Source of the DNA: an uncultured Gammaproteobacteria bacterium
GTDB taxonomy: Bacteria > Patescibacteriota > Patescibacteriia > Veblenbacterales > UBA10138
Direction: 5' to 3'
Assembly (NCBI GenBank): GCA_964453605.1
Contig: CAYVOI010000001.1
Location: 376,029 to 418,094, forward strand
DNA: 42,066 nt
The notes under the pieces were generated by a model. The model saw only the letters and a list, made by a program, of their open reading frames with translations. It searched no databases and was not told where the DNA came from. The position numbers and the translations under genes were made by a program. This document shows positions 1 to 42,066 of the stretch, piece after piece; position 1 is the first letter of the stretch, and every line of letters begins with the position of its first letter.

Positions 1-804
1 TTCTTTATTCTGTTTCTGTGAGCGTTCGTCTTGGCAAATAACCGTAAGGCCAGTGGGGATGTGTACCACGCGAATGGCGGAGTAGGTGGTGTTCACACTC
101 TGCCCGCCGTGGCCGGAAGAGGTGGTGGCTTCAATTTTTAACTCCTCAGGTTTAAGCTCAACCTCAACCGCCTCGGCCTCTGGCATCACCGCCACCGTCA
201 CGGTGGAAGTGTGCACGCGGCCTTGCTTCTCAGTTTCGGGAATGCGCTGTACGCGGTGCACGCCACTCTCGTACTTGAGGTGTGAGTACACGCGGGTGCC
301 GGTAACTTCGAAAATAATTTCTTTGTAGCCACCTAAAGAACTGCGGCTTTCTGACATCACCTGCACGTGCCAGCCCTTGCTCTCGGCGTAGTGTGCGTAC
401 ATGCGGTAGAGCTCGGCGGCAAAGAGCGCGGCTTCGTCGCCGCCGGTGCCCGCACGAATTTCCACAATAGTATTCTTAACGTCAAGCGGGTCGCTAGGCT
501 CCAACCGCTCTTTGAGCTCAGCCTCGGTCGCGGCGAGTTTCAGTTTTACTGTTTCAATCTCTGTCTCGGCCATAGCCCGGAGCTCGCCATCGGCCTCGTT
601 CTTGAGGGTTGTTTGGAGGTGCTTAAGCTCTTCACCAAGTTGCTCACGCTTGTGGGCTAGCTCCAGCACTGTGCTGACCGCTTTGTACTCTGCGCCCAAG
701 CGCCCCAGCTCTTCGGGGTTAGCCAATACCGCAGCGTCCTGGAGTTTTTGCTCCAGTTCGGCCTTACGGGCTGTAAGCTTGGTGATGTGGTCGGTGATGT
801 TCAT
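1..804 (-). CDS. prfA: Peptide chain release factor 1 (3' end runs off the window)
   Basis: Manual translation from the ATG at 804 gives [10 protein letters not shown]...[15 protein letters not shown]...[24 protein letters not shown]...[17 protein letters not shown], with the PxT (PET) specificity motif and GGQ. It is absent from the ORF track because its stop lies outside the window. Confidence 0.96.
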
Positions 805-813
805 AGTGCTATA

Positions 814-848
814 CAAAAACCCCACGGGGAAACTGCCGCCGCGGGGTC
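814..848 (-). terminator. Possible intrinsic terminator between rpmE and prfA
   Basis: Minus strand ACCCCGCGG...CCGTGGGGT followed by TTTTG. Confidence 0.45.
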
Positions 849-860
849 AGGGAGGACCTG

Positions 861-1109
861 TTACTGAGCTTTAGAGGTTTTGCTCAGGCGTTTCTTGGTA
901 ACCTCTTGGGCTTTGGTGGCTCGCTTCTTGAACCTATCGACGCGGCCGGCGGTATCTACCAGGTTTTGCTTGCCAGTGAAGAACGGGTGGCAGGCAGAGC
1001 AAATTTCCACGTGCAGCTCGGGAACGGTAGAGCCGGTGGTAAAAGTGTTGCCGCAGGCGCAAATGACCTTGGCGTTTGGGTAGTAGGTGGGGTGTACATT
1101 GGCTTTCAT
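861..1109 (-). CDS. rpmE: 50S ribosomal protein L31, zinc-binding type
   Basis: [10 protein letters not shown]...CACG...[26 protein letters not shown], with CxC and CxxC intact. The ATG at 1109 is preferred over the 1130 start in the ORF track. Confidence 0.97.
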
Positions 1110-1120
1110 AAGCAAAATGC

Positions 1121-1149
1121 AGTTTACCACCTTTCCGAAGGCCTGGCAA
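1121..1149 (-). promoter_or_regulatory. sigma70 promoter for rpmE-prfA
   Basis: TTGCCA (1149-1144), 17-nt spacer, TG-extended TAAACT (1126-1121), ending 11 nt before the ATG. Confidence 0.7.
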
Positions 1150-1160
1150 GGGCTTAGGGT

Positions 1161-1189
1161 TTGACAACATAGCCGTTTTGCCCTACACT
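1161..1189 (+). promoter_or_regulatory. sigma70 promoter for the 1270 ORF
   Basis: TTGACA (1161-1166), 17-nt spacer, TACACT (1184-1189). Confidence 0.75.
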
Positions 1190-1269
1190 AATTTGTTACT
1201 ACCAGTACGGACATTAACAACAGTCCCTGCTAACAGGGACATAACTATAAACAAATCAAAGGAGATGCC

Positions 1270-1722
1270 ATGTCAAAGGAAAGTCCGTGGCCCCAGGGCT
1301 CAGTTCGCCCCGCTTCGTTCGAACCCAAGTGGTTCCCTGGTGGGAACTGTTCTATCTACGAGCAGGACGAGCGCTCCCTGGCGCTAGCTGAAGTTAACCT
1401 GTCCACGGTTAAGCTTGTAACCTGCCTCAAAAAAGGTGAGGCCCGTATCAAGGGCCAGGAAAGACTGAAGCGCCTGAAACAGGCGGGTCACATTCTCCTC
1501 GATGCTAGGTTCTGTCTGGCGATCTGGAATAACGAAGAGCTTATTCCTAAGAGCTGGAGGGGTAAGGACATCTGTTTCGACGGCACTGTCCTCCAGCACC
1601 CGCGCGCCGGCTGTGGTGTGATGTGCCTGAGCTGCTGGGGCGACGAGTGCGGCTGGGGCCTAAAATGGCTTAAGGACGTCTGGTACCCCAACCAGCCTTC
1701 GGCTGTTCTCGTCGCCGCCTAA
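1270..1722 (+). CDS. Hypothetical protein (150 aa)
   Basis: ORF with its own promoter, SD AAAGGAG (1258-1264) and a downstream terminator; Trp-rich C-terminus; no recognised function. Confidence 0.8.
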   Translation: MSKESPWPQGSVRPASFEPKWFPGGNCSIYEQDERSLALAEVNLSTVKLVTCLKKGEARIKGQERLKRLKQAGHILLDARFCLAIWNNEELIPKSWRGKDICFDGTVLQHPRAGCGVMCLSCWGDECGWGLKWLKDVWYPNQPSAVLVAA

Positions 1723-1777
1723 CGCGAGGCGAGTACGTTGGCCTTGTGCGTTGAGCCAAGGCTAACGTAAAACCTGT

Positions 1778-1819
1778 ACCCCTCATGTTCAAATGCTATG
1801 AACATGAGGGGTGTTTTTA
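1778..1819 (+). terminator. Intrinsic terminator
   Basis: Perfect 14-bp stem ACCCCTCATGTTCA/TGAACATGAGGGGT followed by GTTTTT. Confidence 0.85.
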
Positions 1820-1837
1820 TTGGTTAGAGGCCAAGAC

Positions 1838-1866
1838 TTGCCAAGTTCCTAGGTTTAGCCTATACT
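1838..1866 (+). promoter_or_regulatory. sigma70 promoter of the rpsB-tsf-pyrH operon
   Basis: TTGCCA (1838-1843), 17-nt spacer, TATACT (1861-1866). Confidence 0.8.
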
Positions 1867-1871
1867 ACCTG

Positions 1872-1999
1872 CACTTAATCTCCATACCATTTGCTGGCTG
1901 TACCCTTGTCCGCCCTGGGCGGATTCTCCAGCCTTTCAAAGCAGGCGGTAGCAGCTCTCCCCGTAATACTTTGGGGAGGGGTAAAGGAAGCAGTTTTTT
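1872..1999 (+). ncRNA. Structured 5' leader, probable rpsB (S2) regulatory leader
   Basis: Lies between the promoter and the original rpsB start site. Nested stems: TACCCTT/AGGGGTA, TCCGCC/GGCGGA, CTCCCC/GGGGAG. Confidence 0.5.
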
Positions 2000-2000
2000 T

Positions 2001-2319
2001 ATGCCCGGTAGTGAAACTTTGACAGGTTATGTTCCATTACGTATACGTACTTCGAAGCTCGGTCATAAGGAGTGCTTTACCACGGGCAGACTACCGATTT
2101 CAAGAAACGGCTTAGGGAACATAACCAAGGTCTAGTGATTTCGACCAAGCCATACCGTCCCTGGGAGCTCATATACTACGAAGCTTGTTTGTCTGAGAGC
2201 GACGCTAAGCGTCGAGAGCACTACTTCAAGACCAATCAAGGCAGGCGGCTCCTCAAACGTCGTATCAAAGATTACCTATTCACTATTAACTCTTAAGTCA
2301 AAGTTCTACTACCGGGTAT
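2001..2319. mobile_element. Miniature inverted-repeat element carrying a GIY-YIG nuclease gene, inserted at the rpsB start
   Basis: ATGCCCGGTAGTGAAACTTTGAC (2001-2023) pairs with GTCAAAGTTCTACTACCGGGTAT (2297-2319): 20 Watson-Crick pairs, 2 G-T pairs, 1 mismatch. TATGCCC occurs at both 2000-2006 and 2317-2323. Confidence 0.75.
2029..2296 (+). pseudogene. Small standalone GIY-YIG endonuclease (UPF0213/YhbQ-like), frameshifted
   Basis: MFHYVYVLRS from the ATG at 2029 is in a different frame from LYHGQTTDFKKRLREHNQG...TKPYRPWELIYYEAC...DAKRREHYFK (2072-2296). The frame changes within about 2056-2075. Confidence 0.8.
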
Positions 2320-3064
2320 GCCCCAACTCCCCACACTACTCGAGATGCTGAAGGCCGGCGTGCACTTTGGCCACCAGAAGTCCAAGTGGCACCCCAAGAT
2401 GCGCGACTACATTTACACCGTGCGCCATGGCATCCACATTTTAGACCTCGAGAAAACCTCGGCCGCTCTAGAGCGCGCGCTCAATTTTCTCAGGGACGTT
2501 GCTGCCGGTGGTGGCACGGTGCTGTTCGTAAGCCTCAAGGAGCAGGCTGATAAGCCAATTCGCGAGGCGGCCGAGCGTACCAACCAGCCCTACATTGTAG
2601 GCCGCTGGCTCGGCGGTGTGTTCACCAACTTTAGTGTTATTGGCAAGCTCTTGAGGCGCCTTGACTCGTTAGAAGCCGAACAGAAGGGCGGCATCTGGGA
2701 GCAGAAGTACTCTAAGAAGGAGCAGCTTGAGCTGCAGCGTGATTTTGACAAGCTCCAGGAAACGGTTGGTGGTATTCGCAACCTGACTAAGCTGCCGCAG
2801 GCCATCTTCCTCGTTGGTACACGCGAGGCTAAGAACGCCATTCGCGAGGCCAAGAAGGTCGGCGTGCCAGTGGCAGCGTTGGTTGATACCAACACGAACC
2901 CTGAGCAAGTTACCTACCCCATTCCTGCGAACGACGACGCCATGCACGCTATAGAGATGATGGTAAAGTTGGCCGCTGAGGCGGTTATGGAAGGCCAGAA
3001 AATTGCCCTCGAGGGAACAAAGGCCGAGGCCGAAGGCCCTAAGGCGCCAGTGCCAGCTGCATAA
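2318..3064 (+). CDS. rpsB: 30S ribosomal protein S2
   Basis: LLEMLKAGVHFGHQKSKWHPKM, RWLGGVFTNF, LVDTNTNP, PIPANDDA. Confidence 0.98.
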   Translation: MPQLPTLLEMLKAGVHFGHQKSKWHPKMRDYIYTVRHGIHILDLEKTSAALERALNFLRDVAAGGGTVLFVSLKEQADKPIREAAERTNQPYIVGRWLGGVFTNFSVIGKLLRRLDSLEAEQKGGIWEQKYSKKEQLELQRDFDKLQETVGGIRNLTKLPQAIFLVGTREAKNAIREAKKVGVPVAALVDTNTNPEQVTYPIPANDDAMHAIEMMVKLAAEAVMEGQKIALEGTKAEAEGPKAPVPAA

Positions 3065-3074
3065 ACTTACACCT

Positions 3075-3692
3075 ATGACAGCAGTTACTACCCAAGATGT
3101 ACAGCAGCTCCGCGCGGCGAGTGGCGCAGGCATGATGGACGCCAAGAAAGCGCTCACCGAAGCCGGTGGTGACTTTGAGAAAGCCATTGATTTGTTACGC
3201 AAGCGTGGGGCTAAGGTTGCGGCCAGCAAAGGCGACCGTACCACCAGCCAAGGTTTGGTGGAAGCTTATATCCACGGCGAAGGGACTTTGGGCGTGCTGG
3301 TGGAGGTAGCGTGCGAAACTGACTTTGTAGCACGTACCGACACGTTCAAGGCCTTAGCACACGATCTAGCACTCCACGTGGCCGCCAGCAATCCCCAGTA
3401 CGTAAGCCCTGACCAGGTGCCGGCTGAGGTTGTGGCGCGCGAGAAAGCTGTCTACGTTGACCAGCTCAAACAACAGGGGAAAGAGGGCCCCATGGTAGAG
3501 AAGATTATTGAGGGTAAGTTGGAAAAGTTCTACCAAGAGGTTTGTCTCATGAAGCAGCCGTTTTTCCGGGACGACACCAAGACCGTAGGTGAGGTGATGG
3601 TGGCTGCAATTGCCACCTTGGGTGAGAACATAAAGGTGAAACGGTTTGCGCGGTTCAGCTTGACTGGGGGGTCGGCTGTATGGACCGGTTAG
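3075..3692 (+). CDS. tsf: Elongation factor Ts (short form)
   Basis: LRAASGAGMMDAKKAL and EVACETDFVAR; ATG at 3075. Confidence 0.97.
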   Translation: MTAVTTQDVQQLRAASGAGMMDAKKALTEAGGDFEKAIDLLRKRGAKVAASKGDRTTSQGLVEAYIHGEGTLGVLVEVACETDFVARTDTFKALAHDLALHVAASNPQYVSPDQVPAEVVAREKAVYVDQLKQQGKEGPMVEKIIEGKLEKFYQEVCLMKQPFFRDDTKTVGEVMVAAIATLGENIKVKRFARFSLTGGSAVWTG

Positions 3693-4390
3693 CCTACCAC
3701 CGAGTACTGCTGAAGCTCTCGGGTGAGGCCTTAGGTGCCTCGGGCCAGGGGATTGACCCACACAAACTAGCTGAGGTAGTGCGCGAGGTCAGGAGCTTGC
3801 GCCGTTTGGGCGTAGAGCTCGCTATGGTGATAGGCGCCGGGAACATCTGGCGTAAGCGCAACCAGGGCAGCCACATGGACCCGGTAACCGCCGACTACCT
3901 GGGTATCATTGCTACCGTTATGAATGCGCTCGCTCTCCGGCAAGCGCTGCAGCGTGCTGGGGTGCGGGTAGCAGTACAGTCCGCCGTCGCCTCGGGTGTG
4001 CCTGTGGTTGAGCCGCTACACTCCGCTCGGGCGCGGGCAGCGCTTAAGCGTGGTGAGGTAGTAGTGTTTGCTGGTGGTACGGGTAAGCCGTTCTGTACCA
4101 CTGACACTGCTGCCGCGGAGCGGGCGGTGGAACTCAGGGCCGACGTTATTGTGAAGCTCGGCCCAGCTGACGGCGTCTACAGCGCTGATCCGGCTAAGGT
4201 TCGCCGGGCAAAAAAGCTAGCCACCATTACCCTGCGCCAGGCCCTGAGGTACCGGTTGGGGTTTATGGACAGAGCAGCACTCAAGCTGTGTCTGGAGGCT
4301 AACATGCCTGTCCTGGTTTGCCGCTGGCAGCGGGGGGTGCTCAGTCGAGTGCTACGCGGGCAGCAGGTTGGCACACTAGTAACAACGTAG
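3680..4390 (+). CDS. pyrH: Uridylate kinase
   Basis: RVLLKLSGEAL, GAGNIWR, ATVMNAL, GGTGKPFCTTDTAAA, DGVYSADP; follows tsf. Confidence 0.93.
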   Translation: MDRLAYHRVLLKLSGEALGASGQGIDPHKLAEVVREVRSLRRLGVELAMVIGAGNIWRKRNQGSHMDPVTADYLGIIATVMNALALRQALQRAGVRVAVQSAVASGVPVVEPLHSARARAALKRGEVVVFAGGTGKPFCTTDTAAAERAVELRADVIVKLGPADGVYSADPAKVRRAKKLATITLRQALRYRLGFMDRAALKLCLEANMPVLVCRWQRGVLSRVLRGQQVGTLVTT

Positions 4391-4414
4391 CGTTTAGATT
4401 AACCAGGTTTACAG

Positions 4415-4455
4415 AAAAATAAGACAGCCGCTCCGAAAGAAATCGGAACGGCTGT
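4415..4455 (-). terminator. Terminator of the secreted-protein operon (possibly bidirectional)
   Basis: ACAGCCG-TCCGA/TCGGA-CGGCTGT stem with an A-tract on its left (U-tract on the minus strand). Confidence 0.7.
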
Positions 4456-4495
4456 GCGCCAAGCGAGACTGTCCTCTAAAGGTCTCGCCAGCTTA

Positions 4496-5419
4496 TTATT
4501 TTAGTAGTGCCATTTTCCCCACCTCCACATAGGCACGAACGTCGCTGGTGGCGCTAGCCTGCAGGCGGTAGATGTACATACCGCTAGGCACGTTAGCCGC
4601 TGCCTGGAAGCTAACAGCGTAGTACCCGCCTGGCTGCGTGCCATCGACCAGGGTGGCGACCTTTTGGCCGAGCATGTTGTACACCGCCAGCCTGACGTAG
4701 CTTTCGGTTGGTAGCTCGTACTGGATGGTCGTCGAGGGGTTGAACGGGTTGGGGTAGTTCTGCAGCAGCCGGTACGTCGCTGGAACAGAGCCGGGGCCCG
4801 TTGCCACGGCCGTGGGATTGCCGTACAGCCAGCGTATCCCATCTTCATCGTCCTGTGACAGGTACCGTTTGCTGGTGGAGCCAGCGGTTTGCCCGTAGTA
4901 CATGGTGTTGCCGCTACAGTGGTCGTCGTACTCATCCATTAGTTTCAGCCAGTGACCCAGCTCATGGGTGATGGTGGACTGAATGTCCCACTGAGATACA
5001 CTGGGACTAATGCTCCACTCTATGCCATCAACCTGGTTGAAGCACGTTTGTGCTTCAACCATGCCATCGACAGGGTTCCAAAACGTAGTCGTGCGGGCCA
5101 GCACCGTCACATCGGTTAAGAGTTGCCAACCGACGATGTTGAACCCCTGTTCCGTACCGGTATAGTTCTCAGCTCGTTCACTTGCATACGAGAACCAGAA
5201 CGACGAGCCCGGAACGTACGTTAGCGTTTGTGCTGCATCCAGAGTCCCATTCACGAACTCTGCGTGGCTGGCGGAATTGGTGCCCATGTTATCGTTTATG
5301 TAAAACGTCACATGGGCACTGTGCCAGAAGCACCCCTGTGGACTGCTGTAGCAGGGCTGAGCTTTGGTGGTTGAAATAAACCACGAACTCAGTGCGATAA
5401 GGAGAAGTAACCGTTTCAT
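4496..5419 (-). CDS. Secreted matrixin/metzincin-like zinc metalloprotease with a C-terminal T9SS type A sorting domain
   Basis: Signal peptide MKRLLLLIAL...; zinc motif HELGHWLKLMD with Met-turn NTMY; C-terminal LLQNYPNPFNPSTTIQYELP...VYNMLGQKVATLV...SGMYIYRLQA...KMALLK; SD AAGGAGGT. Confidence 0.85.
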   Translation of the reverse strand: MKRLLLLIALSSWFISTTKAQPCYSSPQGCFWHSAHVTFYINDNMGTNSASHAEFVNGTLDAAQTLTYVPGSSFWFSYASERAENYTGTEQGFNIVGWQLLTDVTVLARTTTFWNPVDGMVEAQTCFNQVDGIEWSISPSVSQWDIQSTITHELGHWLKLMDEYDDHCSGNTMYYGQTAGSTSKRYLSQDDEDGIRWLYGNPTAVATGPGSVPATYRLLQNYPNPFNPSTTIQYELPTESYVRLAVYNMLGQKVATLVDGTQPGGYYAVSFQAAANVPSGMYIYRLQASATSDVRAYVEVGKMALLK

Positions 5420-5430
5420 GGCTCACCTCC

Positions 5431-6144
5431 TTACTTCCCCAAAACCTTAACGGTTTTGGTAACAGAGCTCTCCCATGCTTCAACGGTGACGCTGCGGCCA
5501 GTCACGGTCGCTAGCCTGCCGTTACTCGGGCGGTACACGCCTCCGAGCAAGCCCTGGATTTGGTAGTACAAGGTGCTTGAGCTCTGCAATTGCTGCAGCG
5601 CCCGTGGATAGTTTCTCTGCATATCCATGTACAAACTAGCTGCAGATAAGAATACCCAGACCTCATTTCCTTCCTGAAGGTCGTCCACGTTATCGGTGGT
5701 GGCTTGGTTGCTCTCGCTTGGTCCATTGAACAGCAGGACTTGCACCACGTTGGAGGTATCTCCGTAGTCGTTCCTATAAAATTGACTGACCTTCAGCGTG
5801 GCGACGCCGTGGAACGGTCCGATTACTATAGGTTCGACTTTTTCTACGGTCGCGTGCACAATGTAGTCCGCGAGTAGAGCCTTAGTAGACTCTGTACGGT
5901 TGGCCCGATTGGCGATGTCAGCCGCCACCCGTGTCCCGTCGGCCGCCTCAAACTGCCGCAGGGTTTCTGGAGTGTAGCCCATTTCAGTAAAGAAACGAGC
6001 GTACTCACCCTTGATGCCGAACTGCCTAAGGGCGGCTCGGTTGGCGGCTGTAAGCCCGTACCGGTTGAAGCGGTACGGCTCGCTACCGTAGGCAAGCGTG
6101 GCTGCAACTGCAACCATGGCGAAGTATATAGTGAGAGTCTTCAT
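5431..6144 (-). CDS. Secreted hypothetical protein co-transcribed with the protease
   Basis: Signal peptide MKTLTIYFAMVAVAATLAYG; SD GAAAGGGGG; ends 11 nt before the protease start. Confidence 0.8.
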   Translation of the reverse strand: MKTLTIYFAMVAVAATLAYGSEPYRFNRYGLTAANRAALRQFGIKGEYARFFTEMGYTPETLRQFEAADGTRVAADIANRANRTESTKALLADYIVHATVEKVEPIVIGPFHGVATLKVSQFYRNDYGDTSNVVQVLLFNGPSESNQATTDNVDDLQEGNEVWVFLSAASLYMDMQRNYPRALQQLQSSSTLYYQIQGLLGGVYRPSNGRLATVTGRSVTVEAWESSVTKTVKVLGK

Positions 6145-6276
6145 AAGACCCCCTTTCTTCCTCCGGTTTTTGTTATTAGCAATGGGCTACTGGTGTATGC
6201 CCCACAACTGTGGGACAGGCTTGATAACGCCACTCATTGTTTTTTGTTAAAAGGCGTTTTTCGTTACCTTGGCCCG

Positions 6277-6306
6277 ACCTTAGCAAAAGTTCAAGCTGGC
6301 TGTCAA
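6277..6306 (-). promoter_or_regulatory. sigma70 promoter for the secreted-protein operon
   Basis: TTGACA (6306-6301), 18-nt spacer, TG-extended TAAGGT; boxA-like CGCCTTTTAACA at 6256-6245. Confidence 0.6.
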
Positions 6307-6352
6307 GCACGGCTCGCCGCCTTACGTTTAGGGGTTTAGTTATCCACAGAGC

Positions 6353-6382
6353 TTGACAACCGTACGGATAGAAGTTTAAGAT
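6353..6382 (+). promoter_or_regulatory. sigma70 promoter for the structured transcript
   Basis: TTGACA (6353-6358), 18-nt spacer, TAAGAT (6377-6382). Confidence 0.65.
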
Positions 6383-6509
6383 GCCGCTAAGCTGAGGTAC
6401 GGGATAGCGTATTGCCGCGTCAGGCAGGTCAACAAGACCACTTCGTATCCCCAAACCCTTGGCCCAACACACAATTCACTATTTCAAAAACAAACCCCAT
6501 GGAGGTTCC

Positions 6510-6617
6510 ATGCTGAAAGTAAGAAACCTCCCACCCATGACGGTGGCACCCCGGAACATCATGCCGACCGGCCGGAGCGGTACCAAAGAATACAGCAATG
6601 CAATTCACGGTCCTTAA
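6510..6617 (+). CDS. Putative 35-aa small protein
   Basis: GGAGGT at 6501-6506, then ATG: MLKVRNLPPMTVAPRNIMPTGRSGTKEYSNAIHGP*. Confidence 0.4.
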   Translation: MLKVRNLPPMTVAPRNIMPTGRSGTKEYSNAIHGP

Positions 6618-6718
6618 GTGGATCGCCTGATTCTCAAGTGTGATCACACTCATCATCAGGGCCCGCCCGAGCAGGGCAGGGGGACCAGATCCTCGCCCTC
6701 TTGATCATTGCTGATCAC

Positions 6719-6801
6719 AAGCCCAACCCGCAGCTAGAGTTACTAGAAGCCCAAGGCTTCCTAAACAAAGAGCTGCTCCATTGCGGGTTGGCTTTTTTTT
6801 T
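6719..6801 (+). terminator. Terminator-like stem with T tract
   Basis: AAGCCCAACCCGCAG...TTGCGGGTTGGCTT, running into a T9 tract. Confidence 0.7.
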
Positions 6802-6851
6802 ACTCCAAATGCGCCTATACTAGAGGTGTACCCATTTACCTTTACTCACTT

Positions 6852-7877
6852 ATGCAGAAACCATCTACCCCCGTACGCGTTGCCATAAACGGTTTTGGTC
6901 GCATTGGCCGCGCGGCCTTCAAAGTTGCCTTGGCTCGTCCCGGCGTTACCGTGGTTGCCATTAACGACCTTATGTCGCCCGACACGTTGGCACACCTCTT
7001 GACGTACGACACGGTGTACGGCCGGTATGGACGCAAGGTAGGGTCTGACAAGAAAAACCTGATTGTTGATGGCAAAAAGTACCCGGTGCTGGCTGAAAAA
7101 GACCCTACGGCACTCCCATGGAAAAAGTTCGGGGTGGACGTGGTGCTCGAGTGTACTGGTCGCTTTACAAAAAAACAGGACGCAGGGGCACATCTTAAGG
7201 CCGGCGCTAAAAAGGTTGTGCTGTCCGCTCCAGCTAAGGGTGGGGGAGTGCCCACGCTCATCTTGGGTGTGAATGCTGACAAGAAAGGCGCAGAGGCTGT
7301 TATCTCTAATGCTTCCTGCACCACCAACTGCATTTCACCAATCGCCCAGGTGATGGTATCGGCCTTTGGCGTGGAGAAGGCGATGATGACGACCGTGCAC
7401 AGCTATACCGCCGAGCAGAACCTGGTAGACGGTCCGCCCCCTTCACTGCACCACGACATGCGCAGGGCCCGCGCTGCGGCACAGAACATTGTGCCCACGA
7501 CTACTGGTGCAGCCATAGCTACCACGGAAACCGTACCTGAGCTTAAGGGCCTCTTCGACGGCCTTGCTATTCGTGTACCCACACCCTGCGGCTCACTGTC
7601 AGACTTTACCTTTGTCCTGAAGCGCAAGAAGGTCACTAAAGCTCAGGTGAACTCCGCCCTTAGGAAAGCGGCGCGCAGCAAACGGTACAAGGGGATTATG
7701 GAAGTGACTACTGAACCAATTGTATCGTCTGACATCATTGGTAATTCGTCTTCGGTGATTGTTGATTTGTCTCTCACACAGGTTGTGGGCGGCAATCTCG
7801 TGAAAGTTGTCGGCTGGTACGACAATGAGTGGGGGTACTCTAACCGGTTAGTGGAAATGGCGGAGCAGCTGGCCTAG
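6852..7877 (+). CDS. gap: Glyceraldehyde-3-phosphate dehydrogenase
   Basis: VAINGFGRIGR, SNASCTTNC, WYDNEWGYS. Confidence 0.98.
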   Translation: MQKPSTPVRVAINGFGRIGRAAFKVALARPGVTVVAINDLMSPDTLAHLLTYDTVYGRYGRKVGSDKKNLIVDGKKYPVLAEKDPTALPWKKFGVDVVLECTGRFTKKQDAGAHLKAGAKKVVLSAPAKGGGVPTLILGVNADKKGAEAVISNASCTTNCISPIAQVMVSAFGVEKAMMTTVHSYTAEQNLVDGPPPSLHHDMRRARAAAQNIVPTTTGAAIATTETVPELKGLFDGLAIRVPTPCGSLSDFTFVLKRKKVTKAQVNSALRKAARSKRYKGIMEVTTEPIVSSDIIGNSSSVIVDLSLTQVVGGNLVKVVGWYDNEWGYSNRLVEMAEQLA

Positions 7878-7883
7878 CTAGTT

Positions 7884-8201
7884 TTGACTGTGGGTCAAGA
7901 TCCATACTACATTCGCTTTGTAGCCGACCTCTCGGGGTTGCCCACAGCAGAGCCAAGCCCGACGATTATCATCGCCGGCATTGTAAACTTGGTCTTGAGT
8001 GTCGCAGGGGTTATTGCCATAGCAGTTGTGCTCTGGGGCGGGTACCAGTGGCTTACCTCGCTCGGGAATGAGGAAAAAATCAGGCGAGCTAAAACCACGC
8101 TGGCGAATGGCGCCATAGGGCTCGCGATTATTTTCACCTCATATATTGTTACTCGGTTTATTGTTTTTGCGCTGGCTGGTGCAACGGGTGCAGGTTCGTA
8201 G
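7884..8201 (+). CDS. TrbC/VirB2-like pilin (CPR T4SS_pilin family)
   Basis: Two hydrophobic helices separated by GGYQWLTSLGNEEKIRRAK...AIGLAII; start codon (TTG) uncertain. Confidence 0.8.
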   Translation: MTVGQDPYYIRFVADLSGLPTAEPSPTIIIAGIVNLVLSVAGVIAIAVVLWGGYQWLTSLGNEEKIRRAKTTLANGAIGLAIIFTSYIVTRFIVFALAGATGAGS

Positions 8202-8215
8202 TGCGTGGTAGGTAT

Positions 8216-8254
8216 AAAAAACCCGCACGTGTGCAGCCTACGTGCAGGTTTTTG
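8216..8254. terminator. Bidirectional terminator
   Basis: AAAAAACCCGCACGT...ACGTGCAGGTTTTT between convergent genes. Confidence 0.75.
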
Positions 8255-8259
8255 TTCAT

Positions 8260-8553
8260 TCAGGCTGGTTGAGCGGTTCTTTTTGGTTGTGTTAATTTTT
8301 TGTGGAAGAACCACTCAGTCACTGGCCCCTTGTTGCCCGGGCGCTTAAAAACGCGGAACCGGTAATCCTCAGTGGCCTTGCTCCTCTGGAAGTAGGTCAC
8401 CAGCCAGTAGGGGCACTGCCAGCAGGCCCTTAGTCGTTCGCTCTCAGTGGTGACCAAACTGCGGGTCAAGCTTTGACTTTCATCGAGTTCTCGAGCCAGG
8501 GCGTCGTTCGTCAGCTTGTTGAGCGGTAGCATAAACCACTGGTAGGTATTCAT
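8260..8553 (-). CDS. Hypothetical protein (97 aa)
   Basis: Strong SD AAGGAGGT (8569-8562) directly after the helicase stop. Confidence 0.75.
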   Translation of the reverse strand: MNTYQWFMLPLNKLTNDALARELDESQSLTRSLVTTESERLRACWQCPYWLVTYFQRSKATEDYRFRVFKRPGNKGPVTEWFFHKKLTQPKRTAQPA

Positions 8554-8570
8554 TTTATGTAACCTCCTTT

Positions 8571-10316
8571 CTAGAAACAGTGATCGGGTCCATGAAAGCC
8601 GTTACCAGTCGTGGCGAACTTCAGCCTGGCAGGGTGGTCTGAAAAGAAGGCCAACTGTTTTTCGTCGTTACCACGTTTACACCCCCGCCGGTGTTTTGGC
8701 TTTGACGCAGCGGTCCCCGCTGTCGAGGTAACAGTTACCACAGGCAGAACCTCGGGCACTTGGCGCAGGCTAGAAAACGAGAGTGCGAGCTGAGTAGTAT
8801 CGATTGATTCGTACCAGCCAACTCTGCCAGCTGTCCAAGCTTCTTCAGCACTTGCTCGTCGAGAAAGCCCCAGGTACCGTTGCTGCTCGTACTCATGATT
8901 TAGGACTGGGAAAGCCGCACAGCCGGAACGTTTACGACCTGTACGCGCACAGCGTTGCACCCAATCATCCATGGTGAGTGGTAGATCACCATGGATTACC
9001 TCATCTACCTCCTCAATCGATATGCCTTCTTGGGCAACTGAGGTAGCTATACTGAGATCAAAGTTGCCCTGACGAAGACTTTCCTGTAGTGCGGCAAGCT
9101 GTTTCACCCTAGCTCGCTCTGCAAACAAGTTAGTAATTCGTAAGTTAGGGATAACTTCTTGCGCTGCTTCAGCGTAGTGTCGGCCAACCTTGATATCATT
9201 CACAAAACAAAGTAAGTGCATGTTCTTGGCGCGTTGGCAAGCAAACCGCTCGAGAACAGCTCCCACTTTGGGGTGGCGGCGCTGGTTTGCTAGGCCGATG
9301 GCATCTGCAAAAGAAGGGTGGCGGGCTATCCAGTGGCTGGATTTGGTATGATTGGGATCGCAGCGCAGCTCGTCAGCATACTCTAGGAAGGGAATGTAGC
9401 CGCTAAACGCTAGCCTGAGCGCATAGTCGAGCTTACGACAACGAGCGCTGGCTTCAACCGCTCGGTAGTGATCTTTGGTGAGCACGTAGTACCCTTGCTT
9501 GCTGAGCAGCTCTCTTTTTTTCAGCTCCAGTTCTATCTGCTCGAGCTGTTCATGGCTAGGACGCTGATTGACGTTAATAGTATAGCCGTAGCCTTCTAGC
9601 TCGCGGGCGGTCTCTAGGATGAGTGGCACCAGTAGCTCGTCGAGCTTAGCTAGATTGATGGTGAGCGGAATATCAATCTTTACTTTTTCTATTTCGGCTA
9701 CTGGTATGTCATAGGCAAAGTAGAAGTTTTGTATGCCTAAGGTTTCCTTGAGCTTAGCAATACTCTTGTCTGACCGGCCGGTTGAAGCCGACAGGGCCAG
9801 GAAGGGGATGCCCTGTTCATTTAAGTACCGCATGAACACAGCTTCAACATTACTACCAAGCGCGTGTTGGAATTCGTCCATTATTGGCAAACCAAGGGCG
9901 GTGGGCTGAAGCTGATGAGCTCGTACGTCTTTCCAACTTGAGTCCGCGGTGGTAAAGGTAAACTGGTACCTGTGGTCCAGGGTTCTCTTGGCAGCTGGCG
10001 TTTCACCAGTTTGCCACGTCCAGGGATAGGCGCCCCCTGTTATCATATCGAGGAATTGGGGATGGTTTATGGGGTGAGCTATGATCTTCTGTGGTTCCAT
10101 GAACGTACTGCGCATGCGCAGGATGATAGCCACCAGTATAGCTATGGCAGTTTTGCCAGCTGATGGTGGGGCAATGAGGGCAGCAGGGCCACTCCGCAGG
10201 CGTTCAGCAATTATTGGTGCGTGCTTTAGCCAATACGGTAGCTTCGGGTTATCCTTCAAGCCATTGAACGGTAGGCTAGCGAGCAGGCGCTCGCCATCGT
10301 CCTTCATGGTTACCAT
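8571..10316 (-). CDS. SF2 helicase, Hef/FANCM(Mph1)-like, divergent
   Basis: Motif I PPSAGKT, II DEFQH, III LSAS, helical insertion then HPKV, V ATSVAQEGISI, VI QRCARTGR; SD AGAGGAG. Confidence 0.78.
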   Translation of the reverse strand: MVTMKDDGERLLASLPFNGLKDNPKLPYWLKHAPIIAERLRSGPAALIAPPSAGKTAIAILVAIILRMRSTFMEPQKIIAHPINHPQFLDMITGGAYPWTWQTGETPAAKRTLDHRYQFTFTTADSSWKDVRAHQLQPTALGLPIMDEFQHALGSNVEAVFMRYLNEQGIPFLALSASTGRSDKSIAKLKETLGIQNFYFAYDIPVAEIEKVKIDIPLTINLAKLDELLVPLILETARELEGYGYTINVNQRPSHEQLEQIELELKKRELLSKQGYYVLTKDHYRAVEASARCRKLDYALRLAFSGYIPFLEYADELRCDPNHTKSSHWIARHPSFADAIGLANQRRHPKVGAVLERFACQRAKNMHLLCFVNDIKVGRHYAEAAQEVIPNLRITNLFAERARVKQLAALQESLRQGNFDLSIATSVAQEGISIEEVDEVIHGDLPLTMDDWVQRCARTGRKRSGCAAFPVLNHEYEQQRYLGLSRRASAEEAWTAGRVGWYESIDTTQLALSFSSLRQVPEVLPVVTVTSTAGTAASKPKHRRGCKRGNDEKQLAFFSDHPARLKFATTGNGFHGPDHCF

Positions 10317-10452
10317 TGTTAGTTCTCCTCTATTGTTATGTTAAAAAGCTCATGTTCATTTATAGTTGTATTTAGTAAAAGTATAAACCCAAGAATAGGT
10401 ACTGACAACTGCGCCTTGGGGTTTTTTGTACTCTCAACTATACTTAAGCCAT

Positions 10453-11619
10453 ATGTCGTTCAGGGTTATCTCTGAGGCCAGAAAGCTTGCTGGTAAAATT
10501 GCCGTGGTGCGGCTCGATACCAATGTGCCGTTGAAAGGGAAGAAGGTGGAAGACGATGCCAGGCTCCGAGCGGCGCTGCCGACCTTACGGTACCTGGAGC
10601 GCCACGGCGCGCGACTGGTACTCATGGGGCACCTGGGGCGGCCGCAGGGCAAGAAGGTGGCTGCGCTTTCGCTTAAGCCCATTGGCTACACCCTTGGCAA
10701 GCTGCTGCGACAGAAGGTACTCGTGCTGCCACTGTCGAAAGGCCCGGAGGCTATAAAGCGCGCGGCCGAGCGCAGTGTAGTACTGGTAGAGAACATTCGC
10801 TTTGAACGCGGCGAGGACACGAACGACCCTGCCTTGGCTAAAACTTTAGGTAAGCTCGGTAACCTATTTGTGAATGAAGCTTTTTCGGTTTCGCACCGTA
10901 CGGCGGCCTCAGTGGTTGGCATAGCACGTCACCTGCCCTCGTATGCTGGCTTGGCGCTGGCAGCTGAGGTAACCGCGCTTGAGCACGTGCGCAAGGCAGG
11001 CAAGAAGCCGGTGGTAGTAGTGATTGGCGGTGCCAAAGTAGCAGACAAGCTTCCGGTTATTGCAAAGCTGTTGCCGCGCGCCTCAGCGGTTTTGGTCGGT
11101 GGGGCAGTGGCCAACACCTTCCTCCGAGCCAAGAAGTACCGCCTTGGTGCATCACTCGTTGATGAGGACGAGGTAGCGGCCGCGCGTGCCTTGCTCAAGC
11201 GCGGTGGCAAGAAGTTGGTGTTGCCGATTGATGTGGTGGTTGATAACGTTCGCACGCGGCGCGGTGAAGCGCAGTGGAAGTTACCCGACGAAGTTGGCGC
11301 GCGCGAACGCGTGGTAGACGTAGGTACGCGGACCACGCTGCTCTATGCCTCGTTCCTAAAAAAAGCGAATACGGTGTTCTGGGCTGGTCCGTTGGGCCTG
11401 GTGGAGGAGCACCAGTGGAGCCACGGTACGCTGTCTCTGGCGCGGTTGGTCTCGGCCCGCGCGCGTGGCCCAGCTTTTGTGCTGGTGGGGGGTGGCGATA
11501 CCGTGAACCTGTTCCACCAGCACAAGCTGTGGGTGGACCACGCCTCACTGGCGGGCAGTGCCCTGCTTGACTTTTTGGCTGGTGTGAAGTTGCCTGGCCT
11601 TACGGCGCTTGAACATTAG
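10453..11619 (+). CDS. pgk: Phosphoglycerate kinase
   Basis: VRLDTNVP, HLGRP, LVENIRF, VNEAFSVSHR, GGAKVADK, GGGDT; TATACT at 10439-10444 just upstream. Confidence 0.96.
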   Translation: MSFRVISEARKLAGKIAVVRLDTNVPLKGKKVEDDARLRAALPTLRYLERHGARLVLMGHLGRPQGKKVAALSLKPIGYTLGKLLRQKVLVLPLSKGPEAIKRAAERSVVLVENIRFERGEDTNDPALAKTLGKLGNLFVNEAFSVSHRTAASVVGIARHLPSYAGLALAAEVTALEHVRKAGKKPVVVVIGGAKVADKLPVIAKLLPRASAVLVGGAVANTFLRAKKYRLGASLVDEDEVAAARALLKRGGKKLVLPIDVVVDNVRTRRGEAQWKLPDEVGARERVVDVGTRTTLLYASFLKKANTVFWAGPLGLVEEHQWSHGTLSLARLVSARARGPAFVLVGGGDTVNLFHQHKLWVDHASLAGSALLDFLAGVKLPGLTALEH

Positions 11620-11628
11620 TCGCCTGGT

Positions 11629-12897
11629 ATGCCTAAGCAGACTATTCACGACATTCGAGCTCGAGAAATTTTAGATTCTCGCGGCGACCCCACGCTCGAG
11701 GTGACCGTGCTCCTTGAGGGCGGAGCCGTTGGTGTAGCGGGTGTGCCCTCGGGTGCTTCCACTGGCATCCACGAGGCACTAGAGCTACGGGACGGGGATA
11801 GGTCACGTTTTGACGGTAAGGGCGTGCTGAAGGCCATAGAGAACGTGAACGGGCCTCTGCGCGAGGCGCTCCGCGGTAGGAAGGCGACTGAGCAGGCTGA
11901 GGTAGACGAGCACATGAAAACGCTCGACCGTAGCTCCAACAAGCGTGAGCTTGGCGCCAACGCCATGGTGGGTGTGTCGCTCGCCGTAGCCCGGGCCGCG
12001 GCTGAGAGCGTTGGGAAGCCGCTCTACCGCTACCTCCAAGAAACGTGGGAGTTCCCTGAGAAGCTGACACTGCCGCTCCCCATGATGAACATTCTAAACG
12101 GCGGACGGCACGCTGACAACGAACTCGATGTGCAAGAGTTCATGGTGGTGCCAGACGTGCGGACAGCTGACGGCACCGTAGACATGGCAGAGACTGTCAG
12201 GGCTGGTTCGGAAACGTTCCACGCCTTGGGCCGGGTGCTCAAAGCTCAGCAGCTTGATACCGATGTAGGTAATGAAGGTGGTTATGCACCTGAGCTCGCT
12301 ACCACCCGGGCGGCACTTGACCTTATTGTGCGAGCGATTGGTGAAGCCGGCTATGCGGGGGGTACGCAGGTGTCATTGGCACTCGACGTGGCCTCGTCCG
12401 AGTTCTTCCGCCAAGGGCACTACCAGTTCGAGGGTAAGAACCTCACCGCGCCCGAGCTTATGGCGCGCTACCGCGACCTCCTCGACAGCTACCCTATTAT
12501 CTCACTGGAAGATGGCTTAGCGCAGGACGATTGGCAGGGTTGGCACCAGCTCACTGTCGAGCTCGGGGGCAAGCTGATGTTGGTAGGTGATGATCTATTT
12601 GTAACTAACGAAGAGCGGCTGCGCTTAGGATTCCAGTTCAAGGCGGCGAACGCCGTGCTCATTAAACCCAACCAGGTCGGCACCTTAACCGAGACTATAG
12701 CCACTGTTAAGCTGGCGCAAGAGCACGGCTACAGGGTGGTGGTTTCCCACCGCTCAGGCGAGACCATGGACACCTTTATTGCTGACCTAGCGGTGGCAGT
12801 CGGGGCGGAGTACTTGAAAGCTGGCTCTACCTCGCGCGGGGAGCGGGTGGGGAAGTACAACCGGTTGATGGAGATAGCGACCGAGCTCGGGGCTTAG
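11629..12897 (+). CDS. eno: Enolase
   Basis: REILDSRGDPT, VPSGASTG, LVGDDLFVTN, LIKPNQVGT, SHRSGET. Confidence 0.98.
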   Translation: MPKQTIHDIRAREILDSRGDPTLEVTVLLEGGAVGVAGVPSGASTGIHEALELRDGDRSRFDGKGVLKAIENVNGPLREALRGRKATEQAEVDEHMKTLDRSSNKRELGANAMVGVSLAVARAAAESVGKPLYRYLQETWEFPEKLTLPLPMMNILNGGRHADNELDVQEFMVVPDVRTADGTVDMAETVRAGSETFHALGRVLKAQQLDTDVGNEGGYAPELATTRAALDLIVRAIGEAGYAGGTQVSLALDVASSEFFRQGHYQFEGKNLTAPELMARYRDLLDSYPIISLEDGLAQDDWQGWHQLTVELGGKLMLVGDDLFVTNEERLRLGFQFKAANAVLIKPNQVGTLTETIATVKLAQEHGYRVVVSHRSGETMDTFIADLAVAVGAEYLKAGSTSRGERVGKYNRLMEIATELGA

Positions 12898-12957
12898 GTG
12901 GCAACCTGGTTTGCGCTATACTGTGGGAGAGGTTAGCCTCTCCTTTGCTTGTAGCTT

Positions 12958-14541
12958 ATGGTGCGAAAAGTATCCAAGAGCCGTACGCCGTTTGTGCTCG
13001 CCATTCTCGACGGTTGGGGTAAGCGCCCGGGGGCGGTCAGTCCCGACGACCCAACACGGCGCGCTCGCACGCCCTTCCTCCGGGAGCTCGAGGCACATTT
13101 CCCCAGCGCCACCCTGGGCGCGAGTGGGGTTGATGTAGGACTACCCAAGGGGCAAGACGGCAACTCGGAAGCGGGGCACCTGAACCTCGGGGCTGGCCGC
13201 ATTGTGGAGCAGGACGCCGTCTACATTTCTCAGAGCATCAAAGATGGCAGCTTTTTTAAGAACCACGCGCTGCTCGCAGCCCTCAAGCACGTTAAGCAGC
13301 GCAAAGGCGCACTCCACCTCATGGGCCTGCTCTCGAACTACAACAGCGGCCACGCCTCACCTGACCACTTCTTTGCCCTGCTGAAGCTCGCGCGAGAGCA
13401 CAAGGTGGGGCCTATCTTTATCCACTTCTTTACCGATGGCCGCGACTCGCCCAAGTACGATGCGGTAAAGTTCTTAGGCGAGGTGCAGCGCCGCTTGAAG
13501 CACGGCGAAAAAGTGGCGACCCTGACCGGCCGGTTCTACGCTATGGACCGGAAAAAGTTTTGGCCCCGTACCGAGCAAACCTATAACCTGTTAACGCGGG
13601 GCACAGGGATAGCCCAGGAGTCTGGCGAAACCGCGCTCCGGCATGCCTACAACCGCGGCGAGAGCGACGAGTACCTAAGCCCCACCGTTATCACCGATAG
13701 CCACCACAAGCCCTTAGGCACCATTCGCGACGGCGATGCTGTTATCTTTTTTAACCTCCGTAGTGACCGCGCGCGGCAGCTCGCCAAGCCGTTTGTGCAA
13801 ACTTCTTTCGAAAAAGAGAATCCAGGCAGCTTTAAGCGTTGGAAGGTCCTCAAAAATTTGTGTTTTGTGGCACTCACTGACTTTGGCCCGGACCTTGGCA
13901 ACATTCTGACCGCCTACCCCTCGCGCGATGTGCAGCACAGCCTACCCATGGCCCTTGCTGGCATGAAGCAGCTGTACCTGGCGGAAAGTGAGAAGTTTGC
14001 CCACATTACCTACTTCTTCAACGGCGGCTACGACCACCCGGTGGCGGGTGAGCGCCGGCTGATGGTGCCCTCGCCCAACGTTACCTCTTACGACCGGGCG
14101 CCGGCCATGGCCGCCGTAAAACTTACCCAAGCTGCGCTGGCTGCGTTGAAGCAGCACAAAGCTGACTTTATTGGCATGAACTTTGCTAACCTCGACATGG
14201 TGGGGCACACCGGCAACTTCACGGCCTGTGTGAAGGCGCTCGAGGTGGTGGACGCCTGCCTCAAGCGGCTGGGGCGTGGTGTGATCGCTCGGGGGGGAAC
14301 TCTGCTCGTTACGGCTGACCACGGCAACATCGAGGAAACCATAAACCAGAAAACCGGTGAAATTGATACTGAGCACTCCATCAATCCCGTGCCGTGCCTC
14401 TTGTACCGTCCGGAGTTCCGCGGTAAGGCGTTCGTGCGCCGCCGCGGCATCTTAGGTGATGTGGCTCCCACGGTGCTCGACCTCTTGGGGCTGCCCAAGC
14501 CAGCTGAGATGACGCGGGCTAGCCTATTTCACAAGCTATGA
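12958..14541 (+). CDS. gpmI: 2,3-bisphosphoglycerate-independent phosphoglycerate mutase, copy 1
   Basis: LAILDGWG, GNSEAGH, DGRD, AESEKFAH, NLDMVGHTG, TADHGN. Confidence 0.95.
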   Translation: MVRKVSKSRTPFVLAILDGWGKRPGAVSPDDPTRRARTPFLRELEAHFPSATLGASGVDVGLPKGQDGNSEAGHLNLGAGRIVEQDAVYISQSIKDGSFFKNHALLAALKHVKQRKGALHLMGLLSNYNSGHASPDHFFALLKLAREHKVGPIFIHFFTDGRDSPKYDAVKFLGEVQRRLKHGEKVATLTGRFYAMDRKKFWPRTEQTYNLLTRGTGIAQESGETALRHAYNRGESDEYLSPTVITDSHHKPLGTIRDGDAVIFFNLRSDRARQLAKPFVQTSFEKENPGSFKRWKVLKNLCFVALTDFGPDLGNILTAYPSRDVQHSLPMALAGMKQLYLAESEKFAHITYFFNGGYDHPVAGERRLMVPSPNVTSYDRAPAMAAVKLTQAALAALKQHKADFIGMNFANLDMVGHTGNFTACVKALEVVDACLKRLGRGVIARGGTLLVTADHGNIEETINQKTGEIDTEHSINPVPCLLYRPEFRGKAFVRRRGILGDVAPTVLDLLGLPKPAEMTRASLFHKL

Positions 14542-16118
14542 CGGAGGGACTCAGGCCGCGTCCGGTGGTACTCGTTATTCTCGATGGCTGGGGCGTGGCC
14601 CCACCCTCGCGTGGTAACGCTATTACCCAGGCGGTCACCCCGATTTTCCACAAGCTCATCGTAAGCTACCCCACCTTCACGCTCCAGGCGGCCGGGGAGG
14701 CCGTCGGGCTACCGTGGGGCGAAATGGGGAACAGCGAAGTTGGCCACCTCACCATGGGCGCCGGTAAAATACTCTACCAAGACCTGCCGCGCATCACCCG
14801 GGCTATTGTTGACCAATCGTTCTTCAGTAACCCGGCCTTCCTGAAGGCTTGTGCCCTGGTGAAAGAGCGCGGCAGCCAGCTACACCTCCTGGGCATGGTT
14901 TCCCCGGGCGGGGTGCACAGTTCATCTGAGCACCTCTACGCACTCTTAGAGCTGGCAGCCAAGCAGAACTTGACGCGCGTTTTTGTGCACGCGATGTTAG
15001 ACGGGCGTGATACGCCCTACAACTCTGGCCAGGGCTACCTCAGGGAGCTCGGCAGCACCATAAAAAAACTAGGTGTAGGTAAGGTGGCCACGCTCATGGG
15101 CCGGTTCTATAGTATGGACCGGGACAACCACTGGGAACGTACGCAGGCCGCGTACGATTGCATAGTGCACGGTAAGGGGAAGCCAGCTGCCTCCGTGGCC
15201 GAAGCTATTAAGGCCTCCTACGAAGCGAAGATCTACGACGAGGAGGTGGTGCCAACCGTTATCACCGAAGGGGACCAACCGGTGGCCACCGTGGCTCAGG
15301 GCGACGTCGTTATCTTTTTCAACTTCCGCAGCGACCGCGCCCGTCAACTGACCGAGGCACTTGCACGCACGGAGTTTGATAAGTTCCCCCGCGGCAGCCC
15401 CGGCACGTGTGAGGTGGTGACCATGACCGAGTACGAAAAGGGTTTACCGGTGCAGGTGGCGTTTCCGCCTGAGGTGGCTGAGTACCCACTGGCCCGCGTA
15501 CTGTCCGATGCCGGCCTCAAGCAGCTGCACCTGGCGGAAACCGAAAAGTACGCCCATGTGACCTACTTTTTTAACGGCGGCCGAGAAGCTGCCTACCCAG
15601 GTGAGGACCACGTGCTTATACCCTCACCCGTGGTGCCGTCCTACGACCAAAAGCCGCAGATGTCAGCGCGTGGTATTACCGATCGGCTTGCGCAAGAGGT
15701 TCGAGCCGGCAACTACGACATCTACGTGGTGAACTACGCCAATGCTGACATGGTAGCCCACACCGGCAACCTCCCGGCCACGGTTAAAGCCATCGAGCTC
15801 CTTGACCAAATGCTCGGTGAGGTGGTGGCGTCAGTGCTCGAGGCGGGCGGCATGGTTTTCATCACCGCTGACCACGGTAACGCTGAAGGACTTATCAATT
15901 TACAAACCGGCGCCATAGATAAGGAACACTCCGCTTCCCCCGTACCACTCATCATTGTAGGCCAAGGGTACGAACACAAGGTGGCCGCCGGTAGCACGGT
16001 GACTGAGGACCTGTCGCAACTTACCTCAGCTGGGTTACTCTCCGACGTGGCGCCTACCATTCTGAAAGTTTTGGGCATTCGGAAACCTGCTGACATGACC
16101 GGGCAGAGCTTACTCTAG
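14538..16118 (+). CDS. gpmI: 2,3-bisphosphoglycerate-independent phosphoglycerate mutase, copy 2
   Basis: LVILDGWG, MGNSEVGH, GGVHS, AETEKYAHVT, NADMVAHTG, TADHGN; ATGA overlap with copy 1. Confidence 0.95.
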   Translation: MTEGLRPRPVVLVILDGWGVAPPSRGNAITQAVTPIFHKLIVSYPTFTLQAAGEAVGLPWGEMGNSEVGHLTMGAGKILYQDLPRITRAIVDQSFFSNPAFLKACALVKERGSQLHLLGMVSPGGVHSSSEHLYALLELAAKQNLTRVFVHAMLDGRDTPYNSGQGYLRELGSTIKKLGVGKVATLMGRFYSMDRDNHWERTQAAYDCIVHGKGKPAASVAEAIKASYEAKIYDEEVVPTVITEGDQPVATVAQGDVVIFFNFRSDRARQLTEALARTEFDKFPRGSPGTCEVVTMTEYEKGLPVQVAFPPEVAEYPLARVLSDAGLKQLHLAETEKYAHVTYFFNGGREAAYPGEDHVLIPSPVVPSYDQKPQMSARGITDRLAQEVRAGNYDIYVVNYANADMVAHTGNLPATVKAIELLDQMLGEVVASVLEAGGMVFITADHGNAEGLINLQTGAIDKEHSASPVPLIIVGQGYEHKVAAGSTVTEDLSQLTSAGLLSDVAPTILKVLGIRKPADMTGQSLL

Positions 16119-16126
16119 CGGCTCTT

Positions 16127-17053
16127 ATGCCCGAGCTGCCAGAGGTTGAAACCATACGCCGTGATCTGGGCTCCGTCCTCAGAGGTCAGCAGATTGTGAG
16201 CCTCAGGGTCAAGCGCCCTAAGCTTCTTCGAGGTTCTCGGCGTGATTTTACCCGCTACCTAGTGGGCGCCAGGGTTATGGCGGTCTCACGTCGCGCTAAG
16301 CAGCTTGCGCTCGAGCTGTCCTCTGGCTACGTGCTCCTCATCCACCTTAAAATGACAGGTCAGTTGGTGTGGGCTCGTAAAGCGCGTTTCGCGCGCCACG
16401 AGCTAAACGCTCGCCATAAGCTGGGGCGCTTGCCACGTGGCGGACGTAGTCCGCTTTACGTGGTTGGTGGACACCCTATCGCTGGGGTTACCGGCGTACC
16501 AAACCGCTATACCTACATCACGCTGTCGTTCAGGGGAGGGAGCAAGCTTTACTTTAACGATGTTAGACAGTTTGGCTACTGGAAGCTCGTGCCACGGGGC
16601 GAGCTAACACAGGTTTTTGCTGCACTTGGCCCTGAGCCACTAACCCAGGAGTTCACACTGGAACGTTTTACCGTGGAGCTCAAGCGCCGGCCGCGCACCA
16701 GCATTAAGGCAGCACTCTTAGACCAAAGTGTGGTGGCTGGCATAGGCAACATCTACGCTGACGAAACGTTATTCGTAGCCAAGGTAAAGCCTTCGCGTAA
16801 AGTCCGTACGCTGAACCGTGCCGAAGTTAAGCAGCTCTACCAGAGTATCAAGCGTGTGCTTAGGCGCGCGGTTAAAGCTCGCGGTACGTCCTTTAATTCT
16901 TACGTTGATGGTCTAGGTAGAGCCGGCACGTACTGGGCCAAGCGTTTGGTGTACGGTCGTGCAGGTTTACCCTGCCCCCGCTGTGGGCAGCTTCTGCAGA
17001 AAGCGGTGGTGGCCGGCCGCGGTACCACCTGGTGTCCCCACTGCCAACGTTAA
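16127..17053 (+). CDS. mutM: Formamidopyrimidine-DNA glycosylase
   Basis: MPELPEVE, HLKMTG, GIGNIYADE and a C-terminal CPRC...CPHC zinc finger. Confidence 0.97.
   Translation: MPELPEVETIRRDLGSVLRGQQIVSLRVKRPKLLRGSRRDFTRYLVGARVMAVSRRAKQLALELSSGYVLLIHLKMTGQLVWARKARFARHELNARHKLGRLPRGGRSPLYVVGGHPIAGVTGVPNRYTYITLSFRGGSKLYFNDVRQFGYWKLVPRGELTQVFAALGPEPLTQEFTLERFTVELKRRPRTSIKAALLDQSVVAGIGNIYADETLFVAKVKPSRKVRTLNRAEVKQLYQSIKRVLRRAVKARGTSFNSYVDGLGRAGTYWAKRLVYGRAGLPCPRCGQLLQKAVVAGRGTTWCPHCQR
16376..16460. repeat. Palindromic REP-like insertion read in frame inside mutM
   Basis: Terminal inverted repeat CGTAAAGCG (16376-16384)/CGCTTTACG (16452-16460), with internal hairpins including GCGGAC-GTA-GTCCGC. 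Confidence 0.6.
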
Positions 17054-17063
17054 ATTTCGTATT

Positions 17064-17094
17064 AAAAAACCTGACATTCTCGGAATGTCAGGTT
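17064..17094. terminator. Terminator between convergent genes
   Basis: AAAAAACCTGACATTC-TCG-GAATGTCAGGTT. Confidence 0.8.
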
Positions 17095-17108
17095 GGCTGA
17101 TAGCCTTA

Positions 17109-18050
17109 CTAAGGCTGTGACAGTAGATGCCAGGCATCTTTGAACTGCCACCAATCTATTTTCGGCTTCAGTTTCGGATAGGTTAACTTTCGCAATGGCA
17201 GGTAAATTATTTTGGCGCCCTTACGACAGTATTTGGCCGGAATCACGTAGTAGAGTTTTGTTCGGCTAGTTTCAATGAGGAAAATCTTAAAAGCCGTTTT
17301 TGGATCATAAGATACGTCTGCTGATGCTCCAACCCAACGTGCTTTAGAGTTCGTTCCTCTGTGTCGTATAGAGATTAAACAGACCTTTCCGTTAAGCAAG
17401 ATGCATCCCCGGACACACCTTGGAGGATAGGCATTTTGGCGCGGAATAAGCTCTACCTCAAGTTTGTGATCCCGTGCTTTTTTGACGATACTACGGAGGT
17501 ATTTATTGTGTGGGTTGGCCATCTCTTGCCTTAAGCGATACTTGGCTTGTTCTTTGGCGTGCACGCTCCATCGTTGGCGCCCATTCGCATACGGTAGTCC
17601 TAATCTAAAATGATCCTGATAGATTTGCCGTACTCGTTCAAGAGTCAAGCCAACTTTTTCGGCAATTTCACTAAAGCGCACTGACGGGTCAGCAAATAAG
17701 CGTCGCCAGTCGTCAAGCGTACCAATACTAGGGTGGCTCTCAAGGCGCCACCGTCGATATAGGTCACGCCGCGCTCGTTTTATAAGCCTATGTTCGACCA
17801 TCACAATGTTTAAGCTCTGTAGTACGCGAGATAACCAGCTGGAAGTTTCCTGTAATTTTTGCCGATCCGTTCTTATTTTGAGCGGTAGCATCTCGACTAT
17901 TTCTTGGGGTGAAATTATTCCAGTAGCTAACGCTCGTCGTAGAACAGGTTTAGCAATAGAAACATTAAGCTTTAAATCAAGCTTCCTGCCTGCACGGTGG
18001 AGCCACTGGATTTTAGCAACCGCAAGTTCCGTACTCCGTTGTGTATACAT
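17109..18050 (-). CDS. Hypothetical DNA-binding protein (sigma70 region 1.1-like segment, sigma4-like HTH, possible nuclease-fold C-terminus)
   Basis: LRRALATGIISPQEIVEMLP...LQSLNIVMVE; FSEIAEKVGLTLERVRQIY; ends WWQFKDAWHLL; AT-richer than its neighbours; SD GGAAAGGT. Confidence 0.7.
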   Translation of the reverse strand: MYTQRSTELAVAKIQWLHRAGRKLDLKLNVSIAKPVLRRALATGIISPQEIVEMLPLKIRTDRQKLQETSSWLSRVLQSLNIVMVEHRLIKRARRDLYRRWRLESHPSIGTLDDWRRLFADPSVRFSEIAEKVGLTLERVRQIYQDHFRLGLPYANGRQRWSVHAKEQAKYRLRQEMANPHNKYLRSIVKKARDHKLEVELIPRQNAYPPRCVRGCILLNGKVCLISIRHRGTNSKARWVGASADVSYDPKTAFKIFLIETSRTKLYYVIPAKYCRKGAKIIYLPLRKLTYPKLKPKIDWWQFKDAWHLLSQP

Positions 18051-18099
18051 TGTTTACCTTTCCGTGTTTACTTTTTTAAAGTTCAGTTTGATTGCTAAG

Positions 18100-18127
18100 A
18101 CCTTACCAAAATATATGGTTGTGTCAA
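18100..18127 (-). promoter_or_regulatory. sigma70 promoter for the 18050 gene
   Basis: TTGACA (18127-18122), 16-nt spacer, TG-extended TAAGGT; boxA-like GAACTTTAAAA at 18084-18074. Confidence 0.6.
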
Positions 18128-18209
18128 GTAGTAAGGTGGGGTCGACTAGTATGATTCTAACGCTGCACGACAGTACGGTGAGCGCTATGGTATAGTAGTG
18201 CTGTAGCTT

Positions 18210-18782
18210 ATGTCCTTCGACCTCGCGATTCTTACCACGCTTAACCAACTCACGCAGCAATCGTCCGTCTTTTTTCCGCTTGCTTTGTTTGCCGCCGTGC
18301 CACTGCTCTGGCTGCTTGAGGCCTGGTATGCGGTCGTCTTTGTTTGGCATAAGCGTGGGGGGCTTACCGAGCTCGGTGCGCTCGCCATGGGAGCAGTACT
18401 CGCTAACCTCGTGAAAGCGGTTTTAGGGTTCTGGTGGTTTCGGGCGCGTCCGTTTGCGGCTGGCCTGGCCAAACTTATGATAGCTCCGCCGTGGGGAGCG
18501 CAATCGTTCCCATCCGGCCACGCTATGTTTGCGTTCTTCTTAGCCACCCTGCTCGCTATCCATTATTGGCACTGGCCCGTAAAGGCCGCGTCGCGACCTA
18601 GGGCCCACGTTTACGCTGTGGTGGCATACTTACTAGCAGGCGCTGTTGCCGTAGCTAGGGTAGCAGTCGGCGTGCACTACCCCAGCGATGTCCTGGCGGG
18701 CGCCCTCATTGGCACCACGTTTGGTTTTGCCACGCGTAGGCTCGAAGTTGCCTTTCGGCGCCCCCGGTCTGTTGTTCGCTAG
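18210..18782 (+). CDS. PAP2-family phosphatase (BcrC-like undecaprenyl-pyrophosphate phosphatase)
   Basis: K...RARP, SFPSGHA, ARVAVGVHYPSDV; hydrophobic helices. Confidence 0.92.
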   Translation: MSFDLAILTTLNQLTQQSSVFFPLALFAAVPLLWLLEAWYAVVFVWHKRGGLTELGALAMGAVLANLVKAVLGFWWFRARPFAAGLAKLMIAPPWGAQSFPSGHAMFAFFLATLLAIHYWHWPVKAASRPRAHVYAVVAYLLAGAVAVARVAVGVHYPSDVLAGALIGTTFGFATRRLEVAFRRPRSVVR

Positions 18783-18837
18783 CTGTGCCCCACGGCTCGT
18801 GGCAGTAGGGGAGCTTTTGCTATACTACAATGAGCTT

Positions 18838-19905
18838 ATGAAGCTCCTCATTCTGGCCGGCGGTAGTGGTACCAGGCTGTGGCCCCTGTCGCGCGCGGCT
18901 AGCCCTAAGCAGGTGCAGCCATTCTTAGATAACCGCACGCTGCTGCAGCACACCTGGTTGCGCCTGCGTGCTGGGTTCAAACCGTCTGATATTTTTGTGG
19001 CTACGAGTCAGGCACAGGCAGCACTCGTCCGCCGGCAGTTGCCAGAACTTCTACCCGCGCACCTCATCGTCGAGCCTCTGGCACGTAACACCGCGCCAGC
19101 CATTGGTTTGGCCGCTCGTGTCATTGACAGGCTCTACTCTGGCGAAGCGGTTGCCACCATTAGTAGCGACCACTACGTGGCTGAGGCTTCGAAGTTTGTG
19201 GCGCTGCTTAAGGCGGGGGAGCGTGGCCTGAAGCGTCACCCTAAGCACCTCATACTAATTGGACTTAGGCCCACCTACCCTGAAACCGGCTATGGCTATA
19301 TTAAGGTTGGCCGTTACCAGGTCGGGCAGCTCTTTTCGGTGGCAGCGTTTAAGGAGAAGCCCGACGTTACGACAGCTCGGCGCTACCTAAGCTCGGGAGA
19401 TTATCTCTGGAACACTGGACTGTTCCTGTTCTATCCCACTACGCTACTGGATATGTACCGTCATAGTGCGCCGCAGCTCTACAGAGGGCTTATACATTTA
19501 CCACTCAAGCGTCAGGGTAAGGCTTGGGGCAGCAGCAGAACTGCCTTTGCTAAGCTACCAGGCCGGTCCATCGACTACGCGGTGGTGGAAAAAGCCACCA
19601 ACCTCTTGGTGCTTAAGGGCAATTTTACCTGGGCCGATGTTGGGCACTGGCGTACCATCTACGACATTCTGGTGCCAAAGTCAGGTCGGGGCGCTCATGT
19701 GGTACGTGGGCACTACCTTGGCATAGCGTCGAGGGCTAACTTAGTGTACTCGCTGAGTGGTAGGCTCATTACCACTGTTGGCATGCACAACACCATCATT
19801 ATCGATACTGGCGATGCTGTGCTGGTTTGCCCCCGCGAGCGCGCACAGGAGGTGAGGGTGTTAGTGCAGGAGCTGGCGCGCGTAGGGTTGCACCGCTACC
19901 TATGA
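18838..19905 (+). CDS. manC: Mannose-1-phosphate guanylyltransferase
   Basis: LILAGGSGTRLWPLSR...PKQ, EPLARNTAPA, PETGYGYI, FKEKP, SIDYAVVEK, WADVG. Confidence 0.93.
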   Translation: MKLLILAGGSGTRLWPLSRAASPKQVQPFLDNRTLLQHTWLRLRAGFKPSDIFVATSQAQAALVRRQLPELLPAHLIVEPLARNTAPAIGLAARVIDRLYSGEAVATISSDHYVAEASKFVALLKAGERGLKRHPKHLILIGLRPTYPETGYGYIKVGRYQVGQLFSVAAFKEKPDVTTARRYLSSGDYLWNTGLFLFYPTTLLDMYRHSAPQLYRGLIHLPLKRQGKAWGSSRTAFAKLPGRSIDYAVVEKATNLLVLKGNFTWADVGHWRTIYDILVPKSGRGAHVVRGHYLGIASRANLVYSLSGRLITTVGMHNTIIIDTGDAVLVCPRERAQEVRVLVQELARVGLHRYL

Positions 19906-20969
19906 GCATCTTCATGAGTATGAAGGGTCACACCCCATGGTCATTCAAGCGCTACCTCAGGCTCGGGCTAGCAACCTGTGCGGTTGTGCTCACGAGCGGT
20001 GCCCTGGTCGGTTGGCAGTTCGTGGCGCCAGCTGGTAAGGCAGGGCCTCTGGTGCCGTTTCGCATAACGCCAGGTGAGGGTGTGCACCAGGTGAGCGATA
20101 ACCTCTACGCCCAGCACCTTGTTCGCAGCCAGTTCTGGTTTGAGACCTGGGTCTGGCTCACCGGCACCGAGGGGAAGTTCCAGGCCGGGGAGTACTACCT
20201 CCCGCCACAGGTAAACACCATAAACCTCGTCCGCTTACTCACGGGTGCAGCCGAGCCTACTAATGAAGTCACGCTTACCCTTATTGAAGGGTGGCGGTTT
20301 ACGCAAATGGCTGATTACCTCAAGGGTGAGCAGTTCACCGGCAGCAGCGCTTTTCGTGAGCTGGTTGCCACACCCAAGCGCTTTACACCTCTGCTCCAGC
20401 ACTCAGGTGTAACCACACTACAACCTGGGCTAGCTCCCCCTACACTGGAGGGTTACCTGTTTCCTGACACCTACCGGCTGTTTCGAACTGCCACGGCCGA
20501 GGACTTGGTGCTCAAAATGCTCATGACCTTTGTACAGCGGTTTGACCCTACCTGGGGTACGGAGCTCGGGCGTAGGGGCATAACGCTGAGCCAAGCAGTT
20601 ACTATGGCCAGTATTGTGGAGCGTGAGGTCAAAACTGATGAAGACAGGGCGATGGTCGCAGATATTTTCTGGCGTAGGCTTAAGGCTGGGCAGGGTTTGG
20701 AAGCTGATTCCACCATAAATTACATTACTGGTAAAGCCGACCCAGCTGTGAGCGCCAAGGACTTAAACACCACCTCGCCCTACAATACCTATCGCTACCG
20801 GGGGCTCCCGCCCGGGCCTATTTCTAACCCCGGTGTGTCGGCACTTAAGGCCACTGTTTACCCCAAACCTAACCCCTACTGGTACTTCCTTACGACCCCA
20901 GGTGGGGAGGTTATTTACTCCAAGACTTTTGCTGAACACCTTCGGGCTAAACAGCGTTACATTAGGTAA
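19902..20969 (+). CDS. mltG: Endolytic transglycosylase MltG (YceG)
   Basis: N-terminal TM; LEGYLFPDTY, MASIVERE, SPYNTYRYRGLPPGPISNPG; ATGA overlap with manC. Confidence 0.95.
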   Translation: MSIFMSMKGHTPWSFKRYLRLGLATCAVVLTSGALVGWQFVAPAGKAGPLVPFRITPGEGVHQVSDNLYAQHLVRSQFWFETWVWLTGTEGKFQAGEYYLPPQVNTINLVRLLTGAAEPTNEVTLTLIEGWRFTQMADYLKGEQFTGSSAFRELVATPKRFTPLLQHSGVTTLQPGLAPPTLEGYLFPDTYRLFRTATAEDLVLKMLMTFVQRFDPTWGTELGRRGITLSQAVTMASIVEREVKTDEDRAMVADIFWRRLKAGQGLEADSTINYITGKADPAVSAKDLNTTSPYNTYRYRGLPPGPISNPGVSALKATVYPKPNPYWYFLTTPGGEVIYSKTFAEHLRAKQRYIR

Positions 20970-21058
20970 TTTTAAGAGGTAAGTTTTAGCTAAAAATCTA
21001 GAGCGAATTCATGAGAGAATTTGCTCTATGTTTGTATTAAAAATGATTGATTCTTACA

Positions 21059-21087
21059 TTGACAAAATTGCAATTTTTTGCTAACAT
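21059..21087 (+). promoter_or_regulatory. sigma70 promoter of the giant gene
   Basis: TTGACA (21059-21064), 17-nt spacer, TG-extended TAACAT, in an AT-rich intergenic region. Confidence 0.7.
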
Positions 21088-21095
21088 ATAGATAA

Positions 21096-21121
21096 CGATA
21101 CAATATCGGATACTATATCGG
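21096..21121. promoter_or_regulatory. Operator-like tandem palindromic repeat
   Basis: GATACAATATCG|GATACTATATCG (12-nt period, one mismatch); the first unit is CGATA-N3-TATCG. Confidence 0.5.
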
Positions 21122-21196
21122 AGGCTTATATTAGCCAAAAATAAATTGTCGTACACTTTTTATATTTTAATATCGGGGAAGTAATAAAATTCTAAC

Positions 21197-24100
21197 ATGA
21201 ACCCACCGGAGGTAAATAAAGAGCCTGAATCTTCTTTAGAAATAGGCTCTATTCCAGCGCCGCCTGAGCCAGAGTTAATTTCCCTGGCTGAGGCAGCAAA
21301 ACTCACCCCCTATAGCCAAGAGTACGTCTCGCTCCTGGCCCGTAAGGGGAAGCTTTTGGCGTGGAAGCAGGGCAGGAACTGGTTTACGACCAAAGAGGCC
21401 ATGCTCCAGTATGTGGCTAAGCAGGCTCAAGAGGCCGAAGCTGACTACGAGAAAAAGGCACTCTTTAGTTTAAAGACTGCTGAATCCCAAACCCTGCTGC
21501 CACCACCACCGGACGCAACCGGGCCGGCCATTGCCGCGGCGCGGGAAATTGCGAGCGTACTTGGTGAAACCTTGGGCGCCAAGTTCGACAGCTTACAGGA
21601 AGGTTTGCGGGAGATGGGTGATAAGGTCAGCCAGGCAGCAGCCCAACCTCCGGCACCACCCCAAGTTGTACAGCCACAGCCAGCGCCAGCACCTAAGCAC
21701 TACAAGCCGCACCGGCCGGTGCTGTTCTACGTTCTGGTGCTATTGATTGTGTTCCCGCTCATTTTTTTGGGGCTTACCCGAGGGCTAGCCGACGACCTCT
21801 ATGGAAAGTTTTTACGCAACCTCAAGAATGCCTGGACCCTAGACGGGCACAAGGCAGGTACCAATGCCAATGAAGTTCTGATTCTCAATGACGCTGGCAA
21901 CATTTCGATTAAAGGTCACATTGAAACCCAAGGCCAGCTCCGCTCCTACGCGCGGGACGGTGTGGCACCTATCATTGTTGACTCGACTACCAAGGTAGAA
22001 AACTTGAACGCTGATACCGTTGACGGCTTTGACCCTACGCAGTTTACGTTGGCCTTTGTAACCAAGAACGGTAACGTTACGTCTGACGATGTGTACCTCA
22101 AAGGTAATGTTGAGGTAGGCAAGGTGCTAGAGGTAAAAGGTGCTACCAAGCTGCTCGACAGTTTGCTGGTGGAGGGGGGCTTGGGCGTGTGGGGTGACAC
22201 GTTCTTGCACGACAACCTGACTGTGGATGGTACGGTGGACTTAAAACAGAGCGTTACGGTAGGTGGTAACGCGCAGGTGAAGGGGGCCGTGGTTACCGGT
22301 GGAGATGTGGTGACAACTGGCCACAACCTTATCTTAGGTGCTGGCACTATCAAAACCACCAACCGTACCGTGGTTAAGAACCTAAACGCCGAGTACTGGA
22401 ACGGGCTGTCCACCGGGAACTTTGACCTTGATTTTGTAACTGACAACGGGTCGGTGACTACGAACAGCATCACCACGGGCGGGGTGAATACCCTGGGCCC
22501 GTCGCGCTTTAATGGTGACCTAACACTCATAGGCCAGGAGCAGCTCGGGGGCGACTTGCTGGTTGGGGGGGCGTCGAAACTTAATGGCGACCTCTCGGTC
22601 TGGGGTACCACCAGCCTCTACGGTCCAACCAAAATTGATAACCTGCAAACTCTGACTGTTACTGGACAAACCAACCTGAGTAACACTAACGTGAATGGGG
22701 CACTGCAGGTATCGGGACAGGGTATTTTTCAGAACGTAGGCGTGGCTAACTCGTTAGGTGCTAACAACCTGACAGCTGAAAATGCTTACGTGGGGAGCGG
22801 TACGAACGACAAGCTGAAGGTGGCGGCCAGTTCAACCTTCAGCGGCCCGGTGACCCTGCCAAACGTAACGACCGGCAGTGGTACCAATCTGTGCCGTGAC
22901 ACTACCGGTAAGGTGGTGCTCTGTACTGGCGGGGGCGGTGCCGGGACGCTCCAAGAAGCCTACGACGGGGGAAACACCATTGTGACCACCGACGCCAAAG
23001 ACATTACGTTTACCCTGGCGAACACCACCACTGACAGCAACTTTGGCGTGAGCATTGCCGATGGTTCAACTGGTACCGTTTCAATTAGTCGGGCTAATGG
23101 CACCGGTACGGTTGACCCAACCCAGCTCTTGCTCCTCAATAACGCGAGTGCGACACGGAGCGTGGGGGTTGGACTTAAAATTACTTCCGACGCCGGTTTA
23201 ATTAACACCGGCCTCGACGTGTCAGACACTAACTTGGTGAACGCTATCGACGTAGGTGCGAACAGCCTCGTCGGCACCACGCCGCTCATTGATTTTACTA
23301 ACTTTGATGTGTCAGCCTCAGGTAATATTACCGTGAGCCCGGGGCAGGGGGTAGATACCAACGCGGCCGGCAGCTTGGCACTTGGCACCACCACCGCGAC
23401 CACCGTCGACCTGGCCGGCGGTAGTGGCGCCACCGGCTGCACGGTGACGAATGCGAGTGGCAATTTAACCTGCACCGGTAACATTACCAGCCTGGGCGGC
23501 AGCGTAGGCTTTTGGCAGCGCAGTGGTACCACCCTGTCGCCCGTCACCGCGGGTGACAGCGTTACCACCTCGGGTGATATCTCGACTTCTGGCGCAGGTA
23601 GTATTACCTCCGCTGGTGCGCTGACTGCTGCTGGCGCGACAAATTTGGCTACTACCGGCGCCTCGAATGTAAACATTGGTACGACTGGCACAGGTAACGT
23701 CGCTATTGGTAATGCCACCGGCACATTTAGTCTAACCTCGGCTGGTGGGTTGAATGTGTCGACCATCGGGGCTCTCACCGGTGTGGCCTCACTTGACACT
23801 ATTACCACTTCAGCTACCTCTCTCGGGTTTGCCGGAGCCGGTAGTATTGCGACCGGCGCAGGTACGAACCTAGCGCTTGATGCCGGCACCACCGGCGTGG
23901 TGAACATTGCTGGAGTTTCGACTGGCGACGTGAACCTGGCTGGCGGCAACGGAGCCACCGGCTGTACCGTGACTAACGCCACCGGCGACCTCACGTGTAC
24001 CGGTAACATTACCGCTGCCGCTACCGGAACTTCTGGTTACTGGACCAGGGCCGGTACCACGCTTTCACCGGCCACCGCGGGTGACAGCGTTACCACCTCG

Positions 24101-27100
24101 GGCAACATTTCTACCTCGGGCTCTGGCACCATAACCTCGGCTGGGTTGCTTACGGCCTCGGCGGGGTTGACCGCTACTGGTGCTACCAACCTCAACACCT
24201 CAGGCTCAAACGTCACCAACATTGGCACCGGCACGAACGCCGGCACCATTACCATTGGTAACAGCTCGACTGGTGATTTGGCCTTGAATGATGCTCAGTG
24301 GTCTGTGACTGGCAGCGGTCAGATTACAACCGCCGGCAACCTGGCCGTCAATGGCGGCTCCCTCACCACTACCGCCAGTACCTTTAACCTGGTGAACACC
24401 GGCGCCACCACGGTGAATGTGGCTGGTGCAGGCACTACCATTTCGGTGGGCGCAGGTTCCGGTACCACCACGGTCAACAATGCCCTCACCTCCACTGGGC
24501 TCCTCACCGCTTCCAACGGCATTTCGGTGTCAGCCAACAAGGACATTACCCTGGCCGCTGGCACCGGGGCCCTGGTGCTCAACAGCACAGTGGCAAACAC
24601 GTCTAAAAACGTGGTCGATCTTACCCCGTCCTTTACCGGTGGCACCAATGGCTTGAGCTACACGCTGTTCAACGCCGCTAGCTTTACGGCCGACAACTCC
24701 ACTGGCACCAACACGGTTAAGGGCTTAAGCCTTGGCAACTTGACCGAAACTGGAGCTGGCACCATTAACTCCACGGCGGTCAGCCTTGGTACCGGCTGGG
24801 ACAATGCCTTGGTGGTGGGGGGTACGACGGTAGTGACCAGCACCGGCTTGGTGCCGGTGGCGCAGGTGAGTGGCACGCTGTTTACCCTGGCGGCTACCAG
24901 CGGTACGCCCGAAGCGGTGACCGCCGGCCAAACCGTTACGCTGGCGGCTGGTAGTAACCTTACCACCACAGTGAGCTCGCCCCGCACGGTTACTGTGGCC
25001 ACCGTGGCCAATCCTAGCTTTGCCACTTCGGTCACCACGCCGAGCCTTGATACCAGCGGTGCCCTGGCCCTGGGGGATACCACCGCGACCTCAGTCGCCA
25101 TTGGCACCACCACCGCGACCACCGTCGACCTGGCCGGCGGTAGTGGCGCCACCGGCTGCACGGTGACGAATGCGAGTGGCAATTTAACCTGCACCGGTAA
25201 CATTACCAGCCTGGGCGGCAGCGTAGGCTTTTGGCAGCGCAGTGGTACCACCCTGTCGCCCGTCACCGCGGGTGACAGCGTTACCACCTCGGGTAACATT
25301 TCTACCTCGGGCTCTGGCGCCATAACCTCGGCTGGATTGCTTACGGGCTCGAACGGGCTCACGCTTACGACCGGCGCCTTGAACCTCACCGCCACCTCCG
25401 GCGCCCTTACACTCTCAGGCCTGGGTGCCTCGTCCATAAGCACTGGTGCCAGCAACATCACCTTCACGGCTGGTAACTTCAACACCACCTCGACTGGTAT
25501 TAACGGTACGGTTATTGGTGCTACTACGGCTTCAAGTGGCGCGTTTACTACGCTCGGTGCGTCGAGCACGGTTACCCTGTCGGGCTTAAGCTCATCAACC
25601 GGCACGGGTTTGTGCCTCGATGCTTCTAACCACGTAGTTACCTGCTTCGTAGTTTCTTCCAGTCCCACTCTGCAAACCGACTATGATACCGGCAACACTA
25701 TTGCCACGAGCGATGCGCGCGACATTGCCTTTACCCTTACCCACGGCGCCACGGTCGATGCCAACTTTACGACCGTCATTGCCGACGGCGCTACGGGTAC
25801 GGTTTCCATTTCTCGCGCCAACGGCACGGGCACGGTCGACCCAGCCCAGCTGTTGCTGCTCGATAACCTCGATACCAACCGGGCGGTGGCAACCGGCCTT
25901 AAGATTCAGGCGGCGGGGGGCGGCATTACCAACGCCATCGACGTGTCAGATGCCGAGCTGGTGAACGCGCTGGTGGCGGGGGCTAACGATCTATCGGGTA
26001 CCAACTGGTCGATTGACGGCGCCACGGGGAACGTTACCTCGGCCGGCGACCTGGCGGTGAATGGTGGTGACCTAACTACCACCGCCGCCACCTTTAACCT
26101 GGTGAATACGAATGCCACTACAGTTAATTTGGCGGGCGCGGCCACCACCCTGAACCTTGGCCCCGGTGGCGCCACCGCCACCACCGTCAACCTGGCCGGC
26201 GGCAACGGCGCCACCGGCTGCAGCCTGAACGGCGCCACCGGTGATTTTGCCTGCACCGGCAACATCACCGGTGCCACCACCGGTACTGCTGGCTACTGGA
26301 CCCGGTCGGGCACCACGCTGTCGCCGGCCACAGCGGGGGATGATGTAACGACCTCGGGCGCCATGTACACCACGGGCAGCGGCACCATCACCTCAGCCGG
26401 GTTGTTTACCGGCAGCGGTGGCGCGTCGCTCAGCAAAACTATCGCGGCTGATTCCGGTACCACCAACACGGTGGCGGCGCTTAGCCTTACCACGCCAGCC
26501 GACACCACTGGCACCAACGTGCACCAAGCTTTGAGTATCGCCACCACCATTGGCGACGCCACGGGCGGCACCAACACTGCTAACTTGATAAACATCGCCA
26601 ACCTGACGGGTGATGCCCAGGTGACCCTGAACGCTATCAAGGTTGGCACCCTCACCGGTACGGCCGCGGCCGAAACTGCGCTCAATATTGGTTCTGGTTG
26701 GGACAACGTGCTGAGCGTAAATGGTACACCCGTGATCAACGGCTCGGGCCAGCTCGTAGCCGCACAGCTGACGGGCACCCTCTTCACCCTAGCCGGCAGC
26801 TCGGGCGCTAACCAAGCCGTCGCCCAGGGCAACACCGTTACCATTGAGGCCGGTACCGATACTACCACTACCGGCGCGAGCGGGCCCAAGGTCACGATTG
26901 CTAACACCTCTACGCTGGCCACCGTCACCGGTCGCGGCGCTACCACCTCGACCTTGGTAAACCTTGATGGCGGCATCGCGGTCGCCACCAACAAGTTTAC
27001 CGTGGCGAGCTCGAACGGCGATGTGCTGACCGCCGGCAACCTGGCCGTCAATGGCGGCTCCCTCACCACTACCGCCAGTACCTTTAACCTGGTGAACACC

Positions 27101-30100
27101 GGCGCCACCACGGTGAATGTGGCTGGTGCAGGCACTACCATTTCGGTGGGCGCAGGTTCCGGTACCACCACGGTCAACAATGCCCTCACCTCCACTGGGC
27201 TCCTCACCGCTTCCAACGGCATTTCGGTGTCAGCCAACAAGGACATTACCCTGGCCGCTGGCACCGGGGCCCTGGTGCTCAACAGCACAGTGGCAAACAC
27301 GTCTAAAAACGTGGTCGATCTTACCCCGTCCTTTACCGGTGGCACCAATGGCTTGAGCTACACGCTGTTCAACGCCGCTAGCTTTACGGCCGACAACTCC
27401 ACTGGCACCAACACGGTTAAGGGCTTAAGCCTTGGCAACTTGACCGAAACTGGAGCTGGCACCATTAACTCCACGGCGGTCAGCCTTGGTACCGGCTGGG
27501 ACAATGCCTTGGTGGTGGGGGGTACGACGGTCATCGACGGTACCGGGCACATTATTGGCGCTTCGAGCGGTACGAGCGGCTACTGGACCAGGAGCGGCAC
27601 CACGCTGTCGACCGCGACCGCCAATGATAGCGTAACGGTGGACGGTACGTTCACGGCTAACGGCAACGTCACGCTAGGGGACGCCTCGGGCGATAGCCTG
27701 TCCATTTTCCCCGCCACAGTTTCCTTGGCCAAAGAAATTAACCACACCATTTCCATTGCTACCTCTACCAGCGCCACCACGGCGGGCGGTAACTTGACCA
27801 TAAGCTCGGGCGCGGGCAATGGGGCGGCCTCCGGCACGCTGCTCATAAACTCGGCCGACATGACTGGTCAAGCCACGGGCGCAGTTACCGTGCGCTCGGG
27901 CGCCAGTACGACCTCGGGCACCACCGGCAGCCTTACCCTGCAGTCGGGTAATTCGGCCGCCGTGTCGGGCAATGTTTCCTTCACCTCGGGTACGTCGGCT
28001 GGCAATAACGCCTCGGGCACCGTTACCGTGGCAGCGGGCAACACCGCCGGCACTTCAGCCCCGGGCGCTGTTACCATTGGTTCCTCTGCCGCCCCCACGG
28101 GCGCGGCAGTTGGTGGCGCTATCAACCTCACAGCTACACCGGGTGGTGCTGCCTCGACTGTTGGTTTGGCCGGCGGCTTGGTGACTATCACTGGCGGCGC
28201 CGGCAGCAACGGCGCCTCAGGCAACAACAACGGCGGCGCGGCCGGTGGTATTTCGTTGGTGCCGGGTGCCGGCGGGGCTGTAGTTGGTGCGAGCAGCACC
28301 GGCACCGGCGGCGCGGGTGGCGACCTTACCATGACAGCGGCGGCCGGTGGTGCTGGTACCAACGCCAACAGCACGGCCGGTCGCGGCGGTAACATTAGCT
28401 TGGTGTCTGGCAACGCGGGTGCCGCCAACGGCGGCACTGGTGGTGCCGGCGGCACGGTGAGTATCACCGCCGGGAACGCCACGGTGGCCGCCGCGGCTGG
28501 CACGGTCACCATCACCGCCGGCACCGGGGGTACCACGAGCGCTGGCGGTGCGGTGAATATTACCTCGGGTGCGGGGGGGGCAAGCTCCGGCGCCTCAGGC
28601 GCGGTGACAATCATTTCTGGCACGGCCGCAAGCGGAGCCAACACTGGTGCAGTGTCGGTGGACGCCGGTGCGGCCTCAGGCGGCGGCACGGTGGGCACTG
28701 TCTCGCTGGGCAATACCAACGCTACCACGGTGAGCATTGGTTCCACTGCTGCCACGGCCATAAACGTAGGCGCCGGTGGCTCGCTCACGCGCACCATTGC
28801 CATTGGCACCGGTACGGGGGCCGATACGATTAACATTGGCATTTCTTCGGGTGCTGGTGGGGCAGACGTTATTAACCTTGGTAACTCAACCGGTGGGGTG
28901 ACGGTGGCAGTGGCCAACGGGGCTAACAGTAGTGCCCAAACCGTGAGTATTGCTAACGGGGCCAGCGGGGCGGATTCGACGGTTTCCATTCTGTCGGGGA
29001 GTGGTACTGCGGGTACGGGTACGCTGTCGCTGGGCAACAACACCCGTGTCGCCACCATCGACCTTGGCAACGTCGCTCCGGCGGCGGCCCGCACCATCAC
29101 CATTGCCGGCGGCAACTCGGCGCAGAACGACACCGTGAACATTCTAAACGGCGCGCCTTCCGCCGGTACGCAAACGGTGTCCATTCTCTCAGGCAATGCC
29201 AGTGGCGGCACCCAGCAGCTCAACTTGGGGAACGGCAACCGCGCCACCACCATTAACATTGGTAGCGGCACGGGTGGCAATACCATCAACCTGGCTGGCA
29301 CCGGCGCCACTGGGGCCGACACCATTAACATCGGCACCGGCGCCACTGGGGCCGACACCATTAACATCGGCACGGCTGGCACCGTGGCCACCTCCATTGT
29401 TATGGCTGGCGGCTCAGCTGACACGGGCTGCACCTTAGCTGGCGCTACCGGCAACTTTACCTGCTCCGGCAACATCATCGGCGCTAGTGCGGGTACGGTG
29501 GGGTACTGGACCAGGAGCGGCACCAGCTTGTCACCGGCCACGGCTAACGACGTAGTGTCCATCTCATCGAACGCGGCAGGTACACCCGTGCTCTCACTCA
29601 CCTCTTCCAACCTGACAACTTCCGGCACCGCTGGCGTGTCGGTGGCGGTGACCACGGCTGGTGGTGTTTCAGCCCCTACCTACTACGGTCAAAAGATACT
29701 CGTCACCGATACCACTACTGGCGAGGGCACCATCTATGGCCAGTACATTTCGTTTTCAGCCGCCGATAACGTTACCAGCCCAACCTACATTGGCTTGTAT
29801 GACGATGTTACCACCAGCCAGTCTGCCTCTATCAACTACGCTGCTATTTTTAGGGGCGGCAACGTGGGTATTGGCGATACCACCCCGCTTGCTCTCCTCA
29901 CCGTGGGTAATAACGATCTGTTCCAAGTCGCTTCCACCGGTGCGGTCAGCACTACGCCGAGCTCGAACACGGCCGCCCTTACACTTACCGGTACCAACAT
30001 AACCTCAGCTAACCTAATTAACGTAAGTGCTAAGAACACCTCAGGCACCCTTATTAATACAGCCTATAGCACCGCTACCCTAGCAGGCAGCCTCACCGGT

Positions 30101-33100
30101 GAAGCTTTAGACTTAAAAACTACCGTGACGAACGCCGCCCAATCAGTCACTGGGTACTCGCTCACCCTGCCCGGCGCCAGCGCGGCTTCCACTACTACCA
30201 TTAAGGGTATTACTCTCCCCAGCCCAGGTGCGGTAACCAACTCGGCTGGCACCTCCACCTGGACTGGGCTTGACCTTACCATGCCAGCTATCACCCAGTC
30301 GTCCGGTACGTTAACCTCTACCGGTATCAAGATTACCGGTGGTACGGTGACGAGCGGTACAGCGTATGCTTTTACCGCCGACAGTAATGCCGGCAATGTA
30401 GGTATTGGCACTACCACGCCTGGCTCAATTCTTACCGTGAGCGGTGTGCAGCCGGCGAGCGTGGGCACTACACCAGGCACAGCTGCCACGAATACCTTGA
30501 CCATTAGCGGTGGTACTGGTGGTACGACCACGCTGAACAGCACTGCAGTCGGGGGTATTGGTGCGGCTATTTCCCTTACGGGCGGCACCGGTGGTGTAGC
30601 GAGCTCGGCTGCTACATCATCCACTAGCGGTGCCGGCGGCGCTATAACGTTTACCACTGGTGCTGGTGGTGATGCTACCACTATCGGCACGACACGCGCC
30701 GGTGGTGCCGGCGGAACCTTCACCATTAGCGGTGGACAGGGTGGCACCGGCTCTGGTGGTACCACGAATAATGGCGGTAACGGCGGTGGGGTTACCCTTA
30801 CTGGTGGTAAGGGCGGCACCGGGGCTAATACACCAGGTACCGGCGGAGCCATAACTATTACCGCTGGACAGGGTGGCGACAGTGCTGCCAGCACGGGTGG
30901 CGCCATTACCCTCACCTCTGGTGCGGGCGGTTCTACCTCAGGTGCTTCAGGAGCCGTTACTATACTGTCCGGCACGCCGACCAGTGGCAATAGCGGTGCT
31001 ATGCGCTTTGAGAGCGTGGCCGGGGTTGGCGGTAACAATACCTCGGGTGCGGTGTCGGTTAAGTCGGGCAATGCGGTGGGCACGGGAACACCGGGCACGG
31101 TTACCGTGCAAGCCGGCGCAGCCGGCACCAGCTCCACCGGTGCGGCTGGGGGGGCCGTCAATATTACCGCGGGGGCGGCCAGTTCGTCCGCTGCTACGTC
31201 AGCCCTTGCCGGGGGTGCTATTACGCTTACCACCGGCAACGGCAGCACCTCGGCCGCCGCGCAAAATTCTGGCGCGGGCGGCGCTTTGGCCGTGACGTTC
31301 GGCAACGGCGGTGCTACCACCACCGGCACGGCTGGTAACGGCGGTGGCGTGGCCTGGACGTTGGGTACCGGTGGCACTACCACCGGCACCAGCGGTACCA
31401 CCGGCACCGGTGGCGCGTTCTCAATTACCGGCGGCACGGGTGGTGCCAGCAACAACTCTAACGCTTCTGGCGCCGGTGGTGGCATTACCTTTACCGGCGG
31501 CACGGGTGGCCTCACCGTGGACGGCGCCTACGCCCAAACCGGCGGCGCCGGTGGTGGCCTTACGCTTACGGCCCAGAATGGCACGGCAGCTAGCGGGGCA
31601 GACACCTCAGCTGGGCACACCGGCGGCGCGGGTGGAGCTATTTCTATCTCGGCTGGTAACGGCGGTACGGCCACCAATGGCAACTCCCAAACCGGCGGTG
31701 CCGCGGGCGCCATCACCTTAACCGCCGGCAACGGCGCACTCGCTACCACCGGTGGCGCCATCACCTTAACCGCCGGCGTGGGCGGTTCCACGGGTACGGG
31801 TGGTGCTATTTCTATTACCTCAGGTGCGGGCGGCACCTCGTCAGGTGCCTCAGGTGGGGTGACGATTGCGTCGGGCACTACTACGAATGGCGCCAGCGGC
31901 AACGTGATACTTAAAAGTGCCAATGCGACCGGCACCAACGTAGCCTCGGGTACCGCTACGCTGCAGTCGGGCACGGCTACCGGTACCGGTACCCCAGGTT
32001 TGGTTTCGGTCACTGCTGGCGCGGCCGATACTGACGGCCCGGGCGGCGGCATTACGCTTACTACTGGCGCTGGTGGCACGGCTTCCACCGCCGCTCGCAC
32101 GGGGGGTACCCTGACCGTGAATACCGGGGTTGGTTCAGTTGGTAACTCTAGTACTACTTCGGGTGCTGGCGGCGCCCTCACCGTTACCTTAGGGAACGGT
32201 GGTGCTGGTAACGCTACCGCGGGCGTGGGTGGCGCGGGTGGCGATTTTAGCCTTACCACCGGTACTGGTGGTGCACGGGCCGCGAGCAGTGGTTCTAGTA
32301 ACCCTGGCCGCGGCGGCAATATTACGCTTACGGCTTCAGCCGGCGGCGCTCAAACAGGTACAAATACCGGCATTACCAGCGGCGCTGGGGGCACAGTTTC
32401 TATTAGTGGCGGTGGCGGCGGTGCTAACAGCGCGAATGGCGGCGGTGGCGGCGGTGGCGGAACGTTGACCTTTACCGCCGGCAACGGCGGTGGTGAAACA
32501 GGCTCCTCGGGTACCCGCACCGGGGGTGCTGGTGGCGATTTAAGCTTTACGTCTGGTAACGGTGGTTCAGCTGGTAACACGTCGGGCGTTGGTGGCATAG
32601 TAACTATTACTTCGGGACAGGGCGTGGGCGGCACCAGCTCGCTCGCCACCAGCGCCTCGGGTGCGCTGACGGTGCAGAGTGCCTCGGGTGCCAACAGTAC
32701 TGGCGGCACCAACGGGGCAGCTTCGGGTGCAGTTACCCTGCGCTCGCAAGCCGGTGGCACCACTGATACCGGCACCGGTGGCGCGTCCGGCTTAGTTACC
32801 ATTTCAGCCGGCGCGGGCGGGGCAGCCTCGGGTTCAGCCGGTGCTGGGGGCGCCTCAGGCGGCATAAGCATCACCCCTGGTGCAGGTGGTAACGCTGGTA
32901 CAGGTAACGCGGCCGGTGGCGCCGCTGGCGCCTTAACCATAAATGCTAGCGCCGGTGGTAACGGTATTGGTACTGGTGCTGGTGGGGCGGGCAGCAGCTT
33001 TTCGCTTACGGCTGGTAACGGCGGCACCACCACCACGGGTACTGGCGGCGCGGGGGGCGCTATTACCTTAACCGCGGGTAACAGCGGTGCCCCGAGCGGC

Positions 33101-35575
33101 GCGGGTACCGGTGTCAATGGTGGCGCTATTAGCTTGACCGCCGGTACGGCGAGCTTGAACAAGAACGGCGGCGACGTTAACATTGCCGGCGGTGCTCTTA
33201 ATGGTTCGGGGACTGACGGTAATATTTACTTAGCTTCCACCGGTTTGAGCGGTACGGCCCGCGGTAAGGTAGCTATTAATATGACCACCGCCCCGGGCAC
33301 TAACTTAGAGATTGATGGTACCTATGTGGCAGCCAAGGGCTCCCTGTATGTTAAGGGCATTAGCGACCACGGCTATATCGCGGTTGATACGGACACGGCG
33401 TCCACCAAAGAAGCCGGCTTTATTTGGGACAAGGGTGGAACTCAAAAGTGGGTTCAGTACGCGCCGGCCAACAGTAATGATTTGCGCTTGAACGATGGTT
33501 CTGACCGTGTAACGTTTCAAAGTGGCGGCAACTTTGGTCTTGGTACCACGGCACCAAGTTACCGTTTCTCTGCCGTCAATACAGTCACGAGTGGATCAGT
33601 CGGGCAGATCGCTAACCTTACCACCAGCGACTCGGCGACTAACGTGACCTTGCGTGTTACGACTGGTGTAGCAACAACCGGCACCGCCTACCGTTTTGTT
33701 AACTTCGTCGCCGGCGTGACGGCCGAGAACACGGCTGGCTCAATAGTTGGGCACATTAACATCAACAACAACGCCACCAACTACGCTACGGCGGCCGGCG
33801 ACTTTGCCGAAGAGCTACCAGTGCTACAAGCGGTGGAGCCTGGTGATGTAATTGCGGTTACACCAGGCGGGAATGTGAAAGCCGTTACTGGCCAATCGGT
33901 TGTCGGCGTGGTGTCTGACCACGCTGGGTTTACCGGGAATGTGCTCGAGGAGCCCACGGCGGGTAGTGGGCCGCGCGCCGTGGTTGGTCTCTTAGGTCAA
34001 ATACCAGTCAAGGTCAGCTTAGAAAACGGCCCCATCGCTGTTGGCGATTACCTAACTACTTCTTCAACTCCGGGCGTGGCGATAAAGGCGATCCAGGCTG
34101 GCCCGACGATTGGTATTGCATTGCAAAGCTACTCAGATAGTGGCCTAGGTAAGGTTTTGGCCTTTATCAACCGCGGGTACTTTAACCCACAGGCCGGACA
34201 GTACTTATCAACTTCGGGTGGTGAGGTAGCGGGCATGGTTAAGGTTACCGCTGCTGATACACCACTGGAGCTTGATCTCACGGGTACTACCAATGTCAAT
34301 GCCCTGCGCAGCATCTTTGACGCTAAGCTGAATGGTGAAAGCAAGTTCAAGGTGCTGGAGACCGGCGATGCTACGCTGTCGGGAAACCTCGGGGTCGGGA
34401 GCTTGACAACTATTGCCGATGTCCAAGTTGGCGGTACCTTGAACGTCACTGGCGATTTGAACCTTGGTGGGAAGGTAAGGCTTGATCGGCAGGGCAACCT
34501 CAAAAACATTACCTCGCTCGTCGTTACCTCGAGCGTGAACGCCGACGGCACGGTAACGCCGGGCAACATTCCGGCTACTTCCGTGGGGGCGGCGGTGTCG
34601 GTAGCGCAAACCTCGGCCGATCCCGTAACTGCCACCCGCGCGGCACTGGCGCTTGCAACCACCGGCAGCTCATCAACCGATTACCTTATTTGGAGCGAGC
34701 CGTTCCAGGTTACGTATGAGGGTAAGGTAAAGGCCAAGAGCTTAGAACTTTCGGACAGTGTGGTAGTTGGTGGCGACAACCTGCTCACCGGCACACTGGT
34801 AGCTGGTAAGGTGAGGGATAGCTTTACCGGTGACCTGTTGAAGTTCACCAGTTCAGCAGGTAAAACCCTGTTCGCTGTTTCGGGCACTGGTTTGCTTGAA
34901 ACAGACACCCTCAAGGCTCGTGCGATCGTTATCGATAACGCCGATGAACCACGTGCCACTATCGGTTCGAGCTTAGTTCCATCAGGCGCTACCGTCGTGA
35001 CCATCACTGCTCCCGAGGTCAGGCCCGGCATGAAGGTTTTCCTCACCCCCAAGCTGCCCATTTCCCAGTCGCTCGCAGTTACTAACGTGCAAGACGGTAG
35101 CTTCACGGTCTCGTTGGCCTTTGCCAGCGCTTCGGACGTGCCCTTTGATTGGTGGCTGGTGGACGTTACCAACCCGGCGCTTACCACCAGCTCAACCGTA
35201 GCCAGCACCGGCAGCGTTCCAGGCAGCGCTACCACCGGAGGCACCGGCTCACCTCCAGCCACCACAACCACTCCGCCGCCTGCTCCAACGACTAATTCTT
35301 CTAGCAGCGGGACGTCACCCTCATCCCCAACCAACGCCGACACAGCTCCTACCAGTAGCTCCACCGACACCAGCGCAGGAGCACCTGGTAGTACCACTTC
35401 AGGCAGCACGCCAACTGATACCACGGGTAGTGGTACATCGTCGCCTAGTACTCCACCCACTACTTCAGGCGACACGACTACACCAGCCAGTCCGAGCACG
35501 AGCGACACCGCTGGCACCGCTACTTCCCCGACCCCCGTTAGCGGCACAGTGTCAGCCAGTGCAGTTGCGCCGTAG
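21197..35575 (+). CDS. Giant (4792 aa) membrane-anchored fibre/adhesin with an N-terminal HTH and a peptidase-G2-like intramolecular chaperone domain
   Basis: HTH ISLAEAAKLTPYSQEYVSLLARKGKL...GRNWFTT; single TM VLFYVLVLLIVFPLIFLGL; long G/T/A/S-rich repeats; GDFAEELP...VGLLGQIPVKV...GDYLTTSSTPG; S/T/P-rich tail. Confidence 0.9.
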   Translation: MNPPEVNKEPESSLEIGSIPAPPEPELISLAEAAKLTPYSQEYVSLLARKGKLLAWKQGRNWFTTKEAMLQYVAKQAQEAEADYEKKALFSLKTAESQTLLPPPPDATGPAIAAAREIASVLGETLGAKFDSLQEGLREMGDKVSQAAAQPPAPPQVVQPQPAPAPKHYKPHRPVLFYVLVLLIVFPLIFLGLTRGLADDLYGKFLRNLKNAWTLDGHKAGTNANEVLILNDAGNISIKGHIETQGQLRSYARDGVAPIIVDSTTKVENLNADTVDGFDPTQFTLAFVTKNGNVTSDDVYLKGNVEVGKVLEVKGATKLLDSLLVEGGLGVWGDTFLHDNLTVDGTVDLKQSVTVGGNAQVKGAVVTGGDVVTTGHNLILGAGTIKTTNRTVVKNLNAEYWNGLSTGNFDLDFVTDNGSVTTNSITTGGVNTLGPSRFNGDLTLIGQEQLGGDLLVGGASKLNGDLSVWGTTSLYGPTKIDNLQTLTVTGQTNLSNTNVNGALQVSGQGIFQNVGVANSLGANNLTAENAYVGSGTNDKLKVAASSTFSGPVTLPNVTTGSGTNLCRDTTGKVVLCTGGGGAGTLQEAYDGGNTIVTTDAKDITFTLANTTTDSNFGVSIADGSTGTVSISRANGTGTVDPTQLLLLNNASATRSVGVGLKITSDAGLINTGLDVSDTNLVNAIDVGANSLVGTTPLIDFTNFDVSASGNITVSPGQGVDTNAAGSLALGTTTATTVDLAGGSGATGCTVTNASGNLTCTGNITSLGGSVGFWQRSGTTLSPVTAGDSVTTSGDISTSGAGSITSAGALTAAGATNLATTGASNVNIGTTGTGNVAIGNATGTFSLTSAGGLNVSTIGALTGVASLDTITTSATSLGFAGAGSIATGAGTNLALDAGTTGVVNIAGVSTGDVNLAGGNGATGCTVTNATGDLTCTGNITAAATGTSGYWTRAGTTLSPATAGDSVTTSGNISTSGSGTITSAGLLTASAGLTATGATNLNTSGSNVTNIGTGTNAGTITIGNSSTGDLALNDAQWSVTGSGQITTAGNLAVNGGSLTTTASTFNLVNTGATTVNVAGAGTTISVGAGSGTTTVNNALTSTGLLTASNGISVSANKDITLAAGTGALVLNSTVANTSKNVVDLTPSFTGGTNGLSYTLFNAASFTADNSTGTNTVKGLSLGNLTETGAGTINSTAVSLGTGWDNALVVGGTTVVTSTGLVPVAQVSGTLFTLAATSGTPEAVTAGQTVTLAAGSNLTTTVSSPRTVTVATVANPSFATSVTTPSLDTSGALALGDTTATSVAIGTTTATTVDLAGGSGATGCTVTNASGNLTCTGNITSLGGSVGFWQRSGTTLSPVTAGDSVTTSGNISTSGSGAITSAGLLTGSNGLTLTTGALNLTATSGALTLSGLGASSISTGASNITFTAGNFNTTSTGINGTVIGATTASSGAFTTLGASSTVTLSGLSSSTGTGLCLDASNHVVTCFVVSSSPTLQTDYDTGNTIATSDARDIAFTLTHGATVDANFTTVIADGATGTVSISRANGTGTVDPAQLLLLDNLDTNRAVATGLKIQAAGGGITNAIDVSDAELVNALVAGANDLSGTNWSIDGATGNVTSAGDLAVNGGDLTTTAATFNLVNTNATTVNLAGAATTLNLGPGGATATTVNLAGGNGATGCSLNGATGDFACTGNITGATTGTAGYWTRSGTTLSPATAGDDVTTSGAMYTTGSGTITSAGLFTGSGGASLSKTIAADSGTTNTVAALSLTTPADTTGTNVHQALSIATTIGDATGGTNTANLINIANLTGDAQVTLNAIKVGTLTGTAAAETALNIGSGWDNVLSVNGTPVINGSGQLVAAQLTGTLFTLAGSSGANQAVAQGNTVTIEAGTDTTTTGASGPKVTIANTSTLATVTGRGATTSTLVNLDGGIAVATNKFTVASSNGDVLTAGNLAVNGGSLTTTASTFNLVNTGATTVNVAGAGTTISVGAGSGTTTVNNALTSTGLLTASNGISVSANKDITLAAGTGALVLNSTVANTSKNVVDLTPSFTGGTNGLSYTLFNAASFTADNSTGTNTVKGLSLGNLTETGAGTINSTAVSLGTGWDNALVVGGTTVIDGTGHIIGASSGTSGYWTRSGTTLSTATANDSVTVDGTFTANGNVTLGDASGDSLSIFPATVSLAKEINHTISIATSTSATTAGGNLTISSGAGNGAASGTLLINSADMTGQATGAVTVRSGASTTSGTTGSLTLQSGNSAAVSGNVSFTSGTSAGNNASGTVTVAAGNTAGTSAPGAVTIGSSAAPTGAAVGGAINLTATPGGAASTVGLAGGLVTITGGAGSNGASGNNNGGAAGGISLVPGAGGAVVGASSTGTGGAGGDLTMTAAAGGAGTNANSTAGRGGNISLVSGNAGAANGGTGGAGGTVSITAGNATVAAAAGTVTITAGTGGTTSAGGAVNITSGAGGASSGASGAVTIISGTAASGANTGAVSVDAGAASGGGTVGTVSLGNTNATTVSIGSTAATAINVGAGGSLTRTIAIGTGTGADTINIGISSGAGGADVINLGNSTGGVTVAVANGANSSAQTVSIANGASGADSTVSILSGSGTAGTGTLSLGNNTRVATIDLGNVAPAAARTITIAGGNSAQNDTVNILNGAPSAGTQTVSILSGNASGGTQQLNLGNGNRATTINIGSGTGGNTINLAGTGATGADTINIGTGATGADTINIGTAGTVATSIVMAGGSADTGCTLAGATGNFTCSGNIIGASAGTVGYWTRSGTSLSPATANDVVSISSNAAGTPVLSLTSSNLTTSGTAGVSVAVTTAGGVSAPTYYGQKILVTDTTTGEGTIYGQYISFSAADNVTSPTYIGLYDDVTTSQSASINYAAIFRGGNVGIGDTTPLALLTVGNNDLFQVASTGAVSTTPSSNTAALTLTGTNITSANLINVSAKNTSGTLINTAYSTATLAGSLTGEALDLKTTVTNAAQSVTGYSLTLPGASAASTTTIKGITLPSPGAVTNSAGTSTWTGLDLTMPAITQSSGTLTSTGIKITGGTVTSGTAYAFTADSNAGNVGIGTTTPGSILTVSGVQPASVGTTPGTAATNTLTISGGTGGTTTLNSTAVGGIGAAISLTGGTGGVASSAATSSTSGAGGAITFTTGAGGDATTIGTTRAGGAGGTFTISGGQGGTGSGGTTNNGGNGGGVTLTGGKGGTGANTPGTGGAITITAGQGGDSAASTGGAITLTSGAGGSTSGASGAVTILSGTPTSGNSGAMRFESVAGVGGNNTSGAVSVKSGNAVGTGTPGTVTVQAGAAGTSSTGAAGGAVNITAGAASSSAATSALAGGAITLTTGNGSTSAAAQNSGAGGALAVTFGNGGATTTGTAGNGGGVAWTLGTGGTTTGTSGTTGTGGAFSITGGTGGASNNSNASGAGGGITFTGGTGGLTVDGAYAQTGGAGGGLTLTAQNGTAASGADTSAGHTGGAGGAISISAGNGGTATNGNSQTGGAAGAITLTAGNGALATTGGAITLTAGVGGSTGTGGAISITSGAGGTSSGASGGVTIASGTTTNGASGNVILKSANATGTNVASGTATLQSGTATGTGTPGLVSVTAGAADTDGPGGGITLTTGAGGTASTAARTGGTLTVNTGVGSVGNSSTTSGAGGALTVTLGNGGAGNATAGVGGAGGDFSLTTGTGGARAASSGSSNPGRGGNITLTASAGGAQTGTNTGITSGAGGTVSISGGGGGANSANGGGGGGGGTLTFTAGNGGGETGSSGTRTGGAGGDLSFTSGNGGSAGNTSGVGGIVTITSGQGVGGTSSLATSASGALTVQSASGANSTGGTNGAASGAVTLRSQAGGTTDTGTGGASGLVTISAGAGGAASGSAGAGGASGGISITPGAGGNAGTGNAAGGAAGALTINASAGGNGIGTGAGGAGSSFSLTAGNGGTTTTGTGGAGGAITLTAGNSGAPSGAGTGVNGGAISLTAGTASLNKNGGDVNIAGGALNGSGTDGNIYLASTGLSGTARGKVAINMTTAPGTNLEIDGTYVAAKGSLYVKGISDHGYIAVDTDTASTKEAGFIWDKGGTQKWVQYAPANSNDLRLNDGSDRVTFQSGGNFGLGTTAPSYRFSAVNTVTSGSVGQIANLTTSDSATNVTLRVTTGVATTGTAYRFVNFVAGVTAENTAGSIVGHININNNATNYATAAGDFAEELPVLQAVEPGDVIAVTPGGNVKAVTGQSVVGVVSDHAGFTGNVLEEPTAGSGPRAVVGLLGQIPVKVSLENGPIAVGDYLTTSSTPGVAIKAIQAGPTIGIALQSYSDSGLGKVLAFINRGYFNPQAGQYLSTSGGEVAGMVKVTAADTPLELDLTGTTNVNALRSIFDAKLNGESKFKVLETGDATLSGNLGVGSLTTIADVQVGGTLNVTGDLNLGGKVRLDRQGNLKNITSLVVTSSVNADGTVTPGNIPATSVGAAVSVAQTSADPVTATRAALALATTGSSSTDYLIWSEPFQVTYEGKVKAKSLELSDSVVVGGDNLLTGTLVAGKVRDSFTGDLLKFTSSAGKTLFAVSGTGLLETDTLKARAIVIDNADEPRATIGSSLVPSGATVVTITAPEVRPGMKVFLTPKLPISQSLAVTNVQDGSFTVSLAFASASDVPFDWWLVDVTNPALTTSSTVASTGSVPGSATTGGTGSPPATTTTPPPAPTTNSSSSGTSPSSPTNADTAPTSSSTDTSAGAPGSTTSGSTPTDTTGSGTSSPSTPPTTSGDTTTPASPSTSDTAGTATSPTPVSGTVSASAVAP
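23382..25294 (+). repeat. 194-nt direct repeat pair within the giant gene (23382-23575 and 25101-25294)
   Basis: Identical by eye at offset 1719; encodes GTTTATTVDLAGGSGATGCTVTNASGNLTCTGNITSLGGSVGFWQRSGTTLSPVTAGDSVTTSG. Confidence 0.9.
24329..27531 (+). repeat. 503-nt direct repeat pair within the giant gene (24329-24831 and 27029-27531)
   Basis: Identical by eye at offset 2700; the ORF track shows the same 79-aa shadow ORF at 24417 and 27117. Confidence 0.92.
29297..29373 (+). repeat. Exact 36-nt tandem repeat (GTGATGADTINI x2)
   Basis: GGCACCGGCGCCACTGGGGCCGACACCATTAACATC repeated twice, plus GGCAC. Confidence 0.9.
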
Positions 35576-35612
35576 CTGTATTTACCCAAAACTAAGAGCA
35601 CAGGGAGCCTGG

Positions 35613-35641
35613 TTGACAGTTCGCCTGAGACTGGTTATGGT
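35613..35641 (+). promoter_or_regulatory. sigma70 promoter for the lytic transglycosylase
   Basis: TTGACA (35613-35618), 17-nt spacer, TATGGT. Confidence 0.55.
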
Positions 35642-35688
35642 AGAGTAAAACAATACACGTAACACCAAAATTATGAAAGGGCACTACC

Positions 35689-36729
35689 TTGAAAACTTTG
35701 TTCAGTTTTGTTGCCGGCGCGGTAACATTTCTAGTGATTGCGCTCGCGAAGTACGCCTGCGCTCCTAAACCCGAGCCACCGTTGTCTCAAGTTCGCGATT
35801 CAGTTACTAACCTACAGCAGCAGTTGGTAGTAGCTACTGATTCAATCGTTGCCCTGCAGCGCGCCTTCTCGCTCCACCTAGCGCACGATTCAGCTACCGT
35901 GGCTGAACTTAAGCACAGCCAGTACCCTTTTACCGGATTTATCTTGCGCCACGACGATCGGCCGACGTTCGCCAGCATGCCCATTCCCACCGATCAGCTG
36001 CTGGTGCACGATAATTTGCAAGACGCTTTGCTGCGGTTGCAGGGTGTACCACAGCTCATGATTGCGTGGCACCTACGAGCCGGGCGTTATCGGCCGCTGA
36101 TTGAGCGAGAGCTGGCACGCCACCATGTGCATCAAAACTTCTTCTACGCGGTTCTGATTGAAAGCGGCTTGCAGCCAGATGCACTATCGCCTAAGCGCGC
36201 CTTCGGCATGTTTCAATTTATCAAAGCCGCGGCGCAGGACCATGGCTTAGTAGTCACCCTGGGTAAATACGACGAGCGTGCCGATTTCGTAAAATCGCTG
36301 GCGGCCTTTTGTCAGTACCTGGAAGAGGCCTATGCCGAATTTCACAACCCACTGCTCGTGCTCGCTTCGTACAACTGTGGTATGGGTAAAACACGCGCCT
36401 TGGTAAAACGGTACGGGAACGATCCGTTTGCTATTCGCTGGTCTAAGGAAACACGACGCTACCTATTTAGCGCTTGCGCGGTTACCATGGCTTTTTCAGA
36501 CCAGGATCGTTTCATACCCTCCTTACGTCGTATCGCTGCCTATCCGACGTACGCTGTCTCTACGGTGCTGCTACGAGTAAAAAAGCGGCTTCCACTGAGT
36601 GAAGTAACAAAACTACTTAAACTGGACGCTCGCTTGGCCGATGTATTCACCCTCTACAACGGGCAGCTGTTGGCAGATCCGTTACCACCACGTTCTTACG
36701 TGGTCAATATACCTCGGCCGATGAACTAG
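35689..36729 (+). CDS. Exported lytic transglycosylase (SLT domain, MltD-like)
   Basis: N-terminal hydrophobic segment and coiled coil; LIESG, AFGMFQF, YDERADFVKS...YL, LASYNCG, ETRRY; SD GAAAGGG before TTG. Confidence 0.88.
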   Translation: MKTLFSFVAGAVTFLVIALAKYACAPKPEPPLSQVRDSVTNLQQQLVVATDSIVALQRAFSLHLAHDSATVAELKHSQYPFTGFILRHDDRPTFASMPIPTDQLLVHDNLQDALLRLQGVPQLMIAWHLRAGRYRPLIERELARHHVHQNFFYAVLIESGLQPDALSPKRAFGMFQFIKAAAQDHGLVVTLGKYDERADFVKSLAAFCQYLEEAYAEFHNPLLVLASYNCGMGKTRALVKRYGNDPFAIRWSKETRRYLFSACAVTMAFSDQDRFIPSLRRIAAYPTYAVSTVLLRVKKRLPLSEVTKLLKLDARLADVFTLYNGQLLADPLPPRSYVVNIPRPMN

Positions 36730-36792
36730 TACATACCAAGAACCATCTCAGGTACCGCCAGTACGGGGTACCTTTTTGTTTTATCCGAGCTC

Positions 36793-36820
36793 TTGACACT
36801 GTTGTTAGGCCTGCTATACT
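36793..36820 (+). promoter_or_regulatory. sigma70 promoter of rplJ-rplL
   Basis: TTGACA (36793-36798), 16-nt spacer, TG-extended TATACT. Confidence 0.75.
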
Positions 36821-36832
36821 GCTTTTACAACT

Positions 36833-36938
36833 TGCGCCACAGACCGTAGGTCCCCGAGTGTAATCGAGGGGTTAAGTCCACAAGAGCCTACCGAGGCAAA
36901 AGACCCTAGTGTTAGGGAATTTCTCGTCTGTGGCGTGT
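36833..36938 (+). ncRNA. Ribosomal protein L10 leader
   Basis: CGCCACAGAC/GTCTGTGGCG basal stem enclosing ACCGTAGG...TTAA...CCTACCGAGG, directly upstream of rplJ. Confidence 0.88.
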
Positions 36939-36966
36939 CCACAGATTTTTGTTTAATTTTACACTT

Positions 36967-37488
36967 ATGGCTAAATCCCGACAAAAGAAAGAGCAATCGC
37001 TGACCGAGGTAACCTCGCTCCTTAAGGACGCCCGCGGGGTGGTGTTCGCAGACTACGCCGGCCTTACGGTTAAGGACATGCAAGAGCTCAGGCGTGCTTT
37101 GCGCGCCAAGGGCGTAGCCTATGAGGTTATTAAGAAAACCTTGCTGGCGCGGGCGCTCAAGGCAGCGGGGTTAGCATCGGTTGATGCCGCAGCCCTGCAA
37201 GGCATGGTGAGCGTGGCCGTGAGCGGCACGGACGAGGTAGAGGCAGCTAAGCAGCTGGTTGAATTTGCCAAGACACACGAGAAGCTGAAGGTGTTGGGTG
37301 GCGTGCTGGAAGCTTCGTTTGTGGACAAGGCCAAGGTGGCAGCGCTCGCTAAGCTGCCAGGGAAGCAAGAACTCCTTGGAAAGTTTGTGGGGACGTTGAG
37401 CGCTCCGCTGTCCGGCTTTGTTAACGTGCTGCAGGGCAACTTGCGAGGGTTGGTGCAGGTACTGTCGCAAGTAGCCAGTAGTAAGTAG
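36967..37488 (+). CDS. rplJ: 50S ribosomal protein L10
   Basis: ADYAGLTVKDMQELRRALR, VIKKTL, LAKLPGKQELL. Confidence 0.97.
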   Translation: MAKSRQKKEQSLTEVTSLLKDARGVVFADYAGLTVKDMQELRRALRAKGVAYEVIKKTLLARALKAAGLASVDAAALQGMVSVAVSGTDEVEAAKQLVEFAKTHEKLKVLGGVLEASFVDKAKVAALAKLPGKQELLGKFVGTLSAPLSGFVNVLQGNLRGLVQVLSQVASSK

Positions 37489-37548
37489 TCAGTAGTTATA
37501 TTTACATTATCTTAATTCTAAATTCTTAATTCTTTATTCTCATACCGT

Positions 37549-37962
37549 ATGTCCGACGAAAAGAAGGCAGTAGCCGTGCCGGCCAAGTTCGAAAAGCTCG
37601 TAGGGGAAATTGAAAAACTCTCCGTACTCGACCTTTCCGAACTGGTGCACGTGCTCGAGGAAAAGTTTGGTGTTTCCGCCGCCGCGCCTATGATGATGGC
37701 AGCCGCGGGTGCTCCCGCCGCTGCAGGCAGCGCCCCAGCCGCCGAGGAGAAGACTTCATTCAACGTTGAGCTCACCGAGTCTGGTGCCAACAAGATCGGC
37801 GTCATTAAGGTGCTCCGCGAGGTGACCACCCTCGGGCTCAAGGAGGCTAAGGACTTGGTAGATGGTGCTCCGAAGATGGTAAAGGAAGGCGCTACCAAAG
37901 AAGAGGCCGAGACGATGAAAAAGAAGTTGACCGAGGCTGGTGCCAAGGTAACGTTGAAATAG
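37549..37962 (+). CDS. rplL: 50S ribosomal protein L7/L12
   Basis: [35 protein letters not shown]. Confidence 0.98.
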
Positions 37963-37974
37963 TAGTTCTAGTAG

Positions 37975-38006
37975 AAAAACTCCCCCTGTGTTCACAGGGG
38001 GAGTTT
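37975..38006. terminator. Bidirectional intrinsic terminator
   Basis: AAAACTCCCCCTGTG-TT-CACAGGGGGAGTTTT. Confidence 0.9.
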
Positions 38007-38039
38007 TGTTACGCGTAAGTCAGGAAGCGAGCAGCCAGT

Positions 38040-40133
38040 TTAGGTTTTTACGTCAGACAGTCGTACTTGGTATAGAGATTCGCCGTTCAGTATGTAGATG
38101 TACTTGTTTGGGCCGTCAAAAGCTACATCGGTAAGCTGCGGGACTTTAGGGAAGGTGAGCTGTAGCACCAGCTTGCCCTGTTTATCGTACACCACAATCC
38201 GTTTATCGCTGTGTGAGATTAGGTATAGGTAGTCAGTATCACTCGTTGTGCGAATGGTATCTATATTTTGGAGTGGGGGAGTGGTAGGTTGCAGCGTGAA
38301 GTCACGTTTCAGGCCGCGGACGTACTTTTGTATATTGGAACCGTCAGTTAGAAAAATTACACCATCAACGGTGAGCGAACGGGCAGAAGTTGGGTCTGCC
38401 TGGCCACTCCTCAGCCAGCGTACTCCACTGCTAAAGCTAGCGCCTGTTCGGGTGGTGCTAAATATAGTTTGCGGGTTGCCACCAAGATAGTAGAACCTGC
38501 CCTGGTAAAAGGCGCCGTCGGTAAGTTGAAGCGGCGTGGTAACTAGTTCTACACTCTTGGTTTTTACATCGATCAAGGCTTGTTTGCCACTTGAACCAGA
38601 AGCAAGGAGTGTAGTGTCGAGCGCCAGAGCCTTTGTGGGTGTGCCGAAACCGGTTGGTAGGGTAAGCGTACCTTGGACTTTACCATCAGCGCCTACGAGC
38701 GCTACCTGTCCGCCTGAGCCCGTACTAACCAAGGTAGTTGCAACTAAGGTTGTGGTAGTCCAGGTGTTGCCCTCGGGGAGCGCTGGTAGCTGCGTCCAGG
38801 CGTCTTTGAGTTCAAGTTCGCTCGTGCGGTTTAGCCTGCGCTCAACCAGAGCGAGTGAGCTGCTTAAAGCCTGGTACTGCTGTTCACGAGACCGCGTGTT
38901 ACGTGGCAGGGACTGGAGGAGTGTTTTGGTGGTCGCGAGTATTTCTTGTGCCTTAGCGTCATCACGGTAGATGAGCGCGCCCTCAATGGCGGCTTGGTTT
39001 TCCGTAATGGTGGTAACCTGCTGGTTGTAGTGTTCACTGTCTAGTCCAAGTAGCTTGGCCTTCCCCATGCTGACCACGCTCTGGGAAAACGCCACTAACA
39101 CCAAGACTGCCAAGACCAAGAACACTCGCTTGGCCGTGGGCAGCGCCCGCCAGGTGTTGAGTTTGCTCTCGAGCCACCAGGTAATGGTGGCCTCAGTGGA
39201 CTCACGGTTTTTGAGCCACGCCAGCTTGGCTGGTACCGCCGTAACGTGCCTCCACCACGTGCGGCGAGGTTGACGGAGCCTGGGCTCTGGTGTGGTGAGG
39301 TCGCTGGGTGCGGGCTGGGGTGCGCGGTGCACTTGGCCTGAGCGGGAGAAGGGGACGTGTGCTCTGAGCCACGACCACAGCGTAGGCCACAGGCTGGGCT
39401 TGAGGAGCGAGCTGGTGTGGTCTTGGGTAGCCAGCAGTTGCTTGAGTGACGTGGCGGTGCCTACGGCCTGTTCGGCAAGCTCACCCAGCTGGAGCGCAAT
39501 GGCCCCCAAGGGTGGGTGGTGCTCGAGCGTGGTAAGGCCGTGCTCGATATCCCTGAGCGCCACCCCGGGCGAGTGCAGCGCGAATACGCGGGTAAGCTTT
39601 TCTACCGAGAGGTAGTCCAGCAGAGAAGTGGTGGCGAGCAGTAAGGTTTCGCCAGGTTCAAGGTTACCGCCGATCAGGTGTTCAAACACGGCATGGCTTG
39701 GTCTGGGTTTGCCCTGGCCGAAGATACTCGTGACCTGCTGACCGTTGAGGACCAGAGCTGCCAGGTGCCCCAGGTGTGACAGGGCCAGGGTCTGTGACTG
39801 TACGAGCGCGAGGCAGAGGTGGAAGCGCGGTGCCAGGGGGTTACCGAGCAGTCGTTCGTAACCTTTCAGTACTGGGTTCAGGTGCTGGAGGAGTTCTTCC
39901 AGCACGTCCTCGGCGCCGGCACTACGGTTACAGCTCTGCCAGGCCTGCTCAATACCTTGGGTGAGGCTCTGGGTGAGCTGTTGTCGGGCTGGTTGTGCCA
40001 AGTTTACCTCCGCCAAAAAGAACAGGGTACCGTCCGCGTGTGGCCAGACGGAGGCCACCACGTGTGCCTCGCGCGTCGGCAGCGCCAGGCTAGCAATTTT
40101 CGTGGGGAGGTGGGGAGAGGGTTCTTGGGGCAT
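38040..40133 (-). CDS. Single-pass membrane protein: degenerate PP2C-like N-terminus, TM helix, extracellular beta-propeller-like C-terminus
   Basis: GNLEPGETLLLATTSLLDYLS (PP2C-like strand); TM VFLVLAVLVLVAFSQ; NHL-like blades such as DYLYLISHSDKRIVVYDKQG. Confidence 0.7.
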   Translation of the reverse strand: MPQEPSPHLPTKIASLALPTREAHVVASVWPHADGTLFFLAEVNLAQPARQQLTQSLTQGIEQAWQSCNRSAGAEDVLEELLQHLNPVLKGYERLLGNPLAPRFHLCLALVQSQTLALSHLGHLAALVLNGQQVTSIFGQGKPRPSHAVFEHLIGGNLEPGETLLLATTSLLDYLSVEKLTRVFALHSPGVALRDIEHGLTTLEHHPPLGAIALQLGELAEQAVGTATSLKQLLATQDHTSSLLKPSLWPTLWSWLRAHVPFSRSGQVHRAPQPAPSDLTTPEPRLRQPRRTWWRHVTAVPAKLAWLKNRESTEATITWWLESKLNTWRALPTAKRVFLVLAVLVLVAFSQSVVSMGKAKLLGLDSEHYNQQVTTITENQAAIEGALIYRDDAKAQEILATTKTLLQSLPRNTRSREQQYQALSSSLALVERRLNRTSELELKDAWTQLPALPEGNTWTTTTLVATTLVSTGSGGQVALVGADGKVQGTLTLPTGFGTPTKALALDTTLLASGSSGKQALIDVKTKSVELVTTPLQLTDGAFYQGRFYYLGGNPQTIFSTTRTGASFSSGVRWLRSGQADPTSARSLTVDGVIFLTDGSNIQKYVRGLKRDFTLQPTTPPLQNIDTIRTTSDTDYLYLISHSDKRIVVYDKQGKLVLQLTFPKVPQLTDVAFDGPNKYIYILNGESLYQVRLSDVKT

Positions 40134-40244
40134 AGCGCTTTACCGCCGTATACGCTTTCAGTATACTATAGGTGTTCAGTTCTGCACTAGGTGTGCGCGA
40201 GTTGTTGGCTACTACCAGCCGTGCCGCTAGTGACACTTTAGCCC

Positions 40245-40811
40245 ATGCTCGAACGACTCTTTGGTTCACGGACACGTGTTAAGTTGCTCAGGCTCTTTCT
40301 CACCAATCAGAGCACGGCCTTCTACGTACGTGAAATCAGCCGCAAGGTAGGGGAGCAGCTGAACTCGGTGCGGCGTGAGCTCGCTAACTTGATGGTGTTG
40401 GGGGTAGTCGCCAGTGCTGCCCACGACGACAAAAAGTTCTACCAGCTGAACACCAAGTTTGTTCTGGCCGACGAGCTCAAGGCGGTCCTCCTTAAGTCTC
40501 AGCTCTTGCTGGAGGAAGACCTGGTTCGCAGGATCCGTGAGTCCGGGAAAATTCGCTACCTCGCGTTAACCGGTTCGTTCACTGGCGCCAAGCAGGCCGC
40601 CACGGACATTATTTTGGTTGGCAGAGTTGACCGCTCACTGCTCCTGCGCACCATTGAACGGTTTCAGCGTGAGGTGGGGCGCGAGCTTAACTACACCCTG
40701 CTCTCCACCCGTGAGTTCAACGAGCGCCGCTCGTTAGGCGATAAGTTTTTGCTCACCATTCTCAACAACCCCAAGATTGTGGTGGTAGATGAGCTCGATA
40801 GCGCTGAGTAG
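40245..40811 (+). CDS. Winged-HTH (ArsR-like) protein with a nucleotidyltransferase-like C-terminal domain
   Basis: LFGSRTRVKLL...YVREISR...NSVRRELANL; LTGSF...TDIILVG...ELNY. Confidence 0.8.
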   Translation: MLERLFGSRTRVKLLRLFLTNQSTAFYVREISRKVGEQLNSVRRELANLMVLGVVASAAHDDKKFYQLNTKFVLADELKAVLLKSQLLLEEDLVRRIRESGKIRYLALTGSFTGAKQAATDIILVGRVDRSLLLRTIERFQREVGRELNYTLLSTREFNERRSLGDKFLLTILNNPKIVVVDELDSAE

Positions 40812-40849
40812 CTCTATGCCCTGCGGCAGTCGCCTGTCCCTCGTGTGGT

Positions 40850-41236
40850 ATGCTCCGACCTGGCTCACACCTAGCCACCTACCTCTACCTTAACGGTGTT
40901 ACGAGTCGCCACCTTGAACTTGCGCTCTTGTCGCGGCGGGGAGTGGTAAGAGAAAGGGTGGTGCGCGATGGTACGCGCACAGAAAAGCTGTTGCCAGCCG
41001 TGGCAACCTTCCTTAAAAATAGGGGAGTGGCTGGCATTATGGTGGCGCAGGGCGGCGGAAGTTTTTCACAAACGCGGATCATCTGTACGGTCGCGAACGC
41101 GCTAGCTTATGGTTGGGGTGTAAAGGTGGTTGGCGTTTCGTCTAAGCTTTCTCCCGAGCAGCTGATAGGGAAGCTATCTAAGCTCCGCTGGCAAAGACTG
41201 ATACTGCCACAGTACAGCGGGCCAGGGGTAAGGTAG
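40850..41236 (+). CDS. tsaB: Short TsaB-like tRNA t6A biosynthesis protein
   Basis: TEKLLPAV...GIMVAQGGGSFSQTRI...ANALAY (compare GPGSFTGLR); start uncertain. Confidence 0.65.
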   Translation: MLRPGSHLATYLYLNGVTSRHLELALLSRRGVVRERVVRDGTRTEKLLPAVATFLKNRGVAGIMVAQGGGSFSQTRIICTVANALAYGWGVKVVGVSSKLSPEQLIGKLSKLRWQRLILPQYSGPGVR

Positions 41237-41270
41237 TTACACTAATTGCTTTCATATTTAGTTTTGTATA

Positions 41271-41302
41271 TAAAAAGCGCCGTTCGTATAGAACGACGCT
41301 TC
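41271..41302. terminator. Terminator between convergent genes
   Basis: AAAAAGCGCCGTTC-GTATA-GAACGACGCTT. Confidence 0.65.
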
Positions 41303-41900
41303 ATTTCATTTTATTCTTGTATAAGCGTACTCCACGGAACGCATAGTACAGTACTGCGCCATGCATCACGACTGCAACTATAGGGTAGACGAAGTCTGTA
41401 AAACGGCCTGACCAGGTAAGGTATACAAGAAGGAGGTTAATCACGAACGAGGCGGTGAAGAGTACCCACACCCAAGGATTCTCGATAGTTTTACCGATTC
41501 GTATGTCACTGAGGATCGGAATGAATGAGAGTACCATAGGTATCTGAGCCAATATATTTCCCCCTTCGGCAGAACTCGTTACCCAAAGCGCTATTGCGGC
41601 GGTGCTTAGCATAACGATAATCCAGCTACTTCTGTTCAGGCGCCCGAATTTTCCGGTTACGAGCAGGAACAGGAACGTTATCGTGCAGAGCGAGGTATCA
41701 GATACCATGACCACAAGCGTGGCCCAGTCCACACCCATTCCGTGGTAGCTTGCTGCGTTAACGATGGTGACTAGTGCCCAGAGAAACCAAGTGGCAGCGT
41801 TGGGGCGCGTGCTGCCCGTGAATGCATCCTTGTTGTAAAGGATGAACGCTAAGATATTTAGGCCCCCTGCTGTGAGGGCCAGTGCATGGGTTGCGTCCAT
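41301..41900 (-). CDS. Polytopic membrane protein (PQ-loop-like two-repeat organisation)
   Basis: About 7 hydrophobic helices; TRPNAATWFLW and ENPWVW repeats; SD AGAAAGGG. Confidence 0.78.
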   Translation of the reverse strand: MDATHALALTAGGLNILAFILYNKDAFTGSTRPNAATWFLWALVTIVNAASYHGMGVDWATLVVMVSDTSLCTITFLFLLVTGKFGRLNRSSWIIVMLSTAAIALWVTSSAEGGNILAQIPMVLSFIPILSDIRIGKTIENPWVWVLFTASFVINLLLVYLTWSGRFTDFVYPIVAVVMHGAVLYYAFRGVRLYKNKMK

Positions 41901-41950
41901 GTATAGCCCTTTCTTCTAGTTTCTGTTAAAGGATTTTGTTTGTTCGAAAT

Positions 41951-41979
41951 ATCTTACTACTAGTTACTATGATTGTCAA
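41951..41979 (-). promoter_or_regulatory. sigma70 promoter for the 41900 gene
   Basis: TTGACA (41979-41974), 17-nt spacer, TAAGAT; boxA-like TCCTTTAACA at 41933-41924. Confidence 0.75.
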
Positions 41980-42066
41980 GGCTCGCTCAGTGTTTTTGTT
42001 GGGTCTATGTGGGTGTGTAGCTTAACTTTGACAGGGGAGCGGGAGAATGCCGTAGCAGGAGGGCTT

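Follow-up and report, generated by a model that had tools for sequence, protein, structure and literature searches.

Do the genes at this locus mark their starts in one way or in two? The window, i.e., the whole stretch of 42,066 nucleotides that was analysed, lies in the 934 kb genome of a Patescibacterium (G000). An earlier note had read two expression grammars from it: accessory genes with a promoter, a boxA-like element and a strong Shine-Dalgarno (SD) sequence, and core genes without SD.

Shine-Dalgarno signals in the genome

The anti-SD of the genome's own 16S rRNA is canonical (3' tail GGAUCACCUCCUUUCU / CACCUCCUUUCU). Gene models and starts were taken from our own simple gene caller, which gave 893 genes, and an SD was called when pairing with this tail reached dG ≤ -8. 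All promoters, leaders and 5' ends given here are predicted from sequence.

At this cut-off 108 of the 893 genes have an SD, and for 15 of these the longest-ORF start was preferred because of its SD. The excess over internal starts is small (10.4 vs 7.1%), and judged by this background up to ≈60 of the 108 calls may be chance. Stronger SDs are found at 4.7% of real and 2.0% of internal starts for dG ≤ -10, and at 2.4% (21 genes) and 0.6%, respectively, for dG ≤ -12. Weak SDs are depleted, as dG ≤ -4 is reached by 28.2% of gene starts vs 37.0% of internal starts. In G032, a relative in the class, 12.3% of the starts reach dG ≤ -8 vs a background of 2.4%, and 14 of the 383 sampled genes reach dG ≤ -12. 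In the family relative G013, SDs are no more frequent than the background (3.5 vs 3.7%), and close relatives thus differ in how large their SD class is.

The majority of genes: no SD and U at position -1

All ten core genes for which the earlier note had reported no SD indeed lack one (dG -3.0 to +3.6). Their identities are backed by Pfam, except that rplJ and rplL lie at 36949 and 37549, not at 40245 and 40850. The giant gene, which had been set apart as an exception, has no SD either, and none was found for the window orphans 38040 and 40245. Representative starts are:

2314..2320, + strand: rpsB start, GGGT-ATG with T at -1 and without SD; dG -0.9; Ribosomal_S2; example of the majority grammar
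3075, 6852 and 11629: tsf, gap and eno, also no SD and T at -1
12958 and 14538, 16127 and 37549: gpmI (two genes), mutM and rplL, also no SD and T at -1
10439..10455, + strand: pgk, -10 box TATACT 8 nt upstream of the start codon ATG 10453; PGK domain begins at residue 11

The core starts had been described as often CTT-ATG. What holds of this is the T at -1, found in 14 ATG genes of the window that have no convincing SD and in 462 of the 595 non-SD ATG genes of the genome (≈78%) vs 22% of internal in-frame starts. It is kept in operon-internal non-SD ATG genes (79% of 258) and in the non-SD genes of G013 (78%) and G032 (68%), while only 5% of the G032 SD genes have it. The initiator tRNA has the anticodon loop CUCAUAA with A37 present, and pairing of U(-1) with A37 is documented in E. 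coli in the account of Hollerer and Jeschek (2023, PMC10018350). Both gene classes have a start region with less structure (-7.3 and -7.6 vs -11.4 and -11.5 kcal/mol). Since the -10 box of pgk is only 8 nt from the ATG, its start is predicted to be leaderless or nearly so. Leaderless mRNA was rejected as the default for SD-less genes, because only 6 of 83 predicted non-SD promoters are less than 10 nt from the ATG.

Default translation in this lineage would thus proceed without SD pairing. Start codons would be chosen on weakly structured mRNA with a U at -1 that is able to pair with A37 of the initiator tRNA, and weak SD-like strings would be avoided despite the canonical anti-SD. U(-1) is the sole strong sequence signal at SD-less starts.

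The SD genes of the window

Nine SDs had been listed for the window. Eight of them were confirmed, as they lie at the proper distance from the start codon (4–12 nt) and are complementary to the 16S tail (dG -8.1 to -17.4), while the one at 6510 could not be confirmed as the start of an SD-led gene, since GGAGGT lies 14 nt from the ATG of an ORF of 10 codons. The features are:

1161..1189, + strand: sigma70-type promoter predicted for orphan gene 1270; TTGACA 1161-1166, 17-nt spacer, TACACT 1184-1189; score 11
1193..1220, + strand: TTGTTAC ... TTAACAA stem enclosing an inner hairpin, at the 5' end of the 1270 leader; from folds
1258..1264, + strand: SD AAAGGAG of gene 1270-1722, orphan; dG -9.2
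5425..5432, - strand: SD AAGGAGGT of gene 4496-5419, Por_Secre_tail domain (Pfam); dG -16.1
6149..6157, - strand: SD GAAAGGGGG of orphan gene 5431-6144, no Pfam match; dG -16.3
6245..6306, - strand: predicted promoter and 5' leader of gene 6144; TTGACA 6301-6306, TAAGGT 6277-6282
6509..6532, - strand: site 6510, GGAGGT 14 nt before the ATG of the 10-codon ORF; no gene start
8562..8569, - strand: SD AAGGAGGT of orphan gene 8260-8553, no Pfam match; dG -17.4
10325..10331, - strand: SD AGAGGAG of gene 8571-10316, Helicase_C domain (Pfam); dG -9.2
18056..18127, - strand: predicted promoter, A-rich leader and SD of orphan gene 17109-18050; TTGACA 18122-18127, TAAGGT 18100-18105
18056..18063, - strand: SD GGAAAGGT of the same orphan gene, no Pfam match; dG -8.1
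35613..35681, + strand: predicted promoter, leader and SD; TTGACA 35613-35618, TATGGT 35636-35641, SD GAAAGGG 35675-35681
41907..41979, - strand: predicted promoter, A/C-rich leader and SD; TTGACA 41974-41979, TAAGAT 41951-41956
41907..41914, - strand: SD AGAAAGGG of orphan gene 41301-41900; dG -9.1

The ORF 17109-18050 was missed by our gene caller because of its low coding score. Gene 35689-36729 encodes an SLT transglycosylase and has a TTG start (SD dG -8.4). Gene 1270-1722 has no Pfam match and its Atlas neighbours are solely clusters of hypothetical proteins; its paralogues g197, g388 and g182 are also SD-led.

Accessory genes are enriched among the SD-led genes

Genome-wide, 61 of 110 SD proteins have no Pfam match vs 39 of 150 controls (odds ratio 3.5). 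For genes with their own upstream region the difference is 52 of 85 vs 18 of 78 (odds ratio 5.3), and operon-internal SD calls are at chance level (7 of 23 vs 21 of 72). The same trend was observed in G032, where 35 of 44 SD genes and 12 of 50 controls lack a Pfam match. In the part of G013 that was sampled, 9 of 108 SD genes have a homologue vs 220 of 714 non-SD genes. SD status is poorly kept between orthologues (1 of 9 in G013, 3 of 12 in G032). Conserved genes with an SD in G000 include rpsU, rpsO, rplA, HU and a pilin. As ≈26% of the ≈714 non-SD genes are also orphans, only an estimated one-quarter of the orphans are SD-led. The proposed split into two grammars is therefore upheld in G000, in G032 and in the direct conservation test as a statistical rule, not an absolute one, because about three-quarters of the orphans lack an SD and some core genes (rpsU, rpsO, rplA, HU) have one.

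The leaders differ as well. Those of SD genes are A-rich (35.5 vs 24.6%), and their ATG follows the -10 box at a median distance of 62.5 nt (41 nt in non-SD genes); no SD gene has a distance of 10–39 nt. The promoter had also been taken as a mark of accessory genes. A TTGACA-16/18-TAnnnT promoter does precede five SD genes in the window, but it was rejected as a distinguishing feature since core operons have the same type; scores of at least 9.5 were found in 26 of 85 SD and 83 of 353 non-SD upstream regions.

The earlier note had further suggested one standard cassette for unrelated orphan genes. Promoter-to-SD cassettes common to unrelated coding regions do occur, and g197 and g873 are 78% identical between -35 box and SD although their coding regions are unrelated. 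Such literal sharing is seen for a few unrelated orphan genes. The idea of messages tuned to the ribosomes of a host found no support, as GC and GC3 of the SD genes equal those of the genome.

The minority genes would thus be self-contained units with their own sigma70-type promoter, a leader of 40–110 nt and a strong SD. The leader would have at least one hairpin near the 5' end, followed by an A/C-rich unstructured linker before the SD. Most of these units would belong to lineage-specific genes that evolve fast and often have paralogues, and some to a few conserved, small and abundant proteins (bS21, bS15, uL1, HU, pilin and Hsp20). The SD module may be a portable, context-independent start signal that moves with its promoter and leader as such genes arise, duplicate and are re-wired.

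boxA-like strings in the window

All five boxA-like strings reported upstream of window SDs are present, yet they are no more frequent than chance and have no fixed position. With at most two mismatches, the consensus GYTCTTTAANA matches the window 46 times vs 45.6 ± 7.2 in 100 shuffles, and there is no exact match in the window. Four of the five strings have one or two mismatches to it and one has more. The loose pattern WTTAAMA, which covers all five, occurs 14 times in 85 SD leaders vs 9.8 ± 3.0 in shuffled ones, and 25 of 200 shuffles reach 14. Positions spread from -28 to -107. The string at 1210-1219 is the 3' arm of the 5' stem in the 1270 leader and hence paired, and TTTAACA (6245-6256; two mismatches) is located in the loop of an ACGCC/GGCGT hairpin. 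The five strings were rejected as boxA elements for these reasons; they probably reflect the A/T-rich composition of the leaders or belong to stems.

A boxA-hairpin leader in the genome and its family

The proposed Nus control fails for the window motifs, but gains support elsewhere from leaders that carry a true boxA consensus at +1, are conserved in the family and mostly precede orphan genes. The rrn boxA of the genome is TGTTCTTTAATAA and is conserved in five of six rrn leaders of the family. Exact GYTCTTTAANA is found 17 times in G000 vs twice for the reversed control. Out of 12 near-matches, 9–10 lie exactly 4 nt past a -10 box, i.e., at the predicted +1 of strong promoters. A promoter-anchored family pattern gave 31 matches in 14 of 21 genomes and none for the control.

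The leader RNA in question (GUUCUUUAACAA) has a boxA at the predicted +1, followed by a covarying hairpin, then by a linker rich in A and C and finally by an SD, mostly before orphan genes. Hairpin z-scores are between -3.1 and -9.8 in 11 of 12 leaders. Compensatory changes were seen in 15 of the 21 hairpin pairs, and the boxA is unpaired in the consensus fold. The covariance model matches 13 of 21 family genomes and none of 79 genomes outside the family, and the leader has no match in Rfam. In the 1270-type leader, which occurs four times in G000, folds and alignment show an invariant outer stem across the four paralogous leaders; this stem may be a split derivative of the boxA-hairpin leader.

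NusB, which the earlier note had named as a factor to look for, is encoded in G000 together with NusA and NusG, and an S10 gene was seen in G032. Rho was not found in G000, which would leave no place for the classical anti-Rho role. In rrn, lambda nut and E. coli suhB, boxA recruits NusB/NusE. Recruitment of these factors to the nascent transcript would, in our analysis, also be the most likely role of the boxA-hairpin leader. The perfect long hairpins could also be relics of the palindromic mobile elements that are common in these genomes, and not functional RNA.

Weighing the explanations

Taken jointly, an SD-less default, SD-led accessory units and a sub-class with a Nus-recruiting boxA-hairpin leader form the reading that we consider reasonably probable.

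The most serious alternative starts from rpsU. In F. johnsoniae, contacts of bS21 Tyr54, bS18 and bS6 sequester the 16S tail, as described by Jha et al. (2020, PMC7797042). By analogy with Bacteroidia, ribosomes carrying bS21 would hide the tail and be SD-blind, those lacking bS21 would expose it, the extended SD of rpsU would serve its autoregulation, and the remaining SD-led genes would be a bS21-responsive regulon. The rpsU of G000 has the SD GAAAGGAAGGTG (dG -16.0), and ≈26 of 30 relatives (family and class) have a AAAGGAGGTGA-type SD at fixed spacing with a GAGGTG or longer core, mostly before a weak GTG start. G013 also has the extended SD on rpsU although its SDs are otherwise at background. 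The depletion of weak SDs at starts despite a canonical anti-SD is the Flavobacteriales signature described in PMC9976891, and prfB keeps CUU UGA C without an SD-like stimulator beside it. The Flavobacteriales of that account have a strong SD on rpsU only, whereas 21 genes reach dG ≤ -12 here and dozens look genuine, and the C-terminal part of bS21 is still net basic by our own count. In G000, bS21 has 91 aa, and bS6 has 159 aa with a C-terminal extension. A PDB sequence search matched bS21 chains, and among the five alignments listed none was identified as F. johnsoniae. The conserved extended SD of rpsU suggests that the Bacteroidia bS21/anti-SD circuit is present in this distant phylum too. 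That bS21 gates the anti-SD in this way and that the SD-led genes at large form its regulon is possible, but we regard it as rather doubtful.

The SD-led genes might instead be recent horizontal gains whose expression signals are still those of the donors, be they SD-using bacteria, hosts or phages. They are indeed enriched for orphans and poorly conserved in relatives, and their hexamer coding score is lower (0.357 vs 0.468 per codon, p = 2e-10). They also cluster weakly along the chromosome, with 19 adjacent pairs vs 13.0 ± 3.2 (99 of 2000 shuffles reach 19). Yet their GC (54.5 vs 55.6%) and GC3 (61.0 vs 63.3%) are essentially the genome's own, their TTGACA/TAnnnT promoters are those of rrn and core genes, and many are members of paralogue families within the genome whose native leaders were duplicated too. 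Moreover, four integrase/resolvase genes in a random non-SD sample have no SD, and the boxA-hairpin leader employs the family's own rrn boxA. An origin by horizontal gain is thus unlikely.

A two-tier combination of the bS21 circuit with our main reading seems quite unlikely to us: bS21-gated, SD-blind ribosomes would read the core genes via U(-1)AUG, and the accessory set would be switched as a block through SD-led, Nus-loaded, nut-like leaders. If true, only ribosomes with an exposed anti-SD would translate the accessory leaders efficiently, and organisms nearly without classical regulators would have a global post-transcriptional switch for symbiosis and surface genes.

Finally, a single grammar blurred by mis-called starts and chance purine runs is very improbable and already largely refuted: our caller is home-made, the background at dG ≤ -8 is high, operon-internal SD calls behave as chance and shifting starts to nearby SDs gave clearly false calls for eno and mutM (discarded), but strong SDs exceed background in G000 (dG ≤ -12) and in G032 (dG ≤ -8), the SD class differs in leader composition, leader length and -1 base, the Pfam, conservation and T(-1) differences played no part in the choice of starts, and the rpsU SD is conserved in relatives.

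Implications

Patescibacteria represent a large share of bacterial diversity in which translation start and gene regulation are almost unstudied. Full-text literature on Shine-Dalgarno sequences in Patescibacteria, CPR translation initiation and leaderless starts gave no such description. The U(-1) rule and the few SDs are a practical aid for start-codon calling in these genomes, and through the bias of SDs to accessory genes, gene age becomes tied to the kind of initiation signal in use. As an RNA element that covaries and occurs across the family, the boxA-hairpin leader is a testable candidate for Nus control of protein-coding genes outside Proteobacteria.

Comparison with known systems

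In lambda nut, boxA is followed by the boxB hairpin. The leader described here likewise has a hairpin after boxA, with a stem of ≈20 bp and variable sequence as opposed to the 15-nt boxB. Some bacterial mRNAs, e.g., with the ompA leader, carry 5'-terminal stabiliser hairpins. Here too, stable stem-loops are found near the predicted 5' end of monocistronic and presumably highly expressed messages. Unlike the ompA type, the boxA class has 14–18 unpaired nt before the hairpin, which alone would therefore not protect against 5'-end-dependent decay.

boxA elements in mRNA 5' UTRs have been described as Nus-factor targets in suhB and other genes (Baniulyte et al., 2017, PMC5725501). The search consensus of that work, GYTCTTTAANA, is the one matched here and also fits the family's rrn boxA. 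In both cases boxA lies in the leader upstream of the SD, with 1–6 copies per genome here and 0–7 in their account. In contrast to the suhB type as presented there, boxA is here right at the predicted 5' end and 4 nt past the -10 box, and the targets are mostly orphan genes instead of Nus or translation genes, in a genome where no Rho was found.

The likeness to Bacteroidia includes a canonical anti-SD, few SDs, and weak SD-like strings that are rarer at real than at mock starts (PMC7797042, PMC9976891), as well as an unusually long, clade-conserved SD on rpsU (Jha et al., 2020; McNutt et al., 2023, PMC9976891). The present genomes belong to another phylum and have U(-1) as start context, compared with the upstream adenines described for Bacteroidia. 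Flavobacteriales typically have the strong SD on rpsU alone according to the same accounts, while dozens more strong-SD genes, mostly accessory, are found here. The U before AUG and A37 of the initiator tRNA are shared with the U(-1)-A37 quadruplet of E. coli (PMC10018350), which is presented there as a modest modulation on SD-led mRNAs, whereas in the present genome it would apply to ≈78% of the SD-less ATG genes.

Genome, Gene Calling and Scoring of Start Signals

The genome under study, G000, comprises 933,652 bp in 3 contigs (54% GC, 99.84% complete), and the nearest matches of its enolase are Patescibacteria MAGs. On it, the window occupies C1:376029-418094. The 3' end of its 16S rRNA, GGATCACCTCCTTTCT, carries a canonical anti-Shine-Dalgarno (anti-SD) sequence. 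In G023 (L271), a genome of the same class, the 16S tail reads GGATTATCTCCTTTT rather than GGATCACCTCCTTTCT, which marks a lineage with an altered anti-SD.

Genes were called with a home-made caller based on hexamer coding potential and greedy choice of non-overlapping ORFs, in which start selection relies solely on coding score and the type of start codon. The 893 genes called account for 89% of the genome. SD strength was scored as the duplex energy (dG) of CACCUCCUUUCU against positions -20 to -4; genes with dG ≤ -8 form the SD class, and 71 genes with dG between -8 and -6 were excluded from both the SD and the non-SD class. Mock starts were in-frame ATG, GTG or TTG codons lying over 60 codons into a gene. 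Shifting starts to any nearby SD candidate produced 68 moves, close to the chance rate, and moved eno and mutM wrongly, and was abandoned. Relocation was kept solely as the longest-ORF alternative, adopted for 15 genes because an SD was present there.

Genes and SD Sequences in the Window

The earlier note held that accessory genes carry a promoter, a boxA-like element and an SD, and that core genes lack the SD. Its core observation is right and extends past G000. The mechanisms proposed for it are all ones we infer from sequence. The following genes of the window were confirmed by Pfam:

Minus strand: RF, L31
2318: rpsB
3075: tsf
3680: pyrH
6852: gap
7884: T4SS-pilin-like gene
10453: pgk
11629: eno
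12958-16118: two gpmI (iPGM) genes, full-length tandem paralogues with a 4-nt stop/start overlap
16127: mutM
18210: PAP2
18799: manC
19902: yceG
36949: rplJ
37549: rplL

Eight of the nine SDs that had been named are real (dG -8.1 to -17.4); the one at 6510 belongs to a 10-codon ORF and its motif lies 14 nt off. All 10 core genes described as lacking an SD do lack one by dG scoring. Five of the eight SD-led genes have no Pfam match, and the remaining three contain Por_Secre_tail, Helicase_C and SLT domains. No SD precedes the orphans (genes without Pfam match) at 38040 and 40245 or the 4792-aa giant gene, so the correlation between SD and accessory genes is not absolute even within the window.

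The pgk gene has a TATACT box just 8 nt ahead of its ATG (10439-10455), and its mRNA is therefore probably leaderless or near-leaderless. A 74-aa GIY-YIG nuclease gene lies directly ahead of rpsB (2072-2296). Between two divergent genes, the 707 nt at 6145-6851 hold no convincing ORF (candidates of 75-98 aa with negative coding score, plus one of 10 codons) and no Rfam match; an Rfam scan of the window gave no match at gathering score.

SD Use Is Enriched Among Accessory Genes

Genome-wide, SD-led genes more often lack a Pfam match and less often have a homologue in related genomes. The SD protein set for Pfam (cut-off E ≤ 1e-5) comprised 110 proteins, i.e., 108 calls and 2 extra ORFs.

Table. 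Pfam matches and homologues of SD-led and non-SD genes.
Pfam match absent, all genes: SD-led 61/110; non-SD 39/150 (OR 3.5, p = 2e-6)
Pfam match absent, own upstream region: SD-led 52/85; non-SD 18/78 (OR 5.3)
Pfam match absent, operon-internal: SD-led 7/23; non-SD 21/72 (no difference)
Pfam match absent, 80-350 aa: SD-led 48/82; non-SD 33/96
Homologue within 353 kb of G013 (same family): SD-led 9/108; non-SD 220/714
Homologue within 400 kb of G032 (same class): SD-led 12/108; non-SD 148/714

Operon-internal "SD" calls behave as chance matches. The split was replicated in G032, where 35/44 SD genes and 12/50 non-SD genes lack a Pfam match (OR 12). SD genes have the same GC and GC3 as the genome and a lower hexamer score. 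N-terminal hydrophobicity is not enriched in SD-led proteins (30/108 vs 239/714), and the Atlas neighbours of the orphan family at 1270 are "hypothetical protein" clusters only.

Some conserved genes are also SD-led, namely rpsU, rpsO, rplA and those for HU, Hsp20 and pilin, together with pyrD, pyrF, thyA, tmk and plsY. The genes for S18, S6, S17, L5, S14, L33, L27, S16, L32 and L10 as well as EF-Tu, IF2, IF3, SecY and GroES belong to the non-SD class. By extrapolation, only about one quarter of the orphans are SD-led.

Two Classes of Start Signal

A dG ≤ -8 is reached by 10.4% of G000 genes and 7.1% of mock starts, and a dG ≤ -12 by 2.4% and 0.6%, respectively, while weak SD-like strings are rarer at real starts (dG ≤ -4 in 28.2% vs 37.0% at mock starts). 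The sole strong signal of non-SD ATG genes is a T directly before the start codon, T(-1), found in 462/595 of them but in only 22% of mock starts; a second, weaker signal is C at -2 (43%). Since T(-1) is also present in 79% of 258 operon-internal genes, it represents a translational signal and not a transcription-start signal. It is found in 24/32 orphan and 75/98 annotated controls, and the preference is absent from SD genes (33/87). SD leaders are A-rich (35.5% vs 24.6%) and poor in G, and folding around the start codon is weak in both classes.

The promoter does not set the classes apart, contrary to its proposed role as a hallmark of accessory genes: predicted TTGACA-N16-18-TAnnnT promoters occur in both SD (26/85) and non-SD (83/353) upstream regions, against 2 and 5 in shuffled sequences. 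Leaders do differ in length: the median spacing between -10 box and ATG is 62.5 nt in SD genes, with none at 10-39 nt, and 41 nt in non-SD genes. Only 6/83 predicted non-SD promoters are leaderless-like.

In G032, SDs precede 12.3% of starts vs 2.4% of mock starts, and T(-1) is seen in 68% of non-SD but 5% of SD genes. SD use in G013 is at background (3.5% vs 3.7%), with T(-1) at 78%.

Two further observations concern non-SD genes. The unrelated genes g258, g261, g274, g390 and g630 share ∼92-124 nt of upstream sequence (78-100% identical) right up to the ATG. The prfB gene has a classical CTT TGA C +1 frameshift site (C1:254155-254260) with no SD-like stimulator 3 nt upstream, and its own start has no SD and a T at -1.

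boxA Leaders

All five boxA-like strings reported in the window were found, yet as boxA elements they are at chance level. With the consensus GYTCTTTAANA, taken from PMC5725501, the window contains 0 exact matches and 46 with up to two mismatches, against 45.6 ± 7.2 in shuffles; SD leaders show no enrichment of a loose pattern spanning all five strings (14 vs 9.8 ± 3.0).

The Nus idea attached to these strings survives outside the window in a different, better-defined form. NusB, NusA and NusG are all encoded in G000; Rho was not found there by a PF07497 search. Across G000, exact GYTCTTTAANA occurs 17 times vs 2 for the reversed control. The rrn leader reads TGTTCTTTAATAA then GTGATAGGAA, and its boxA is kept as TG[CT]TCTTT[AG]A[TC]AA in 5/6 family rrn leaders; a 23S rRNA motif scan of G000 gave no match. 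One exact match, GCTCTTTAAAA (C1:763162-763172), lies ∼16 nt before a tRNA-Asp gene at 763188.

Among non-rrn intergenic near-matches, 9-10/12 follow, at a distance of exactly 4 nt, a TAnnnT box that is paired with a CCCTTGACA -35 box, and the predicted transcripts would begin GUUCUUUAA. The promoter-anchored pattern matches 31 times, in 14/21 genomes of the family, and its reversed control has 0 matches. A long hairpin lies downstream of boxA in 11/12 folded leaders (z-scores -3.1 to -9.8), followed by an A/C-rich stretch and then usually an SD; at the relatives' loci, dG is ≤ -8 in 8/20 and ≤ -6.8 in 12/20. The first ORF lacks a Pfam match in 12/15 cases in relatives and 4/5 in G000, the exceptions being Band_7 (twice), TPM_phosphatase and Asparaginase. 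An alignment of eight sequences from six genomes has 21 pairs, 15 with compensatory changes, and leaves boxA unpaired. At E ≤ 0.01 the covariance model matches 13/21 family genomes; at E ≤ 1e-4 it matches 0/79 genomes from the other families in the class. A reading of the hairpins as terminator or attenuator was rejected because no U-tract follows them. Rfam assigned the leaders to no family, returning only tRNAs, one LOOT RNA and sub-threshold miRNA-like hairpins. The LOOT RNA (RF03000; 85.9 bits) is at L127:18080-18195 (C1, about 860.7 kb).

Three paralogous leaders of ∼175-350 nt outside the window (C1:279816-280139, C1:850252-850449 and C2:14613-14985) start with AGTTCTTTAA(T/C)AA at a consensus promoter. 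Their first ∼100 nt are conserved, and all three have GC-rich hairpins. They precede small membrane-protein genes, have no Rfam match and are candidates for a structured cis-regulatory RNA.

Split Leaders

TTAACAA is enriched (9 vs 2.6; 0/200 shuffles reach 9), with 4-5 copies in homologous leaders. In those of g196, g197, g397 (window 1270) and g873 it pairs with a TTGTTA that begins 3 nt after the -10 box. The suggestion that unrelated orphans share a standard cassette holds literally for g197 and g873, which are 78% identical across 127 nt from -35 box to SD; their second hairpin shows a compensatory change, and their coding regions are unrelated. The suggestion applies to a handful of genes only. 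The 1270 leader looks like a boxA leader divided in two by the insertion of a small hairpin, TTGTT-AC...C-TTAACAAACG. Split leaders were misaligned by MAFFT, and none was used for model building.

Exact TTGTTAC...TTAACAA gave 18 matches in the family vs 15 for the control, and in 200 genomes of the class the -10-anchored pattern was, as judged by eye, not obviously more frequent than its reversed control. The split form is therefore all but confined to G000; G014 and G004 have one real case each.

rpsU and the Anti-SD

The G000 rpsU gene has a GTG start preceded by the SD GAAAGGAAGGTG, which is kept in a AAAGGAGGTGA-like form in ∼26/30 relatives of the family and class. The ribosomal protein bS6 (C1:219573-220770; 159 aa) has a low-complexity C-terminal extension of ∼67 aa, and bS21 (C1:836630-836905; 91 aa) has an acidic EEED patch in its C-terminal part.

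According to PMC7797042 and PMC9976891, the anti-SD of Bacteroidia is hidden by bS21, bS18 and bS6, and rpsU alone retains an extended SD. The lineage studied here likewise has a conserved extended rpsU SD, which is present in G013 too, despite background-level SD use there. The rpsU pattern mirrors that of Bacteroidia, and a comparable sequestration of the anti-SD could operate here.

Follow-up and report, generated by a model that had tools for sequence, protein, structure and literature searches.

MITEs derived from insertion sequences (IS) occur in bacteria, the Correia/NEMIS elements of Neisseria being one example. The element described here, located at the start of rpsB, shares with IS and MITEs its terminal inverted repeats, short target duplication, many unrelated sites, empty sites, gene-less miniatures and transcribed intergenic position. 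Unlike them, it encodes no DDE, HUH, serine or tyrosine transposase but only a GIY-YIG gene of 88-95 residues, its target is a start codon that is rebuilt, and it is strictly co-oriented with the host gene. Usual insertion sequences are also far larger than the whole unit of about 305-320 bp found here.

Among GIY-YIG proteins, the Seg proteins of phage T4 are free-standing homing endonucleases about twice as long as the nuclease considered here, with DNA-binding domains. They resemble the present case as selfish GIY-YIG genes wedged between host genes, with the same site recurrently filled in relatives, but they have no terminal inverted repeats, target duplication or gene-less derivatives and rely on homologous repair at one site. 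SLX1, which cuts branched and stem-loop DNA, and the UPF0213 proteins (EF2693, PDB 1ywl; BH0048, PDB 1zg2) were the nearest solved sequences, with the GIY-YIG core in common; UPF0213 proteins are likewise small and single-domain. Both are nevertheless cellular proteins, for which neither flanking repeats nor mobility has been reported, and SLX1 requires a partner and has extra domains.

A similar layout is that of the Ssn family (SsnA of Neisseria meningitidis), single-domain GIY-YIG nucleases of about 90-100 residues with cognate inverted-repeat flanks, whose NTS-ssnA-NTS arrangement is described as resembling an insertion sequence (Chenal et al. 2025, PMC11893778). In the parts of that article compared here, each side of an Ssn gene carries its own local hairpin, whereas the two arms of the present element pair across the gene, and target duplication, start-codon position and mobility are not reported in those parts (PMC11893778). 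Insertions in rRNA genes of CPR bacteria, compared by their description in part of the source, involve the same bacterial group and protein family and match no group I or group II intron (Tsurumaki et al. 2024, PMC11270868). They differ in lying inside rRNA genes, and inverted repeats, duplications and start codons go unmentioned in that part of the description. Our literature search found no description of a mini-element family of the kind reported below.

The window, i.e., the whole stretch of DNA analyzed, covers 42,066 nt of contig CAYVOI010000001.1 (assembly GCA_964453605.1, uncultured Gammaproteobacteria bacterium, 376,029-418,094 forward). Segment 2004-2316 is probably a decayed copy belonging to a family of minimal IS-like transposable elements of Patescibacteria, which would be moved by their own nuclease. 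Direct reading and a repeat search placed two arms of 23 nt at 2001-2023 and 2297-2319, with 20 of 23 positions paired (87% complementary) and a spacer of 273 nt. They bracket the nuclease gene as the initial annotation had described, the right arm starting directly after the stop codon. The 20-nt arm core occurred twice in the 42-kb window, versus 0.01 expected from 100 shuffles.

The 7-bp repeat TATGCCC, also reported by the initial annotation, was found on both sides (2000-2006 and 2317-2323), its right copy bearing the rpsB ATG. The target duplication within it is TATG only, and the CCC that follows corresponds to the first three bases of the element on the left and to the second rpsB codon on the right. 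The element itself thus spans 313 bp, and 317 bp were gained counting one TATG (Table 1). In the element family, the 20-nt terminal repeats form two helices, an outer (CCCNGTA...) and an inner one, separated by a conserved irregularity. Both ends and the target duplication of the rpsB element are intact despite the broken nuclease gene.

Table 1. Coordinates of the element at the rpsB start and of neighboring host features (window positions)
Feature	Coordinates	Strand	Remarks
Terminator-like hairpin ending the upstream gene	1776-1814	+	16-pair stem followed by T run; start of the rpsB intergenic region
Sigma-70-like promoter of the rpsB-tsf operon	1838-1866	+	TTGCCA, 17 nt, TATACT; consensus match only
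Conserved structured rpsB leader	1874-2000	+	Ends with GTAAAGGAAG (1981-1990) and T run (1994-2000); intact host sequence
Left copy of the 4-bp target duplication TATG	2000-2003	+	ATG 2001-2003 is the old rpsB start, behind the host leader
Left terminal inverted repeat	2004-2023	+	20/20 identical to left arm of genomic copy 2
GIY-YIG nuclease pseudogene	2029-2296	+	Two frames; extra base 2066; stop TAA 2294-2296
Right terminal inverted repeat	2297-2316	+	20/20 identical to right arm of genomic copy 2
Right copy of the target duplication TATG	2317-2320	+	ATG 2318-2320 is the working rpsB start
rpsB (ribosomal protein S2), intact host gene	2318-3064	+	248 aa; PF00318 E 1.2e-80

The predicted rpsB-tsf promoter matched 10 of 12 consensus positions and was the sole such site within 1650-2400, placing the element downstream of it and within the transcript. 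Over 13 aligned leaders, 22 of 37 predicted pairs of the rpsB leader keep pairing through changes on both sides, and the rpsB N-terminus (MPQLPTLLEMLKAGV) agrees with that of relatives.

Empty sites were found in relatives. Among the 18 relatives whose rpsB start could be examined, 15 had the conserved leader directly abutting the ATG, while in three (G012, G014 and G015) the start was filled by other subfamilies at the identical base; G001, a congener of G014, was empty. A contig about 90% identical to the window, from a sequencing run of another study (X4), joins 1999 to 2317 and skips exactly 317 bases. The position inside the rpsB 5' untranslated region, adjoining a conserved leader, would suit a host regulatory hairpin or cassette of that leader rather than mobile DNA. 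Such a reading is extremely improbable, being already contradicted by these empty sites, by the occurrence of the element at unrelated genes of the same genome and by the nuclease pseudogene that it carries.

The genome from which the window comes (G000, 0.93 Mb) contained at least five copies, three with the nuclease gene and two gene-less, every one on a start codon. The arm search returned six arms in three pairs, and one subfamily with identical arms occupies three non-homologous sites. Besides the rpsB copy, a full-length copy 90% identical to it (copy 2) lies between an RNase HII-like gene and a methyltransferase gene, with ACG replacing the start codon of its nuclease gene. A 159-bp gene-less copy sits at the ATGA junction of two glycosyltransferase genes, a second gene-less copy of 145 bp at C1:262487, and a 308-bp copy with diverged arms between adk and map. 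Both full-length copies of the subfamily look inactive, by frameshift at rpsB and by the ACG start in copy 2. Since these two are 10% apart, there was no sign of recent movement within the genome. Another inverted-repeat pair of this genome (C1:247740-247853) was dropped, having similar termini but no ATG and no duplication.

Paired or single arms were also found in relatives G018, G011, G005, G015 and G031. At the glycosyltransferase junction, G018 retains an intact 95-aa gene, G000 a gene-less copy and G005 a lone left arm; these copies are an orthologous decay series. Single arm-like matches in G019 and G020 (2 mismatches) lay inside coding sequence and were taken as chance, and the pair at L037:106-275, with the lowest score and unrelated ends, was dropped. 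Inverted repeats flanked close nuclease homologues at 12 of 30 family loci. In the family set of 18 elements, ATG was present on both sides of 17, and 16 were followed by an open reading frame (ORF) of at least 132 aa; one was followed by a second tandem element, and in one case the ORF leaves its locus. Tandem insertions repeat TATG.

The initial annotation had suggested a small undescribed mobile element that spares an essential gene. This suggestion is supported, since arms recur elsewhere in the same and related genomes, homologues are flanked by inverted repeats (also at 51 of 80 loci across Patescibacteria, see below) and the rpsB site is empty in relatives. Sequence comparison indicates that the element is mobile DNA, with the inverted ends, duplication, non-homologous copies and empty sites of IS and MITEs and no transposase of a known class.

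Homing is a classical activity of GIY-YIG enzymes, and a free-standing homing endonuclease gene that cuts the empty allele, is copied by homologous repair and spreads via conserved flanks has also to be considered. The same sites are filled across genera, namely the rpsB start (G000, G012, G014, G015) and the glycosyltransferase junction (G000, G018, G005), and conservation of the rpsB leader and 5' end is sufficient to allow recombination. Homing is nonetheless quite improbable, as identical arms occur at three non-homologous sites of one genome and the rpsB start, in its four occupied genomes, is filled by at least three subfamilies. It needs no terminal inverted repeats, 4-bp duplications, tandem TATG-repeating insertions or gene-less derivatives, all of which are present, and the protein is a bare catalytic domain of 88-95 residues without a DNA-binding domain for a long target.

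Transposition of an IS-like element is favored by a Patescibacteria-wide set of loci; all sequences analyzed, in this set and elsewhere, were from metagenome-assembled genomes. A relative of the nuclease was encoded in 592 of 601 stretches of GTDB genomes, and 80 loci were kept. The same inverted ends were found at 51 of these 80 loci, the other 29 failing a strict anchoring rule, and at all 51 the nuclease gene occupied the entire space between the ends. Among elements with both flanks available, 36 of 49 had a perfect duplication of 4 bp, always equally far from the ends, versus 2 of 49 in a control window; 13 had no perfect duplication at the fixed boundary. The 36 duplications comprised ten different 4-mers (TATG 19, ATGA 6, TGNN 8, AATG 1, TACG 1, TAAA 1), a few of which hold no ATG (TACG, TAAA). 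This pattern indicates that the duplication is of fixed length and copied from the target.

Since TATG and ATGA predominate among the duplications, the element comes to lie on a start codon, with a complete ATG kept before the host gene. Reverse orientation was never observed among the wide-set duplications (0 cases), the copies being always co-oriented with the host gene. An in-frame ATG of its own was present in the nuclease gene of 47 of the 51 anchored loci. In 33 of 41 loci the nuclease stop codon preceded the host ATG by 14-24 nt, in 3 of 41 the two overlapped, and an ORF of at least 60 aa followed in 39 of 41. Start-codon occupancy may reflect selection in a gene-dense genome rather than targeting.

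The GIY-YIG domain placed between the arms by the initial annotation is present (PF01541), but the gene is broken by the extra base at 2066, which had been overlooked. The GIY motif is read in the frame starting at ATG 2029, and the remainder (2072-2296) in the +1 frame, from about 2067. This second part matched PF01541 with 47 bits (cut-off 22.6, E 3.2e-12) over profile positions 15-74 of 78; positions 1-14, which contain the GIY motif, are encoded separately from 2029. No Pfam match was obtained for the 28-residue N-terminal fragment, and NCBIfam gave only sub-threshold matches. The base at 2066 is extra relative to copy 2. In a comparison restricted to assembled contigs, Logan contigs from two runs of one study covered 1700-2129 with zero differences from the window; the extra base is thus found in an independent assembly too, whose reads may be those used to build the window. 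Programmed frameshifting at this position was dropped, copy 2 and all homologues having no extra base and no slippery motif being recognized. The nuclease gene is a pseudogene in the rpsB copy but intact in the family overall. Because of the frameshift, the rpsB copy is dead as an autonomous element.

Throughout the family, the nuclease consists of a single GIY-YIG domain of 88-95 residues. Residues Y4, Y6, Y17, G19, R27, H31, N32 and E51 were invariant in 32 homologues and are all encoded in the window copy, split between the two frames; we take these columns to correspond to the catalytic Tyr, Tyr-x-Gly, Arg, His/Asn and Glu of GIY-YIG enzymes. Profile comparison against the PDB retrieved UPF0213 proteins (1zg2, E 3e-7; 1ywl, E 1e-6) and SLX1 (E 8.5e-5). 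The rpsB copy and copy 2 differ by 21 synonymous and 10 non-synonymous changes (dN/dS 0.11, pS 0.35), with both arms identical. These substitutions point to a nuclease gene that evolved under purifying selection, alongside invariant arms.

The GIY-YIG nuclease is the sole gene inside the element. A search limited to four families (Y1_Tnp, rve, DDE_Tnp_1 and the TnpB domain) found none of them in the 99.8%-complete genome, with positive controls. To our knowledge, no GIY-YIG enzyme performs transposition. The family is hydrolytic, and the joining step therefore has no known catalyst here.

The inverted-repeat unit could instead be mobile with the GIY-YIG protein as a passenger or host-interaction factor, the mover being another enzyme or host recombination. 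The protein could for instance act as an Ssn-like single-strand nuclease on the hairpin of its own arms, restricting incoming or replicating single-stranded DNA. Such a role fits the part of the Ssn literature compared here, in which the proteins cut single-stranded DNA at specific sites, have genes bordered by cognate hairpin repeats and modulate transformation, an IS-like origin being raised by the authors as a hypothesis only (PMC11893778). Strand-transfer chemistry is not known for GIY-YIG enzymes, and the arms of some gene-less copies correspond to no nuclease gene of the genome in which they lie (e.g., G000 C1:262487 and the G011 rpsE copy). We consider a passenger role unlikely given the lack of matches to the four classical transposase families searched for, the filling of the whole inter-end space by the gene at 51 of 80 loci, and the purifying selection apparent on the nuclease together with its invariant arms. 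The arms, moreover, bracket the gene instead of forming one local hairpin per side, and the published degenerate SRM motif related to Ssn was missing from the window (0 occurrences), with 4 in the genome versus 6-10 in five mononucleotide shuffles of contig C1.

If the nuclease is itself the mover, the mobility enzyme would be a UPF0213/SLX1-like GIY-YIG nuclease that recognizes both ends of the element, in the form of duplex sites or of the stem that they make in single-stranded DNA. It would cut with a 4-nt stagger at the boundary between element and flank and in the target, and joining would be left to host repair and ligation. After insertion, the host leader and the old ATG would drive translation into the element, which would borrow the ribosome-binding signals of the host gene for its own reading frame. 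Re-initiation at the rebuilt ATG is proposed for the host gene, the nuclease stop codon usually lying 14-24 nt upstream of that ATG or overlapping it as ATGA; ribosomes would typically be returned about 20 nt after the stop. Alternatively or in addition, the paired arms may bring the leader beside the host ATG. This coupling would be broken in the rpsB copy, so that rpsB would have to start unaided or with help from the stem. Landing on a start codon and handing ribosomes back would explain the presence of such elements on the essential genes rpsB, rpsE and map in genomes below 1 Mb.

We lean towards the view that no autonomous DNA transposons smaller than these units of about 305-320 bp are known and that they are the first with a GIY-YIG transposase, in which a bare structure-specific nuclease of 90 residues would recognize the stem or paired ends of its own unit and make a 4-nt staggered cut at (T)ATG(A), the host would join the ends and insertion at the start codon would be harmless and self-expressing. 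Were the nuclease to move the element, GIY-YIG would be added to the transposase classes (DDE, HUH, serine, tyrosine and Cas1 enzymes), and the size floor of autonomous mobile elements would fall to about 300 bp. The start-codon habit would let a parasite persist in space-poor genomes with no gene broken and no promoter of its own needed. Hundreds of genes annotated as 'GIY-YIG nuclease family' or 'hypothetical' in ultra-small bacteria would be explained, as would odd long leaders before ribosomal and other core genes. In the window, the annotation to be drawn is an intact rpsB preceded by a nuclease pseudogene inside a mobile-element relic. A small enzyme that recognizes a defined stem or end and leaves a staggered cut could also serve as a tool, as argued for the related Ssn nucleases.

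Mutual pairing of the arms was predicted for RNA (z -2.75) and for single-stranded DNA (z -3.1), in the minimum-energy fold as well as in the centroid fold. Folding thus predicts the stem that, in the initial annotation, would loop the cargo out of the mRNA; among the sequencing runs listed for 1800-2500, none was of RNA. An RNA-level intervening sequence, excised or processed (e.g., by RNase III) from the rpsB transcript upon pairing of the arms, as in rRNA, would account for these folds and would explain the insert positions by neutrality at the RNA level instead of DNA targeting. GIY-YIG genes are indeed present in non-intron insertions of CPR rRNA genes, as described in part of the source (PMC11270868). 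The probability of this explanation is very small, somewhat below that of homing, as cutting the mRNA stem without ligation would part the leader from rpsB, and the 4-bp duplications and new-site copies would be unexplained; RNA processing would be at most an added property of the DNA element. Rfam returned no match in the window at gathering scores and none in 1820-2360 at E up to 1, and no covariance match to a group I or II intron or other known RNA element was obtained for the element. A 402-bp insert in G015 had no Rfam match either, nor its inner frame a Pfam match.

Two of the three non-Watson-Crick arm positions are G-T (G2003/T2317 and G2013/T2307), as the initial annotation had counted, the third being A-C (A2014/C2306). 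The accompanying proposal that the G-T pairs reflect selection for single-strand pairing did not hold. An asymmetric G-T/A-C doublet is conserved in the subfamily. Because it yields one wobble and one mismatch whichever strand is considered, strand-specific selection on the arms was discarded. Over 18 arm pairs, the non-Watson-Crick pairs included 6 G-T and 5 A-C, and in the wide-set rows the doublet was oriented either way with respect to the gene, roughly half each.

The unit at the start of rpsB (2004 to 2316, between TATG duplicates) had been proposed in the initial annotation to be an undescribed small mobile element sparing an essential gene, and it is judged here to be a genuine relic of a mobile element whose family is apparently undescribed. 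The sequence was as that annotation described it, with inverted repeats bracketing a GIY-YIG nuclease gene, TATGCCC on both sides and the right arm lying over the rpsB ATG. Non-Watson-Crick positions between the arms were two G-T and one A-C, and the 20-nt arm core occurred twice in the window vs 0.01 occurrences expected from shuffles. The positions of the promoter and of the upstream terminator place the element inside the rpsB transcript.

Coordinates and properties of the rpsB-start element, neighbouring signals and related insertions (plain positions refer to the window; C1, contig of the window's genome; L053, locus extracted from relative G015)
Feature	Position	Properties	Source
Inverted-repeat arms	2001-2023 and 2297-2319	23 nt, 87% complementary, 273 nt between	Repeat search
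TATGCCC repeat	2000-2006 and 2317-2323	Flanks both sides of insert	
Nuclease stop TAA	2294-2296	Right arm begins directly after	
rpsB start ATG	2318-2320	Opens intact S2 gene, Pfam E 1.2e-80	
Sigma-70-like promoter	1838-1866	Upstream of element	
Terminator of upstream gene	1776-1814		
Copy 2	Between RNase HII-like gene stop and methyltransferase gene ATG	90% identical	
Copy 3	ATGA stop/start overlap of two glycosyltransferase-like genes	159 bp, gene-less	
Gene-less copy	C1:262487	145 bp	Genome census
adk-map copy	Between adk and map	308 bp, diverged arms, open nuclease frame	Genome census
G012 rpsB insert		~143 bp, gene-less	
G014 rpsB insert		~140 bp, gene-less	
G015 rpsB insert	L053:2201-2602, minus strand	402 bp, family inverted ends, TATG both sides	

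S2 genes were present in 19 of 20 relatives of the bacterial family, with the start included in 18 loci. The sequence predicted on removal of the insert, i.e., leader and intact rpsB start, was present in 15 of these 18, where the conserved leader ends GTAAAGGAAG, followed by three or four bases, a T run and the ATG, with no insert. The same start was occupied at the identical base by other subfamilies in three genomes (G012, G014 and G015), and was empty in G001, of the same genus as G014; this site has thus been taken by at least three subfamilies. The G015 insert held no GIY-YIG gene, its 125-residue frame from the old ATG had no Pfam match and its DNA no Rfam match, and it may represent a different cargo or sequence that has decayed. 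A separate study supplied, from a groundwater run, a 305-base contig in which position 1999 is joined to 2317 and 317 bases are skipped; it showed 7 differences from the window in 62 leader positions and 15 in 172 of rpsB. A second contig from the same run carried two arms with just 37 letters between them.

Further cargo-bearing and gene-less copies were found across the window's own genome (933,652 bases, 99.8% complete), where the unit forms a repeat family. The 324-base query returned itself, copy 2 over positions 2-321, and a 35-base match corresponding to one arm of copy 3. All five own-genome copies displayed an ATG at both ends, the right-hand one opening a long ORF. At the glycosyltransferase junction, an intact 95-residue gene lay between the arms in G018, the window's genome was gene-less and G005 retained a lone left arm; these states are a decay series. 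The window's genome also harbored a 114-bp inverted-repeat unit (C1:247740-247853) whose termini, CCCCGTA...TACGGGG, resemble the family, and whose flanks showed neither ATG nor duplication.

Nuclease relatives were numerous, with 129 of 130 candidates at E 1e-10 or better, the named ones among these all being from Patescibacteria groups, and at least 592 of at least 601 matched stretches in GTDB genomes encoding one. Among the best 80 of the at least 592 GTDB loci, the same inverted ends were found in 51 (GTAG/CTAC-type anchors, at least 10/14 inner and 3/4 outer pairs), both flanks lying within the locus for 49. When the element ends were set at a constant 4 nt beyond the anchor, 36 of 49 had flanking direct repeats of 4 bp without mismatch and 3 matched at 3 of 4 positions, vs 2 and 1 for the control, the next 4 nt outward. 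Some of the failures were 3- or 5-bp repeats as judged by eye (TTG, ATG, TATGA). The perfect repeats were TATG (19), TGNN (8), ATGA (6), AATG, TACG and TAAA (one each); 34 of the 36 contained an ATG or completed one with the last base of the element, and none was reverse-oriented. Repeated insertion is shown for a unit that has inverted ends and duplicates 4 bp; it always points in the direction of the host gene and nearly always occupies that gene's start codon, and the start codon is kept.

In 47 of 51 cases the nuclease frame had an ATG of its own, close to the inner edge of the left arm. In 9 of 51 the frame is open from the old host ATG onward and in phase with it, and the arm then encodes residues such as PGSET. 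The nuclease stop lay 14-24 nt upstream of the host ATG in 33 of 41 elements, overlapped it as ATGA in 3 and was more distant in 5. Downstream of the right ATG, 39 of 41 had an ORF of 60 residues or more. Head-to-tail pairs of different subfamilies with a common middle TATG (L039:1480-1934 in G011, L028 in G002, and L094) indicate that a start codon rebuilt by one element can in turn be hit by another. Start-codon occupancy could reflect either targeting or survival in a gene-dense genome.

The arms of 18 elements from the bacterial family followed a common plan, with an outer helix (CCCNGTA start), a conserved irregularity and 8-10 pairs of inner helix. The window subfamily has a GA/AG doublet as its irregularity; the other subfamilies have a bulge or shift of one base. 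The inner-helix sequence varied among elements, always in both arms together. The first 20 arm columns comprised 329 Watson-Crick pairs, 6 G-T, 5 A-C and 20 gap positions. Such co-variation would be compatible either with a paired stem or with a single protein reading both ends. G-T pairs had been taken as a sign of single-strand pairing, a reading that was not retained, since the doublet, whichever strand is considered, forms one wobble pair and one mismatch and is thus no pointer to RNA. The arm stem closed the element in the minimum-energy and centroid predictions alike, whether folded as RNA or as single-stranded DNA.

The nuclease gene of the window copy is broken by a frameshift, a point absent from the initial annotation. 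The GIY motif is read from the ATG at 2029 and the other 74 codons lie in the +1 frame (PF01541, E 3.2e-12, profile positions 15-74 of 78), with one additional base at 2066 relative to copy 2. Logan contigs from two runs of one study showed zero differences from the window over 1700-2129, and the sole contig without base 2066 was a paralogue. Copy 2 in turn carried ACG in place of its start codon. Between the two copies there were 21 synonymous changes against 10 non-synonymous ones (pS 0.35, dN/dS 0.11), and both 20-nt arms were identical; protein and ends were thus constrained for most of their separate history, both defects being late. Frames of the window copy end at 2135 when entered from the old ATG and at 2115 from ATG 2029, far from 2318, so rpsB must initiate here without translational coupling. 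For host genes of the family, translation by re-initiation after the element frame, and/or through an arm stem joining leader and ATG, is a tentative proposal, somewhat short of an even chance.

The nearest solved proteins were UPF0213 BH0048 and EF2693, then SLX1. Y1_Tnp, rve, DDE_Tnp_1 and TnpB domains were absent from the genome by search of these four families, each of which was detected in 6-9 of 14 genomes used as controls. The window's genome has four other small GIY-YIG genes (C1:156657-156884, 341415-341672, 487989-488249 and 756588-756824), none with bracketing inverted repeats. At least three of them (156657, 341415, 487989) adjoin tRNA genes, with a duplicated tRNA 5' piece upstream of the nuclease gene, and this is a second, different arrangement of the same protein family.

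The GIY-YIG nuclease is probably the mobility enzyme. It would cut the end-flank boundary and the target with a 4-nt stagger, host functions joining the ends, and could read either duplex ends or a stem formed in single-stranded DNA, the latter being the analogue of Ssn-nuclease hairpins and SLX1 substrates. Apart from its enzyme class, the element corresponds to what is operationally called an insertion sequence, MITE derivatives included: it is insertion-sequence-like, and to our knowledge no transposition is known for GIY-YIG enzymes. The bolder reading, in which the element would be the smallest autonomous transposon and its enzyme would found a new class of transposase, is marginally favored. 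The closest published system was Ssn, single-domain GIY-YIG single-strand nucleases with flanking hairpin repeats, whose authors comment on an insertion-sequence-like layout; the Ssn-type SRM motif outlined there was not found in the window, and the geometry also differs (PMC11893778). Two other papers report GIY-YIG genes within CPR rRNA genes, in insertions that are not introns (PMC11270868), and a GIY-YIG protein among transferred genes in the subsurface (PMC12455944). In openly accessible full text, no paper was found describing bacterial elements that combine a GIY-YIG gene, inverted ends and duplications at start codons.

The rpsB leader itself (1874-2000) was a conserved structured RNA in the bacterial family, with three helices and a final hairpin in which GUAAAGGAA pairs with the U run immediately before the AUG. 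Across 13 aligned sequences upstream of rpsB (the window and loci L051, L052, L054, L056-L058 and L060-L065), 22 of 37 predicted pairs were retained via two-sided changes. No Rfam family matched the leader, which may serve S2 autoregulation and be confined to these bacteria. Leader positions 1967-1978 (TACTTTGGGGAG) were complementary at 10 of 12 positions to rpsB codons 4-7 at 2327-2338 (CTCCCCACACTA), and the predicted RNA fold includes this pairing separately from the arm stem; it may be due to chance, as relatives carry other codons there. Elsewhere in the window, 4496-5419 (minus strand) encoded a predicted 307-residue metalloprotease with weak Peptidase_M43/M10 matches and a Por_Secre_tail C-terminal sorting domain (E 2.7e-6, 28 bits vs a cut-off of 27). 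This domain is tied to type IX secretion in Bacteroidota, and is therefore odd in an ultra-small bacterium.
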